Shown piece after piece: positions 1 through 64,000 of a stretch of DNA of 64,000 nt (the stretch's first letter is position 1; every line of letters begins with the position of its first letter). Position numbers and translations under genes: made by a program. The notes below the pieces were generated by a model. It was not told the DNA's origin, did no database searches, and was given only the letters and a program-made list of their open reading frames with translations. Origin of the DNA: Tubiluchus corallicola (taxonomy: Eukaryota; Animalia; Priapulida); the NCBI GenBank assembly GCA_030141605.1, contig JAQGDQ010000697.1:46850-110849 (forward strand), in the 5' to 3' direction.

Positions 1-1734
1 TTGTTACTAACTTCACCGCTGAATCTTCTACACTTGTTCCTTTTAACTAAGATTTTAGCAATTCAAATCATGTTCACATCCTGCAACATGATAAATTACA
101 GTAACGCTATAAATTAATCTCTCTAAGCCTCATCAATAACTAGCTCTCTAGTCATTGCTCTAAATTTAATATCAAAGACTCGATGTCATGCTTTAAAAAA
201 ACTTCTCTCACAATTTGAGACAGTTTCAAAATTATATATATCAGAAGTTGATGTAGTACAATTCAATAACAGTGACTTAATGCCATGCTTTAAAATTGCT
301 TTCCTCACAGTTTGAGTCAGTTTCAAAGTTACATAATATAAGAAGGTGATGTAGTACAATTCAATAACAGTGACTTCAATAGAGTACTACTATAAATATA
401 TTTTGCTATTACCATGGACAATAATAATTGGGCCGACAATATAAATTTAAACATGTTGTTATGCAATAACGATCGTTTGTTATACACGAAATTTTTTGCA
501 CCCTGGTCCTTTGCATCCGTGAAGTGCCAACAATATTCTGCATTCACTACCTCTTCGCTATTCGCTATATTCTATATAGGGCCCTCTCAATTTTGTTTCT
601 TTTCAAACTCTTTAGCCCATACTTTTCCACTTCCATCACTCTGTCTAATACATTGTGTTTCCCAATTCATTCTCAATTTCCTATCGCATGATTTCACACG
701 ATTTATTCTTTCCTACTACAATATCTCACCTCTACATTCACCCAGTAAAGATGATTATCTTCTGACGTACAAGTTCAGAAAGCACTCAAATTGGCCATTT
801 CATAACTACAAAATTCAACATTTTGGCAAACTGTTCAGATTACTATTTAAATTATTTATCTTATAATATTTGCCATCGACATGGTTTCTATTAATATAAG
901 TCTGGGTCTTGTCGATCATTGATATTATGATCAAACATGCCACAATCCAATAGATTTGGCATAAAAATGTTGTGCCAGTTCGAAATTATTAACATTAATT
1001 TCTGCATTTAAAAAATGATTGAATATTTCACCAATTCTTAAATTTTGCAGTGGAAAATTTGATTCAGACAAGGTATACAAAAGTACGATTCACTAGAATT
1101 TGATGGTTATTAAATTTACTATGATTTATACATGTGCATTTCATTTGGCGCCATAGATCACAGATATCACAGCAAATAAAACGTTGATTATGCTTACAAT
1201 GTTTTTAACAATAGAGCATGGATAGGATAGGCCACATTAATGCAGAAAAACTCTATGTATATTTTGTTGTTATCTACACTATAGTATAGAGGCAAAGGGC
1301 TGTCTCACAACATAACAGCAAGGTTTGCAATAAGTTAATAACTATAATAGTTATAGAAAGCCCCTCGTTTTATGTTCCGAGCAGCACTTCTATCATTAAT
1401 CGTTGGTGATTGAATTTAACAAAGACCTTTGGGACGCGGTCCCCTTCTGGTGTCCCAGGTAAGCACTTGTTTCAAACAAAACAGACAACCTGCAAATAAT
1501 AAATGCAGGCAGGCGAATCCAAATGCTTTTATTAAAATTGATAAAGATAGAAAATAACACCAAACTCTGTAAGAAAATTTAACACAAAAGCGGTTTACTT
1601 TTCGTCTGCTAAAAAGTAGTTCCAACTCCTCCGCCTACATGCCAAATAATTCCACAATAGAAAAAAAAGAAGTAAATTATTGTTCCTTACGTTCCTTGCG
1701 AATATTAGTTGATTCGCGACACAAGAAATTAAAG

Positions 1735-1778
<44 letters not shown>

Positions 1779-3284
1779 AAAAAATTATAGCATTAAAAAA
1801 GTCTCATCTAAATCTTCCCAGAATCTATGCAATATTTTTCTTTTTTTAGCTTTAATTTTTCTGTAATTTCTAAAGTGATGGAAATAACCCAGTTTCCCGG
1901 TGGGCCAGTCCGATACTATATCACAGAAAAACTATAGAAACTACACAACTTGAAACTGTAAGCATTGTAACAGGTGCAGTTAGAGGTACTAATCACGAAA
2001 TTATTTAATTATAATGAATGCAAGTGAGAAACATTATAATCTCGTCAAAAATCACAGTAAGGAGAAATCGTCACTGTGTATGTGGTTGGCAAGCTGAAGA
2101 TGCTAGGCAACATTTCATAGCATGCAATCCCTCAAGGTCACCAACTCTCTGTAGGTTTGCTAATAAATGGGTTTGACAGGCTTGCAGAAGGTGATAACAT
2201 TTTGATAAGTAACGTAATTGAATTTATTGAGTGAAGCAGAATGATTAGTGATTACTAAAATGGCTAATGCTGTCTAATGCTGTATATAAATTTATATACA
2301 AGTTGAACTAACGCTGTTTGTAAATTAGACATATATTTCAATTTGTGTAGTTTACCAAAGATTTATACTAATATGACAAACTGAGAAAAATATTATTACT
2401 GTAATTTCAATAATGTTTTTATGCATATCAACAGTTCAAACAGCTTTAATTTAGCTTGCCTGCTGTTTCTTAGACCATTGAACTGTAACAAATATGTGGA
2501 AAATGTTGTTACAATAAAGTTGAATTTTTTTAATGAAAAGGTTTTAATCCTCTGGCGCTTGATGCCGCCAACGTACCGCTGATGAGAAAAACGTAACAAA
2601 TTTCGTACTTGAATTACAGTACGATTTGGCATGCTGAGTTGATAAATTCTACGATTTCCCTTATTGCTTTTAATGGAAAGTGCAAAACGTGGAAAATAGC
2701 AGACTACAAATCACCACGCTTCGATTTTAAAGTATTTTACTAATAAAAATCGATTTTAACTATATGCGCCCGCGTATGCAATACTGTACGTTTTTGCACA
2801 AGTAAGCCAATCATTTAAAATTATTATTGTTTTAGTTGCACATTTCAAAATATGGATTTGTAACTCTTTTGTAATTTATTGTCCACTTCAGCATGTAACT
2901 TTACTTTACAATTTGCGTTATCATCTTATAATTATATGCAGCAAATCTAGGAAAAATCAAATATTCTTGTACACCTTCAGAGTTTGTTCCGGGTGCTTGG
3001 GCAACTGATCAACTCTCTCTCTCTCTCTCTAGAAGACCTCGTTGTTATTTGATGTAGACCTCTCGACTATGTCAACTGTTACTGTTACTAAGATCTAGAA
3101 GGCCTCACTGCTATTTGATGTAAACCTGGCTATTCTTCGAGTTTGTAGTGAAGTCTTGCGTGGGTGTGATGGGGTCTTAGAATGTAATTATAATATTATA
3201 ATCACAAGGTTTTTATTATTTTAGCAACAAATACACTTGATGTCATCTTAAAGAGGTATTAGAAAACCTGCTTGAATCTACGAA

Positions 3285-6200
3285 ATGAGGTCATACGATA
3301 CACTGCTGTATTTGAGTCTTTTCATGTTTGTTTCTTGTAAGTAAAACATTTAAAGAATAAAAAGTACTTTGGGTTTGTAGTAATGCAAGCAGTAATAAAA
3401 GTACTTTGAGTTTGTAGTAATGCAAGCACTAATAAAAGTACTTTGGGTTTGTAGTAATGCAAGCACTAATAAAAGTACTTTGGGTTTGTAGTAATGCAAG
3501 CAGTAATAAAAGTACTTTGAGTTTGTAGTAATGCATGCACTAATAAAAGTACTTTGAGTTTGTAGTAATGCAAGCACTAATAAAAATACTTTGGGTTTGT
3601 AGTAATGCAAGCAGTAATAAAAGTACTTTGAGTATGTAGTAATGCAAGCAGTAATAAAAGTACTTTGGGTTTGTAGTAATGCAAGCAGTAATAAAAGTAC
3701 TTTGAGTTTGTAGTAATGCAAGCAGTAATAAAAGTACTTTGAGTTTGTAGTAATGCAAGCAGTAATAAAAGTACTTTGAGTTTGTAGTAATGCAAGCACT
3801 AATAAAAGTACTTTGAGTATGTAGTAATGCAAGCAGTAATAATAGTACTTTGGGTGCATAGTAATGCAAGCAGTAATAAAAGTACTTTGAGTTTGTAGTA
3901 ATGCAAGCATTAATAAAAGTACTTTGAGTATGTAGTAATGCAAGCAGTAATAAAAGTACTTTGGGTGCATAGTAATGCAAGCAGTAATAAAAGTACTTTG
4001 AGTATGTAGTAATGCAAGCAGTAATAAAAGTACTTTGAGTATGTAGTAATGCAAGCAGTAATAAAAGTACTTTGAGTTTGTAGTCATGCAAGCACTAATA
4101 AAAGTACTTTGAGTTTGTAGTAATGCAAGCAGTAATAAAAGTACTTAGAGTTTGTAGTAATGCAAGCAGAAATAAATGTACTTTGAGTTTGTAGTAATGC
4201 AAGCAGTAATAAAAGTACTTTGAGTTTGTAGTAATGCAAGCAGAAATAAAAGTACTTTGAGTTTGTAGTAATGCAAGCAGTAATAAAAGTACTTTGAGTT
4301 TGTAGTAATGCAAGCAGTAATAAAAGTACTTTGAGTTTGTAGTAATGCAAGCAGAAATAAAAGTACTTTGAGTTTGTAGTAATGCAAGCAGTAATAAAAG
4401 TACTTTGGGTTTGTAGTAATGCAAGCAGTAATAAAAGTACTTTGGGTTTTAGTAATGCAAGCAGTAATAAAAGTACTTTGAGTTTGTAGTAATGCAAGCA
4501 GTAATAAAAGTACTTTGGGTTTGTAGTAATGCAAGCAGTAATAAAAGTACTTTGAGTTTGTAGTAATGCAAGCAGAAATAAAAGTACTTTGAGTTTGTAG
4601 TAATGCAAGCACTAATAAAAGTACTTTGAGTATGTAGTAATGCAAGCAGTAATAAAAGTACTTTGGGTGCATAGTAATTCAAGCAGTAATAAAAGTACTT
4701 TGAGTTTGTAGTAATGCAAGCATTAATAAAAGTACTTTGGGTGCATAGTAATGCAAGCAGTAATAAAAGTACTTTGAGTATGTAGTAATGCAAGCACTAA
4801 TAAAAGTACTTTGAGTATGTAGTAATGCAAGCAGTAATAAAAGTACTTTGGGTGCATAGTAATGCAAGCAGTAATAAAAGTACTTTGAGTATGTAGTAAT
4901 GCAAGCAGTAATAAAAGTACTTTGAGTATGTAGTAATGCAAGCACTAATAAAAGTACTTTGAGTTTGTAGTAATGCAAGCAGAAATAAAAGTACTTTGAG
5001 TTTGTAGTAATGCAAGCAGTAATAAAAGTACTTTGGGTTTGTAGTAATGCAAGCAGTAATAAAAGTACTTTGGGTTTTAGTAATGCAAGCAGTAATAAAA
5101 GTACTTTGAGTTTGTAGTAATGCAAGCGGTAATAAAAGTACTTTGAGTTTGTAGTAATGCAAGCACTAATAAAAGTACTTTAGGTTTGTAGTAATGCCAG
5201 CACTAATAAAAGTACTTTGAGTTTGTAGTAATGCAAGCAGTAATAAAAGTACTTTCAGTTTGTAGTAATGCAAGCAGTAATAAAAGTACTTTGAGTTTGT
5301 AGTAATGAAAGCAGTAATAAAAGTACTTTGAGTTTGTAGTAATGCAAGCAGTAATAAAAGTACTTTCAGTTTGTAGTAATGCAAGCAGTAATAAAAGTAC
5401 TTTGAGTTTGTAGTAATGCAAGCAGTAATAAAAGTACTTTGAGTTTGTAGTAATGAAAGCAGTAATAAAAGTACTTTGAGTTTGTAGTAATGCAAGCAGT
5501 AATAAAAGTACTTTGGGTTTGTAGTAATGCAAGCAGTAATAAAAGTACTTTGGGTTTTAGTAATGCAAGCAGTAATAAAAGTACTTTGAGTTTGTAGTAA
5601 TGCAAGCAGTAATAAAAGTACTTAGGGTTTGTAGTAATGAAAGCAGTAATAAAAGTACTTTGAGTTTGTAGTAATGCCAGCACTAATAAAAGTACTTTGG
5701 GTTTGTAGTAATGCCAGCACTAATAAAAGTACTTTGAGTTTGTAGTAATGCAAGCAGTAATAAAAGTACTTTGAGTTTGTAGTAATGAAAGCACTAATAA
5801 AAGTACTTTGAGTTTGTAGTAATGCAAGCAGTAATAAAAGTACTTTGAGTTTGTAGTAATGCAAGCAGTAATAAAACTAAGTTCATTATTATAAATATGC
5901 AGTTTACAAAATGAAATGTGTCATGACTGTGTGTTCGTAATTTGCTTTTTATTACAGTGGTTACAAGCTGGTCTCACTACCATTTCCAGTAGGCACTTTT
6001 GGTGCAACCCTTTCTCTTCGTAATACTTCTAATGTTTTCAGCCATTGCTTTCAGCTTGGCAACTTTTTGTTTTTTTCTTTTATCTATTTCTCTGGATCGA
6101 CTCCATATTTCCTTCTTAGCTACATCGCTTGTGACATGCACTCATTTAATTCAATAAGTTTATTGACATGATCGTTATATGTATATAATGTTTTATGTTA

Positions 6201-9200
6201 TATAGATGCAAACAAGTATATAATTCAATTTTATTATTTTTGATTAGTGATCGTCAGCTATAGTTTTTGGCTATAGGTTATAAAAGGCTGCAGATGGCAC
6301 TAAACAAGTACTCCTTTAGTAACCTGTCATTTGCCTGCTGCTTCTTGAGTTAGAACTTAAAGTACTTAGAGATACATAGTAGTATTGGTTCTAAAAGTTA
6401 CCACCAGGTTAGAATGATTATAACAGGTTGGCCGGATTCTTATTTCTAGACAAGCAGATCATATCTTTTTTAGTTCAGGCAAATGTTTTACATGGTCAAC
6501 AAAAATCTGAAAATTCATTTGTAGGCCTGTTGGTAATGGGACCAAAAACTTTCTTATTAAGATTTTGCTATAGCAAAACTTTCTGTTTTCATTGAGTTAT
6601 TTATTTATTTATTTTCCGCCAATTTAACGCTTAGTAACTCCTAAGTCTTGCAAGCTAGGGTCACCGAACTCGCAGGGTTGATACACAACTGTATAGCAAC
6701 TGCTGACCAATGGTCAAGGGGGAAGGACAGTGGGTGTTGGTCAATTTTTCCTTTATGATTCAACTCCGCTAGGGCTTTCGTTTTTTTCCAAATTTTTTTT
6801 CACAAGTATTTGGGTATTGTGGGGTAGATGTGCACCTGGGGTTTTAAAAAGCTGGTAAGATTTGGGGTCCCCCAATTTGTGACCTTTTACACGCTGAGTG
6901 CTAGGGACACAAAACTCACAGGGTACACTCTCTGGCAAAAGTTATATACGTATACGCGTGACCTGAGTCGCTGGGTCAAAGGTCACGGAGTGGTCGAGTC
7001 TTCGTTTATTTCTCTTTAGAATGCATAATTTTTGAGCTAGGGCGACAATATTTGGCATGTGGTTAAGTGGAGCCAAGTTGTTGGATATGGCAAAATATGG
7101 GTAATTTGGAGGGGTGAAAAATTTTCCACTAGGGGGCAAAAACCGAAAAATGGGGGTCGTGAACAGAAATGCATCGAGTGTCTATGAATACTACCATGTA
7201 GAACATCAAATAAAAGGTCTTGATGAGGCGAATCGAATGGTGTCAATTACAGTGGGAATCCTTAACCTGTGACCCAGTTAGGGGCAAAATAGGGGTCGAA
7301 GAGACAAATGCTTCCATGGTCTACCAAAAGCAGGTTGTTGTTATCAAATGAAAGGCCTCAATGAGACAAACTGAATGACTTAAGTTATGCCAAGGTTGTT
7401 GACCTTTGACCCGTGGGTGATGGGCTGAAGAGTTAAATGCTGAGGCTTCATTGTGAAATGCACTTTCCATGTATTCAAGCAATTCAATAAAAGAAAAGAG
7501 CATTTTTTAAAAAAGGCTGTCATCTCTTCATTTTTAAAGCTGAATTTTACAACTATTGTTTGCAAAATCTTCAGTTTCTGACCACTTCAGAAACATTGTT
7601 AGCTGGTTTATTTCCTTTCTATAACGAAAAGTCCTGTTATATAATTCATGTTTCCACAGAAATGTTCTTATTAGATTAAATACAGGCATTAGGTGAACCT
7701 TGCCTTAGTCACTTACCTTATCTTAGGTGTGACTGTCTCTAACTTAATCACGTTTGTCAGCTTGAGACTTGATGTCAACATGAGCTTCAATACATATAAG
7801 TTAAAATTTCCAAACCTGTGATTACTTGGTTAAACGCTTGATTTGCAGGTGTGCAGGATGAAACGCAAGCAACACCATTTGAACAAGAACCCGAGGATGT
7901 TGTTGCTCTTCCTGGAGATGATGTTGTGCTAACATGTGTGATAGAGAGCAATTATGTCCACAATGGTCACGGTGTTCTCTGGTTTCTTAATGGCAATCTG
8001 CAAGACATAGATGGTGAAAACTTCACGTATCTTGACATTGATGCTCCTACCAGTGGAGACTGGAGTATAAACGTTGTGAATATAAATGTAAATCAACGGG
8101 ATGGTTCATATCTCTGCCAGTATAGGCCATTTCAAGGCCAGGTGGAAAACGCACGTGAAGTAGAAGTTACTGTTGTTGGTAAGTATGTAAGACATTCTTA
8201 GTTACTTTTAATACTTTTGCTGAGTATTTTATTCAGAGCTTCTGATCTTTTGTGATCATGGAAAATGGACAGAATTCACATGGGCAACTGAAACAGCTGC
8301 GAAAAACAGAATTAGTCTGATTTAGTTTTCATTATTTATTCACTTAATTGTTGCTTAATTAATTCATTCATACTTGACTTAGTGTGTATAATATAGTAAT
8401 TTTTGTGTAGAAACGTTATCTCTGACGTGTTACTAGGAAATATTTGAAATTTTTGTTTATAAACTAATTTAAAGTCGTAATTATAATAGTTCCAGCAACT
8501 ATCAGTATGCTGCTGAATGATGTGCTACATGTGAAACCCTCGATTACAGTTGGAGCAGAAGACATCTCTAATCAGCTCAAATGTGAAGCCATAAGCAACT
8601 GCAAAGTTCTGCCAACCATAAGTTGGTTTATTGGTAATATCTTTCTAATTATTATATACTTTAATGATCTATGTAACTTATTCTGTTTTGATATAAATTA
8701 ATCATATAATATCATCATCATCATCATCATCACCACCTGACTAAGTTACTGCTTACATCAACACACACGCCATGCCAGCTTTTATCATATCCTTGTCACC
8801 AGCACCACCACTACTACAGTAGCCCTTACTTAAACTATATTAGAATATTTTTAAATAGATTATCGTTGACATAAAGGTAATATTAAGTGTACATTAGGTG
8901 CATTAAATCAAAGACCTATATATATGTCACATATTTTCTTGTTATCATCAGGTTATAATTTATATTACATGCAGGTTCAGCTCCTGTCAACTCTCGTTCA
9001 GAAACTATGCTGGATCTAAACACCAATTTTACTAATGTTGTGAGCACAATGGATGGTTATTCATTTAAACCTGAAGATAATGGAAAGCAGCTGACCTGTC
9101 AAGTTTTTATACATGACATTTTGTCAAAACAGTTTATTAACAGGACACTAAATGTACAATGTAAGTTAAATTTTTAGTAATCTATCTTACTGCTAGATGT

Positions 9201-11320
9201 GAGTAAAATATTCAGACAGAGTGTCCATGTTACAACAACCACATTAATAACACGTTTTAAACACTGTGTATTGAAGAAGTGTATGTAGCATGCTGCAAAT
9301 GACCTTGATGGGTCTGGGTCTTTTAGAATGAAAAAGTGAAGTAAAATTGAACAATAAATAAAAGTAACATTAAAATCAAAATTATTGTTAATGATGTTAC
9401 AAATCCACAATTTTTTAGTTTTGATGCCCAGGCTTTTCCTTTTTTCTTTGACTCTCTTTCTCTTTACCCTCTTTCCCTGTATCTCTCCTTCTGTCTTGTC
9501 TTGCATTCCTGCTATATTAGGAGATTCGTTTTTGATACAGATATTACATCTGTTACCGTGAAATTGCCTAACGGAGATGATACTAAGATTACAGTTGGCA
9601 GTGGCTTTGAGCTGATTTGTGATGCAAATGGGAACCCAGAACCTTCTTATCAGTGGAGTGGTCCTAATTTGTCAAGTGGAAACACCGGCAAAAAAGTTAC
9701 GAAGAAAAATGCGGAATTAGTTGATGGAGGGACATACACTTGTACAGCTAGGAATGCTGTTGGAGAGAGAAAAGGCAGCTTAACTATAAAAATTGTAAAG
9801 GAAGGTGGCAAAGAAGAAAACGGTGATAAAAATGGTGGTGGGGGATCTGGAGATGAAGATAATGGTGAGTGCATTGATTAAGGACCTAAGAGAATTAACC
9901 TTGCTAAAACACAGAAATGGTTGTTAGTTATGTAATAGTTTTGTTTCTGTTACCGGAGTGTCGTACATTTTCATTTGCGATTGATGATTGAAAGTACTAC
10001 TACCAATAATTAGACATGTGCTGGCACCTACATTTAAAATTGTTCATTTTTGTAGCTTAATTTAAGTTCAATGCAGAGAAAAAGAGTGAGATTGAATTAT
10101 TTTATATTAATTAATTAATTATGCACATCATATAATCAATAAGCACAACAAATTGTTTAACATTAAGTCCGTGCTTATACAATGTTGTAATATTAAGCAC
10201 ACTTGTTGTAATTAATGGTCAATGACATCAGCTGCCCTTTTTCCTAGAATCAATGTTAACAGCTGCGTCAGGGCAATGACTTCATAGTAAGAGCAATGAC
10301 CAGCTGCACACAGTTCTTAGAAACTGTTACAGGGCAATGCCTCACTGTGCTCATTTCCCTATTTCCTGGAAACAGTTATGACCAGATGTGTTCATTTCCC
10401 TATTTCCTGGATACAGTAAGGACCAGATGTGCTCATTTCCCTATTTCCGGGAAACGGTTATGACCAGATGTGCTTACTTCCTAGAAATAACCAAAAACCT
10501 GCATCCACTTCTTGGAAACAATCACGCCAGGGCAATGACTCACTGTGCTCTTTCCTCACTTCTAGGAAACAATTGCGTCAGGGCAATGGCTTCCTAGAAA
10601 GGGCAATGACCAGTTGCACAAAGTTCTTAGAAACTGTTACAGGACAATGACTCACTGTACTCATTTCCGTGTGTCCTGGATACAGTTATGACCAGTCATG
10701 CTTACTTCCTAGAAATAGCCTTTAACACCTGCATCCAGTTCTTGGAAACAGTCGCATCAGGGCAATGACTCACTTCTAGGAAACACCCTAGCAGCTGCAT
10801 AGTCCGGCCTATACAGGCAATTAGCAACAAAATGCTCTGACCAATAAGACTCAAGCTGACCACTGACCAGAACTTGGTTGACAGTATTCCTTTCAGATTA
10901 TTACAATTTTTTAAATTTTTTTTTAAACAAAGGGAGAATGAATGATGTTACGCAAAATATTTCTAAGAATTTTTTGATAAATCATAACCATAATAATATG
11001 TTGATAATGCAAAGAATTTTAACCTTGCAATTAAAATTAGCTTCGATGTATATTGATTATTAACGTTGTACTGCATTTTAAGTTTATTGATTCTAGCACT
11101 ATGCATTTGGGAGTTAACAGGAATTAAATAGTTGAAAATTGAATGCCTAACATCATGATGAAAAACCAGCATAAGGGGTGTAGCTCCTACATCTATGACT
11201 TTAGTCACAAGCACTAATGTTCTTTATTTTGTTTCAGGGCAAAATGGTTGCAATTTTCCGAGAAAGTTCTTGTTTGGACACGTTGTTATTCTCACTGTTA
11301 TTGTTTATTTTGTTAGATGA
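3285..11320 (+). CDS. IgSF gene 1: GPI-anchored 3-Ig cell-surface protein (V-like/C2-set/I-set; KIRREL/nectin/CADM/IgLON-like), about 372 aa
   Basis: Exons: 3285-3336 (MRSYDTLLYLSLFMFVS, signal peptide), 7849-8178 (V-like: FEQEPEDVVALPGDDVVLTC..W..DGSYLC), 8490-8633 and 8975-9160 (C2-set: LKCEA..ISW / EDNGKQLTC), 9541-9864 (I-set: LICDANGNPEPSYQW..DGGTYTC), 11238-11320 (GQNGCNFPRKFLFGHVVILTVIVYFVR*). All introns are GT-AG and phase 1; the exons sum to 1119 nt with an open frame. Confidence 0.88.
3357..5876. repeat. 37-bp minisatellite (about 68 copies) in intron 1 of IgSF gene 1
   Basis: Unit TAATAAAAGTACTTTGAGTTTGTAGTAATGCAAGCAG in head-to-tail array with point variants. Confidence 0.97.
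6555..7597 (+). mobile_element. Non-autonomous Helentron-type element (HINE/DINE-1-like)
   Basis: 5' subTIR AAGATTTTGC (6559) with adjacent inverted copy GCAAAACTT, then a (TATT)n microsatellite. The 3' subTIR GCAAAATCTT (7562) is followed by the stem-loop GTTTCTGA-ccact-TCAGAAAC. Absent from the paralogous introns. Confidence 0.6.
10241..10782. promoter_or_regulatory. Degenerate 41-bp repeat region with 12 TTCNNNGAA (STAT/GAS- or BCL6-type) motifs, last intron of gene 1
   Basis: Motifs at 10241, 10314, 10363, 10445 (TTCCGGGAA), 10478, 10509, 10560, 10591, 10624, 10706, 10739 and 10774. Function is inferred only. Confidence 0.45.
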
Positions 11321-12095
11321 GTCAGAATTTATGCTTAAACTTAAATGTATGTGATTTTAAAACTTTTGCATATTGTGTAAATATTTTTATCATTGTATGG
11401 AATATAATCATATAATCAATAAGCACAACAAATTGTTTAACATTAAGTCCGTGCTTATACAATGTTGTAATATTAAGCACACTTGTTGTAATTAATGGTC
11501 AATGACATCAGCTGCCCTTTTTCCTAGAATCAATGTTAACAGCTGCGTCAGGCCAATGACTTCCTAGAAAGAGCACTGTGCTCATTTCCCTGTTTCCTGG
11601 AAACAGTTATGACCAGATGTGCTCATTTCCCTACTTCCTGGATACAGTTATGACCAGATGTGCTCATTTCCCTACTTCCTGGATACAGTTATGACCAGAT
11701 ATGCTTACTTTCTAGAAATAACCGAAATCACCTGCATCCACTTCTTGGCTTGGTTGACAGCATTCCTTTCAGATTATTACAATTTTTCAATTTTTTTAAA
11801 CAAAGAGTGAACGAATTATGTAAAGTATTTCTAAGAATATTTTGATAAATCATAACCATTATACTATGTTGATAATGCAAAAAATTAAGCTTCGATGTAT
11901 ATTGATTATTAATGGTGCACTTGTCCCGGGACCTACATTTTAAGTTTATTGATTCTCTATGCATTTGGGAGTTAAGAAGAATTAAATAGTTGAAAATTGA
12001 ATGCCTAACATCATGATGAAAAACCAGCATAAGGGCTGTAGCTCCTACATCTATGACTTTAGTCACAAGCACTAACGTTCTTTATTTTGTTTCAG

Positions 12096-12178
12096 AGCAA
12101 AATGGTAGCAATTTTCCGAGAAAGTTCTTGTTTGGACACGTTGTTATTCTCACTGTTATTGTTTATTTTGTTAGATAA
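12096..12178 (+). CDS. Duplicated alternative terminal (GPI-signal) exon of IgSF gene 1
   Basis: Acceptor ttttgtttcag, phase 1; encodes EQNGSNFPRKFLFGHVVILTVIVYFVR*. It lies in a tandem copy (about 11407-12258) of about 10127-11401. Confidence 0.6.
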
Positions 12179-13010
12179 GTCAGAATTTATGCTTAAACTA
12201 AAATGTATGTGATTTTAAAACTTTGTGTATTGTGTAAATATTTTTATCATTGTATGGAAATAGTTGCCCTGTGTCTGTACAAAATAGGCCTATCTTACCT
12301 TAGTCAGTTTAAGTCTGAGGTTAAATTATAATAAGATATAGTTGTGGTTTCTTCCATCAATGTCCAGCCAAGCAAAATTTATTAACTTGTTTGTAGCTGT
12401 TGTTGTACTCTCTAAATTTTTGTTTACAGTAAATTTGGTTTCTGAACTTATGTGCACATTTCAAGGTAAATTAAATTTAATGAATTTTAGTTTTATTACA
12501 TGTGTCTTTTGAATAAAAATTTTAATGTGATTTTGTTTTTGAATTATGATTATGAGAATTGGGTGCAAAGATCATCATTTTAATAATGGCTGTTACAGTA
12601 TGAACAGTGATGAACTAAAGTAGTGTATTATAGTTGTACAGAAAATTAATATCTGAAAGAAAACTTTCTACTGAGTATGCTACCCACACGTAGCTAAAAC
12701 AATAACGTATATATCTAAGCTTTTCGCCGAGTGACGAATATTACTTTCGTTACTTTGACAAAGGTTTACAACACACCATCATGCGCTTCTAAATGAAGTA
12801 AGATCATGTCACACAAATTAAATGAGAAATTACTTAAATGGTAGCGGCTTCGACAGTAAAGCAGCATAACATGTTCATCCTCTTTGTACACGGTTTTTTG
12901 TTTATAAAGTGACATTTGAAGCAAGGTGGCAGTAGTGCTGCACAAAGTTGATAATCTCTACTATGCGATGGCCTCTTCAGTCGTTTAACTATTAATTAGT
13001 TTTTGCAAAT

Positions 13011-13400
13011 TTACTGTGAGTTGTTGTCACATTTCACTCGATGATTGCAGAGACCTACGCGAACAGAGCAAGATCTTCCAAGGTTAGTGCACTGAAATAC
13101 TGAAGCATCTTTGGTACGATTCTTCCTTCTTTGACTCTTCTCTTCCCATAGTAGCTGAAGCCTATCTTCGTTGTGCTTCACCCCATCAAACACTGGCATC
13201 CACCAAGTTTCCCCCAGAGCAAGATCTTCGAAGGTTAGTGCACTGAAATGCTGAAGCATCTTTAGTACGATTCTTTCTTCTTTGACGCCTCTCTTCCCAT
13301 AGTAGCTGAAGCCTATCTTCGTTGTGCTTCACCCCATGAAACAATGGCATCTGCCAAGTTTCCCTGTCCGAGGTTGCTATTTCCAGGTTTTGGCAATTAC
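13011..13400 (-). mobile_element. RTE-clade LINE 3' fragment with internal duplication
   Basis: Translation ATSDRETW..GVKHNEDR..EEKRQRRK..FQC..GRSCSVRVGLCNHRVKC resembles the RTE ORF C-terminus (DR..WR..KR.RRK..C..CGR.C.SRIGL.SH.R.C). Confidence 0.7.
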
Positions 13401-13589
13401 GTACAATGAACGACAGCAAAGTTTTATTTAGTATGACTTAAATATCTGATATGGTGGTCCCATTGATAGGCTACGTTGTTTTGGTTCAATTACTGTTACC
13501 ATCTTTATTATTACAATTTGAAATAATAATAATTCAAATAAACAATCTACGCTTTCTACAATCATACTTGATATTGTAGCTAATGCTCC

Positions 13590-13741
13590 TGGCAGCACTA
13601 ACAGCAACAACACAAACAGCAACAAGAGCAGCAGCAACAGCAGCACTAACAGCAATAACAACAGCACTAACAGCAACAACAACAGCAGCGACAACAACAA
13701 CAGCAACGACAACAACAACAACAGCAGCAGTAGCAGCAACA
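13590..13741. repeat. (CAA/CAG)n microsatellite
   Basis: Imperfect AAC/AGC triplet run. Confidence 0.85.
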
Positions 13742-15258
13742 TAGTATGACATAGTATGTTTATTTAGTATGACTTAAGCATCTGATATGGCGGTCTCATT
13801 GATAGTCTTTCTTGTTTCAGTTTAGTTACTGTTACCATCTTTATTATTTCAATTTGAAATAATAATAATTCAAATAAACAATCTACACTTTCTACAATCA
13901 TTACAGCTTTAATTAGACAAAATCAGACAATTAAAAAAAAAATAGGTAAAATATTTTCTGGAAAACTTCACATGCAGTTTAATTCCATGTAAAGCTTGAT
14001 GCTGTTTGACTTCCATCACTAAGAATGCACAAGAGCTATTCAGTATTAAACTGCTTCTGCTCTCTGGATGCTCTATTAATAAAATAAGTTCTTTCTTGTT
14101 CTTCGTTTTTTTCTCTATTTATCTTGTTTATTCTGTGTACACTTGTTTATCTGTTTGTTTTAGTTCTCATCTGTTTAGCTGTTTTTTTATTGATTCATTT
14201 GTGTCTGACTTAATCGTAACATTTGTGCACATTTCTGACATGTATCTGGAAGAGAACCGGAAATCTATGCACATATTCAATTTGGCCATAATAATACGGT
14301 TCAATATTCCAACGAAGTGAACAAAAATGTGAACCCAAGTGTCAAAAATAATGGAATTGTAATTTCAAAAGTGGAAGAAACATGGAAATACGTCTTTATA
14401 CAGGGTGTGTAGAAATCAGATCTGATGCTATTGGAAATTTTGAAATTTAGTGAGTAGGTTATTATGTAGTTATATATTTTGATAATATAAGTCACCTTAG
14501 AGATAAGCATATATGTAACTCTTGGTTTAGAATATTGTTATTGTAGAATTAAGGTTTTGTTGAAACTGGCATGCTGTAAAACATTCTAAAATCTGGAAAC
14601 TGGATTATAATTATATATTATATATTTTTCTAAATGTAAGTAACCCAAAAGATAGGCATATTGTTTTACTCTCGGATTAGAATATTGATATTGTGTGAGT
14701 CGTCAGAATTAAAATGAACCTGAAATAACAGAAATGATGTTCCAGTTTCTCCTGGTGATTTCCCACATTGCCTGGAGCAAAAAAGCGAAAAAATAGCAGA
14801 TGACAAATCGCCGTGCTTGTAAATTCGGATAATACGTCTTGCTTGACAAAAGTTTTAAAACTGTAAATACAAGAACACAGATTAGAATGTCGTGATAATT
14901 ATTATGACAAAAGGTTAGTATACTGTTCACATCTTGATTAATATGCTTTTAGATCATTCCTGTAATAAAGTCGCATGTTACTCACAGACCTCTCAACCAT
15001 GTCAGCTGTTACTGTTACTAAAACCTAGAAGACCTCGCTGCTATTTCATGTAGACCTCTCAACTATGCAAATTGTTACTGTTAGTGTTACTAAAATCTAG
15101 GAGGCCTCGTTGCTATTTGATGGCTATTCTTCGAGTTTGCAGTGAAGTATTGTATGGGCGTGATGGCGGTCTTAGAATTTAATTATAATCACAAGGTTTT
15201 TATTATTTTAGCAACCAAAACGTAAAGAGACATTAGAAAGCCTGCTTGAATCTGCAAA

Positions 15259-18200
15259 ATGAGGTCATACGATACACTGCTGCATTTGATTGTTTTCCTG
15301 TTCATTAACTGTAAGTAAAAACAAAAAATTATTTCTTAACGTCAGAAATAAAACTTCTAATCTGTAGTAATGCAAAGATTAACTAACGTTATTTCCTAGT
15401 TTCTCAGAAAAAAAATTTATATATATATATGTAATTATGTATTTATTTATAATTATGTATCTATGTATGTGTACTTGGTTATATGGTTCTATTTTTGAAA
15501 TCAATTCATTCATTACGCATACTAGCCGTAGCAGCTAAATCTAAATTTCTTATTTTTAAGTTTGTACTTTTTGCAGATGCATGGTGTGAATCACAATATT
15601 TTGAACAAGAACCTGAGGATGTTCCTACTCTTCCTGGAGATGACGTTGTGGTACAATGTGTAGTAAAAAGCGGGGTTCCACAAGGATATCAGTTTTCTTG
15701 GTTTCTTAATGAACAGTTCTTTGATCCAGACGCGGATGATAATTATGATTATATTGGCGGTCATCCTCCTAGCATTGGAAACTGGAGTATAAGAATTAAA
15801 AATGTAAATGTAAATCAACGTGATGGTTCCTATCACTGCCGAGTGTCAGTTATTGGTGAAGGATATGAAGATTCTAGCAAAGGAAAAGTAATTGTTGTTG
15901 GTAAGATTTTTAATTATCTTTTTTCAGTTTTTTAAATCTGTAATTATACATTTGACATTAAGCGTCTCTACAAAAAATGTAATTACATTTACATATCACA
16001 TGTTCAGATTTGATTTCTATGTATTAGAATCTGAGAGTTTGTAAGTTTAACAGAAGAAAGATAAAGTACAAATTGTCACAGTTTTGTAACACAGCACCTG
16101 CTGCTATGCTTCTACAGTTGATGATAATGTAGGAGCGGCTGTTGCTTTCTGCTCTACAGTGTGTATTAGCCCTATGTGCTAAAAAATTCAATTTTTAAAT
16201 TAGATGCTTCATATGTTAATTTTTGACTCTTTCTTTTTTAATTCTTGTGATAAAAGTTAAGTGTGAGTAAGGTTTAATGGTTTATTAACCTGGAAAATGA
16301 AATTTATTACTAGTTTAGACAAACGTAATTCACTGCGTTAGCAACAGCATGCCTACTAGTAGTAAATGCTGACAAGACAATGCTGTCACACTGTATATGG
16401 GTCACTTATGTGTACAAGTTGTAGAAGATGAGATAAAGTATGAAATGTCATAGAGAGTAGTGACACAATAGGTGCCCTGATGCATATTATTTTTTATTTA
16501 CCATCTATCACACATTATATGATTTGATAATAAAGATTAGTCCAAGGCCAAGAGTAGAAATGACCAGTTTTTACCCATATAGAGTAAGAGACAGTGACAG
16601 AGGCAAACAACTCCACAGTAGTATTGAGTCAATGGAAAGCTGCCATTATTATGGAGCAGGTCCTGAGTGCTCTTCATTGGCGTTCAGTCCTTATCTATTT
16701 AGACAACATCATAGTCTATGGCTGAACTTTTGAGAGTACCTCTCCCTCTTCCAGGAAGCCTTCGTGCACCTATAAAAAGCTGAGCTTAAATTAAATGCTA
16801 AAAAATGTCTTCTCACACAGAAAGAAGTTACTTACCTTTATTACATTGTTTCTTCTGATAGTGTCAAGACTGATCTTACTAAAACTGAAGCAGTTTATAA
16901 TTGGCCCCAACATCAAAACTTGAAGCAACTTTCGCAGACTGTGTACTTACTATAGGTGCTTTTTTACATTGCATCACATCACATCACTTTACATCGCATC
17001 ACTTCACTTCACATCGCATTACATCAAATCACATTGCATCACATCACATCATATCACTTCACTTCACATCACATCACACCGCATCATATTATATTACATA
17101 ATATTATTTAGTACCTGCCTAGTATTTTCACTACTAGTTCTACTTCCTTTCTCACTGTCTTTGTGTCTACTCTAGAAACTCTTCAGCCATTGCTCATGAG
17201 ACTAGACCTGAAACAAGATTACACTGTGATTATTCAGCTATTTTGCTTTTCTCTGGATGCTTTTTTTCTTTTCCCTTTGTATTTTTTTCTTCATTTATCC
17301 TAATTCATATTTCAGCTGGGGGTATTTGATTTAGCTTTCATTATTTATTCACTTAATTGTTGCTTAATTAATTCATTCATACTTGACTTAGTGTGTATAA
17401 TATAGTAACTGTTGTGTAGAAACGTTATCTCTGACGTGTATCTAGGAAATATTTGAAAATGTGTTTATGAACTAATTTAAAGTCGTAATTATAATAGTTC
17501 CAGCAAATATTAGAATGCTGCTGAATGATGTGCTACATGTGAAACCCTCGATTATAGTTGAAGCAAAAGACATCTGTAATCAGCTCAAATGTGAAGCCAT
17601 AAGCAACTGCAAAGTTCTGCCAGCCATAAGTTGGTTTATTGGTAATATCTTTCTAATTATTATATACTTTAATGATCTATGTAACTTATTCTGTTTTGAT
17701 ATAAACTAATCATATCATATCATCATCTTCATCATCACCACCCGACTGAGTTACTGCTTACATCAACACACACACCATGCCAGCTTTTATCTTATCCTTG
17801 TCACCAGCACCACCACTACTACAGTAGCCCTTACTTAAACTATATTAAAATATTTTTAAATAGATTATCGTTGACATAAAGGTAATATTAAGTGTACATT
17901 AGGTGCATTAAATCAAAAACCTATTTATACGTCACATATTTTCTTGTTATCATCAGGTTATAATTTATATTACATGCAGGTTCAGCTCCTGTCAACTCTA
18001 GTTCAGAAACTATGCTGGATCTAAACACCAATTTTACTAATGTTGTGAGCACAATGGATGATTATTCATTTAAACCTGAAGATAATGGAAAGCAGCTGAC
18101 CTGTCAAGTTTTTATACATGACATTTTGTCAAAACAGTTTATTAACAAGACACCAAATGTACAATGTAAGTTAAATTTTTATTAATCCATCTTACTGCTA

Positions 18201-21200
18201 GATGTAAGTAAAATTTTCAGACAGAGTGTCCATGTTACAACAACCACATTAGGAACACGTTTTAAACACTGTGTATTGAAGAAGTGTATGTAGCATGCTG
18301 CAAATGACCTTGATGGGTCTGGGTCTTTTAGACTGAAAAAGTGAAGTAAAATTGAACAATAAATAAAAGTAGAATTATGTATGCATAATCATATATCTGT
18401 ATATCCTCACTTAGTTATAATATTCTATTTTTAAATTCAATTGATTCATTACACATATTAGCAATAGCAGCAAAATCTGAATTCCTTATTTTCAAGTTTG
18501 TGTTTTTTGCAGATGTGCGGAGTGAATCACAATATTTTGAACAAGAACCTGAGGATGTTCCTACTCTTCCTGGAGATGACGTTGTGGTACATTGTGCAGT
18601 AAAAAGTGAGGTTCTACAAGTTCCACAAGGATATGCATTAGTTTGGTTTCTTAATAACCAGTTCGTTGATCCATACGCAGATGATAACTATTATTATATT
18701 AACAGTGATCATCTTAACACTGGAAACTGGAGTATAAAGATTAAGGATGTAAATGTAAATCAACGTGATGGTTCCTATCACTGTAAAGTGACAGTTTATG
18801 GTCCAGGAGGAGGAAGTGAAGATTCTCGCAAAGGAGAAGTAATTGTTGTCGGTAAGATTTTTAATTATCTCATCTCAGTTTTTTAAAATCAGTAATTATA
18901 CAATTTGACATTAAACGCTTCTACAGAAAATGTAATTAAATTTACATATCATATGTTCAGATTTCATTTCTGTGTATTAGAGGTTAAGAGTTTCAGAGGA
19001 GGAAGATAAAGTCACAGTTTTGTAACACAACACCTGCTGTGATGCATCTACAGTTAATGATAAAATAGGATCAGCTTTTGCTTTCTCCTTTACAGTGTGT
19101 ATTAGTAGTATTTCTAAAAAAATTTTAATTTTTAAAGTAAATAGTTTGTATGTTAGTTTTTTCCTCTTTATTAATTTTTGTGATAAAATTAAGTGTGAGT
19201 ATAGGAGTACAGTGTAATGGTTCAATTACTTAGAAAATAAAATCAATTAATATTTTAGACAAATGTAATTCATTGCATTAGTGACCACATGCCTACTAGT
19301 AGTAAATGCTGACAAGACAATGCTGTCACACTGTATATTGGTCACTTATGTGTACAAGTTGTAGAAGCTGAGATAAAGTATGAAATGTCATAGAGAGTAG
19401 TGACACAATAGGTGACCTGATGCATATTATTTTTTATTTACCATCTATCACACATTATATGATTTGATAATAAATATTAGTCCAAGGCCAAGAGTAGTTT
19501 TTACCCATATAGAGTAACAGACGGTGACAGCGGCAAACAACTCTGTAGTAGTATTTGGTCAATGGAAAGCTGCCATTATTATGGAGCAGGTCCTGAGTGC
19601 TCTTCATTGGCGTTCAGTCCTTATCTATTTAGACAACATCATAGTCTATGGCTGAACTTTTGAGAGTACCTCTCCCTCTTCCAGGAAGCCTTCGTGCACC
19701 TAGAAAAAGCTGAGCTTAAATTAAATGCTAAAAAATGTCTTCTCACACAGAAAGAAGTTACTTACCTTTATTACATTGTTTCTTCTGATAGTGTCAAGAC
19801 TGATCTTACTAAAACTGAAGCAGTTTATAATTGGCCCCAACATCAAAACTTGAAGCAACTTTCGCAGACTGTGTACTTACTAGAGGCGCTTTTTTTACAT
19901 CGCATCACTTCACTTCACATCGTATTACATTAGATCACATTGCATCACTTCACATCACTTCACATTGCATCACATTACATCACTTCACATCGCATCACTT
20001 CACATCGCATCACATCACATCACATCGCATCATATTATATTACATAATATTATTTAGTACCAGCCTAGTATTTCCACTACTAGTTCTACTTCCTTTCTCA
20101 CTGTCTTTGTGTCTACTCTAGAAACTCTTCAGCCATTGCTCATGAGACAAGACCTGAAACAAGATTACACTGTGATTATTCAGCAATTTTGCTTTTCTCT
20201 GCATGCTTTTTTCTTTTCCTTTTTTATTTTTTTCTTCATTTATCCTAATTCATATTTTAGTTAGGGCAAGTTGATTTAGTTTTCATTATTTATTCACTTA
20301 ATTGTTGCTTAATTAATTCATTCGTATCTGACTTAGCGTGTATAATATAGTAACTGTTGTGTAGAAACGTTATCTCTGACGTGTATCTAGGAAATATTTG
20401 AAAATGCGTTCATGAACTAATTTAAAGTCATAATTATAATAGTTCCAGCAACTATCAGTATGCTGCTGAATGATGTGCCACATGTGAAACACTCGATTAC
20501 AGTTGAAGTAGAAGACATCTCTAATCAGCTCAAATGTGAAGCCATAAGCAACTGCAAAGTTCTGCCAACCATAAGTTGGTTTATTGGTAATATCTTTCTA
20601 ATTATTATATACTTTAATGATCTATGTAACTTATTCTGTTTTGATATAAATTAATCATATCATATCATCATCTTCATCATCACCAGCTAACTAAGTTACT
20701 GCTTACATCAACACACATGCCATGCCAGCTTTTATCATATCCTTGTCACCAGCACCACCTTACTACAGTAGCCCTTACTTAAACTATATTAAAATATTTT
20801 TAAATAGATTATCATTGACATAAAGGAAATATTAAGTGTACATTAGGTGCATTAAATCAAAAACCTATTTATACGCCACATATTTTCTTGTTATCATCAG
20901 GTTATAATTTATATTACATGCAGGTTCAGCTCCTGTCAACTCTCGTTCAGAAACTATGCTGGATCTAAACACTAATTTTACTAATGTTGTGAGCACATTG
21001 GATGATTATTCATTTAAACCTGAAGACAATGGAAAACAGCTGACCTGTCAGGTTTTTATACATGACATTTTGTCAAAACAATTTATTTACAGGACACTAA
21101 ATGTACAATGTAAGTTAAATTTTTATTAATCTATGTTACTGCTAGATGTAAGTAAAATTTTCAGACCGAGTGTTCATGTTACAACCACCACATAAGGAAC

Positions 21201-23246
21201 ACGTTTTAAACACTGTGTATTGAAGAAGTGTATGTAGCATGCTGCAAATGACCTTGATGGGTCTGGGTCTTTTAGAGTGAAAAAGTGAAGTAAAATTGAA
21301 CAGTAAATAAAAGTAACATTAAAATCAAAATTATTGTTAATGATGTTACAAATCCACAATTTTTTAGTTTTGATGTCCAGGCTTTTCTTTTTTTCTTTGA
21401 CTCTCTTTCTATTTATCCTCTTTCCCTGTATCTCTCCTTCTGTCTTGTCTTGCATTCCTGCTATATATAAGGAGATACGTTTTTGATACAGATATTACAT
21501 CTGTTACCGTGAAATTGCCCAATGGAGATGATACTAAGATTACAGTTGGCAGTGGCTTTGAGCTGATTTGTGATGCAAATGGGAACCCAGAACCTTCTTA
21601 TCAGTGGAGTGGTCCTAATTTGTCAAGTGGAAACACCGGCAAAAAAGTTACGAAGAAAAATGTGGAATTAGTTGACGGAGGGACATACACTTGTACAGCT
21701 AGGAATGTTGTTGGAGAGAGAAAGGGCAGCTTAACTATAAAAATTGTAAAAGAGGGTGACAAGGAAGAAAGCGGTGATAAAGAAAATGGTGGTGGGGGAT
21801 CTGGAGATGGGGATAATGGTAAGTGCATTGATTAAGAACCTAAGAGAATTAACCTTGCAAAAACACAGAAGTGGTTGTTAGTTATGCAATAGTTTTGTTT
21901 CTGTTACCGGAGTGTCGTACATTTTCATTTGCGATTGATAACTGAAAGTACTACTACCAATAATTAAACATGTGCTGGCACCTACATTTAAGATTGTTCA
22001 TTTTTGTAACTTAATTTAAGTTTAATGAAGAGTGATAGAGTGAGATTGAATTATTTTATATTAAATAATTAATTATGCACATCATATAATCAATAAGCTC
22101 AACAAATTGTTTAACATTAAGTCCATTTTTATACAATGTTGTAATATTAAGCTCACTTGTTGTAATTAATGGTCAATGATATCAGCTGCCCTTTTTCCTA
22201 GAATCAATGTTAACAGCTGCGTCAGGGCAACGGCTTTCTAGAAAGAGCAATGACCAGCTGCACACAGTTCTTAGAAACTGTTACAGGGCAATGAATCACT
22301 GTACTCATTTCCGTATGTCCTGGATACAGCAATGACCAGATGTGCTCATTTCCCTACTTCCTGGTAACAGTAATGACCAGATGTGCTCATTTCCCTATTT
22401 CCTGGATACAGGTATGGCCAGATGTGCTCATTTCCCTACTTCCTGGAAACAGTAATGACCAGATGTGCTCATTTCCCTATTTCCTGGATACAGTTATGAC
22501 CAGATGTGCTCATTTCCGTATGTCCTAGAAACAGCAATGACCAGTTGTGCTCATTTCCCTATTTCCTGGATATAGTTACGACCAGATGTGTTCATTTCCC
22601 TATTTCGTGGTTACAGCAACGACCAGTTGTGCTTACTTCCTAGAAATAGCCATTAACACCTGCATCCAGTTCTTGGAAACCGTCGCATCAGGACAAAGAC
22701 TCACTCCTAGGAAACACCCTAGCAGCTGCATAGTCCTGCCTATACAGCCAATCAGCAACAAAATGCTCTGACCAATAAGACTCAAGCTGACCACTGACCA
22801 GAACTTGGTTGACAGTATTCCTTTCAGGTTATTACAATTTTTTAATTTTTTTAATCAAAGAGAGAACGAATGATGTTACGTAAAGTATTTCTAAGAATTT
22901 TTTGATAAATCATAACCATTATACTATGTTGATAATGCAGAGAATTAATTAGCTTCAATGTATATTGATTATTAATGGTGTACTTGTCCTGGGACCTACA
23001 TTTTAAGTTTATTGATTCTAGCCCTTTGCATTTGGGAGTTAAGAAGAATTAAATAGTTGAAAATTGAATGCCTAACATCAATGATGAAAAACCAGCATAA
23101 GGCCTGTAGCTCCTACATCTGTGAGTTTAGTTACAAGCATTAATGTTCTTGATTTTGTTCCAGGACAAAATGGTTGCAATTTTCCGAGAAAGACCTTGTT
23201 TGGACACGTTGTTATTCTCACTGTTATTGTTCATTTTATTAGATGA
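15259..23246 (+). CDS. IgSF gene 2: V-C2-V-C2-I-GPI (about 594 aa if all exons are used), or alternative V-C2 cassettes on a shared leader and stalk
   Basis: Exons: 15259-15310 (leader MRSYDTLLHLIVFLFIN), 15577-15900 (V2), 17498-17641, 17980-18165, 18513-18851 (V3), 20443-20586, 20924-21109, 21492-21818 (I-set), 23164-23246 (GPI signal). All GT-AG and phase 1; 1785 nt open. Confidence 0.82.
16651..16930 (+). mobile_element. Ty3/Gypsy reverse transcriptase fragment (intronic, degenerate)
   Basis: MEQVLSALHWRSVLIYLDNIIVYG*TFE..LKLNAKKC..KEVTYL..IVSSDSVKTD..KTEAVYNWP; YLDD has become YLDN, with stop and frameshift. A (CACAT/CACTT)n run follows. Confidence 0.8.
19581..19862 (+). mobile_element. 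Ty3/Gypsy RT fragment, copy 2
   Basis: Near-identical to 16651-16930, in the same V-C2 intron position. Confidence 0.8.
22190..22720. repeat. 41-bp intronic tandem repeat, gene 2 paralogous copy
   Basis: Unit TGTGCTCATTTCCCTATTTCCTGGA(A/T)ACAGTTATGACCAGA; includes several TTCNNNGAA motifs. Confidence 0.85.
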
Positions 23247-24083
23247 GTCAGAATTTATGCTTAAACTAAAATGTATGTGATTTTAAAACTTTTGTGTATT
23301 GTGTAAATATTTTTATCATTGTATGGAAATAGTTGCCCTGAGTCTGTACAAAATAGGCCTATCTTACCTTAGTCAGTTTAAGTCTGAGGTTAAATTATAA
23401 TAAGATATAGTTGCAGTTTCTTCCATCAATGTCCAGCCAAACAAAATTTATTAACTTGTTTGTAGCTGTTGTTGTACTCTCTAAATTTTTGTTTACAGTA
23501 AATTTAGTTTCTGAACTTATGTGCACATTTCAAAGTAGATTAAATTTAATGAATTTTAGTTTTATTACATGTGTATTTTGATGGAACATTTTAATGTGAT
23601 TTTATGTTTTTGAATCATGATTATGAGAATTCGGTGCAAAGATCATCATTTTAACGATGGCTGTTAGAGGATGAACAGTGATGAACTAAAGTGTTGTTTT
23701 ATAGTTGTGCAGAAAATTAATACCTGAAAGAAAATTTTCTACTGCGTATGCTACCTACACGTAGCTAAAACAATAACATATATATCTAAGATTTTTTCAC
23801 TGAGCAACGAATGTTACTTTCATTACTTTGACAAAGGTTTACGACACACCCTCATGTGCTTCTAAACGAACTAAGATCATGTCACACAAAATAAATGAGA
23901 AATTACTTAAATGGTAGCGGTTTCGACAGTAAAGCAGCATAACATGTTCGTCCTCTTTGTACACGGTTTTTTGTTTATAAAGTGACATTTGAAGCAAGGT
24001 GGCAGTAGTGCTGCACAAAGTTGATAATCTTTACTATGCGATGGCCTCTTCAGTTGTTTAACTATTAATTAGTTTTTGCAAAT

Positions 24084-24320
24084 TTACTGCGAGTTGTTGA
24101 CACATTTCAGTCGATGATTGCAGAGACCTACGCGAACAGAACAAGATCTTCCAAGGTTAGTGCACTGAAATGCTGAAGCATCTTTGGTACGATTCTTTCT
24201 TCTTTGACGCTTCTCTTCCCATAGTAGCTGAAGCCTATCTTCATTGTGCTTCACCACATCAAACAATGGCTTCCGCCAAGTTTCCCCGTCTGAAGTTGCT
24301 GCTTCCAGTTTTTGGCAATT
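24084..24320 (-). mobile_element. RTE-clade LINE 3' fragment (paralogous copy carried by the duplication)
   Basis: Same fragment as 13011-13400, in the equivalent intergenic position. Confidence 0.7.
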
Positions 24321-25862
24321 ACGTACAATGAACGAGAGTAAAGTTTTATTTAGTATGACTTAAGACATCTGATATGGTGGTTCCATTGATAGGCTTCCTT
24401 GTTTCGGTTTAGTTACTGTTACTTTCTACAATCATTACAGTTTTAATTAGACAAAATCAGACAATTAAAAAAATTAGTTCTCATTATCTATTTAGCTGTT
24501 TTTTATTTATTCATTTGTGTCTGACTTACTAGTAACAATTGTTCACATTTCTGACATGTGTCTGGAAAAGAATCGGAAATGTTTGTCTATGCACACATTC
24601 AATTTGGCCATAATAATGCGGTTCAATATTCCAACGAAGTGAACAAAAATGTAAAACCAAGCGTCAAAAATAATGGAATTGTAGTTTAAAAAGTTGAACA
24701 AACCTGGAAATATGTCTTTATATACAGTGTGTAGAAATCAGAGCTGATGGTATTGAAACTTTACAAATGCGGTGCTTTATTGAAACTATCATAAAATATT
24801 TTGAAATCTGGTGAGTAGGTTATAATGTAATTTTACATTTTGTTAATATAAGTCACCTTAGAGATAAGTATACATTTATCGCTTAGTTTAGAATACTATT
24901 ATTGTAGCATTAAGTTTTATTGAAACTGAAATACTATAAAACATTTTAAAATGTGGAGACTAAATTATAATTATAAATTTTTTATTTTTTTAAATGTAAA
25001 CATCCCTAAAGATAGGCATATTGTTTAACTCTCGGTTTAGAATATTGATATTGTGTGAGTCGTCACAATTAAAATGAAACTGAAATAACAGAACAGATGG
25101 CCCAGTTTATCCTGGTGATTTCCCACATTGCCTGGAGCAAAAAGTGAAAAAATAGCAGATGACAATTCGCCGTGCTTGTAAATTCGGATAATACGTCTTG
25201 CTTGACAACAGTTACGCGTGAGATACTTTCGAAAAATAATAATTAAGCTTCAGATGCCGACCATAAAATCGATGATCATGACTACGTGTTCAAAAGTTGT
25301 GACAAAATAAAAATTACTTTGTCAAGGTGGTCACTGGATGTGTTGTAGTGGCAATGAATGAAACAAACAGAAAATTTATTCCTGTTCATTAACTGAAATC
25401 AGGCTGTTTCCGAATTTCGGTGCATCCCTCCTATGTTTAGATTTCTAGTAACCAGAGAGCTCTGGGGTAGTTTTTTTGTTTTTAATTTGTGCCAAGACGT
25501 GACTGGAAATAATTTTGTTGATCCAATTCAAAAGTGCTCATATCAGTTGGAAGAATGTAAATTTGATTGTGTTTATCGCAAAAATTTACATTTTTTCTGT
25601 GTAGATTTAATACTATAAAAACAAGAAAACAGATTAGAATGTCGTGATAATTATTATGACAAAAGGATAGTATAAAAACTATAATGTTCACATCTCGATT
25701 AATATGCTTTTAGATCATTCCTGTAATAAAGTCGCATGTTACGTATTGCAAGTATTGCGTGGCTGTGATGGCGGTCTTAGTATTTAATTATAATATTGTA
25801 ATCACAAGGTTTTTATTATTTTAGCAACCAAAACTTATTGAGATATTAGTTGAATATTCAAA

Positions 25863-28800
25863 ATGAGGTCATACCATACACTGCTGCATTTGATTGTTTT
25901 CCTGTTCATTAACTGTAAGTAAAAACAAAAAATTATTTCTTAATGTCAGAGATACTTTTACTCTATAGTAATGCAAAGAAAATCTAGTTACATTATTTAC
26001 CAGTTTCTCAGAAACATTGTATTTCAGTGCACAATTCCAAGTGATAATTTAAAACTCTAAACATTTGATTTGTTGCAATTATCATAATACTACATGGTTC
26101 CACATATTTTCGCTCCTCCCTGTAGTATTATGTGCAGTTACACATTACTTGAGAGGATAATTTAAATGCCAAATACCCATTTTGGAAAGCTTATTTTGTG
26201 TTAGCACACCACAAACAATTTCAGTAGAAGCAATTAAACTCAAACGTCGTCAACACTACACACAAACAACAAAAGGAGACAAACAACTGCAAATCATTCA
26301 TTCTACAACGGCACACACATACAAAATTACCACCAACAGAAAAAGGTCATCAGGTGAAATTCAGATTACTGTTCCTACTCACTATCTTCAACCTCCATTC
26401 AACTCAATGGATGAAATACAAGAACTATGCAGTTAAAATCAGCACCTAATCAATTATACCATTTTCCTCCTAAGCAAAATTACGTTGTTGGAAAGTTTGT
26501 GTAAAACTCTGCTCATGGTAACAGTTGCTCTTTGTTGATGCAACGCCTGTTAAACTCTCATTCTAATTTATCTTTTTTTCAATTTCTTTTTATTAAATTC
26601 CTTATGTATGTAAAGCTTCTCATATTTTTACCAAAACCTTGTGAAAGTTTTAAAGTTTAATTGTGTTTCATTAACTATGAAAATAAAATTAATTGCTACT
26701 AATACTATGCAATTATTAAGTTTAATTACTATTTTAGACATACATAGTTCACTGCAGATAGTGGTCATATGCTTGCTACTGCAGCAGAGAATGTGAACCG
26801 ACAAAGTAATGCTGTCACACTGTACACATGTTACTTATATGTACAATTTATATGACATACCTGTTTACATTTATATATATTGTACTGCAGGGCTGTGATG
26901 AAATAGTGTAATGCTGGCAGGGGAATACAGCAGACTTCTCAGGTGTGCGTGTGAACGTGGCTTTAACTAGCACCTAGACTCTTATTCTGACCTTGTGTTA
27001 GTGGGAGCCACTAGTCACGTGCACACCTGAGCTTATAAAAAGGGAAGGTCTGCTGTAGATCCTTGTCAGTGGTCGTCTCATCTCAGCTCTGTTCACACTT
27101 CAGGCTTTGCTCTATTCGGTAACCTTTTTGGAATATTTTTTTTTGGTAATAAATTGTCATTTTTATTTTATTGTTCATTTTGGTTTTTGGTTTTGGCATC
27201 GACCTACTTGAGACATACCGCACGGTGTAGGTCGCGGTGCCATCCGTTCTGCCTCCATTAAAAGTGGAGAGCAGTCCATTATATATATTATGTATGCATA
27301 ATCATATATCTGTATATGCTCACTTGGTTATAATATTCTATTTTTCAATTCAGTTGATTCATTACACATATTAGTCGTAGCAGCAAAATCTAAATTTCTT
27401 ATATTTAAATTTGTATTTTTTACAGATGTACGAAGTGAATTACAATATTTTGAACAAGAACCTGAAGATGTTGCTACTCTTCCTGGAGAAAACGTTGTGG
27501 TACAGTTTGTAGTAAAAAGCGAGGTTCCACTAGGATATCAGTTTTTTTGGTTGCTTAACGACCAGATCATTGATGCAAACGTGGATGATAACTATACTTT
27601 TATTAACAGTAATCCTTATAACACTAGAAACTGGAGTATAAAGATTAAAGATGTAAACTTAGATCAACGTGATGGTTCCTATAACTGCCGAGTGAATGTT
27701 TTTGGTGAAGGAGGAGGAACTGATGAGTCAAACAAAGGAAATGTAACTGTTGTTGGTGAGTCAGTATTTTTAATTACCACTTTTCAATTTTTTAAATAAA
27801 TCAGTAATTATACAAGTTGACATTAATCTGTACAATATGATGTATTGTAATTACATTTACATTTACATATGATATGTTCAGATTTGATTTCCGCATATTA
27901 GATAATAAGAGTTTGTAAGTTTTACAGAAGGAAGTTAAAGTATGAATTGTCACAGTTTTGTAACACAACACCTGCTGTGATGCATCTACAGTTGATGATG
28001 ATATAGAATCAGCTTTTGCATTCTCGTTTGTATTGTTCATTAGTACTATTTTCCAAAAAGTTTTAATTTTTAAAGTAGATGCTTCAATTGTTAGTTTTTG
28101 TCTTTATCAATTTTTGTTGTAAAATTTAAGATGTGAGTAAAGTTTAGAGGTTCATTAACCTGGAAAATGAAATTTATTACTAGTTTAGACAAACGTAATT
28201 CCACTGCGTTAGCGACAGCATGCCTACTAGTAGTAAATGCTGACAAGACAATGCTGTCACACTGTATATGTGGGTCACTTATGTGTACAAGTTGCAGAAG
28301 TTGAGATAAAGTATGAAATGTCATAGAGAGTAGTGACACAATAGGTGCCCTGATGCATATTATTTTTTATTTACCATCTATCACACATTATATGATTTGA
28401 TAATAAAGATTAGTCCAAGGCCAAGAGTAGAAATGACCAGTTTTTACCCATATAGTGTAAGAAACAGTGACAGCGGTAAACAACTCTGCAGTAGTATTGA
28501 GTCAATGGAAAGCTGCCATTATTATGGAGCAGGTCCTGAGTGCTCTTCATTGGCGTTCAGTCCTTATCTATTTAGACAACATCATAGTCTATGGCTGAAC
28601 TTTTGAGAGTACCTCTCCCTCTTCCAGGAAGCCTTCGTGCACCTAGAAAAAGCTGAGCTTAAATTAAATGTTAAAAAATGTCTTCTCACACAGAAAGAAG
28701 TTACTTACCTTTATTACATTGTTTCTTCTGATAGTGTCAAGACTGATCTTACTAAAACTGAAGCAGTTTATAATTGGCCCCAACATCAAAACTTGCAGCA

Positions 28801-31800
28801 ACTTTTGCAGACTGTGTACTTACTAGAGGCGCTTTTTTACATTGCATCACTTCACATCACTTTACATCGCATCACTTCACATCACATCACATCACATTCC
28901 ATCACTTCATATCACTTCACATCACTTTACATCACATCACATTACATTGCATCATATTATATTACATAATATTATTTAGTACCAGCCAAGTATTTTCACT
29001 ACTAGTTCTGCTTCCCTTCTCATTGTCTTTGTGTCTACTCTAGAAACTCTTTAGCCATTGCTCATGAGACTAGACCTGAAACAAGATTACACTGTGATTA
29101 TTCAGCTATTTTGCTTTTCTCTGGACGCCTTTTTCTTTTCTTTTTGTATTTTTTTCTTTATTTATCCTAATTCATATTTTAGCAAGGGGTATTTGATTTA
29201 GTTTTCATTATTTATTCACTTAATTGTTGCTTAATTAATTCTTTCATATCTGACTTAGTGTATATAATATAGTAACTGTTGTGTAGAAACGTTATCTCTG
29301 ACGTGTATCTAGGAAATATTTGGAAATTTTGTTTATGAACTAATTTAAAGTCGTAATTATAATAGTTCCAGCAAATATTAGAATGCTGCTGAATGATGTG
29401 CCACATGTGAAACCCTCGATTACAGTTGAAGTAGAAGACATCTCTAATCAGCTCAAATGTGAAGCCAAAGGCAACTGCAAAGTTCTGCCTACCATAAGTT
29501 GGTTTATTGGTAATATCTTTCTAATTATTATATACTTTAATGATCTATGTAACGTATTCTGTTTTGATATAAATTAATCATATAATATCATCATCATCAT
29601 CATCATCATCACCACCTGACTAAGTTACTGCTTACATCAACACACACTCCATGCCAGCTTTTGTCATATTCTTGTCACCAGCACCACCACTACTACAGTA
29701 GCCCGTACTTAAACTATATTAAAATATTTTTAAATAGATTATCGTTGACATAAAGGAAATATTGTGTATGTTAGGTGCATTAAATCAAAAACCTATGTAT
29801 ACGTCACCTATATATCATCAGGTTATAATTTATATTACATGCAGGTTCAGCTCCTGTCAACTCTCGTTCAGAAACTATGCTGGATCTAAAAACCAATTTT
29901 ACTCATGTTGTGAGCACAATGGATGATTATTCATTTAAACCTGAAGATAATGGAAAGCAGCTGACCTGTCAAGTTTTTATACATGACATTTTGTCAAAAC
30001 AGTTTATTAACAGGACACTAAATGTACAATGTAAGTTAAATTTTTATTAATCTATCTTACTGCTAGATGTAAGTAAAATTTTCAGACCGAGTGTCCATGT
30101 TACAACAACCACATTAGGAACACGTTTTAAACACTGTGTATTGAAGAAGTGTATGTAGCATGCTGCAAATGACCTTGATGGGTCTGTGTCTTTTAGAATG
30201 AAAAAGTGAAGTAAAATTGAACAATAAATAAAAGTAACATTAAAATCAAAATTATTGTTAACGATGTTACAAATCCACAATTTTTTAGTTTTGATGTCCA
30301 GGCTTTTCTTTTCTTCTTTGACTATCTTTCTCTTTACCCTCTCGCCCTGTATCTCTCCTTCTGTCTTGTCTTGCATTCCTGCTATATATTAGGAGATTCG
30401 TTTTTGATACAGATATTACATCAGTTACCGTGAAATTGCCTAATGGAGATGATACTAAGATTACAGTTGGCAGTGGCTTTGAGCTGATTTGTGATGCAAG
30501 TGGAAACCCAGAACCTTCTTATCAGTGGAGTGGTCCTAATTTGTCAAGTGGAAACACCGGCAAAAAAGTTACGAAGAAAAATGCGGAATTAGTTGATGGA
30601 GGGACATACACTTGTACAGCTAGGAATGTTGTTGGAGAGAGAAAAGGCAGCTTAACTATAAAAATTGTAAAGGAAGGTGACAAAGAAGAAAGTGGTGATA
30701 AAGAAAATGGTGGTGGGGGATCTGGAGATGGGGATAATGGTAAGTGCATTGATTAAGGACCTAAGAGAATTAACCTTGCAAAAACACAAAAATAGTTGTT
30801 AGTTATGTAATAGTTTTGTTTCTGTTACCGGAGTGTCGTACATTTTCATTTGCGATTGATAACTGAAAGTACTACTACCAATAATTAGACATGTGCTGAC
30901 ACCTACAATTAAGATTGTTCATTTTTGTAACTTAATTTAAGTTTAATGAAGAGTGATAGAGTGAGATTGAATTATTTTATATTAATTAATTATGCACATC
31001 ATGTGATTAATAAGCACAACAAATTGTTTAACATTAAGTCCATTCTTATAAAATGTTGTAATATTAAGCACATTTGTTATAATTAATGATCAATGACATC
31101 AGCTGCCCTTTTTCCTAGAATCAATGTTAACAGCTGCGTCAGGACAATGGCTTCCTAGAAAGAGCAATGACCAGCTGCACACAGTTCTTAGAAACTGTTA
31201 CAGGGCAATGCCTCACTGTGCTCATTTCCCTGTTTCCTGGAAACAGTTATGAACAGATGTGCTCATTTCCCTATTTCCTGGAAACAGTTATGACCAGATG
31301 TGCTCATTTCCCTACTTCCTGGATACAGTTATAACCAGATGTACTGATTTCCCTACTTCCTGGAAACAGTTATGACCAGATGTACTCATTTCCCTATTTC
31401 CTGGATACAGTTATGACCTAGTTATGACCAGATGTACTGATTTGCCTACTTCCTGGATACAGTTATGACCAGATGTACTGATTTCCCTACTTCCTGGATA
31501 CAGTTATAACCAGATGTACTGATTTCCCTACTTCCTGGAAACAGTTATGACCAGATGTACTCATTTCCCTATTTCCTGGATACAGTTATGACCTAGTTAT
31601 GACCAGATGTACTGATTTGCCTACTTCCTGGATACAGTTATGACCAGATGTACTGATTTCCCTACTTCCTGGATACAGTTATGACCAGATGTACTCATTT
31701 CCCTATTTCCTGGATACAGTTATGACCAGATATGCTTACTTTCTAGAAATAACCGAAATCACCTGCATCCACTTCTTGGCTTCGTTGACAGCTTTCCTTT

Positions 31801-32224
31801 CAGATTATAATTTTTCAAATTTTTTTAAACAAAGAGTGAACGAATTATGCAAAGTAATTCTAAGAATTTTTTGATAAATCATAAAAAATAAACAAATTAA
31901 TACTATGTTGATAATGCAAAGAATTAATTAGCTTCAATGTATATTGATTACTAATGGTGTACTGATCCTGGGACCTACATTTTAAGTTTATTGATTCTAG
32001 CCCTTTGCATTTGGGAGTTAAGAAGAATTAAATAGTTGAAAATTGAATGCCTAACATCATGATGAAAAACCAGCATAAGGCCTGTAGCTCCTACATCTAT
32101 GACTTTATTCACAAGCACTAATGTTCTTTATTTTGTTTCAGGACAAAATGGTTGCAATTTTCCGAGAGCGTTCTTGATTGGACACGTTGTTATTCTCACT
32201 GTTATTGTTCATTTTGTCAGATGA
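25863..32224 (+). CDS. IgSF gene 3: GPI-anchored 3-Ig protein, about 373 aa, V domain with B-strand Cys replaced by Phe
   Basis: Exons: 25863-25914 (leader), 27426-27755 (V4), 29366-29509, 29845-30030, 30413-30739, 32142-32224 (GQNGCNFPRAFLIGHVVILTVIVHFVR*). All GT-AG and phase 1; 1122 nt open. Confidence 0.85.
26907..27275 (+). mobile_element. Probable LTR (Gypsy-like) in intron 1 of gene 3
   Basis: Starts TGTAATG and ends CATTAAA (one mismatch from CATTACA), followed by PBS-like AGTGGAGA. Contains TATAAAA (about 27034) and AATAAA (about 27148); GC-richer than the flanks; absent from gene 2 intron 1. Confidence 0.5.
28524..28803 (+). mobile_element. Ty3/Gypsy RT fragment, copy 3
   Basis: Near-identical to 16651-16930, in the same V-C2 intron position. 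Confidence 0.8.
31110..31750. repeat. 41-bp intronic tandem repeat, gene 3 paralogous copy (expanded)
   Basis: Same unit as in genes 1 and 2 with more copies. Confidence 0.88.
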
Positions 32225-33487
32225 GTCAGAATTTATGCTTAAACTAAAATGTCTGTGATTTTAAAACTTTTGTGTATTGTGTAAATATTTTTATCATGGT
32301 GTGGAAATAGTTGACCCATGTCTGTACAAAATAGGCCTATCTTACCTTAGTCAGTTTAAGTCTGAGGTTAAATTATAATAAGAGATATAGTTGTGGTTTC
32401 TTCCATCAATGTCCAGTCAAGCAAAATTTATTAACTTGTATGTAGCTGTTGTTGTGCTCTCTAAATTTTTGTTTACAGTAAATTTGGTTTCTGAACTTAT
32501 GTGCACATTTCAAAGTAAATTAAATTTAATGAATTTTAGTTTTATTACATGTGTATTTTGATGGAACATTTTAATGTGATTTTATGTTTTTGAATCATGA
32601 TTATGAGAATTGGGTGCAAATATCATCATTTTAATGATGGCTGTTACAGGATGAACAGTGATGAACCAAAGTAGTGTGTTACAGTTGTACAAAAAATTAA
32701 TATCTGAAAGAAAAGTTTCTACTGAGTTTGCTACCTACACGTAGCAAAAACAATAACATATATATCTAAGTTTTTTCCCCCCGAGTAACGAATATTACTT
32801 TTCTTACTTTGACAAAGGTTTACAACACGCCGTCATGCACTTCTAAACAAAGTAAAATCATGTCACACAAAATAAATGAGAAATTACTTAAATGGTAGCA
32901 TAACTTGTTCATCCTCTTTGTACACGGTTTTTTGTTTATAAAAAAAAAGAAATTTATATCTTTACGTCTCAAAACCTTTTTAAACAGCCCGGGAGGTGTC
33001 GACATTCGTGTAAGTTCATTTACACTAGCACCCATTCCATTAATTCTTGGCTGCAGCCTGTAAACTTTCTGTAAAATTTTTATGAAGTTTTGCACACATT
33101 ATTAATATGAATTGTTGTCAGCAATTTATTTACAATCAGATCAGTCATGTGATCACACTAACGTGTAATAATCACTTGTTTTTTAATAATATGGATCTTA
33201 TGAAAAGCTGATTCAGTAACTGCTTGTGGTGTGTTATTAAATGCGTTGTTAAAATGTTGTGTTCACGTTTGTCCTGTAATTATACATTTAGTTTAAACAT
33301 CATTTATGGGAGTATACAAACAGAATAAAAGTGTCTGATTTGTTTATATACAAAAATTGTTTATATACAAAAATACACAACGAAAAATATCCAAGCAATA
33401 AGCAATAAGCAATTATGGTGTGGGGGGCGGGGAATCGTGACCCTACAAGGGTTAAGCAAACATACTAACATTACATGAGTAAACATA

Positions 33488-34330
33488 AAAACACTCCAAT
33501 TTACATTTCAAGAACAAGTCAAATCATTTCATCAAACTATTTACAATGGAGAAAAAAGTCAAAAACTCCAATTTACATTTCAAGAACAAGTCAAATCATT
33601 TCATCAAACTATTTACAATGGAGAAAAAAGTCAAAAACTCCAATTTACATTTCAAGAACAAGTCAAATCATTTCATCAAACTATTTACAATGGAGAAAAA
33701 AGTCAAAAACTCCAATTTACATTTCAAGAACAAGTCAAATCATTTCATCAAACAATTTACAATGGAGAAAAAAGTAAAAAACTCCAATTTACATTTCAAG
33801 AACAAGTCAAATCATTTCATCAAACAATTTACAATGGAGAAAAAAGTAAAAAACTCCAATTTACATTTCAAGAACAAGTCAAATCATTTCATCAAACTAT
33901 TTACAATGGAGAAAAAAGTCAAAAACTCCAATTTACATTTCAAGAACAAGTCAAATAATTTCATCAAACTATTTACAATGGAGAAAAAAGTCAAAAACTC
34001 CAATTTACATTTCAAGAACAAGTCAAATCATTTCATCAAACTATTTACAATGGAGAAAAAAGTAAAAAACTCCAATTTACATTTCAAGAACAAGTCAAAT
34101 CATTTCATCAAACTATTTACAATGGAGAAAAAAGTAAAAAACTCCAATTTACATTTCAAGAACAAGTCATATTATGAACACCAAACAATTTATTTACAAT
34201 GGAGAAAAAAGTAAAAAAACTCCAATTTACATTTCAAGAACAAGTCATATTATGAACACCAAACAATTTATTTACAATGGAGAAAAAAGTAAAAAAACTC
34301 CAATTTGCATTTCAAGAACAAGTCATATCA
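33488..34330. repeat. 72-bp minisatellite (about 11-12 copies)
   Basis: Unit AAAACTCCAATTTACATTTCAAGAACAAGTCAAATCATTTCATCAAACTATTTACAATGGAGAAAAAAGTC. Confidence 0.95.
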
Positions 34331-34959
34331 TTTCATCAACATTTCATCAAACAATATTCAAAAAACTTCTGTATTTACATATTTACATAATTCTGTAGTT
34401 ATAGCAGTGGTTATACTAAGAGTTAAGCTGCTATATTATGTACTTATGAAGGCTCGGTAACTGGACCCATGGAGGACTCCGTATTTTTGTTATGATTACT
34501 ATTATGTTCATTAAAATATATGTAGAAAAAATGTTCAAAACGTTCCAAATATGTTCAACTGAACATTTCTTTGATGTTCAAAAATGCTCATTCTGACATT
34601 GCGAACAAGTTCAAGATTCAACTTCTCCTGTTATGAGCAAAAATATTCATTTTAATGTCAGCAAAAAGCTAACGCAGTTTCTCTTTGGAGGTTATAAGCA
34701 AAAATATTTACATCAATGTTGGCACGTTAAAAGCCAGTGCAAGGTGACCCAAATTTCTCTCCGGAAGCTTGGAGAATTACGTTTCAATTTGAACGTTAAT
34801 TGCTATTAGCAATTTAGAGCTTCAGCATCATCAGCGAATACATTACAGTTTCTCGGATTTTTTAATATAAAATATAAAAGTGCTTACATATTTAACATAA
34901 TATTTAAAGTTGATATTCAACACAAATTTTCTGCAATGCATTGTATTCTAAAGTGCAAT

Positions 34960-35350
34960 ATATGCTGGAATATATTCTAGTAATTGTCACATATCCCATA
35001 AGCTGCAATATTCTATTAACTGCCATATATCGTAGCAACTGTGGTATATTCTATTAATGGTAACATACACTATATGCTGCAATATTCTGTTAACTGCAAT
35101 ATATCGTAGCAACTGCAGTATATTCTATTAATGGTAACATACACTATACGCTGCAATATTCTGTTAACTGCAATATATCGTAGCAACTGCAGTATATTTT
35201 ATTAATTGTAACACGTCCTATAAGCTGCGATATTTCTAGAAACTGCAACCTTCAACAAACAACAATATATCATACAAACTGCAATATGTTCTATTAATTT
35301 TTACATATCCTTTAAGCTGCAGTATTTCTAAAAACTGCAGTATACTGTAT
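34960..35350. repeat. Degenerate tandem repeat (about 74-bp period, CTGCAATAT-rich subunits)
   Basis: Two near-perfect copies at 35045 and 35119 with decayed flanking units. Confidence 0.7.
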
Positions 35351-35450
35351 AAGCTACAGTATGTTAAGTTAGTTGCACTGTATCGTATACAAGTTGTGCA
35401 TAAAAACTAACTATTTATAAGATAGAGTAACCACGATGCTGATGATGCTG

Positions 35451-36061
35451 GATGTTTGTGAGGCGGCAGTTACCGAGCCGATGAGGAGGAATTTTCTGAA
35501 GAGCAGGGGGAGGGGGATTGAAAACAATCATTAATAATAATTTCTATTTCTGGTGCTTTAATTAAGAAGCGTAATTGTTTAAAGTACGCTCAAAACGCTT
35601 TAATGATTTGAAGCACAAATGTTGTTTTAATTAAGAAGCGTAATTGTTTTAAGTACGCTCAAAACGTTGTAATGAATCGAAGCACAAATGTTGTTTTAAT
35701 TAAGAAGCGTAATTGTTTAAAGTACGCTCATAACGTTTTAATGATTTGAAGCACCAATGGTTCTTTAATTAAGAAGCGTAATTGTTTAAAGTACGCTCAT
35801 AACGTTTTAATGATTTGAAGCACCAATGGTTCTTTAATTAAGAAGCGTAATTGTTTAAAGTACGCTCATAACGTTTTAAGGATTCGAACCGTTAAAAGTT
35901 TTCATAATAGAATTGATCCCCCTCCCATGCCGATAGTGACCAGGCGGTGGGAAGCTAATTTTTAATAACATGGCGACACATATTTCAGCCATATTTAATA
36001 TTTTAGCCATATTTAATTGATTATATATTCAAACATTATCTATACATGGACAGCCATGGTT
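35451..36061 (+). pseudogene. Shattered remnant of the last exon of the C2HC zinc-finger gene
   Basis: Colinear exact pieces of the reverse complement of 52386-52793: GATGTTTGTGAGGCGGC (35451), GATGAGGAGGAA..GAAGAGCAGG (35480), CGATAGTGACC + GGCGGTGGGAAGCTA (35931), CATGGACAGCCATGGTT (36045). Confidence 0.65.
35557..35880. repeat. 69-bp tandem repeat (about 4.5 copies)
   Basis: Unit begins TTAATTAAGAAGCGTAATTGTTTAAAGTACGCTC. Confidence 0.92.
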
Positions 36062-36359
36062 ACAATATTAGGCAACATCTTTAAATTATGCAAGGTGGCA
36101 AAACTTGATGCCTATAGTCAAAATAAACGCTTGACTATTTACAAGGTTTAAATTATGCAAGGTGGCAAACTTGATGCCTATAGTCAAAATAACAGCTTGA
36201 CTATATACAAGGTTGTGTGTCATAATAGCAATTATTTTCATAGAAGAAACATTCAGCCATTATTCCTCATATACTGGAAAAGGATGAACAAATCTTTGTA
36301 TGACGAAATGATGGAAATTAACATTACTGGTTCATGTAAAAAATGTAGTGATAGTGGTC

Positions 36360-36725
36360 AACGTGTCACATAAAATGATGTGATAGTAACGAAAAAACTG
36401 CCATCAAGGCGTCAAATGAAGAGACATGATAACGTGATGGGAGTCACTATTAATGTCTTCATCGAGTAACATGATACATAGCCATGTCACAGTATAGTGA
36501 TGGATGTTATAGAACAGTGATGGAAAGTACCATCGTCAACGTGTGACATAAAATGATGCAATAGTAACGAAAAAACTGCCATCAAGGCGACAAATGAAGA
36601 GACATGGTAACGTGATGCGAGTCACTATTAATGTCACGTGAAAAACTGCCATCAAGGCGACAAATGAAGTGACATGGTAACGTGATGCGACTCACTATTA
36701 ATGTCACGTGAAAAACTGCCATCAA
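36360..36725. repeat. 70-bp tandem repeat and local duplication
   Basis: AAAAACTGCCATCAAGGCG..CACTATTAATGTC recurs at about 36393, 36571, 36641 and 36711. Confidence 0.8.
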
Positions 36726-37184
36726 TGCTACAAATGCATTATAAGAGAGAAACTGAATATTTTAAAGAATTGTCTTGATGGAATTGAACATAATCACTGA
36801 TTATTAATCAGTACTAAAGCAGTAAACAAGTAAAACTGATAACAAAGTGGTGGTAACTACTGCTAATATATCACATAAAATGACATGACAATGACGAAGG
36901 TAAACAGTACCGAAACTAGAATATTTCAAAAAATGCCAAGGCATCAGGGAAAAACTCCTGTCATGACAGATGGAGAAATGCACGTTATGAAAGATTGCAC
37001 AGTTAAAACTGCTTGATAAAGTTGAACGTAACAGTCGGCATTGAAACTGTACCAACAATAACGGTACAGAAAACAGCCGCTATTTAAAGATTGCAAGATC
37101 AAAATTCCTTTGTTGAAACTGAACATGATCATCGAAAAATACAGTACGAAAAAAGGTTTCTCAAAGATTACACGTTCAAAACTT

Positions 37185-38240
37185 CATTAAAGATGAACGA
37201 TTGTTGACAAAATTGAAAGTTATTGGCATTGAACTTTTGCCAAAAATTATAGAACATACAAAAACTCCATTAGAGATTGAACGATTGAAATTGCAGTGGA
37301 TAAAATTGAAAGTTATCGGTATTGAACTCGTACTAACAATTATAGAACATACAAAAACTCCATTAGAGATTGAACGATTAAAATTGCAGATGATAAAATT
37401 GAAAGTTATCGGTATTGAACTCGTACCAACAATTATAGAACATACAAAACTCCATTAAAGATTGAACGATTGAAATTGCAGTGGATAAAATTGGAAGTTA
37501 TCGGTATTGAACTCGTACCAACAATTATAGAACATACAAAACTCCATTAAAGATTGAACGATTGAAATTGCAGTGGATAAAATTGGAAGTTATCGGTATT
37601 GAACTCGTACCAACAATTATAGAACATACAAAACTCCATTAAAGATTGAACGATTGAAATTGCTGTGGATAAAATTGAAAGTTATCGGTATTGAACTCGT
37701 ACCAACAATTATAGAACATACAAAACTCCATTAAAGATTGAACGATTGAAATTGCAGTGGATAAAATTGAAAGTTATCGGTATTGAACTCGTACTAACAA
37801 TTATAGAACATACAAAACTCCATTAAAGATTGAACGATTGAAATTGCTGTGGATAAAATTGAAAGTTATCGGTATTGAACTCGTACCAACAATTATAGAA
37901 CATACAAAACTCCATTAAAGATTGAACGATTGAAATTGCAGTGGATAAAATTGGAAGTTATCGGTATTGAACTCGTACTAACAATTATAGAACATACAAA
38001 ACTCCATTAAAGATTGAACGATTGAAATTGCAGTGGATAAAATTGAAAGTTATCGGTATTGAACTCGTACCAACAATTATAGAACATACAAAACTCCATT
38101 AAAGATTGAACGATTGAAATTGCAGTGGATAAAATTGAAAGTTATCGGTATTGAACTCGTACCAACAATTATAGAACATACAAAACACCATTAAAGATTG
38201 AACGATTGAAATTGCCGTGGATAAAATTGAAAGTTATCAG
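37185..38240. repeat. 92-bp minisatellite (about 11 copies)
   Basis: Unit CATACAAAACTCCATTAAAGATTGAACGATTGAAATTGCAGTGGATAAAATTGAAAGTTATCGGTATTGAACTCGTACCAACAATTATAGAA. Confidence 0.95.
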
Positions 38241-39118
38241 CACTGATCAATTATGGCACATGTAAAAACTCCTTAACGATTGTAGGATCAAAATTAAATT
38301 GATTAAATTGAAAATAATCAACAATGAAGCCTGACAAGAAATTAACTTCAAATAAATTGAAAATAATCAACAATGAAGCCTGACAAGAAATTAACTTCAA
38401 ATGGCTTTGCCAGATTTGTTCTGCTGCTTAAGAGACAGGAGTTTAAGATTAGGGATATTTTTGCATTCAACTGCAAGGTCATGTTGTTGTGGAGGGACTA
38501 CAACTAGACTCTTCATGAAAACTAATCATCTAAGCGTAGACATTGGACCAGGAAGGTGAACTGTGATTTTGATATGGTCACCCATTCATTTACTATCGGG
38601 TCTCTAGCTTCGATTGCTAAACTAAGTCAGCCATGTTTTGGCTAATATGATTTTAGTAGTGACGACTCATCCGTGTGCTATCTAGTCTTTACTCTATAAA
38701 ATTTCAATTCCTAAACAAAGTCAGCCATGTTTTAGCGTATGTGATTTTAGTAGTGGTCACTCATCTAATTACTTTCTAGTCTTAGCTCTGGTTAACTTCA
38801 CTTCAATTGTCAAGATTACTAATTTCGCCCTAAAGCTAGTTCGGCAAAAAGCAAACACCAGGCGGCACAACCAGTCAGCTAAAACACTTGCTAGTCACAG
38901 CCTAAAAAGCTTATAAATGAAATGCTTTGCAAAAATACAGATGGATTTTGCAAATATTAGACTAAAGTATTATTAAATAATTTGTGAAAGGCCTGCAATT
39001 AACAAGGTTAGGCTGGGAGGTGAATCAGGTTTTGAATTATTAGTTAAGGTAATGGACAAAATATAGGAAGTTACTTTTGAACAGGGATCTAAATGATCTG
39101 CATAAAAATTTGAAATCA

Positions 39119-39517
39119 CTGTACAGTTCTTTAAACTGCATAACTTTCTGTACAGTTCTTTAAACCGCAGAACTTTTTGTACAGTTCTTTAAACTGCATA
39201 ACTTTTTGTACAGTTCTTTAAACCGCAGAACTTTTTGTACAGTTCTTTAAACCGCAGAACTTTTTGTACAGTTCTTTAAACCGCAGAACTTTTTGTACAG
39301 TTCTTTAAACCGCATAACTTTTTGTACAGTTCTTTAAACCGCATAACTTTCTGTACAGTTCTTTAAACCGCAGAACTTTTTGTACAGTTCTTTAAACTGC
39401 ATAACTTTTTGTACAGTTCTTTAAACCGCAGAACTTTTTGTACAGTTCTTTAAACCGCAGAACTTTTTGTACAGTTCTTTAAACCGCAGAACTTTTTGTA
39501 GTTCTTTAAACCGCATA
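39119..39517. repeat. 29-bp minisatellite (about 13-14 copies)
   Basis: Unit GTACAGTTCTTTAAACCGCAGAACTTTTT. Confidence 0.95.
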
Positions 39518-40096
39518 ATAATATATGCTTCCCTCAAGTACTTACAGTATGTTAGTGGAAAGAAACTGTCAGTCAGTTAATGCCTAGGCCTTGTCTGTCT
39601 TTACTGAAAGTTTGTTCTGGTGTACAGTAGCGACATACACTGTACATGTACATACTTCTATACACGCGCGCTATGCATAGAAGTATCTACATGTACAGAA
39701 TGCATACCACTAAGGTTCTGTACCATATTAGTTCGTAAATAGAATCAGAGGTTAATAGCTCAATGTCAGAACTCAGTGTACTTTTGGGAAGCATTTTAAG
39801 TTAACAAAATCCTGAATTGTGGTAACAAATTTCTGGTTAGAACTTTTTCAGTACAGCGTGGAGTCTCGTTTAACAAATTCTACAAAATATCAAGGAAAGG
39901 AAAGATGGGCCGGGAAGAGACTGCAGGCTGTCCATCCCACTCCACAACCTACCCAAACTAACCTTGTTCCCTCCTTATTTTACGAACTATTCATATTGAT
40001 TCAACCAGTAAAAAATGTATTTATATACAATAGAAGTTTCACGAAAAATGTAGACTTTCCCTTTAACATATACTTTGTTGGGATACCTGTTTTCCC

Positions 40097-40925
40097 TTTC
40101 ACACAGGGGATGGGCGGACATGGCTTTCCAAAGCATGACTGAATTTCATATCACAGAGGGGATGGGAGGACATGGCTTTCTTCTAACTAAAATCATGACT
40201 GAATTTCATTTCACAGAGGGGATGGGAGGACATGGCTTTCTAAAGCATGACTGAATTTCATTTCACAGAGGGGATGGGAGGACATGGCTTTTTAAAGCAT
40301 GACTGAATTTCATTTCACAGAGGGGATGGGAGGACATGGCTTTTTAAAGCATGACTGAATTTCATTTCACAGAGGGGATGGGAGGACATGGCTCTCTTCT
40401 AAAAGCATGACTGAATTTCATTTCACAGAGGGGATGGGAGGACATGGCTTTCTAAAGCATGACTGAATTTCATTTCACAGAGGGGATGGGAGGACATGGC
40501 TTTCTAAAGCATGACTGAATTTCATTTCACAGAGAGGATGGGAGGACATGGCTTTCTAAAGCATGACTGAATTTCATTTCACAGAGGGGATGGGAGGACA
40601 TGGCTTTTTAAAGCATGACTGAATTTCATTTCACAGAGGGGATGGGAGGACATGGCTTTTTAAAGCATGACTGAATTTCATTTCACAGAGGGGATGGGTG
40701 GACATGGCTTTTTAAAGCATGACTGAATTTCATTTCACAGAGGGGATGGGAGGACATGGCTTTTTAAAGCATGACTGAATTTCATTTCACAGAGGGGATG
40801 GGTGGACATGGCTTTTTAAAGCATGACTGAATTTCATTTCACAGAGGGGATGGGAGGACATGGCTCTCTTCTAAAAGCATGACTGAATTTCATTTCACAG
40901 AGGGGATGGGAGGATATGGCTTTGT
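40097..40925. repeat. 52-bp minisatellite (about 16 copies)
   Basis: Unit GACTGAATTTCATTTCACAGAGGGGATGGGAGGACATGGCTTTTTAAAGCAT. Confidence 0.95.
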
Positions 40926-41343
40926 TTCTAACGTATGAATAACTTTCATTTCACTTACATAGAACGTGGCTATCTCTCGTTTCCTGGGAGACGGCAAAAT
41001 TAGAAAAAACCCTGAAATGATTTTCAAGAAAGTAGCTGTCTCTCATTCCACAGTAAGAATTCTAGAGCACGACTGTCTTTTAGTTTTTGTTAAAGTACTA
41101 CCTCTTCCGGAAGCGGTTGCGGAGGTTAGACATGATTAAAATATTGGCGAATTTACTGTAAAAAAAACTTGTAATAAACTTTAGTTTGATAAGCGAAAGA
41201 TAACTCTATATTTGTACATGGGTTTGACAGAATTAGGCCTACCTAAAAGTAGAAACAGTGAATGGATAAAAATGGATTCCCCTTTTCGAAATCCTAGAAT
41301 AATTATGAAAATGTAAGACATTACCAGAAACGTGACAACGCAG

Positions 41344-42085
41344 TTGCCCGAATTTTGATTGGTGTGGTGGACAGGGCAACGTGATTGAGGGTCGGGGCTG
41401 GCACTACGTAATGGCAAACTGTCCTCTGGAGCAGGAGGAGGTGCCTGTCCCGGCCTTGCGTGTGACCAGGTAAGCGGATTTTTTTATAATTTAAACCTGA
41501 CAAAAAGGAAATCTTAATTTTACTTACACAGTTAGAACTGACTTTCAACCCTTAAATTTCAACTTTTTATTATTATGTAGAAAAGCACAAAACTGGTTAA
41601 GCTTTGTCTCTAAACGTGTTAGAGGCCTAATGCAGGGCTAATATGCAAAAACATGTTGTTAGACATCTTTAAGAAATGAAAAAAATTAGCGGAAGAAACT
41701 TTAGTTTATTAATAATGACTGGCATTATAGACTAGCAAAGGCATTGCAACTTGTCAGTTTAACAGCTCCCAATGTTCAATAATGCACAAACGTCTTTTGC
41801 TTTTTATGCAGAAACAGTAAATGGACGTATTAACGTATTAACTGATACTTTACGTAGGTTTTATATGACTTAATAACATGCCAAATGTCAGCATAATAAT
41901 CGGCCCACGTGACGACGCAAATAGCCACCAAAGTACTTTTTCATGAGTTATACAGCATCTCCCCGATGACACCCCATCCCCGATTTTAGTGAGCAAATGC
42001 AAGAGGTCATATTAACGACTTTTTAGAGGTTACATGTTGGACGTCCTATGCCGGTTCGTCGGGTGCGGCCTACTAATTTCAGGTC
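41344..42085 (+). pseudogene. Partial inverted copy of the C2HC zinc-finger gene (finger-2 exon, intron, part of next exon)
   Basis: Reverse-complement match to about 55110-55862. Encodes CPNFDWCGGQGNVIEGRGWHYVMANCP with donor at 41470. The next exon has lost its original acceptor and is truncated after PVRRVRPTNFR. Confidence 0.75.
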
Positions 42086-42129
42086 CGATGACATCTATTA
42101 TCTACTCAAGTTAATGTTACAAGAAAGAT

Positions 42130-43440
42130 TCCAAGTGTTGATCATCTGTATGCACAAATTTGTCACGCACCCTATTGCTGTAACTATGAACCAAATGAGA
42201 TTTAGAGAATGGAGGGACTTTTCCATGATCATCAATAGAACAACAAGTTCTTGGGGAAAACAATTAGAATCATCTGTGTGCACAACTTTGTCACGCACCC
42301 TATTGTTGTAACTATGAACCAAATGAGATTCAGAAACAGGAGCGGGAGGGGGGGGTTATTTTCCATGATTATCAATAGCTAATAGCCACTCGACAGAACA
42401 ACAAGTTCTTGGGAAAACAATTAGAATCATCTATGTGCACAACTTTGTCAAACACCCTATAGCAGTAACTATGAACCAAATGAGATTCAGAAACTGGAAT
42501 CATCTGCTTGCACAACTTTGTCAAGTACCCTATGGCAGTAACTATGAACCATATGAGATTCAAAAACTGGAATCATCTGCTTGCACAACTTTGTCAAATA
42601 CCCTATAGCAGTAACTATGAACCAAATGAGATTCAGAAACTGGAATCATCTGCTTGCACAACTTTGTCAAACACCCTATAGCAGTAACTATGAACCAAAT
42701 GAGATTCAGAAACTGTAATCATCTGCTTGCGCAACTTTGTCAAATACCCTATGGCAGTAACTATGAACCAAATGAGATTCAAAAACTGGAATCATCTGCT
42801 TGCACAACTTTGTCAAACACCCTATAGCAGTAACTATGAACCAAATGAGATTCAAAAACTGGAATCATCTGCTTGCACAACTTTGTCAAATACCCTATAG
42901 CAGTAACTATGAACCAAATGAGATTCAGAAACTGGAATCATCTGCTTGCACAACTTTGTCAAACACCCTATAGCAGTAACTATGAACCAAATGAGATTCA
43001 GAAACTGTAATCATCTGCTTGCGCAACTTTGTCAAATACCCTATAGCAGTAACAATGAAACAAATGAGATTCAGAAACTGGAATCATCTGCTTGCACAAC
43101 TTTGTTAAATACCCTATAGCAGTAACTATGAACCAAATGAGATTGAGAAACTGGAATCATCTGTGTGCACAACTTTGTCAAACACCCTATAGCAGTAACT
43201 ATGAACCAAATGAGATTCAGAAGCTGGAATCATCTGCTTGCACAACTTTGTCAAATACCCTATAGCAGTAACTATGAACCAAATGAGATTCAAAAACTGG
43301 AATCATCTGCTTGCACAACTTTGTCAAATACCCTATAGCAGTAACTATGAACCAAATGAGATTCAGAAACTGGAATCATCTGCTTGCACAACTTTGTCAA
43401 ATACCCTATAGCAGTAACTATGAACCAGATGAGATTTAGA
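42130..43440. repeat. 73-bp minisatellite (about 14 regular copies plus diverged leading units)
   Basis: Unit TGAGATTCAGAAACTGGAATCATCTGCTTGCACAACTTTGTCAAATACCCTATAGCAGTAACTATGAACCAAA. Confidence 0.95.
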
Positions 43441-45005
43441 GAATGGGAGCAATTTTCCATAATCATCAATAGCCAAAATTTACAAGTAACTTGATAGAAC
43501 AACAGCACTTAAGACAAAAATTAGAATGATGTCTGCTGGACTGCTTCGCCATGGAACCTATTGCTGTAACTGATTGTTTAAAGACCGAAGGGAAATAATA
43601 ATCAAAAAGAAAACGTACTTTAGCATTCTTAAATGTGTTTACAAAAGGAAATGTTGTTTCTCGAATGAAAAGAAATCTGCAAAAATCAACATAAAAACAA
43701 AAACTGATAAAATAAGACAAATAATGGCGGCGGCAACAACAACGACGACCAAAATAATTACTGGCAGTCTTGTGGTTTCTTTACGAAGAATCTAGTTTTA
43801 GTGGAGATGATGATGATGACGATGATGATGATGATAGCGAAGGCGATCATGACAATACTGAAACAAAATAATACAATGCTTGTTTGTAAAATAGCGCAGT
43901 TCTACATAGAAACGTGAATGGTTCCAGTCGAGGAAGAAAAAACGTTTCTGCATTCAGTGATTACCTGATTCAACTGTGAGAAATCTACAAGAAATCTACG
44001 GAAGTCTAGAACATGCAAATTCGTTTGTCAACCAAAAAATATTTAAATTTTACAATGTGCATTACAAAAGCTCATAGTGATGTGACATCTATTGATTTTA
44101 ATCATTATTTTACCACGAATAGGTTAAACTGGTACTATAAATCAGACTATTAAATTAGTTGTAAAATTTCTTTAATCACAATAATAACGGATTGGGAATC
44201 GTGAATGCTGGGTATACAAAACACATAATAAAAGCTTGTCCCTACAAAGTACGAGAATGGAAGAGAAAGATACATTATTGCTGGCACAGAGCCAAGATTA
44301 CAGCTGCAAGATCTTCACAGATATTCATAAATATTTGCTCAAAATTTCATGCAAAATAACTATAGAATTTTTGCTGCCAAATTATCGGTGGGGAGGGGTA
44401 ATGTCGGTGGAGACTTTATACCACTTACATACTACCTTTTCGTATGCATCGTATGCACCGGACGTAACGCTGTATAAAACGTGTACATTTAAACTCCAGA
44501 TGACCGCTAGGCGAGGCCATTTTAATGGTAGGTCTTGTGAAAAAAGTTTTGATAGCATTAAATAAAGTTTGAAAAAATAATCAGAGCATTCGTACCATAC
44601 ATGTTGCTAATTAAGTAAACTTTTAAATTACTGTATCTTGTCACTAAGATTAAAAATACGTTCTTGGCTAGTGAGTGGCGCACCCTGGAGGGTGTGTCAG
44701 TGACATTTTACCAATTGGCACAAACATTTTAAATTATTATTTCTAGTTACATAAGTCTTTCCAGCTGGTAAGTGAAATGCTAAGTAATATACATTTGCAC
44801 GTGTTTTTCAGATCATAATTTAACATTGCCTTTTCTTCCTCTGATTTACGTGGCGTCGGAACAGTTTTGCGGGAGATTTAAAATGAAAACAAACGAAAAT
44901 TCTGTTTGACGTGAATACGACATGTACATAAAATTGCTGTAAAGTAGTATAATTTTTCAAGGTGACTTTTCTGAAACCTACTTCACAAAATTCACACGTT
45001 AAGAA

Positions 45006-45720
45006 CTATACAAGGTGCTTGTTTACTGTTTATACCATGTTCAGAGCAGACTGTACCACTCTATACAAGGTGCTTGTTTACTGTTTATACCATGTTCAGA
45101 GCAGACTGTACCACTCTATACAAGGTGCTTGTTTACTGTTTATACCATGTTCAGAGCAGCCTGTACCACTCTATACAAGGTGCTTGTTTACTGTTTATAC
45201 CATGTTCAGAGCAGACTGTACCACTCTATACAAGGTGCTTGTTTACTGTATATACCATGTTCAGAGCAGACTGTACCACTCTATACAAGGTGCTTGTTTA
45301 CTGTTTACACCATGTTCAGAGCAGACTGTACCACTCTATACAAGGTGCTTGTTTACTGTTTATACCATGTTCAGAGCAGACTGTACCACTCTATACAAGA
45401 TGCTTGTTTACTGTTTATACCATGTTCAGAGCAGACTGTACCACTCTATACAAGGTGCTTGTTTACTGTATATACCATGTTCAGAGCAGACTGTACCACT
45501 CTATACAAGGTGCTTGTTTACTGTTTATACCATGTTCAGAGCAGACTGTACCACTCTATACAAGGTGCTTGTTTACTGTTTATACCATGTTCAGAGCAGA
45601 CTGTACCACTCTATACAAGGTGCTTGTTTACTGTTTATACCATGTTCAGAGCAGACTGTACCACTCTATACAAGGTGCTTGTTTACTGTTTATACCATGT
45701 TCAGAGCAGACTGTACCACT
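45006..45720. repeat. 55-bp minisatellite (13 copies)
   Basis: Unit CTATACAAGGTGCTTGTTTACTGTTTATACCATGTTCAGAGCAGACTGTACCACT. Confidence 0.96.
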
Positions 45721-45964
45721 AAACAAGCTAAGCAGTTAGCTGGAGCAACAAATTTTATTGGGGCGCCAAATTTTAGAAGTGTTTAATATTTAAGTTTAGC
45801 ATAAGTGATAACAATTATGAACAATTGTGCTTAATAAACCAAGAGGGCTAGAACATGCACCAATTATAAGCTACCATTACACTTTATAATATTGTCACTA
45901 CAAATTCAATTTTGGGGGTATGGTGGAAGCGGCAGCGGGAGAAGGGATTGAGCGTTGGAGGGGA

Positions 45965-46378
45965 CTAAAAATTCTTCGTGGAAAAGAGGGCGGCAAAAAT
46001 TCTTCGTGGAAAAGAGGGCGGCAAAAATTCTACGTGGAAAAGATGGTGCTAAAAATTCTACATGGAAAAGATGGCGCTAAAAACTCTACGTGGAAAAGAT
46101 GGTGCTAAAAACTCTACATGGAAAAGAGGGTGCCAAAAATTCTACGTGCAAAAGAGGGTGCCAAAAACTTTACATGCAAAAGAGGGTGCCAAAAACTTTA
46201 CATGCAAAAGAGGGTGCCAAAAATTCTACATGGAAAAGATGGCGCTAAAAACTCTACGTGGAAAAGATGGTGCTAAAAACTCTACGCGGAAAAGATGGCG
46301 CCATAAATTCTAGGTGGAAGAGAGGGCGTTAAAAAAAATTTGCCTAGAGCACCCCAAACTACCTAAAGCCGCCCCTGA
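45965..46378. repeat. 28-bp tandem repeat, probably inside a non-autonomous DNA transposon end
   Basis: Unit AAAATTCTACGTGGAAAAGATGGTGCTA (about 13 copies), followed by ..CCTAAAGCCGCCCCTG, a MITE-like terminus. Confidence 0.75.
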
Positions 46379-47044
46379 CCATGTTACATTGTTATGCAGT
46401 CACAAAACCTCAACACTAGATATAAGTAGGACACACTGGAACACTATAGACTATCCTGTTAAGTATAATGGAAGCAGACAAGAGAGATACGTGGAGTAAA
46501 CAAAGCTCGACTACTTCTGGAAGTTGTCCATAATAAACCCAGTGTAAGTGATAGTCTTACAAATCAACAATTGTTAAGAAGCAAAGTGATCAAATCTTTG
46601 AAGTATTTAGGCGTAATGGTAATATATAACTTGAGAGGGAAGTTTTTTGCGACTTGAGTTACTATAAAAAGTACTAACACTATAAATTATAATAAATTTA
46701 CTATATAGCGCCTTGCGTTATTGTAGTGCTGTAAATGCCAAATTAAGTCAGCGTAAGTTGACAGCGAGGCTGTAATCTCGGACCAACCAGTGGGTTTAAC
46801 CACCCCTAAAAGACCTCAAAAGCAAACCAGCGGAGGTGTAGGTAGACTCAAGATCACGTTATACAAAACTTTGCCATTGTTTCTTCTTCAGACGAAAACA
46901 TACAAATGCTGCATGTTGTAAATTACGCTAACCACCAGGGACAAATAATGTGCAAACATCTCACCTAGTAGTTTAGAGAGTAAGCAGGCCGGGGACGAAT
47001 ACGAAAGTGCCAGCACTGTTTAAAAATAGTAAAACTCATTGAAT

Positions 47045-47720
47045 AGTCAAAACAACTTTCCAACCCAGTAATTATTTATTTATTATTTGGATTACTTATG
47101 TAACTGTCACTTCAACTGTGTCTTAGAACTCTAGAATTGTTAAGGAGCTAAGTCATCAAACTTAAACAGGTCATAGCAAGAGATGGGAGAGAAATTGTTG
47201 TTGGGTAGGTGGTGACATGGGGGTGGGCAGTTTAAGGTCAAAGTTTACAACAAGTAAGGACTATGAGCGGCTGGACAAACAAAGGTACTCCTCTTACTGT
47301 ACCAAGTGAGGAAGTGACATTGGAGAAGTGGTCGGTGACCTTGCGTGGGTGGATTAAAGTCAAAGGAGATGAAAGTTTAAAAACTACTAGAGAAAGGAGG
47401 TTACAAAACTGCAAGGAGCTCTTTGACAAACATTGTGCAACTCATAACAAGAGGTAGATGAGTAACGAAGATGGGGTATTCAGCGACTTTGAGTGGGTGG
47501 TTCACAGGTAAAGGTGACAACAAAAGCACAACGGCAAAGAATTCGAAAAGGAAAGGTAGATAACTTACTGTACCAGGTGGAGAAGGAGATCGATGAAGTA
47601 ATCAATGACTTTAGATTAGTGGTGGAAGAGGAAAGGATGCTACGATTCAGAAACAATTATAAGAGACAATTGCATTAAAATGGTAAGCTGGTGTTGTGTG
47701 CCTGAACTGATGCAACTTAA
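47045..47720 (+). mobile_element. Degenerate retroelement (gag-like) remnant, left arm of an inverted pair
   Basis: Reverse complement of about 50005-50670; broken ORFs (SEEVTLEKWSVTL.GWI.V; NLLYQVEKE). Confidence 0.45.
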
Positions 47721-47732
47721 CCTCAACTGAAC

Positions 47733-48493
47733 TGTGACAACTCAGACTCTCTATAGGTGAGTTTAGTTTATGGTTTAAATTCAGTGACAACTCAACTCTC
47801 TATAGGTGACTTTAGTTTGTGGTTTAAATTCAGTGACAACTCAGCTCTCTATAGGTGACTTTAGTTTATGGTTTAAATTCAGTGACAACTCAAACTTTCT
47901 ATAGGTGACTTTAGTTTATGGTTTAAATTCAGTGACAACTCAGCTCTCTATAGGTGACTTTAGTTTATGGTTTAAATTCAGTGACAACTCGACTCTCTAT
48001 AGGTGAGTTTAGTTTATGGTTTAAATTCGGTGACAACTCAACTCTCTATAGGTGACTTTAGTTTATGATTTAAATTCAGTGACAACTCAGCTCTCTATAG
48101 GTGACTTTAGTTTGTGGTTTAAATTCAGTGACAACTCAGCTCTCTATAGGTGACTTTAGTTTATGGTTTAAATTCAGTGACAACTCAACTCTCTATAGGT
48201 GACTTTAGTTTGTGGTTTAAATTCAGTGACAACTCAACTCTCTATAGGTGACTTTAGTTTGTGGTTTAAATTCAGTGACAACTCAACTCTCTATTAGGTG
48301 ACTTTAGTTTATGGTTTAAATTCAGTGACAACTCAACTCTCTATTAGGTGACTTTAGTTTGTGGTTTAAATTCAGTGACAACTCAGCTCTCTATAGTTGA
48401 CTTTAGTTTATGGTTTAAATTCAGTGACAACTCAGCTCTCTATAGGTGACTTTAGTTTATGGTTTAAATTCAGTGACAACTCAAATTCTCTAT
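47733..48493. repeat. 49-bp minisatellite (about 15 copies)
   Basis: Unit GTGACAACTCAGCTCTCTATAGGTGACTTTAGTTTATGGTTTAAATTCA. Confidence 0.95.
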
Positions 48494-48799
48494 AAAAGGA
48501 CAGTTAACAGAACTACGTTGAGTGACCAATAATGACGTAGCCAGTGATACAATATGATAAAATGTGCCTGCTTTTTTTTACAAAAAAACACATCACTTGC
48601 AACTTACCATTAAAATTATATCTGCTGCTAAAAGAATTTTTCCCAATCTAATATCACTTTATTGAGAAGTAAGTTTAATTGCTGTAATTTCAGTTAAATT
48701 ACTGCAGTAAAAACAAGTTCTACCTGAGGACTAAAGGCAAGATTACAAGATGGTTTTTAGCCCAAATTTTAATCATAACATCTTCAACACACAACGCAG

Positions 48800-49266
48800 C
48801 ACGTGTTCAAGTTGCTACAGTTACTGCAGCAGCTGCCGGCAGCGCTGCAGTCGCTCTTGATAATTCAGAGCCTATTAATTAACGTAATCCTAATTAGTGC
48901 AGATCTAACTGCAAGATATACAAAGTTTTACAAAGTAAAAGCCGTGTCTCGCTGTTTCTTATTTATGTCGTAAATTTTGGAAGACTTTGTAAGACTTTGA
49001 ATAAATTAATCTATTCCTTAATTAATAAATTAATTAACGGCACTATCGTGGCAAGGAGAGTAGGACCTTTTAAATGATTTGCATATTCTATAAACATAAA
49101 AAACCACTTGATAAAAACAAGTTTTATAGTTTTAATTGATGAGACTCTACGCTCCTTACCTACCGCCCTGTTACTAACTAAAACTAAAACTAACTATCAC
49201 TAATTATCACTAATTATCACTAACTATCTCTAACTATTGCTAAAACTGTTGCAGCTTGAACATGTG
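48800..49266. mobile_element. Possible MITE with 23-bp terminal inverted repeats
   Basis: CACGTGTTCAAGTTGCTACAGTT (48800) versus the reverse complement of AACTGTTGCAGCTTGAACATGTG (49244-49266), 20/23 match. Confidence 0.45.
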
Positions 49267-49789
49267 ACATCAAATTTTCCGATGTTGTTTGTGAACATTT
49301 TTCTAACATTTTTGAAATTAAAAAAAACATGGAAGTCTTAAAATTGCTCAAGTAAGCGGATTTTCAACAAATTTTGCTTTCAGAACTGGATAATAGAAAA
49401 TGTCTGCACTACAGTAGCTTAATGATTACGTTTTCAACTCAAACTGTCTTACATAAATTAGTGCAGCAGATATAATAAGTAAACCTTAGCTAGCATAGGT
49501 CAACTGATTAATTGCAAGTGAAACAAGTGTGTGTGGTGGGGGGGGGGGAGGGGGCATTTATTGTAAATGAAAAATCTAAGAAATTAAAAAAACATTTTAC
49601 TTCGTTTAGTGTCGATGTAAAAAGTTGAAAATGGCACACATTTGTAAGGTCTCCTGTTTTACAGTTTGGAAATGGTACACAGTTGTACTGTAAGCACACA
49701 ATCAGTTTGCCAGCATCAAGGGTTCTAGATTGAGAGCCAAAATGAATAATATTAGCCTTGCACTGGTTGCCTTGCACTTTAGCAGTAAT

Positions 49790-50670
49790 TCAGCACAACT
49801 GCTTTTTACAGATGTTTTGAGTTGCCACAGTTTATGATAATTAGTCACCCTCCCTTTACGTTGCAAGCCTTTGTTCGCCTAACTACTGGTGGTTTTAGAA
49901 GTTGTTGCAGCCCATGACCTCGTACTGCTCACAGTTTTACAATTGTTCGGCTTCTAACCTTGCACTTCCACCAACAAAGTCATTCGCTAACCTCATTACG
50001 TAACATAAGTTGCATCAGTTTGAACACTCAGCTCCTTGAGCTTTTAAAGCTGTTTCTTATAATACTTTTTAAATCTTAACGTTCTTTATCTAGAACAACC
50101 AATAAAAACTCACTGATTACATAACCAAACTCGTTCTCTACCCGGTATAGCAAGTTCTCCAGCTTTGCTTGCCAAATTCATTGCAATTGTGCAATTATTG
50201 CAACGTTTAACTGTGAACTATCAACTTAAACTCACCAAATAACTCATCTTAGTTACTCGCCCACTTCGTATTATGAGTCGCATAAGGTTGGTCAACAAGC
50301 TCTTGTAGTTTTATGACTTCCCTTCTGTAGTAGTTAATGAACTTCCACTTCCGTTGACCTCAATCCACCCACCCAAGGTCACCGACCATTTCTCCAATGT
50401 CACTTCCTCACTTGGGACAGTAAGAGGAGTACCTTTGCTTGTCCAGCCGCTCATAGTCCTTACTTATTGTAAACTTTGACCTTAAACTGCCCCCCGCCCA
50501 TATCAACACCTACCCAAAAACAATTTTTCTCCCATCTCTTGCTATGACCTGCTCAGGTTTGATGACTTAGCTCCTTAACAATTCTAGAGTTCCAAGACAC
50601 AGTTGAAGTGACAGTTACATAAGTGATCAAAACAGTAAATAAACAATCACAGGGTTGGAAGACATTATTT
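49790..50670 (-). mobile_element. Degenerate LTR-retrotransposon gag-like remnant, right arm of the inverted pair
   Basis: Matches 47045-47720 and extends further into a decayed zinc-knuckle-like stretch (..CGNSKHL*K..C) near 49795-49840. Confidence 0.45.
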
Positions 50671-52385
50671 TGACATTCTGAATGAAAAAGTTTTACTAAT
50701 TTTTAGAGCGAGAATAGTCATTTTTTAGGGATACACTTGACAGAGAATGTTTTCCAGGAAGAAAGTCATGTATTCTTGTAAATATATGGACAACAGGTTA
50801 CGCAAAAAGATAATTCCAGTTCTGAACCGCAGGTTGCACACAAACTAACCTTATAGAACCTTATAAACCATTTCTGAACCTTATAGATTTCTCACAATTG
50901 AAAAACATAGAAACCGTGAATAACTCCAATTCTGAACCGCAGGTTGCACGCAAACTATTTCTGAACCTTATAGATTTCTCACAACTATGAAGTGACAGAT
51001 GTCTGTCATGTCAAGAACTGTCGACTACTGCATGAAAGCGAGCAGTAATAGTGCTCAATGTGCATGCGCTGGTCGAAAAGAACCAATCAAACAATTTAAA
51101 TTGAATGTGCAAAATCCTGCATAACAATCTTCAAACAAACGATATTTAAGACGCCATCCAGGGGGCGCCAAAAAACCTGCAAGTGTTTCTTATTGGCTAG
51201 AAAAAGTCCTTAAGCAAAATTTGGTTTAAATCATTTAATGAAATGACAGCAGAAAAACACAACAGAAACAATGATGCCCCCTCGATTACGTGCAAACCAA
51301 CTTTGCTTGTATAAACATAAAAATATGAAAACAGAAGAGTGACTCATCATCCTCCTGCTATATTATCACCCCGAGAGAAAAATAACTAAAGATTATGACA
51401 AGCAGTCTGTATGATACCAAGAAATGCAAAGTCGTGCAAAATGCGAAATGAATTTTATAAATTTGATTCCCTGACGACTAATTAGCACAACTAAAGTCAT
51501 ACATTGAAAAACAAGTTTTAGCGACCAACTACCAGGTGTCTCCACTTCATTACTTGACTCGTCTTGACAAACAACAAACTTATTTAGACCCATTGACACA
51601 TTACAGAATCATCAAACTGAAGCTGAATAGAAATGATGATGCAGAATAGGATCAGGGATGCTGAATGTTAGAGCATCAATTTAAGAATATTACAATGTAT
51701 AAGAAACAAGTGTTTCATATAAAGCATACTATGAGGATAATTGTAATGGCTTTTTCTATGACACAACACACAATAAAATATAACAGTAATGTAAAAAACC
51801 TTGTTGTTGCATTAGGCATCTAAATGTCTCCATTTGTTGTAGAAAACATTGCTTTCGACATCTGATCTTGTGTTAAGCAAGACAATCCAGTGTTGCCACT
51901 CCTTGCATTCCATATACTGCACAGAATTTCATGATTCCACTCACTATGCTGCACATCTGATGTTCTCAGTAATTGTAGTGAATGTTGCATCTCACTGTGC
52001 TGCACATCTGATGTTCTCAGTAATTGTAGTGAATGTTGCATGAAACATATGATGATGCTGCACCATTAAAATAAACCATTGCACGTTTTCCTATATAAAA
52101 ATGAAAAAAGGTCAAAATACTACAATTGTTTGCAGAAAAAAACATGGATACTGCGGCATGCTGACATAGTGAGATGAAAATTACTGTTACACGTTTGGGT
52201 TAATGGGTAACCAAAAAGTTTCTTGTGTGAAACTACTCTTAACTAGTCAGAGAAGGAGGAAGAGGGTGACTTGTCCTCCCCGCCCCCGTTGGGAATCACC
52301 ACTAGAGCACCTATGACATTTCATTGTCTTACTGTAGGAGATTACAATAAGTAATTGTAGAGAAAAAAGACATACCAAAAACATC

Positions 52386-55300
52386 TTAATCAGAAAACCA
52401 TGGCTGTCCATGAATAGCTTCCCACCGCCAACGCTCATAATCGCTAACATCATGTGATGTATCCAGGTCACTATCGACATACGTGTCCGACAAAATCCGC
52501 TCCCGTTCCTCCAGAACACGCCGGACACGCTCCTGCTCTTCTTCCTCCTCATCAGAACGAGACCGCCGCCTGGGACGGCCAGGCGACGGTGGCCAGGGGC
52601 ATCCAGGAAGAGCAAATCCATGCTCCTTCCTGAATCCAACACTCTCCCTCCACTCCTCGATACCCCTGGCAACGGAGTCCTCCGAGTCGCTGCTACCCAC
52701 AGAGGAGGTAGACGATCGACGCAGCTCCTCCGGATGGAACGCCTGTGGGTAGCAGGCCGCCTCACAAACATCTCCAACTGGAGCTGGAACGTCCTAAAAA
52801 TAAAAAAGCAATAATTTAGTTTACACAAAAGTACTACGCTGTGTATATAAAATAGAATCTAATATCGGGTGGCACAGAAAAAATGCACCAAAGTTTTGTT
52901 ACAATAATATCAAAAGCAAGTTCCCTACAAACAAGGCTGAAGTTTCTATGTATTAGTCCTTGCATGTAAATTTTACAAGTTTGAAAAGGTTGAAATTATG
53001 GTTGAAAAGCTTTTCCAGGTTAAAAATTTAATTATCCAAACAATAATTATCCAAAGCTAATAACTAACTGGAAAAAAACAGGCAGGTTGATGTATGAAGT
53101 ACTCAACAGATGGCAGCACAACATGGCATTACAATGCGTTAACTTTTCACTATAAAAGCAGATGAAAAAACGTTGAAACAATTTCAGCTAGGCACATAAG
53201 AAAAACAGTTACAGTTAATGTATTAAGCCTTTAACAGAGGGCAGCAAAATATTCATTTACTCATATATACACAGCAGAATTATGCCAGAGTCAACAGATC
53301 TTAATCATCTTGACATAGAACATTTGAAACAACTTAAACGGGAAATTGCACGGAGCCTTTTTGATGCAGAACAGGAACAAAGAGTAGAAAGTATTGAGCT
53401 CTAGCTGGGGACCAAATAGCCCTTTTTAGAACAGTCTTCAAAGGAACGCCACCCTTTTTGATATACTTGTCGAATGTCCACACACTTGGCATTTGCAAAA
53501 AGATAAAAATATGATATTTATCACAACATTTGTGCGATTTTCCATTTATTTTAACTTATAAGAATAGAGCATGCATCAAAAACCACTTTAACCACATAGC
53601 TGTAAGAATTACAAATAGTTCCAGCAAAAATATTTACATAATTATATATGCATGTACAAGAACAATGCACATATGCACTAGACAAACCTGGCACTAAAAG
53701 TGTTTAATACGTGCAGGCTTACAGTACTGTTGAATATTTATAAAAAATATAAAGAGATTTAAAAATATTAGTTTCGTAACACAAAACACAATCTGTACTA
53801 AATGGTTCAATTAATTTGTTTATAGTATGAACTGTAAATATACAGTTTGCCAACTATACTTTTAAGCAGGCCCAATTCTGCCAAACCCTTGTACAAATAT
53901 ACAGTTTGCGAACTATACTTTTAAACTGTACAAATATATAGTTATCTTTCTTATTATGGTGTCATAGTTTTCAATTTCTTAATAAGAACAATGGCATGAG
54001 TTTGATAAATGTCTCACGATATCAGGGAACTTTATATCATTTTTAATAAGAAAAAAATCAACGTTTCCATTGCACATTAGCAGTTGTCAGCAGGAAAAAA
54101 GAAATTAATTAAAAAAATAGGAATAAATTATCTTAATTTTTAAATTTCTTATCACTTACATGCTACCTTATTGTGCACAAAACCTAGATAAGCAGTAATG
54201 CTGTATAAAACTTGAAACTTCAAAGGCAAGACATTTGAATAAAGTTTAGATAACATTGGGTAAACTTTAAAGAATAGGAACTAAACAAATGTATAAATTA
54301 CTTTGTGTTGTCAATAGGATCAATAATGTGTTTTTGGTGAATCAGTGGTGCACACTGGGAAGGCGCTTGCAATGCCGTCTTAACAGTTGGTGAGAACATT
54401 TTAAATTATTTAGAATTTCCTTTTCTAGTTAGCACAGTGTTCGTCAATCATGTAAGCTTATATACTAAGTAATATGACTTTGTGTGGAAAGTTTTTTTGC
54501 GATAAACAATAAAATCATCTTTTCCCTTTTTAATAAAAATTATATAAAATTTGTTGTGATTTAGTTGACTGAGACGAAAGTGAGATTCAATTAGTGAGAT
54601 TTAAGGAATCTTTCATTCTTATTACAAGAATTTACAATTTTTACAACAAAATCTGCCATTGTTAATTACTTTTAACAATGTATATTTGATTGGAAAAACT
54701 TGGACCACAATGCAAATGCATTATATTGATGAGCAAACGCTTTGAACAATAAACATGATACAGGATGGACTAGAAAAAATTACCTGCACAATCTTTAATA
54801 AAACAGAAGCTCGAGCTTTTAATATTTCTTTACGCAAAACAGCTTATGATATTTTCTATGTACATTTAGATTCATGTACAGTAAATTTTCATTCAAACAA
54901 GAATATGTGTACAAAAGTGTACATATTACATAAATTATTGTAAGCATAAATATTATATATAACTATTGTTATTCTGTTTGCTTTTATGGTTTAGGATTAG
55001 GGTTAGGGTTAGAACTTGCAGTGTTTTTCTGTACAACCATGTAATAATAAAGTAATAAGCTATTCTACCTCAACAGCAGCAACTGCAGTCCGCCGTCGAG
55101 CATAAGGGTGCGGCCTGAAATTAGCAGGCCGCACCCGACGAACTGGCAAAACACGCCCCACTCCAGTTGGATAAGCTCTGAAAAATAAATCCTTGTTTAG
55201 CAAACACGTAAGCCTCTAAAAAGTCGTTAATATGACCGCTTGCATTTGCTCACTAAAATCGGGGGTGGGGTGTCATCGGGGAGATGCTGTATAACTCATA

Positions 55301-56935
55301 GCAAAATGAAAACTACTTTGGTGGCTATTTGCGTCGTCACATGGGCCGATTATTATGCTGGCATTTGGCGTGTTATTAAGTCATATAAAACCTACGTAAA
55401 GTATCAGTTAATACGTTAATACGTCCATTTACTGTTTCTGCATAAAAAGCAAAAGACGTTTGTGCATTACTGAACATTGGGAGCTTGTGAGTTTCTTCCG
55501 CTAATTTTTTTCATTTCTTAAAGATGTCTAACAGCATGTTTTTGCATATTAGCCCTGCTCGTTAGAGACAAAGTTTAACCAGCTTTGTGGTTTTATTCAT
55601 AATAATAAAAAGTTGAAATTTAAGGGTTGAAAGTCAGTTCTAACTTTGCACTTCTGACAATTGTACATGAAATAAAAATACAGTAAAATTAAGATTTCTT
55701 TTTGTCAGGTTTAAGTTATAAAAAAATCCGCTTACCTGGTCACACGCAAGGCCGGGACAGGCACCGCCTCCAGCTCAAAGGGACAATTACCCATCACGTA
55801 GTGCCTGCCCCGACCCTCCACCACGTTGCCCTGTCCTCCACACCAATGAAAATTCGGGCACCTTCGCCTAAAAGAGACAAAAATCATTTTCATTTTTCTA
55901 CAAAACGTACTGTCATTTTGCCAAACTTCAAAAAAAACAACAAAAAAGACTCAAAAATTACATGATGGGAAGATTCACTTCCGGTTTAATAACTTTATGG
56001 ATAAACAAATTTAATAAAACTACATGTGAAATTTGTTGGAACTAATTGACTCCTATTTGCTGGTATAGAATCGGGATTGCGTATCCCAATTCACAACTCT
56101 TTTACAAAAGCAAAAAACGATATTGAATCAAACTATTCTCAAAAAAGTTCAACTCTGGTAGGTTTATTATAAACATTGACTATACAAGCTGACATATTGG
56201 CTATACTGATAAATAAAATATCAATTTTCTAGTGTTGAAAGTACAAATTTGCACATCTAACTGAAAAGAAACAGCAAATATTTTGTTGCTATGCGTTATT
56301 CAAGAGCAAAAATTTCGGGGGTTAGCTCAATTGTCGTGTGTTCGTTTCCCACCCTGGAGGTCGCGGGTTCAATTCCTGACACGTCAGAGTAAAGATTTAA
56401 TTACCGTTCGTTCTGCCAAGCGGGTTCTATCAAGACTACTTTGAAAATAAGCTGTTATCATTGGACTATTAGTGTCCTAAACGTTATTAAGGACAATTAT
56501 AATTATTATTATTTATATAGCCATAGATTATTCATGTCTAAAACGTTTTAACCAAAATATATTAAGTCATATTGAAGTTACCCATGACTTCTTGGACGAA
56601 AATTGCTCAAAGTTGGTAGGTCAGTTGTTCAGTTACGGTTCACAACTACTCGAGTAAATTTTGTGCTCAATTAAGAAACAGCAGAATTTAGCAAACTGTC
56701 TATTTCAGCAGCTAAATGAACTACTGCAACCAACACAGTGAAATACTTGCTATGTAGAAAACCACAATTATTATGAATGTTGATACACATTAAACTCCCG
56801 AAGACAAGAAAGTAAATAGCTTGAACTCAGCCTGGATTTGAAACAGAGACATTTGAATTACGAAAACAATTTCATAACCACTAGGTCATCATGTTTCCTG
56901 GTGACTACGACATTCGTTTTTGCTTCTTCCTTCCA

Positions 56936-56994
<59 letters not shown>

Positions 56995-58205
56995 GTGCAT
57001 CTCTCTCTAAATGATTACCATTACAATCACCAACATCATCACCATCACCACCATCATTATCATTACCACCATCATTGTCACCATCATCATCCTTATTCTA
57101 TTCTTATCATTACCATTATACTACGATACAAAAAACAGTGACGTAACTTTAAATGATTGTTGACGTCATTTGCTATAATCATTTTTCCTTTTGGTACAAT
57201 AATTAACAATCGAAAAATCAGCAATATCTCGGATGGAATGAAATTGTGCAGAGACAACGTTCCAGTTTGTGTCGATTAAGACGATATGAAAACTCCATGA
57301 AATGATTGTAATAAGCTAGCTGTTAATTTATTATGCATTGTTTGCTTCACAAAGACTAAACGGTAAAGTTTTGAGTAAAGTAAACAAAAACGAAACTACA
57401 AAGTAAACAAAAACGAAAACTATAGCCACTAGGTGGCGAAATGAACGGTTCTACTAGTGAAAAAGCTAATTTGTAATTATAATCGTGTCTACTTACACTG
57501 GCTTCGGCTTGCTCTGGCGTTCTTCCAGGGGTGGCCGAGCCACCACCCCTGCCACCAGCTCCCTCTGGCGCTGCCGCTCGTAGCGCCACGCACAGGCAGA
57601 CGTGGCCCTGTGCGTGGCGTACCGGGGATCCACGTTCCCTCGCCCCCCACACTCGGCGAAAAAATGGCATCTGAAAAAAGAAGAAAAACGTCATTTCATT
57701 TTACTAGTTTAACAGAAAAAGTAAACAACAGCGGTTAATACAAGACAGTAATATTATAAGAGAATACATATATATAAAGTCCATGTTAAAATAAATAAGT
57801 TATCAAGTTGTTGTGTAAACTAAGGGTATGTAGTAAATTTGATTTGACTTTTTTATCACTATAATAACACAAACTATTTTATATTGTTTAAAGTTTTGTT
57901 ACAAGAAAAACTATGTTGTGTTTACTGGCAGCAAAGTCTTCAGGTTATTGAGAATTTAGAAATTTTTAATGATTGCAAACACAACAGACGTGGGGCTGGC
58001 TTGTTAACTTAAAATGTTTCAAAAATAAACTGTAAGATGATCCTGTAAAAAGTCATAAATAAAGAATAATCTCACACCACACGAGACTAACAGCAGAAAA
58101 ATATTTCTGTATGTTTGGACAACGGTACATATGCACAAAATAAAAAAGTAAATGGAAAGGTTTTCTGGCTAAAAAGCAAAATTTCTTTACTTACCGCTTA
58201 GGCAT
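52386..58205 (-). CDS. Tandem C2HC (MyT1-like) zinc-finger protein, about 277 aa, with PY-NLS-like motif and acidic C-terminus
   Basis: Coding exons (minus): 58205-58195 (MPKR, in-frame stop upstream), 57670-57497 (CHFFAECGGRGNVDPRYATHRATSAC), 55867-55736 (CPNFHWCGGQGNVVEGRGRHYVMGNC), 55177-55069 (RRVRPANFRPHPY), 52793-52386 (acidic tail to TAA). All GT-AG with phases 2,2,2,0; 834 nt open. Exons are GC-rich islands in AT-rich DNA. Confidence 0.8.
56317..56515 (+). mobile_element. tRNA-derived SINE
   Basis: A-box TTAGCTCAATTG, B-box GGTTCAATTCC, no intact cloverleaf, (ATT)n tail near 56500. Confidence 0.6.
56941..57120. repeat. (CT)n and (CAT/CAC)n microsatellites
   Basis: Direct inspection. 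Confidence 0.9.
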
Positions 58206-58465
58206 GTTAACTCAAGATCGTTCAATCTGAAATAAGCAAAAAAATAAATTGTTATTTACGGCTCGGTCAGCTAAAACCATTTTAGCAATGTCAAGATTCT
58301 AACTGCACAGGATCTAGAGTTCAAATCACACGAGTTTCATGACGATACGATCATTTGTTACAGAAATACAAGAGAAAACCCTATTGTGGACAGTGGACGA
58401 ACAGACACACGGACAGTAGGGTCATTTAAAATTTAAATATTCAACAAGAAAATAGAGAAACTTAC

Positions 58466-58821
58466 CAATTTGATATCGCTGTTAATACACGGGTATCTGA
58501 AAAACATAACAACTTTTAATTACATGCAATAAATGTTAACTTTCTTATGATTTTATAGCAACTCTGATGTTAATATACAGGGTCAAAATAAGTAATAACG
58601 AATATGAAGTCTTGATGAAGAAAGCTTGATAAACAAATAAACACTAGTAGTTAGCCATCTTAGAATGGAATGCTTAATCTGAAAAAATGTACACCAATAT
58701 AATATCATAGTACTTCTGGTGGTGGCAGTACCAGTAAATGTAGTACAAAATTTACATGTAAAAGTGTGTACTTAATTACCATCTTGGTAATTTAAAATTT
58801 GAAAAAAGACAAAGTTTGGAT
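58466..58821 (-). other. Candidate 5' UTR micro-exons of the zinc-finger gene
   Basis: TTTTCAG|AT...G|GTAA units at 58496-58466 and 58821-58780, with similar upstream intron sequence. Confidence 0.4.
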
Positions 58822-59899
58822 CTGAAAAAATGACAATTTTTAATTACGTGCATTAAAAGTTAATTTTCTCATGAAATTATAGCAGCTCTAATGTGAATTT
58901 ACAGTCCTCATAATATTATAGCAGCTCCGATGTGAATCTACAGTCCTCATAATATTATAGCAGGTCTGACGTGAATCTACAGTCCTGCATTTAGCAAGCT
59001 GTCTGCCAGTATTCAAAGTCAGTGGATACTTTAATGAACAACCTTGTGGCTGGTCAAAATGCGTACCCCCATGATTCTTCAAAAGGCACACAATTATAGA
59101 TAAGTTCACCACGAGTCATTATTCATTCATCATACAGTAGTCACTATTCATTTATTAACCGGGCTTTATGTTGCTTAACTTCGTTTGCGGAGATCATTAA
59201 TCTTGCTGGCAAATTTTCATTTTTTGGCAGACGTGTCACTGATAACGAAAAATACAAACACATCAAGGGCTACTTAATTTCCTTACAAAAATCAGCACTT
59301 ATCTTAAACAGCCATTTGAGAGTTCAATCATAAACGCGTAATTTAAATTTGAACAGCAACATTTTTAACTGTGCTGTTTTTTCTACAGCATGAAGATTGG
59401 CTTCTTTATGACACTGAAAATTTATTTACCAGACTCAGTATGAAGCCAGCTGATAAAGCCATTTTTGTTTCACAGGGTGGAGGTAAAAATTTTAATAAAA
59501 AATCGTCAATCCGTAGATTTATAACTAGTCTTTCATAAGTGACACGTTGAGCAGTTACTGTGGTAAATATTTATCTCTCGATTTTAACCAAAGACAGTCA
59601 GACAATAGAAATAGAATCATTTTTATTTCGCATACGTGAACAAACACGCTTCCGTGTTATTTGATCAGAGCATTTCAGCTTGTTAGAATATTTCTACTAC
59701 GCCGTTTCTTTTGCGACACCCTGTACAAACGTTTCTGGGTCACTGGCTGTCGAATTTTTATTCATTTTTATTCCTAAGCGACGTACTTTTCATGTAAAGA
59801 AGTTGAAGTGTGGTGAGAAAGGTCAAAGCAAACAGAGTCAAATATACAGAAATACCGAAGTAATTATAAAACACAAAAACTGGCCGAAATGCTACAACA

Positions 59900-60265
59900 G
59901 TCTACTGCTCATGCGCAGGAAAAACAGTTGTTTACATTCGAATATTTTTGAATACTTGAGCTCTAAACGTCTACTGCTCATGCGCAGGAAAAACAGTTGT
60001 TTACATTCGAATATTTTTGAATACTTGAGCTCTAAACGTCTACTGCTCATGCGCAGGAAAAACAGTTATTTACATTTGAATATTTTTGATGACTTGAGCT
60101 CTAAACGTCTACTGCTCATGCGCAGGAAATCTAGTTGTTTACATTTGAACATTTTTGAATACTTGAGCTCTAAACGTCTACTGCTCATGCGCAGGAAAAA
60201 CAGTTGTTTACATTTGAATCTTTAAATACTTGAGCTCTAAACGTCTACTGCTCATGCGCAGGAAA
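59900..60265. repeat. 69-bp tandem repeat (about 5 copies)
   Basis: Unit TCTACTGCTCATGCGCAGGAAAAACAGTTGTTTACATTCGAATATTTTTGAATACTTGAGCTCTAAACG. Confidence 0.93.
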
Positions 60266-60562
60266 ATTGTTAGCAAATTTTCTTATCTTAAACGTATAAC
60301 AAGGAAATAAATTAATGCCTGTCTTAGCACTGCATTTATTTCTATTGCATACTGAATTAACGCAGATTTGTCTAGTGTTAGTTTAAATTTGTCACAAATG
60401 GAACAAAAGTAAAAAAAACGTCTTTATTATTGACTAAACACACTGATGTTCAGCATAACGGAAATAACAGCATAACTGATAAATAAGTGGGTTAAAATGG
60501 AACAAGTTGTGGGCCTATTTACTTATTTTTTTTCGAAAATCAGTCTTAAATTTTACATGCAG

Positions 60563-61000
60563 TAGAGATGGGCGGATAGCTGATTTGCAGTATACGGATG
60601 CGGTGCCCGCACTGATTGTGTGAAATTGCGGATTAAGGATAGTGCATCATTTGCAGTTATGCGGATTTTTAATGTCAAAAATTGGGATTTTACGCGGAAT
60701 TTCAGCGCGCAAAAACCACGCATGGAAAATTTTCGACGCAAAACATTCCTTACAATTACAAATATTATAGTTTTTTGCTCCAACATTTTATGGTTTATGT
60801 TAGGCAAAATTGCTTTACCTGGTCTGGCCTCTTAATTTATTATTGAATGGTGATTATAACTTCATACAAAAAGCGGTTTTACACATACGGCAAGTTTAGC
60901 TTAAAGTAGTTTTTGCTTATATGTTTACGGATTATGTGACGCGGATTTTCAAATTTCATTCAATCCGCGTTTTGCGGATGCGGACACGTCAGTTACGGAC
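60563..61000. mobile_element. Possible truncated hAT-like non-autonomous element
   Basis: Starts TAGAGATGGGCGGAT with many subterminal GCGGAT motifs; no matching right terminus seen. Confidence 0.35.
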
Positions 61001-61838
61001 TTCGCAGTTTGAATTTGTAAAATTAGGCTCTATAATATTTGAAATCAAATTAAAATTGAAACTAAAAGCTTCCAGTAGCAATTAGGGAATAATATATTAT
61101 GAACAGCCACATATATATTATTACATATATTATATAATATATATATATCATATATAGATATAGATTATATATATATATATTATAAAATATTTTATAATAT
61201 ATATTATCAAAATTTTATATATATATCAAAATATATATATAAAGATATCTAAATATCCAAGAATTAGCAAAAAAAACTAAAGCCGCATAGGTACATACTC
61301 ACATAGATGCACGTGTCTGCCATGTTGAAAATTTAAAAAAACGTTTTCTTACCTTAGATAATGTAAACTACATTACAGCACTCATTAATAATTATAAAGA
61401 TCACTTAAGATATGCACAATACTCAACAATAAACAATATCAAAACACAACGAGAAAAATAAATGATATTCATTACAAGATATTAAATAAGTTCACACTAT
61501 CTACTTACGTCGCTCAAAAACTAAGGAGACTGTATCTCAGTTGTCCAGTTCTTTTATACTCGAAATGGTTTCGGACGGGTCTATTTTAACAAGAAAGGGT
61601 GAAGTCTTTAGCCAATCAGTGTTCTCAGAATTAGAAACGCGTCGTACAGCGTAATACAGTAGCCCAGTTGTAGGTCTCTAGCACAGTTGTAAGTCTAGTA
61701 GAGTAACACAGTAGTTGGTCCAGCTAACATTTCAGTACTTCAGGTATTTGAGTTCTAAACAATCAACAACCATAACTGTATGTCTACGTGACTGTAGTAT
61801 AGTGTATGTTTTGATACGTTGATCATGGCCGCCAAGCA

Positions 61839-61840
<2 letters not shown>

Positions 61841-61912
<72 letters not shown>

Positions 61913-61940
61913 TTCTTTGTCTCTCCCTCCCCCTCTCTCT
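61841..61940. repeat. (CT)n microsatellite
   Basis: Direct inspection. Confidence 0.95.
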
Positions 61941-62475
61941 TTTATGCAACAATTTTACAACTGATAATGTAATAAATTCATGATTGTTATAAAATAAACT
62001 TAGTATTGTTAAATTTTGAAACCAAACTCGCCTGAAAGAAAATTGTAGGGGTACAGCTTCCATTTGAACCAGGAACTCTTTGTTTACAAGTCGACGCTAT
62101 GACCACTACCTTATTTCTGTCGCGAACGGTGATCATGAGAGATGTATATTTAATCTGTATAATTCATGAGAGATGTATAATGGACGTTTTCCCAACAAAT
62201 CACAAAGAAATGGCATCTATCTTCATGTGTCAAGACATTTTATTTACGTGGACATTTATTTATGTATGTATGATAGGCAGCACTAGTAATGTAAGCAATG
62301 ATAGTTCAAAAAACAAACGAGAAAATCATTAATCCTTTACATGGGAAGAAACAGCTTAAACTTAGGAGAAACACAGATAATAATTAATAATGCCAGAAAA
62401 ACTAACAACAGTAAGAGCAAAAATTTATAGTTGTAAGTACTGGGTTAGAGTTACATAAGTTGACAAAAGATGGCG

Positions 62476-62476
<1 letters not shown>

Positions 62477-62548
<72 letters not shown>
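62477..62548. repeat. (CA)n microsatellite
   Basis: Direct inspection. Confidence 0.95.
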
Positions 62549-62551
<3 letters not shown>

Positions 62552-62600
62552 GAACTTGGCATAGGTTCTTCCAGCATCAAATATTCATTTACATAATGTA

Positions 62601-62720
62601 GACTACGGCCAAATGACGTTTAAATGACCGGTTCTCGTCTGACCACCGAAGTTAAGCAACGTAGAGCCTGGTTAGTACTTGGATGGGTGACCGCCTAGGA
62701 ATACCAGGTGCTGTAGGCTT
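62601..62720 (+). rRNA. Full-length 5S rRNA-like sequence (orphan copy, pseudogene or SINE3 head)
   Basis: GACTACGGCC..CCGGTTCTCGTCTGACCACCGAAGTTAAGCAACG..GGTTAGTACTTGGATGGGTGACCGCCTAGGAATACCAGGTGCTGTAGGCTT, 120 nt. Internal promoter boxes are intact, there are several 5' substitutions, and no oligo-T terminator follows. Confidence 0.85.
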
Positions 62721-63090
62721 GCGGGATGCGCACATTGTATCTCGACACTAGGCGGAAAAGCTGCACAAGCAACCAACGGCTAGAAGGCAGAGGAGGTCAA
62801 ATGACCCAACGGCCATGTATAGAGGAGTAAACCTTCCAAATCATGAGTGGAGCCCCAAAGGCGGACCAGTGCAGCATGCTCACTGACTCCGGCAGCTCCT
62901 GCAGCCAACCTGATGCCAAACGTATCGCTCCGCTTTCCTTTGGACTACACCAGGGAGGAAGAGAGGGGGTTCCTGTTGTCTGGGCAACTCAGGATCTCCA
63001 TACACCTTGCCCAGGCGTGCGCCCTGGAGACGTTCAAGGATCGGACTGCTCAGCCACAGTCGACGCTGCAGCTCCATCAATGTGATCAAT
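62721..63090 (+). mobile_element. GC-rich body fused to the 5S copy, resembling an RTE-clade LINE 5' UTR
   Basis: Motifs ATGAGTGGAGCCCCAAAGGCGG, CTTTGGACTACACCAG and TGCCCAGGCGTGCGCCCTGGAGA recall RTE 5' UTRs (from memory, unverified). Confidence 0.4.
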
Positions 63091-63585
63091 AACTGACTCT
63101 CTTGGTGCACACTCTATTGTCTTCCGAGACAGAAGCATGCCAACACCTTACACATACCTTACACAACGCAAGAATTTATAAGATGTTCACATGAGAAAAT
63201 TCTATACCTGACGGTAATCGTATTATATGTATATATATTTACATACTTTAACGACTGCCAAGTCAAACGATACACAATTTAAAACAAAACAATAGGGTAA
63301 CATGAGGTGCTAGTTACTAAAGAAAAACAATGTAGATTGAGTAATATTTAATAAAAGTATACAGTATGCTCACGATGATGATTTCCGCAAAACATAGTCA
63401 TCATCATCAACATCGCCATCATCATCATCAACCGAGATATATATATATATACATATATATATATATGTTGATTATATGAATTGAAATGAATTTATATATA
63501 TATATACTATATATATATATTATTTAATGACAATTATACGTTATCTATATTATTCAAATTTACTGTTTTAGCTTGATTAAAGCTA

Positions 63586-63698
63586 AACACACACACACAC
63601 ACACACACACACAACACACACGCACACACAAACACACACACGCACACACACACGCACGCACGAACTCACGCACGCACGCACGAACGCACACACACACA

Positions 63699-63761
<63 letters not shown>

Positions 63762-63821
63762 ACACACACACACACACAGACACACACACACACACACACA
63801 CATGCACGCACGCACTCACTC

Positions 63822-63909
<88 letters not shown>
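63586..63909. repeat. (CA)n compound microsatellite
   Basis: Direct inspection. Confidence 0.95.
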
Positions 63910-63912
<3 letters not shown>

Positions 63913-64000
63913 CTCCGGATTACGTCTTGGAAATGAGAAGATGCGCGGCACGCTGGCGCCACCTGTTACGAGCAAAAGAAATGATTGTTTTTTATTTCAA

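Follow-up and report, generated by a model that had tools for sequence, protein, structure and literature searches.

Diversified immunoglobulin (Ig) recognition families occur in vertebrates (CEACAM), cnidarians (Alr) and arthropods (Dscam, Dpr/DIP), and a literature search that took in few subscription papers and no supplements found none in priapulids. A 64,000-nucleotide stretch of the priapulid Tubiluchus corallicola, referred to here as the window, raises the question of what kind of Ig family its tandem genes form, and why their tip (V) domains differ while their stalks are alike. The answer we favour, at slightly better than even odds, is that three tandem Ig genes encode predicted GPI-anchored proteins whose Kirrel-D1-like tips are predicted to pair through the GFC face, with this face diversifying and the stalks subject to gene conversion.

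Organization of the locus

The locus consists of three intact tandem genes, A, B and C, with four V exons between them. All exons have phase 1 and AG/GT edges, and the joined models remain open through to the stop, giving 373, 594 and 373 aa, respectively. As read from the assembly, genes A and C have the domain order SP-V-C2-I-GPI (SP, signal peptide), while gene B has SP-V-C2-V-C2-I-GPI, and the C2 domain is split across two exons. An initial annotation placed V-like exons at starts 7849, 15577, 18513 and 27426, which proved exact, and had all four feeding C2/I-set/GPI exons. Those exons are real, but the four V exons make three genes, because there are only three signal-peptide exons and only three I-set exons; V2-C2 and V3-C2 both lie within gene B, through a 2.94 kb internal repeat. 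The features are as follows.

3285..3336, + strand: gene A signal-peptide exon, with ATG and phase-1 donor
3360..5876, no strand: 37-bp tandem array of 68 copies within gene A intron 1
7849..8178, + strand: gene A exon V1, the tip domain diverging most (dS ~0.7 to V2-4)
8490..8633, + strand: gene A C2, first half (C2-set label taken from relatives)
8975..9160, + strand: gene A C2, second half
9541..9864, + strand: gene A I-set exon and Gly/acidic linker
11238..11320, + strand: final exon of gene A, with a predicted GPI signal (hydropathy only)
12096..12178, + strand: second open copy of the gene A last exon, a local duplication and possible alternative 3' end
15259..15310, + strand: gene B signal-peptide exon (a relative in run X6 is spliced across the following intron)
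15577..15900, + strand: gene B exon V2
17498..17641, + strand: gene B first C2, first half
17980..18165, + strand: gene B first C2, second half
18370..18380, no strand: gene B junction, where the C2-to-I intron is joined to the V-upstream intron, giving V-C2-V-C2-I
18383..19290, no strand: divergence island at V3, with counterparts at V2 and V4; 22-26% of sites polymorphic in units 2-4
18513..18851, + strand: gene B exon V3, modelled at pLDDT 95.5, predicted homodimer
19291..19880, no strand: intron stretch with the strongest homogenisation (3.4% polymorphic), carrying a weak reverse-transcriptase fragment and adjoining a (CATCA)n repeat
20443..20586, + strand: gene B second C2, first half
20924..21109, + strand: gene B second C2, second half
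21492..21818, + strand: gene B I-set exon and linker
23164..23246, + strand: final exon of gene B, with a predicted GPI signal (hydropathy)
25863..25914, + strand: gene C signal-peptide exon
27426..27755, + strand: gene C exon V4, B-strand Cys to Phe
29366..29509, + strand: gene C C2, first half
29845..30030, + strand: gene C C2, second half
30413..30739, + strand: gene C I-set exon and linker
32142..32224, + strand: final exon of gene C, with a predicted GPI signal (hydropathy)

The GPI anchors are predicted from hydropathy alone. Across 9865-15258, 21819-25862 and 30740-40000, tblastn found no extra Ig exons, and a simple scan found no exon resembling a membrane helix. An assembly artefact as the source of the copies was ruled out: the stalks of the units differ by 2-10%, and pieces of the V2 and V3 regions occur with 0-1 differences in the S1 runs, S1 possibly being the source sample. 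Splicing, for which the initial annotation looked to RNA, is seen in a relative in the putative RNA run X6 and not in these genes themselves, the spliced contig being ~79-89% identical to the window genes; at 80% identity or more, X6 covers the SP and V parts alone. No RNA data set was listed as matching this stretch, a result that carries no information on expression. In run X4, depth is high over the I-set exon, contig depth not being copy number.

Divergence islands around the V exons

A high-divergence island of about 0.9 kb spans each V exon together with its adjoining introns, and all three islands are centred on the same exon type. Among units V2-4, 144/569 V-adjacent intron sites are polymorphic, compared with 84/1490 in the stalk introns (Fisher p=6e-33), in bins that were set after the sliding window had been viewed and that exclude the CATCA repeat (40/200); in the V exon itself the count is 75/339. 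V1 differs from V2-4 at a dS of 0.66-0.70, yet the stalk introns of its unit differ by just 3-8%. The near-identical introns described at first are the stalk introns, which are as similar between units as the stalk exons, whereas the V-adjacent introns have diverged to the same degree as the V exons. The claim of near-invariant stalks does not hold evenly along the stalk, where 4-9 of 47 residues differ in the first half of C2, 3-5 of 61 in the second half and 2-5 of 107-108 in the I-set. Clear purifying selection is confined to the I-set exon, so stalk sameness owes more to recently shared DNA than to constraint on the protein. In relatives from runs X5 and X6 the C2 start is divergent; the stalks are therefore alike only within this cluster.

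Traces of exchange appear in the informative sites of the four units, which divide blockwise 6/4/3 among the three possible groupings, in a 13-site run common to V2 and V4 (permutation p=0.0002), and in incongruent relationships along the stalk. The identical V2/V3 run, earlier put at about 68 nt, is real and 70 nt long. Although it exceeds position shuffles (p=0.0007), it was rejected as proof of conversion, because a run of such length free of silent changes has p=0.17 given the identical residues. Local hypermutation was likewise rejected, as transitions make up 77/135 changes in island introns and 47/81 in stalk introns, with neither C>T nor G>A showing a skew in this comparison.

Judged from the sequences, V islands amid alike stalks are the pattern expected under divergent selection combined with gene conversion, which likely keeps the stalks alike, and PMC3924837 describes a divergence peak under conversion as a signature of selection. 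In the mechanism that we propose, exchange between neighbouring copies would homogenise the C2, I and GPI exons and the introns between them. Conversion tracts that overwrote a V binding face would be selected against, and with such tracts removed, divergence would therefore accumulate at the face and in the linked intron.

The predicted tip domain and its variable face

Fold searches with the V3 model placed Duf/Rst/Neph1/SYG-1 D1 at the top in both searches. Kirrel-family D1 was the best match (Foldseek E 4.9e-7, TM 0.74; VIA-align Z 14.2, rmsd 1.8, 98 aligned), with other I-set domains about 1-2 Z behind Kirrel-type D1. A poor first V2 model (pLDDT 66.5), whose fold search gave no match at E<=0.001, was superseded by a model from a deeper alignment. 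DSSP assigns no C'' strand to the V3 model, and the V-domain strand lettering is our own assignment from DSSP. The V3 homodimer is predicted with a score of 0.59 against 0.01 for the best control, at pLDDT 93 and with contacts 100% concordant between runs. In benchmarks, 21/30 solved pairs and 0/23 single chains attained the dimer mark; the figures were 17/29 and 0/30 for eukaryotes, 7/16 for animals, and 1/7 for eukaryotic pairs that have no older solved relative. The V3 score may reflect solved Kirrel D1 dimers that the predictor already knew. Kirrel-type D1 domains dimerise via the CFG face (PMC8628261, PMC6525511).

Of 107 aligned residues, 29 differ between V2 and V3, which are also set apart by two in-frame indels; recomputation gave the same count as before. 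Amino-acid change is concentrated at outward C/F-strand positions and in the BC, DE and FG loops, which agrees with where the initial annotation put the variation; dN/dS is ~2 for the GFC face and the loops at the tip. The loop sequences quoted then are present in the V exons, and the "mid-domain loop" is indeed variable but is more precisely the D-E loop. Mapping of the variable sites onto a model, also proposed at that stage, shows the V domains differing most on the predicted dimer face. The Cys-Trp-Cys pin is complete in V1-V3, and V4 has lost one Cys (B-strand Cys to Phe).

Whole-exon omega is 0.90 for V2-4 and 0.68 for all four V exons, and no pairwise dN/dS among them is significantly above 1. 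Model M2a is preferred over M1a, with p=0.026 and class omega 4.5 for V2-4, and p=0.009 and class omega 3.7 for all four, and 0/79 null simulations reached the observed LR; when columns up to two positions from an indel are left out, 95 columns remain and the preference is no longer significant (p=0.11). Omega is 2.18 at the 27 predicted-interface residues and 0.65 outside them; the two values differ at p=1.3e-5, and the interface value exceeds 1 at p=0.023 (p=0.07 with V1 included). Of the 15 top sites, 9 fall in this interface (p=0.0015). These tests use 3-4 sequences and one reused data set, with uncorrected p values, and they assume a single tree, although conversion breaks that assumption. 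Taken on the modelled structure, the predicted GFC binding face is likely under diversifying selection, with modest support.

The same data bear on neutral turnover, in which the V islands would be older parts of the duplicates, the rest reset recently by conversion or unequal crossing-over, with surface residues drifting as constraint is relaxed and copies head toward loss. The check proposed at first, on V dN/dS and on V divergence against that of introns, came out divided, as V divergence does match that of the flanking introns, while dN/dS is ~0.9 overall and not well below 1. Both values suit neutral turnover, as do the M2a result without indel-adjacent columns, the structural churn seen in the fused gene B and the duplicated last exon, and the Cys loss in V4. 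However, every frame and splice site is intact, core-facing C/F positions are nearly fixed in V2-4 while outward ones vary, interface omega exceeds 1, and the same exon sits at the centre of all three islands. Neutral turnover is therefore fairly unlikely.

The predicted homodimer face is also the variable face, which speaks for a self/non-self or gamete identity code, in which each V would bind only its own type from cell to cell, in the manner of Hydractinia Alr2, and new homophilic specificities would be favoured. PMC8282982 reports that the Alr2 C/C' face is likewise under diversifying selection. Additional V variants are present in public runs. One of them, from runs X3 and X4, resembles V4, and 5/26 of its listed letters occur in no window V, all from the DE loop to the E strand. 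Such a code is nonetheless unlikely: features that define Alr are missing, the proteins lack a tail for signalling, and alleles are not separable from paralogs among the public-run variants. Priapulids are also solitary, so colony fusion offers no context for it.

Relatives and known recognition systems

Phylogenetic analysis unites the window genes, Priapulus caudatus XP_014675978.1 and the Logan proteins P0010, P0026, P0013, P0004, P0034 and P0039 in one clade (100/98). The nearest relatives are 22-34% identical across the multi-domain match, the range being 23-34% for these clade members, and two long-branched amalgam/IgLON-like rows fall across a 100/97 branch. A clade with the Kirrel orthologs P0037, P0066 and P0061 is rejected (AU p=0.0013; 19 rows, long branches). 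The window genes form, as the initial annotation supposed, a lineage-specific family, and by sequence they are not Kirrels despite their Kirrel-D1-like fold. The Priapulus protein ("cell adhesion molecule 3-like", P0033) and the Logan relatives, which carry automatic names only, share the V-C2-I module. Their C-termini are unlike those of the window genes, with C1q in P0026 and a tyrosine-rich tail in P0039, whose tyrosines, by reading, do not fit the ITIM consensus; P0013 and P0004 differ in having a doubled module and a likely membrane helix. In word-index homolog searches, the V profile retained 0/5536 candidates, the I-set profile found three scallop hemicentin-like proteins among 2067 and nothing close, and the family profile kept 12/7990, the sole relevant one being P0033 itself.

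Alternatively, the genes might help to wire neurons or sort cells, as Kirrel2/3 or Dpr/DIP do, with the paralogs diverging so as not to bind one another. The Kirrel-D1 fold, three Ig domains and predicted GPI anchor fit the architecture of wiring receptors, and Kirrel paralogs differ at the dimer face (PMC8628261). Rapid turnover, the lack of a close relative in protein searches, same-species-label runs mostly <95% alike, and the described rarity of Kirrel duplications outside vertebrates (PMC8628261) make this code quite improbable.

Genes A-C probably make up a recognition family that changes fast and has no earlier description, and the best reading of the sequences and models is a lineage-specific one with a diversifying binding face, like CEACAM or Alr. 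Each V would carry its own binding specificity on a common tailless stalk, and the receptors would act in adhesion or as decoys, signalling via a partner. By analogy with the microbial adhesins that bind a dimer face of CEACAMs, the most likely driver would be biotic conflict on the V dimer face. A fuller priapulid immune or self-recognition system is a doubtful extension; it would set many Kirrel-D1-like V specificities on one conversion-kept stalk, with gene B skipping exons to give up to three in-frame receptors, and GPI-anchored decoys or partners for the tyrosine-tail and C1q relatives. Conversion, selection and predicted-binding signals converge on one face and name specific residues, which would give a clear invertebrate example of an island of divergence maintained despite gene conversion.

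Among known systems, the VCBPs of amphioxus and Ciona are secreted, with two V domains and a chitin-binding domain that the window gene models lack. Some CEACAM members are GPI-anchored, microbial adhesins bind their GFCC' face, and the CEACAM N domain has no B-F disulfide, whereas three of the four window V domains keep that Cys pair. CEACAMs also resemble the window genes in their tandem cluster, concerted evolution with selection blocking Ig-exon conversion, and diversified N-terminal face (PMC7042247; compare PMC8860441 and PMC11646289); known homology with the window genes extends no further than the Ig fold. Hydractinia Alr1/Alr2 are likewise clustered invertebrate IgSF genes with a diversifying domain 1 face and exon shuffling by conversion (PMC9546547, PMC8282982). 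Their domain 1 lacks the Cys-Trp-Cys pin that is complete in V1-V3. Each Alr domain is encoded by a single exon, and the proteins have a membrane helix, a tail and an Fn3-like spacer, none of which the window genes share.

Wirins (Dpr/DIP, IgLON, Lachesin, ZIG-8/RIG-5) have 2-3 Ig domains, are mostly tailless, and form GFCC' dimers with a conserved hydrophobic interface core (PMC6525511). The window genes match them in 2-3 Ig domains, a hydrophobic C-terminus and no tail, while in relatives the second domain is of the CD80-like C2 type. The closest folds to the V tip are those of homodimerising adhesion receptors (Kirrel/Neph/SYG-1), and the tip-domain fold is common to the Kirrel/Neph/IRM/SYG-1 family (Duf 4ofi, Rst 4of8, Neph1 4ofd, Kirrel2 7ltw, Kirrel3 7lu6). 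The likeness includes the V-C2-I start and, as a prediction that may reflect solved Kirrel dimers, dimerisation on the GFC face. Kirrels have five Ig domains, a membrane helix and a signalling tail, compared with three Ig domains per unit and neither helix nor tail in the models here; unlike Kirrels, the window genes are tandem and fast-evolving, and a joint clade is rejected. A Kirrel-D1 fold otherwise typical of conserved wiring receptors appears here, as modelled, in a short, tailless, fast-evolving family.

Exon organisation and gene products

Six-frame translation, self-BLAST and a reading of 2.5-34 kb revealed an AT-rich region of animal DNA with four repeated units on the + strand. Signal-peptide and I-set exons number three each, V exons and last exons four each, and four C2 domains are spread over two exons apiece; all of these exons have AG/GT edges (fixed by script) and are in phase 1. 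Joining them yields three open genes:

Gene A, + strand: 373 aa, SP-V-C2-I-tail
Gene B, + strand: 594 aa, SP-V2-C2-V3-C2-I-tail
Gene C, + strand: 373 aa, SP-V-C2-I-tail

The initial annotation had described four V-like exons feeding C2/I-set/GPI exons, and four V exons with four C2 domains were found. Its tandem cluster holds as a row of V-C2-I-tail genes, with four V exons in three genes and gene B carrying two. Near 18370-18380 the C2-to-I intron abuts sequence resembling the V4-upstream region, which accounts for the double layout of gene B; we infer a deletion fusing two neighbouring genes as the source of this junction. Since all exons are in phase 1, exon-skipped V2-C2-I and V3-C2-I products of gene B would also be in frame.

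Pfam gave weak V-set/Ig matches for V1-V4 and clear I-set/Ig matches for the third domain. The two C2 halves had no Pfam match, and the C2-set label of the second domain was taken from relatives. In every tail, a site of small residues is followed by a short spacer and then by a hydrophobic segment that averages a hydropathy of 2.4-2.5 across 15 residues and finishes one residue short of the stop, a pattern that fits candidate GPI signals.

Several features of individual exons were also observed. In V4 (27426-27755), the B-strand Cys is replaced by Phe, leaving the F-strand Cys unpaired in an otherwise intact frame. The first C2 half (8490-8633 and copies) carries an additional Cys past the B-strand Cys, which relatives lack, and unit 2 has one more; such extra residues could link chains. 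Through a local duplication (11407-12260), gene A has two open last exons, and in the second a Ser takes the place of Cys close to the predicted anchor site. This second copy is followed, like the last exons of genes B and C, by poly(A)-type signals at roughly +290 and +640; the earliest after the first copy is at +661.

Six public sequencing runs (X1-X6) matched the region, none recorded as RNA, and treating X6 as RNA is a guess. A 1013-nt X6 contig joins a signal-peptide exon to a V exon, leaving out a net 266 nt, which equals gene B's first intron in length, and passes from the V end directly into C2-like sequence unlike the window's (matched parts ~79-89% identical). For the splicing of the annotated exons, this contig supports the exon model at the family level, in a relative; it does not represent genes A-C or their expression. 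X1-X5 contain V-like pieces not in the window; one contig, for instance, resembles V1 with 44 differences across 269 nt. X3 and X4 contain a V4-like variant that agrees with V4 at 19 of 26 listed letters, and five of the letters, all within residues 62-69, match none of the window's V exons, counted from the 40 of 246 difference rows listed. The family therefore exceeds four V types, the further ones being either alleles or paralogs. In X4, summed contig depth at 9241-10334 and 21275-22368 (I-set exon and next intron) lies far above adjacent bins, which may reflect more family members or uneven coverage.

Stalk similarity and a divergence island

Amino-acid divergence between units is concentrated in the V domains. 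V2 and V3 differ at 29/107 residues, exactly as first counted, V2 and V4 at 40/107, V3 and V4 at 38/109; for V1, the counts against the other three are 54/104, 56/107 and 63/106. The stalk exons had been said to differ by a few residues, which is accurate for the second C2 half (3-5/61) and the I-set exon (2-5/107-108) and less so for the first C2 half (4-9/47). The reported V2/V3 identical run exists, at 70 nt and not about 68; as proof of conversion it was discarded, framework conservation being able to account for it (P=0.17 given identical residues).

At the nucleotide level, the polymorphic fraction among units 2-4 is 0.25 over the 130 nt that precede V, 0.22 in the V exon and 0.26 in the next 439 nt of intron, falling past this ~0.9 kb island to 0.03 mid-intron and 0.05-0.09 across stalk exons and introns. 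The V exon thus shows no excess over its flanking introns. Polymorphic sites number 144/569 in island introns vs 84/1490 in stalk introns (p=6e-33), with bins set after viewing the sliding window and the CATCA repeat (40/200) excluded; the long near-identical introns of the initial annotation are therefore those of the stalk, not those flanking V. V1 has a dS of ~0.7 to other V exons, yet the stalk introns of its unit are only 3-8% different. Informative sites along the four stalks back all three pairings (6, 4 and 3) in blocks, and V2 and V4 have a 13-site run in common (p=0.0002, against p=0.54 and 0.13 for the remaining pairs). Because of this low intron divergence, the conflicting blocks and the V2/V4 run, stalk likeness appears to be recent DNA sharing. 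A divergence peak within a converted background is a selection signature described in PMC3924837, and PMC7042247 reports that CEACAM32 Ig exons escape conversion. Local hypermutation was rejected as the cause of the island, the mutation spectrum giving no sign of it.

Repeats and other elements in the window
16734-17090, 19664-20045 and 28607-28950: weak reverse-transcriptase fragment (Pfam RVT_1 E 0.04) adjoining a (CATCA)n repeat
10346-10481, 11577-11705, 22300-22640 and 31217-31731: 41-bp minisatellite within each gene's I-to-GPI intron, varying from 3 to 12 copies
33486-48494: downstream of the cluster, densely packed unrelated minisatellite arrays with periods of 28-92 bp
52250-52858 (-): acidic, Ser-rich open frame with an impression of a transposase N-terminus; no Pfam match
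62601-62719 (+): full-length 5S rRNA match (Rfam RF00001, 92 bits) adjoining a (CA)n repeat

Within the units, homogenisation is strongest in the reverse-transcriptase/(CATCA)n region, where the repeat might act as a seed for conversion. No convincing Pfam match came from the four long frames scanned at 37-44 kb.

Selection and the predicted binding face

Among the stalk exons tested, purifying selection is clear in the I-set exon only (omega 0.17, p=0.0004); neither C2 half (2.7 and 0.46) reached significance. Diversifying selection on V, as proposed, is favoured by M2a over M1a (p=0.026 for V2-4, p=0.009 for all four), with roughly one site in four at omega 3.7-4.5 and a likelihood ratio reached in 0/79 null simulations. 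Against it, exon-wide omega is 0.90 (V2-4) or 0.68 (all four) under our own codon models, and p rises to 0.11 without indel-adjacent columns. Top sites alternate on strands C (38, 40) and F (88, 90, 92), pointing away from core Trp41 and Cys87. The claimed focus of change on the GFC face and loops was borne out: outward-facing sites of the GFC face and tip loops, selected by rule after the codon-model site results had been seen, gave omega 2.05 vs 0.56 elsewhere (above 1, p=0.028).

The V3 model (pLDDT 95.5, 18-row alignment) ranked Kirrel-family D1 domains top in both fold searches: Duf in the first (E 4.9e-7, TM 0.74), and in the second Rst (Z 14.2, rmsd 1.8, 98 aligned), followed by Kirrel2, SYG-1 and Neph1 (Z 13.2-13.3), with other I-set domains at 13.0 and lower. 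A two-copy V3 prediction, made independently of that alignment, scored 0.59 vs 0.01 for the best control, with 100% contact agreement and pLDDT 93. At this mark, solved pairs passed in 21/30 cases and single chains in 0/23; the eukaryotic benchmark gave 17/29 and 0/30, including 7/16 animal pairs and 1/7 pairs without an older solved relative. Because Kirrel D1 homodimers are already solved, the pass may reflect memory of them. The predicted interface (27 residues in BC, C, C', DE, F and FG) has omega 2.18 vs 0.65 elsewhere (difference p=1.3e-5; above 1, p=0.023), or 1.66 vs 0.54 with V1 included (p=0.07). When variable sites were mapped on the model, 9/15 top M2a sites fell inside it (p=0.0015). 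Together, these results provide moderate evidence for diversifying selection on the predicted binding face.

Relatives and known receptor systems

An exhaustive HMM search returned 76 matches at E<=0.001. The best whole-protein matches are V-C2-I proteins at 22-34% identity, mostly unnamed Logan records plus Priapulus caudatus XP_014675978.1; an Atlas look-up gave generic Ig clusters only. In a 19-row tree with long branches, the window genes grouped (100/98) with the Priapulus protein and with six Logan proteins represented by eight modules, which suggests a priapulid origin. Placing them in one clade with three Kirrel rows (P0037, P0066 and P0061) was rejected (AU p=0.0013). The Kirrel labels on P0061, P0060 and P0015 and the IgLON-like label on P0073 were assigned in this analysis. 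Among the relatives, P0026 combines this V-C2-I module with a C1q domain and shows no obvious membrane helix, an arrangement resembling that of mollusc Ig-plus-effector proteins. P0013, P0004 and P0039 have either a doubled module plus a probable membrane helix or a tail rich in tyrosine, and are possible signalling partners if of the same lineage.

The literature search found no description of such a receptor family in priapulids. The observation is real, and the locus holds an undescribed family of putative recognition receptors resembling known systems. Comparison with those systems draws on PMC9546547, PMC11999971, PMC6525511, PMC8628261 and PMC8282982. For each of Kirrel, Alr, CEACAM and VCBP, the window genes lack at least one diagnostic feature that was checked. 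With Wirins (Dpr/DIP/IgLON) they share a hydrophobic C-terminus and the absence of a tail, and in the tree a 100/97 branch separates them from the two amalgam/IgLON-like rows, both long-branched. In building they are like Kirrel, as a truncated, tailless version; in working they would be like CEACAM and Alr, with clustered IgSF genes, likely conversion and a probably diversifying N-terminal face.
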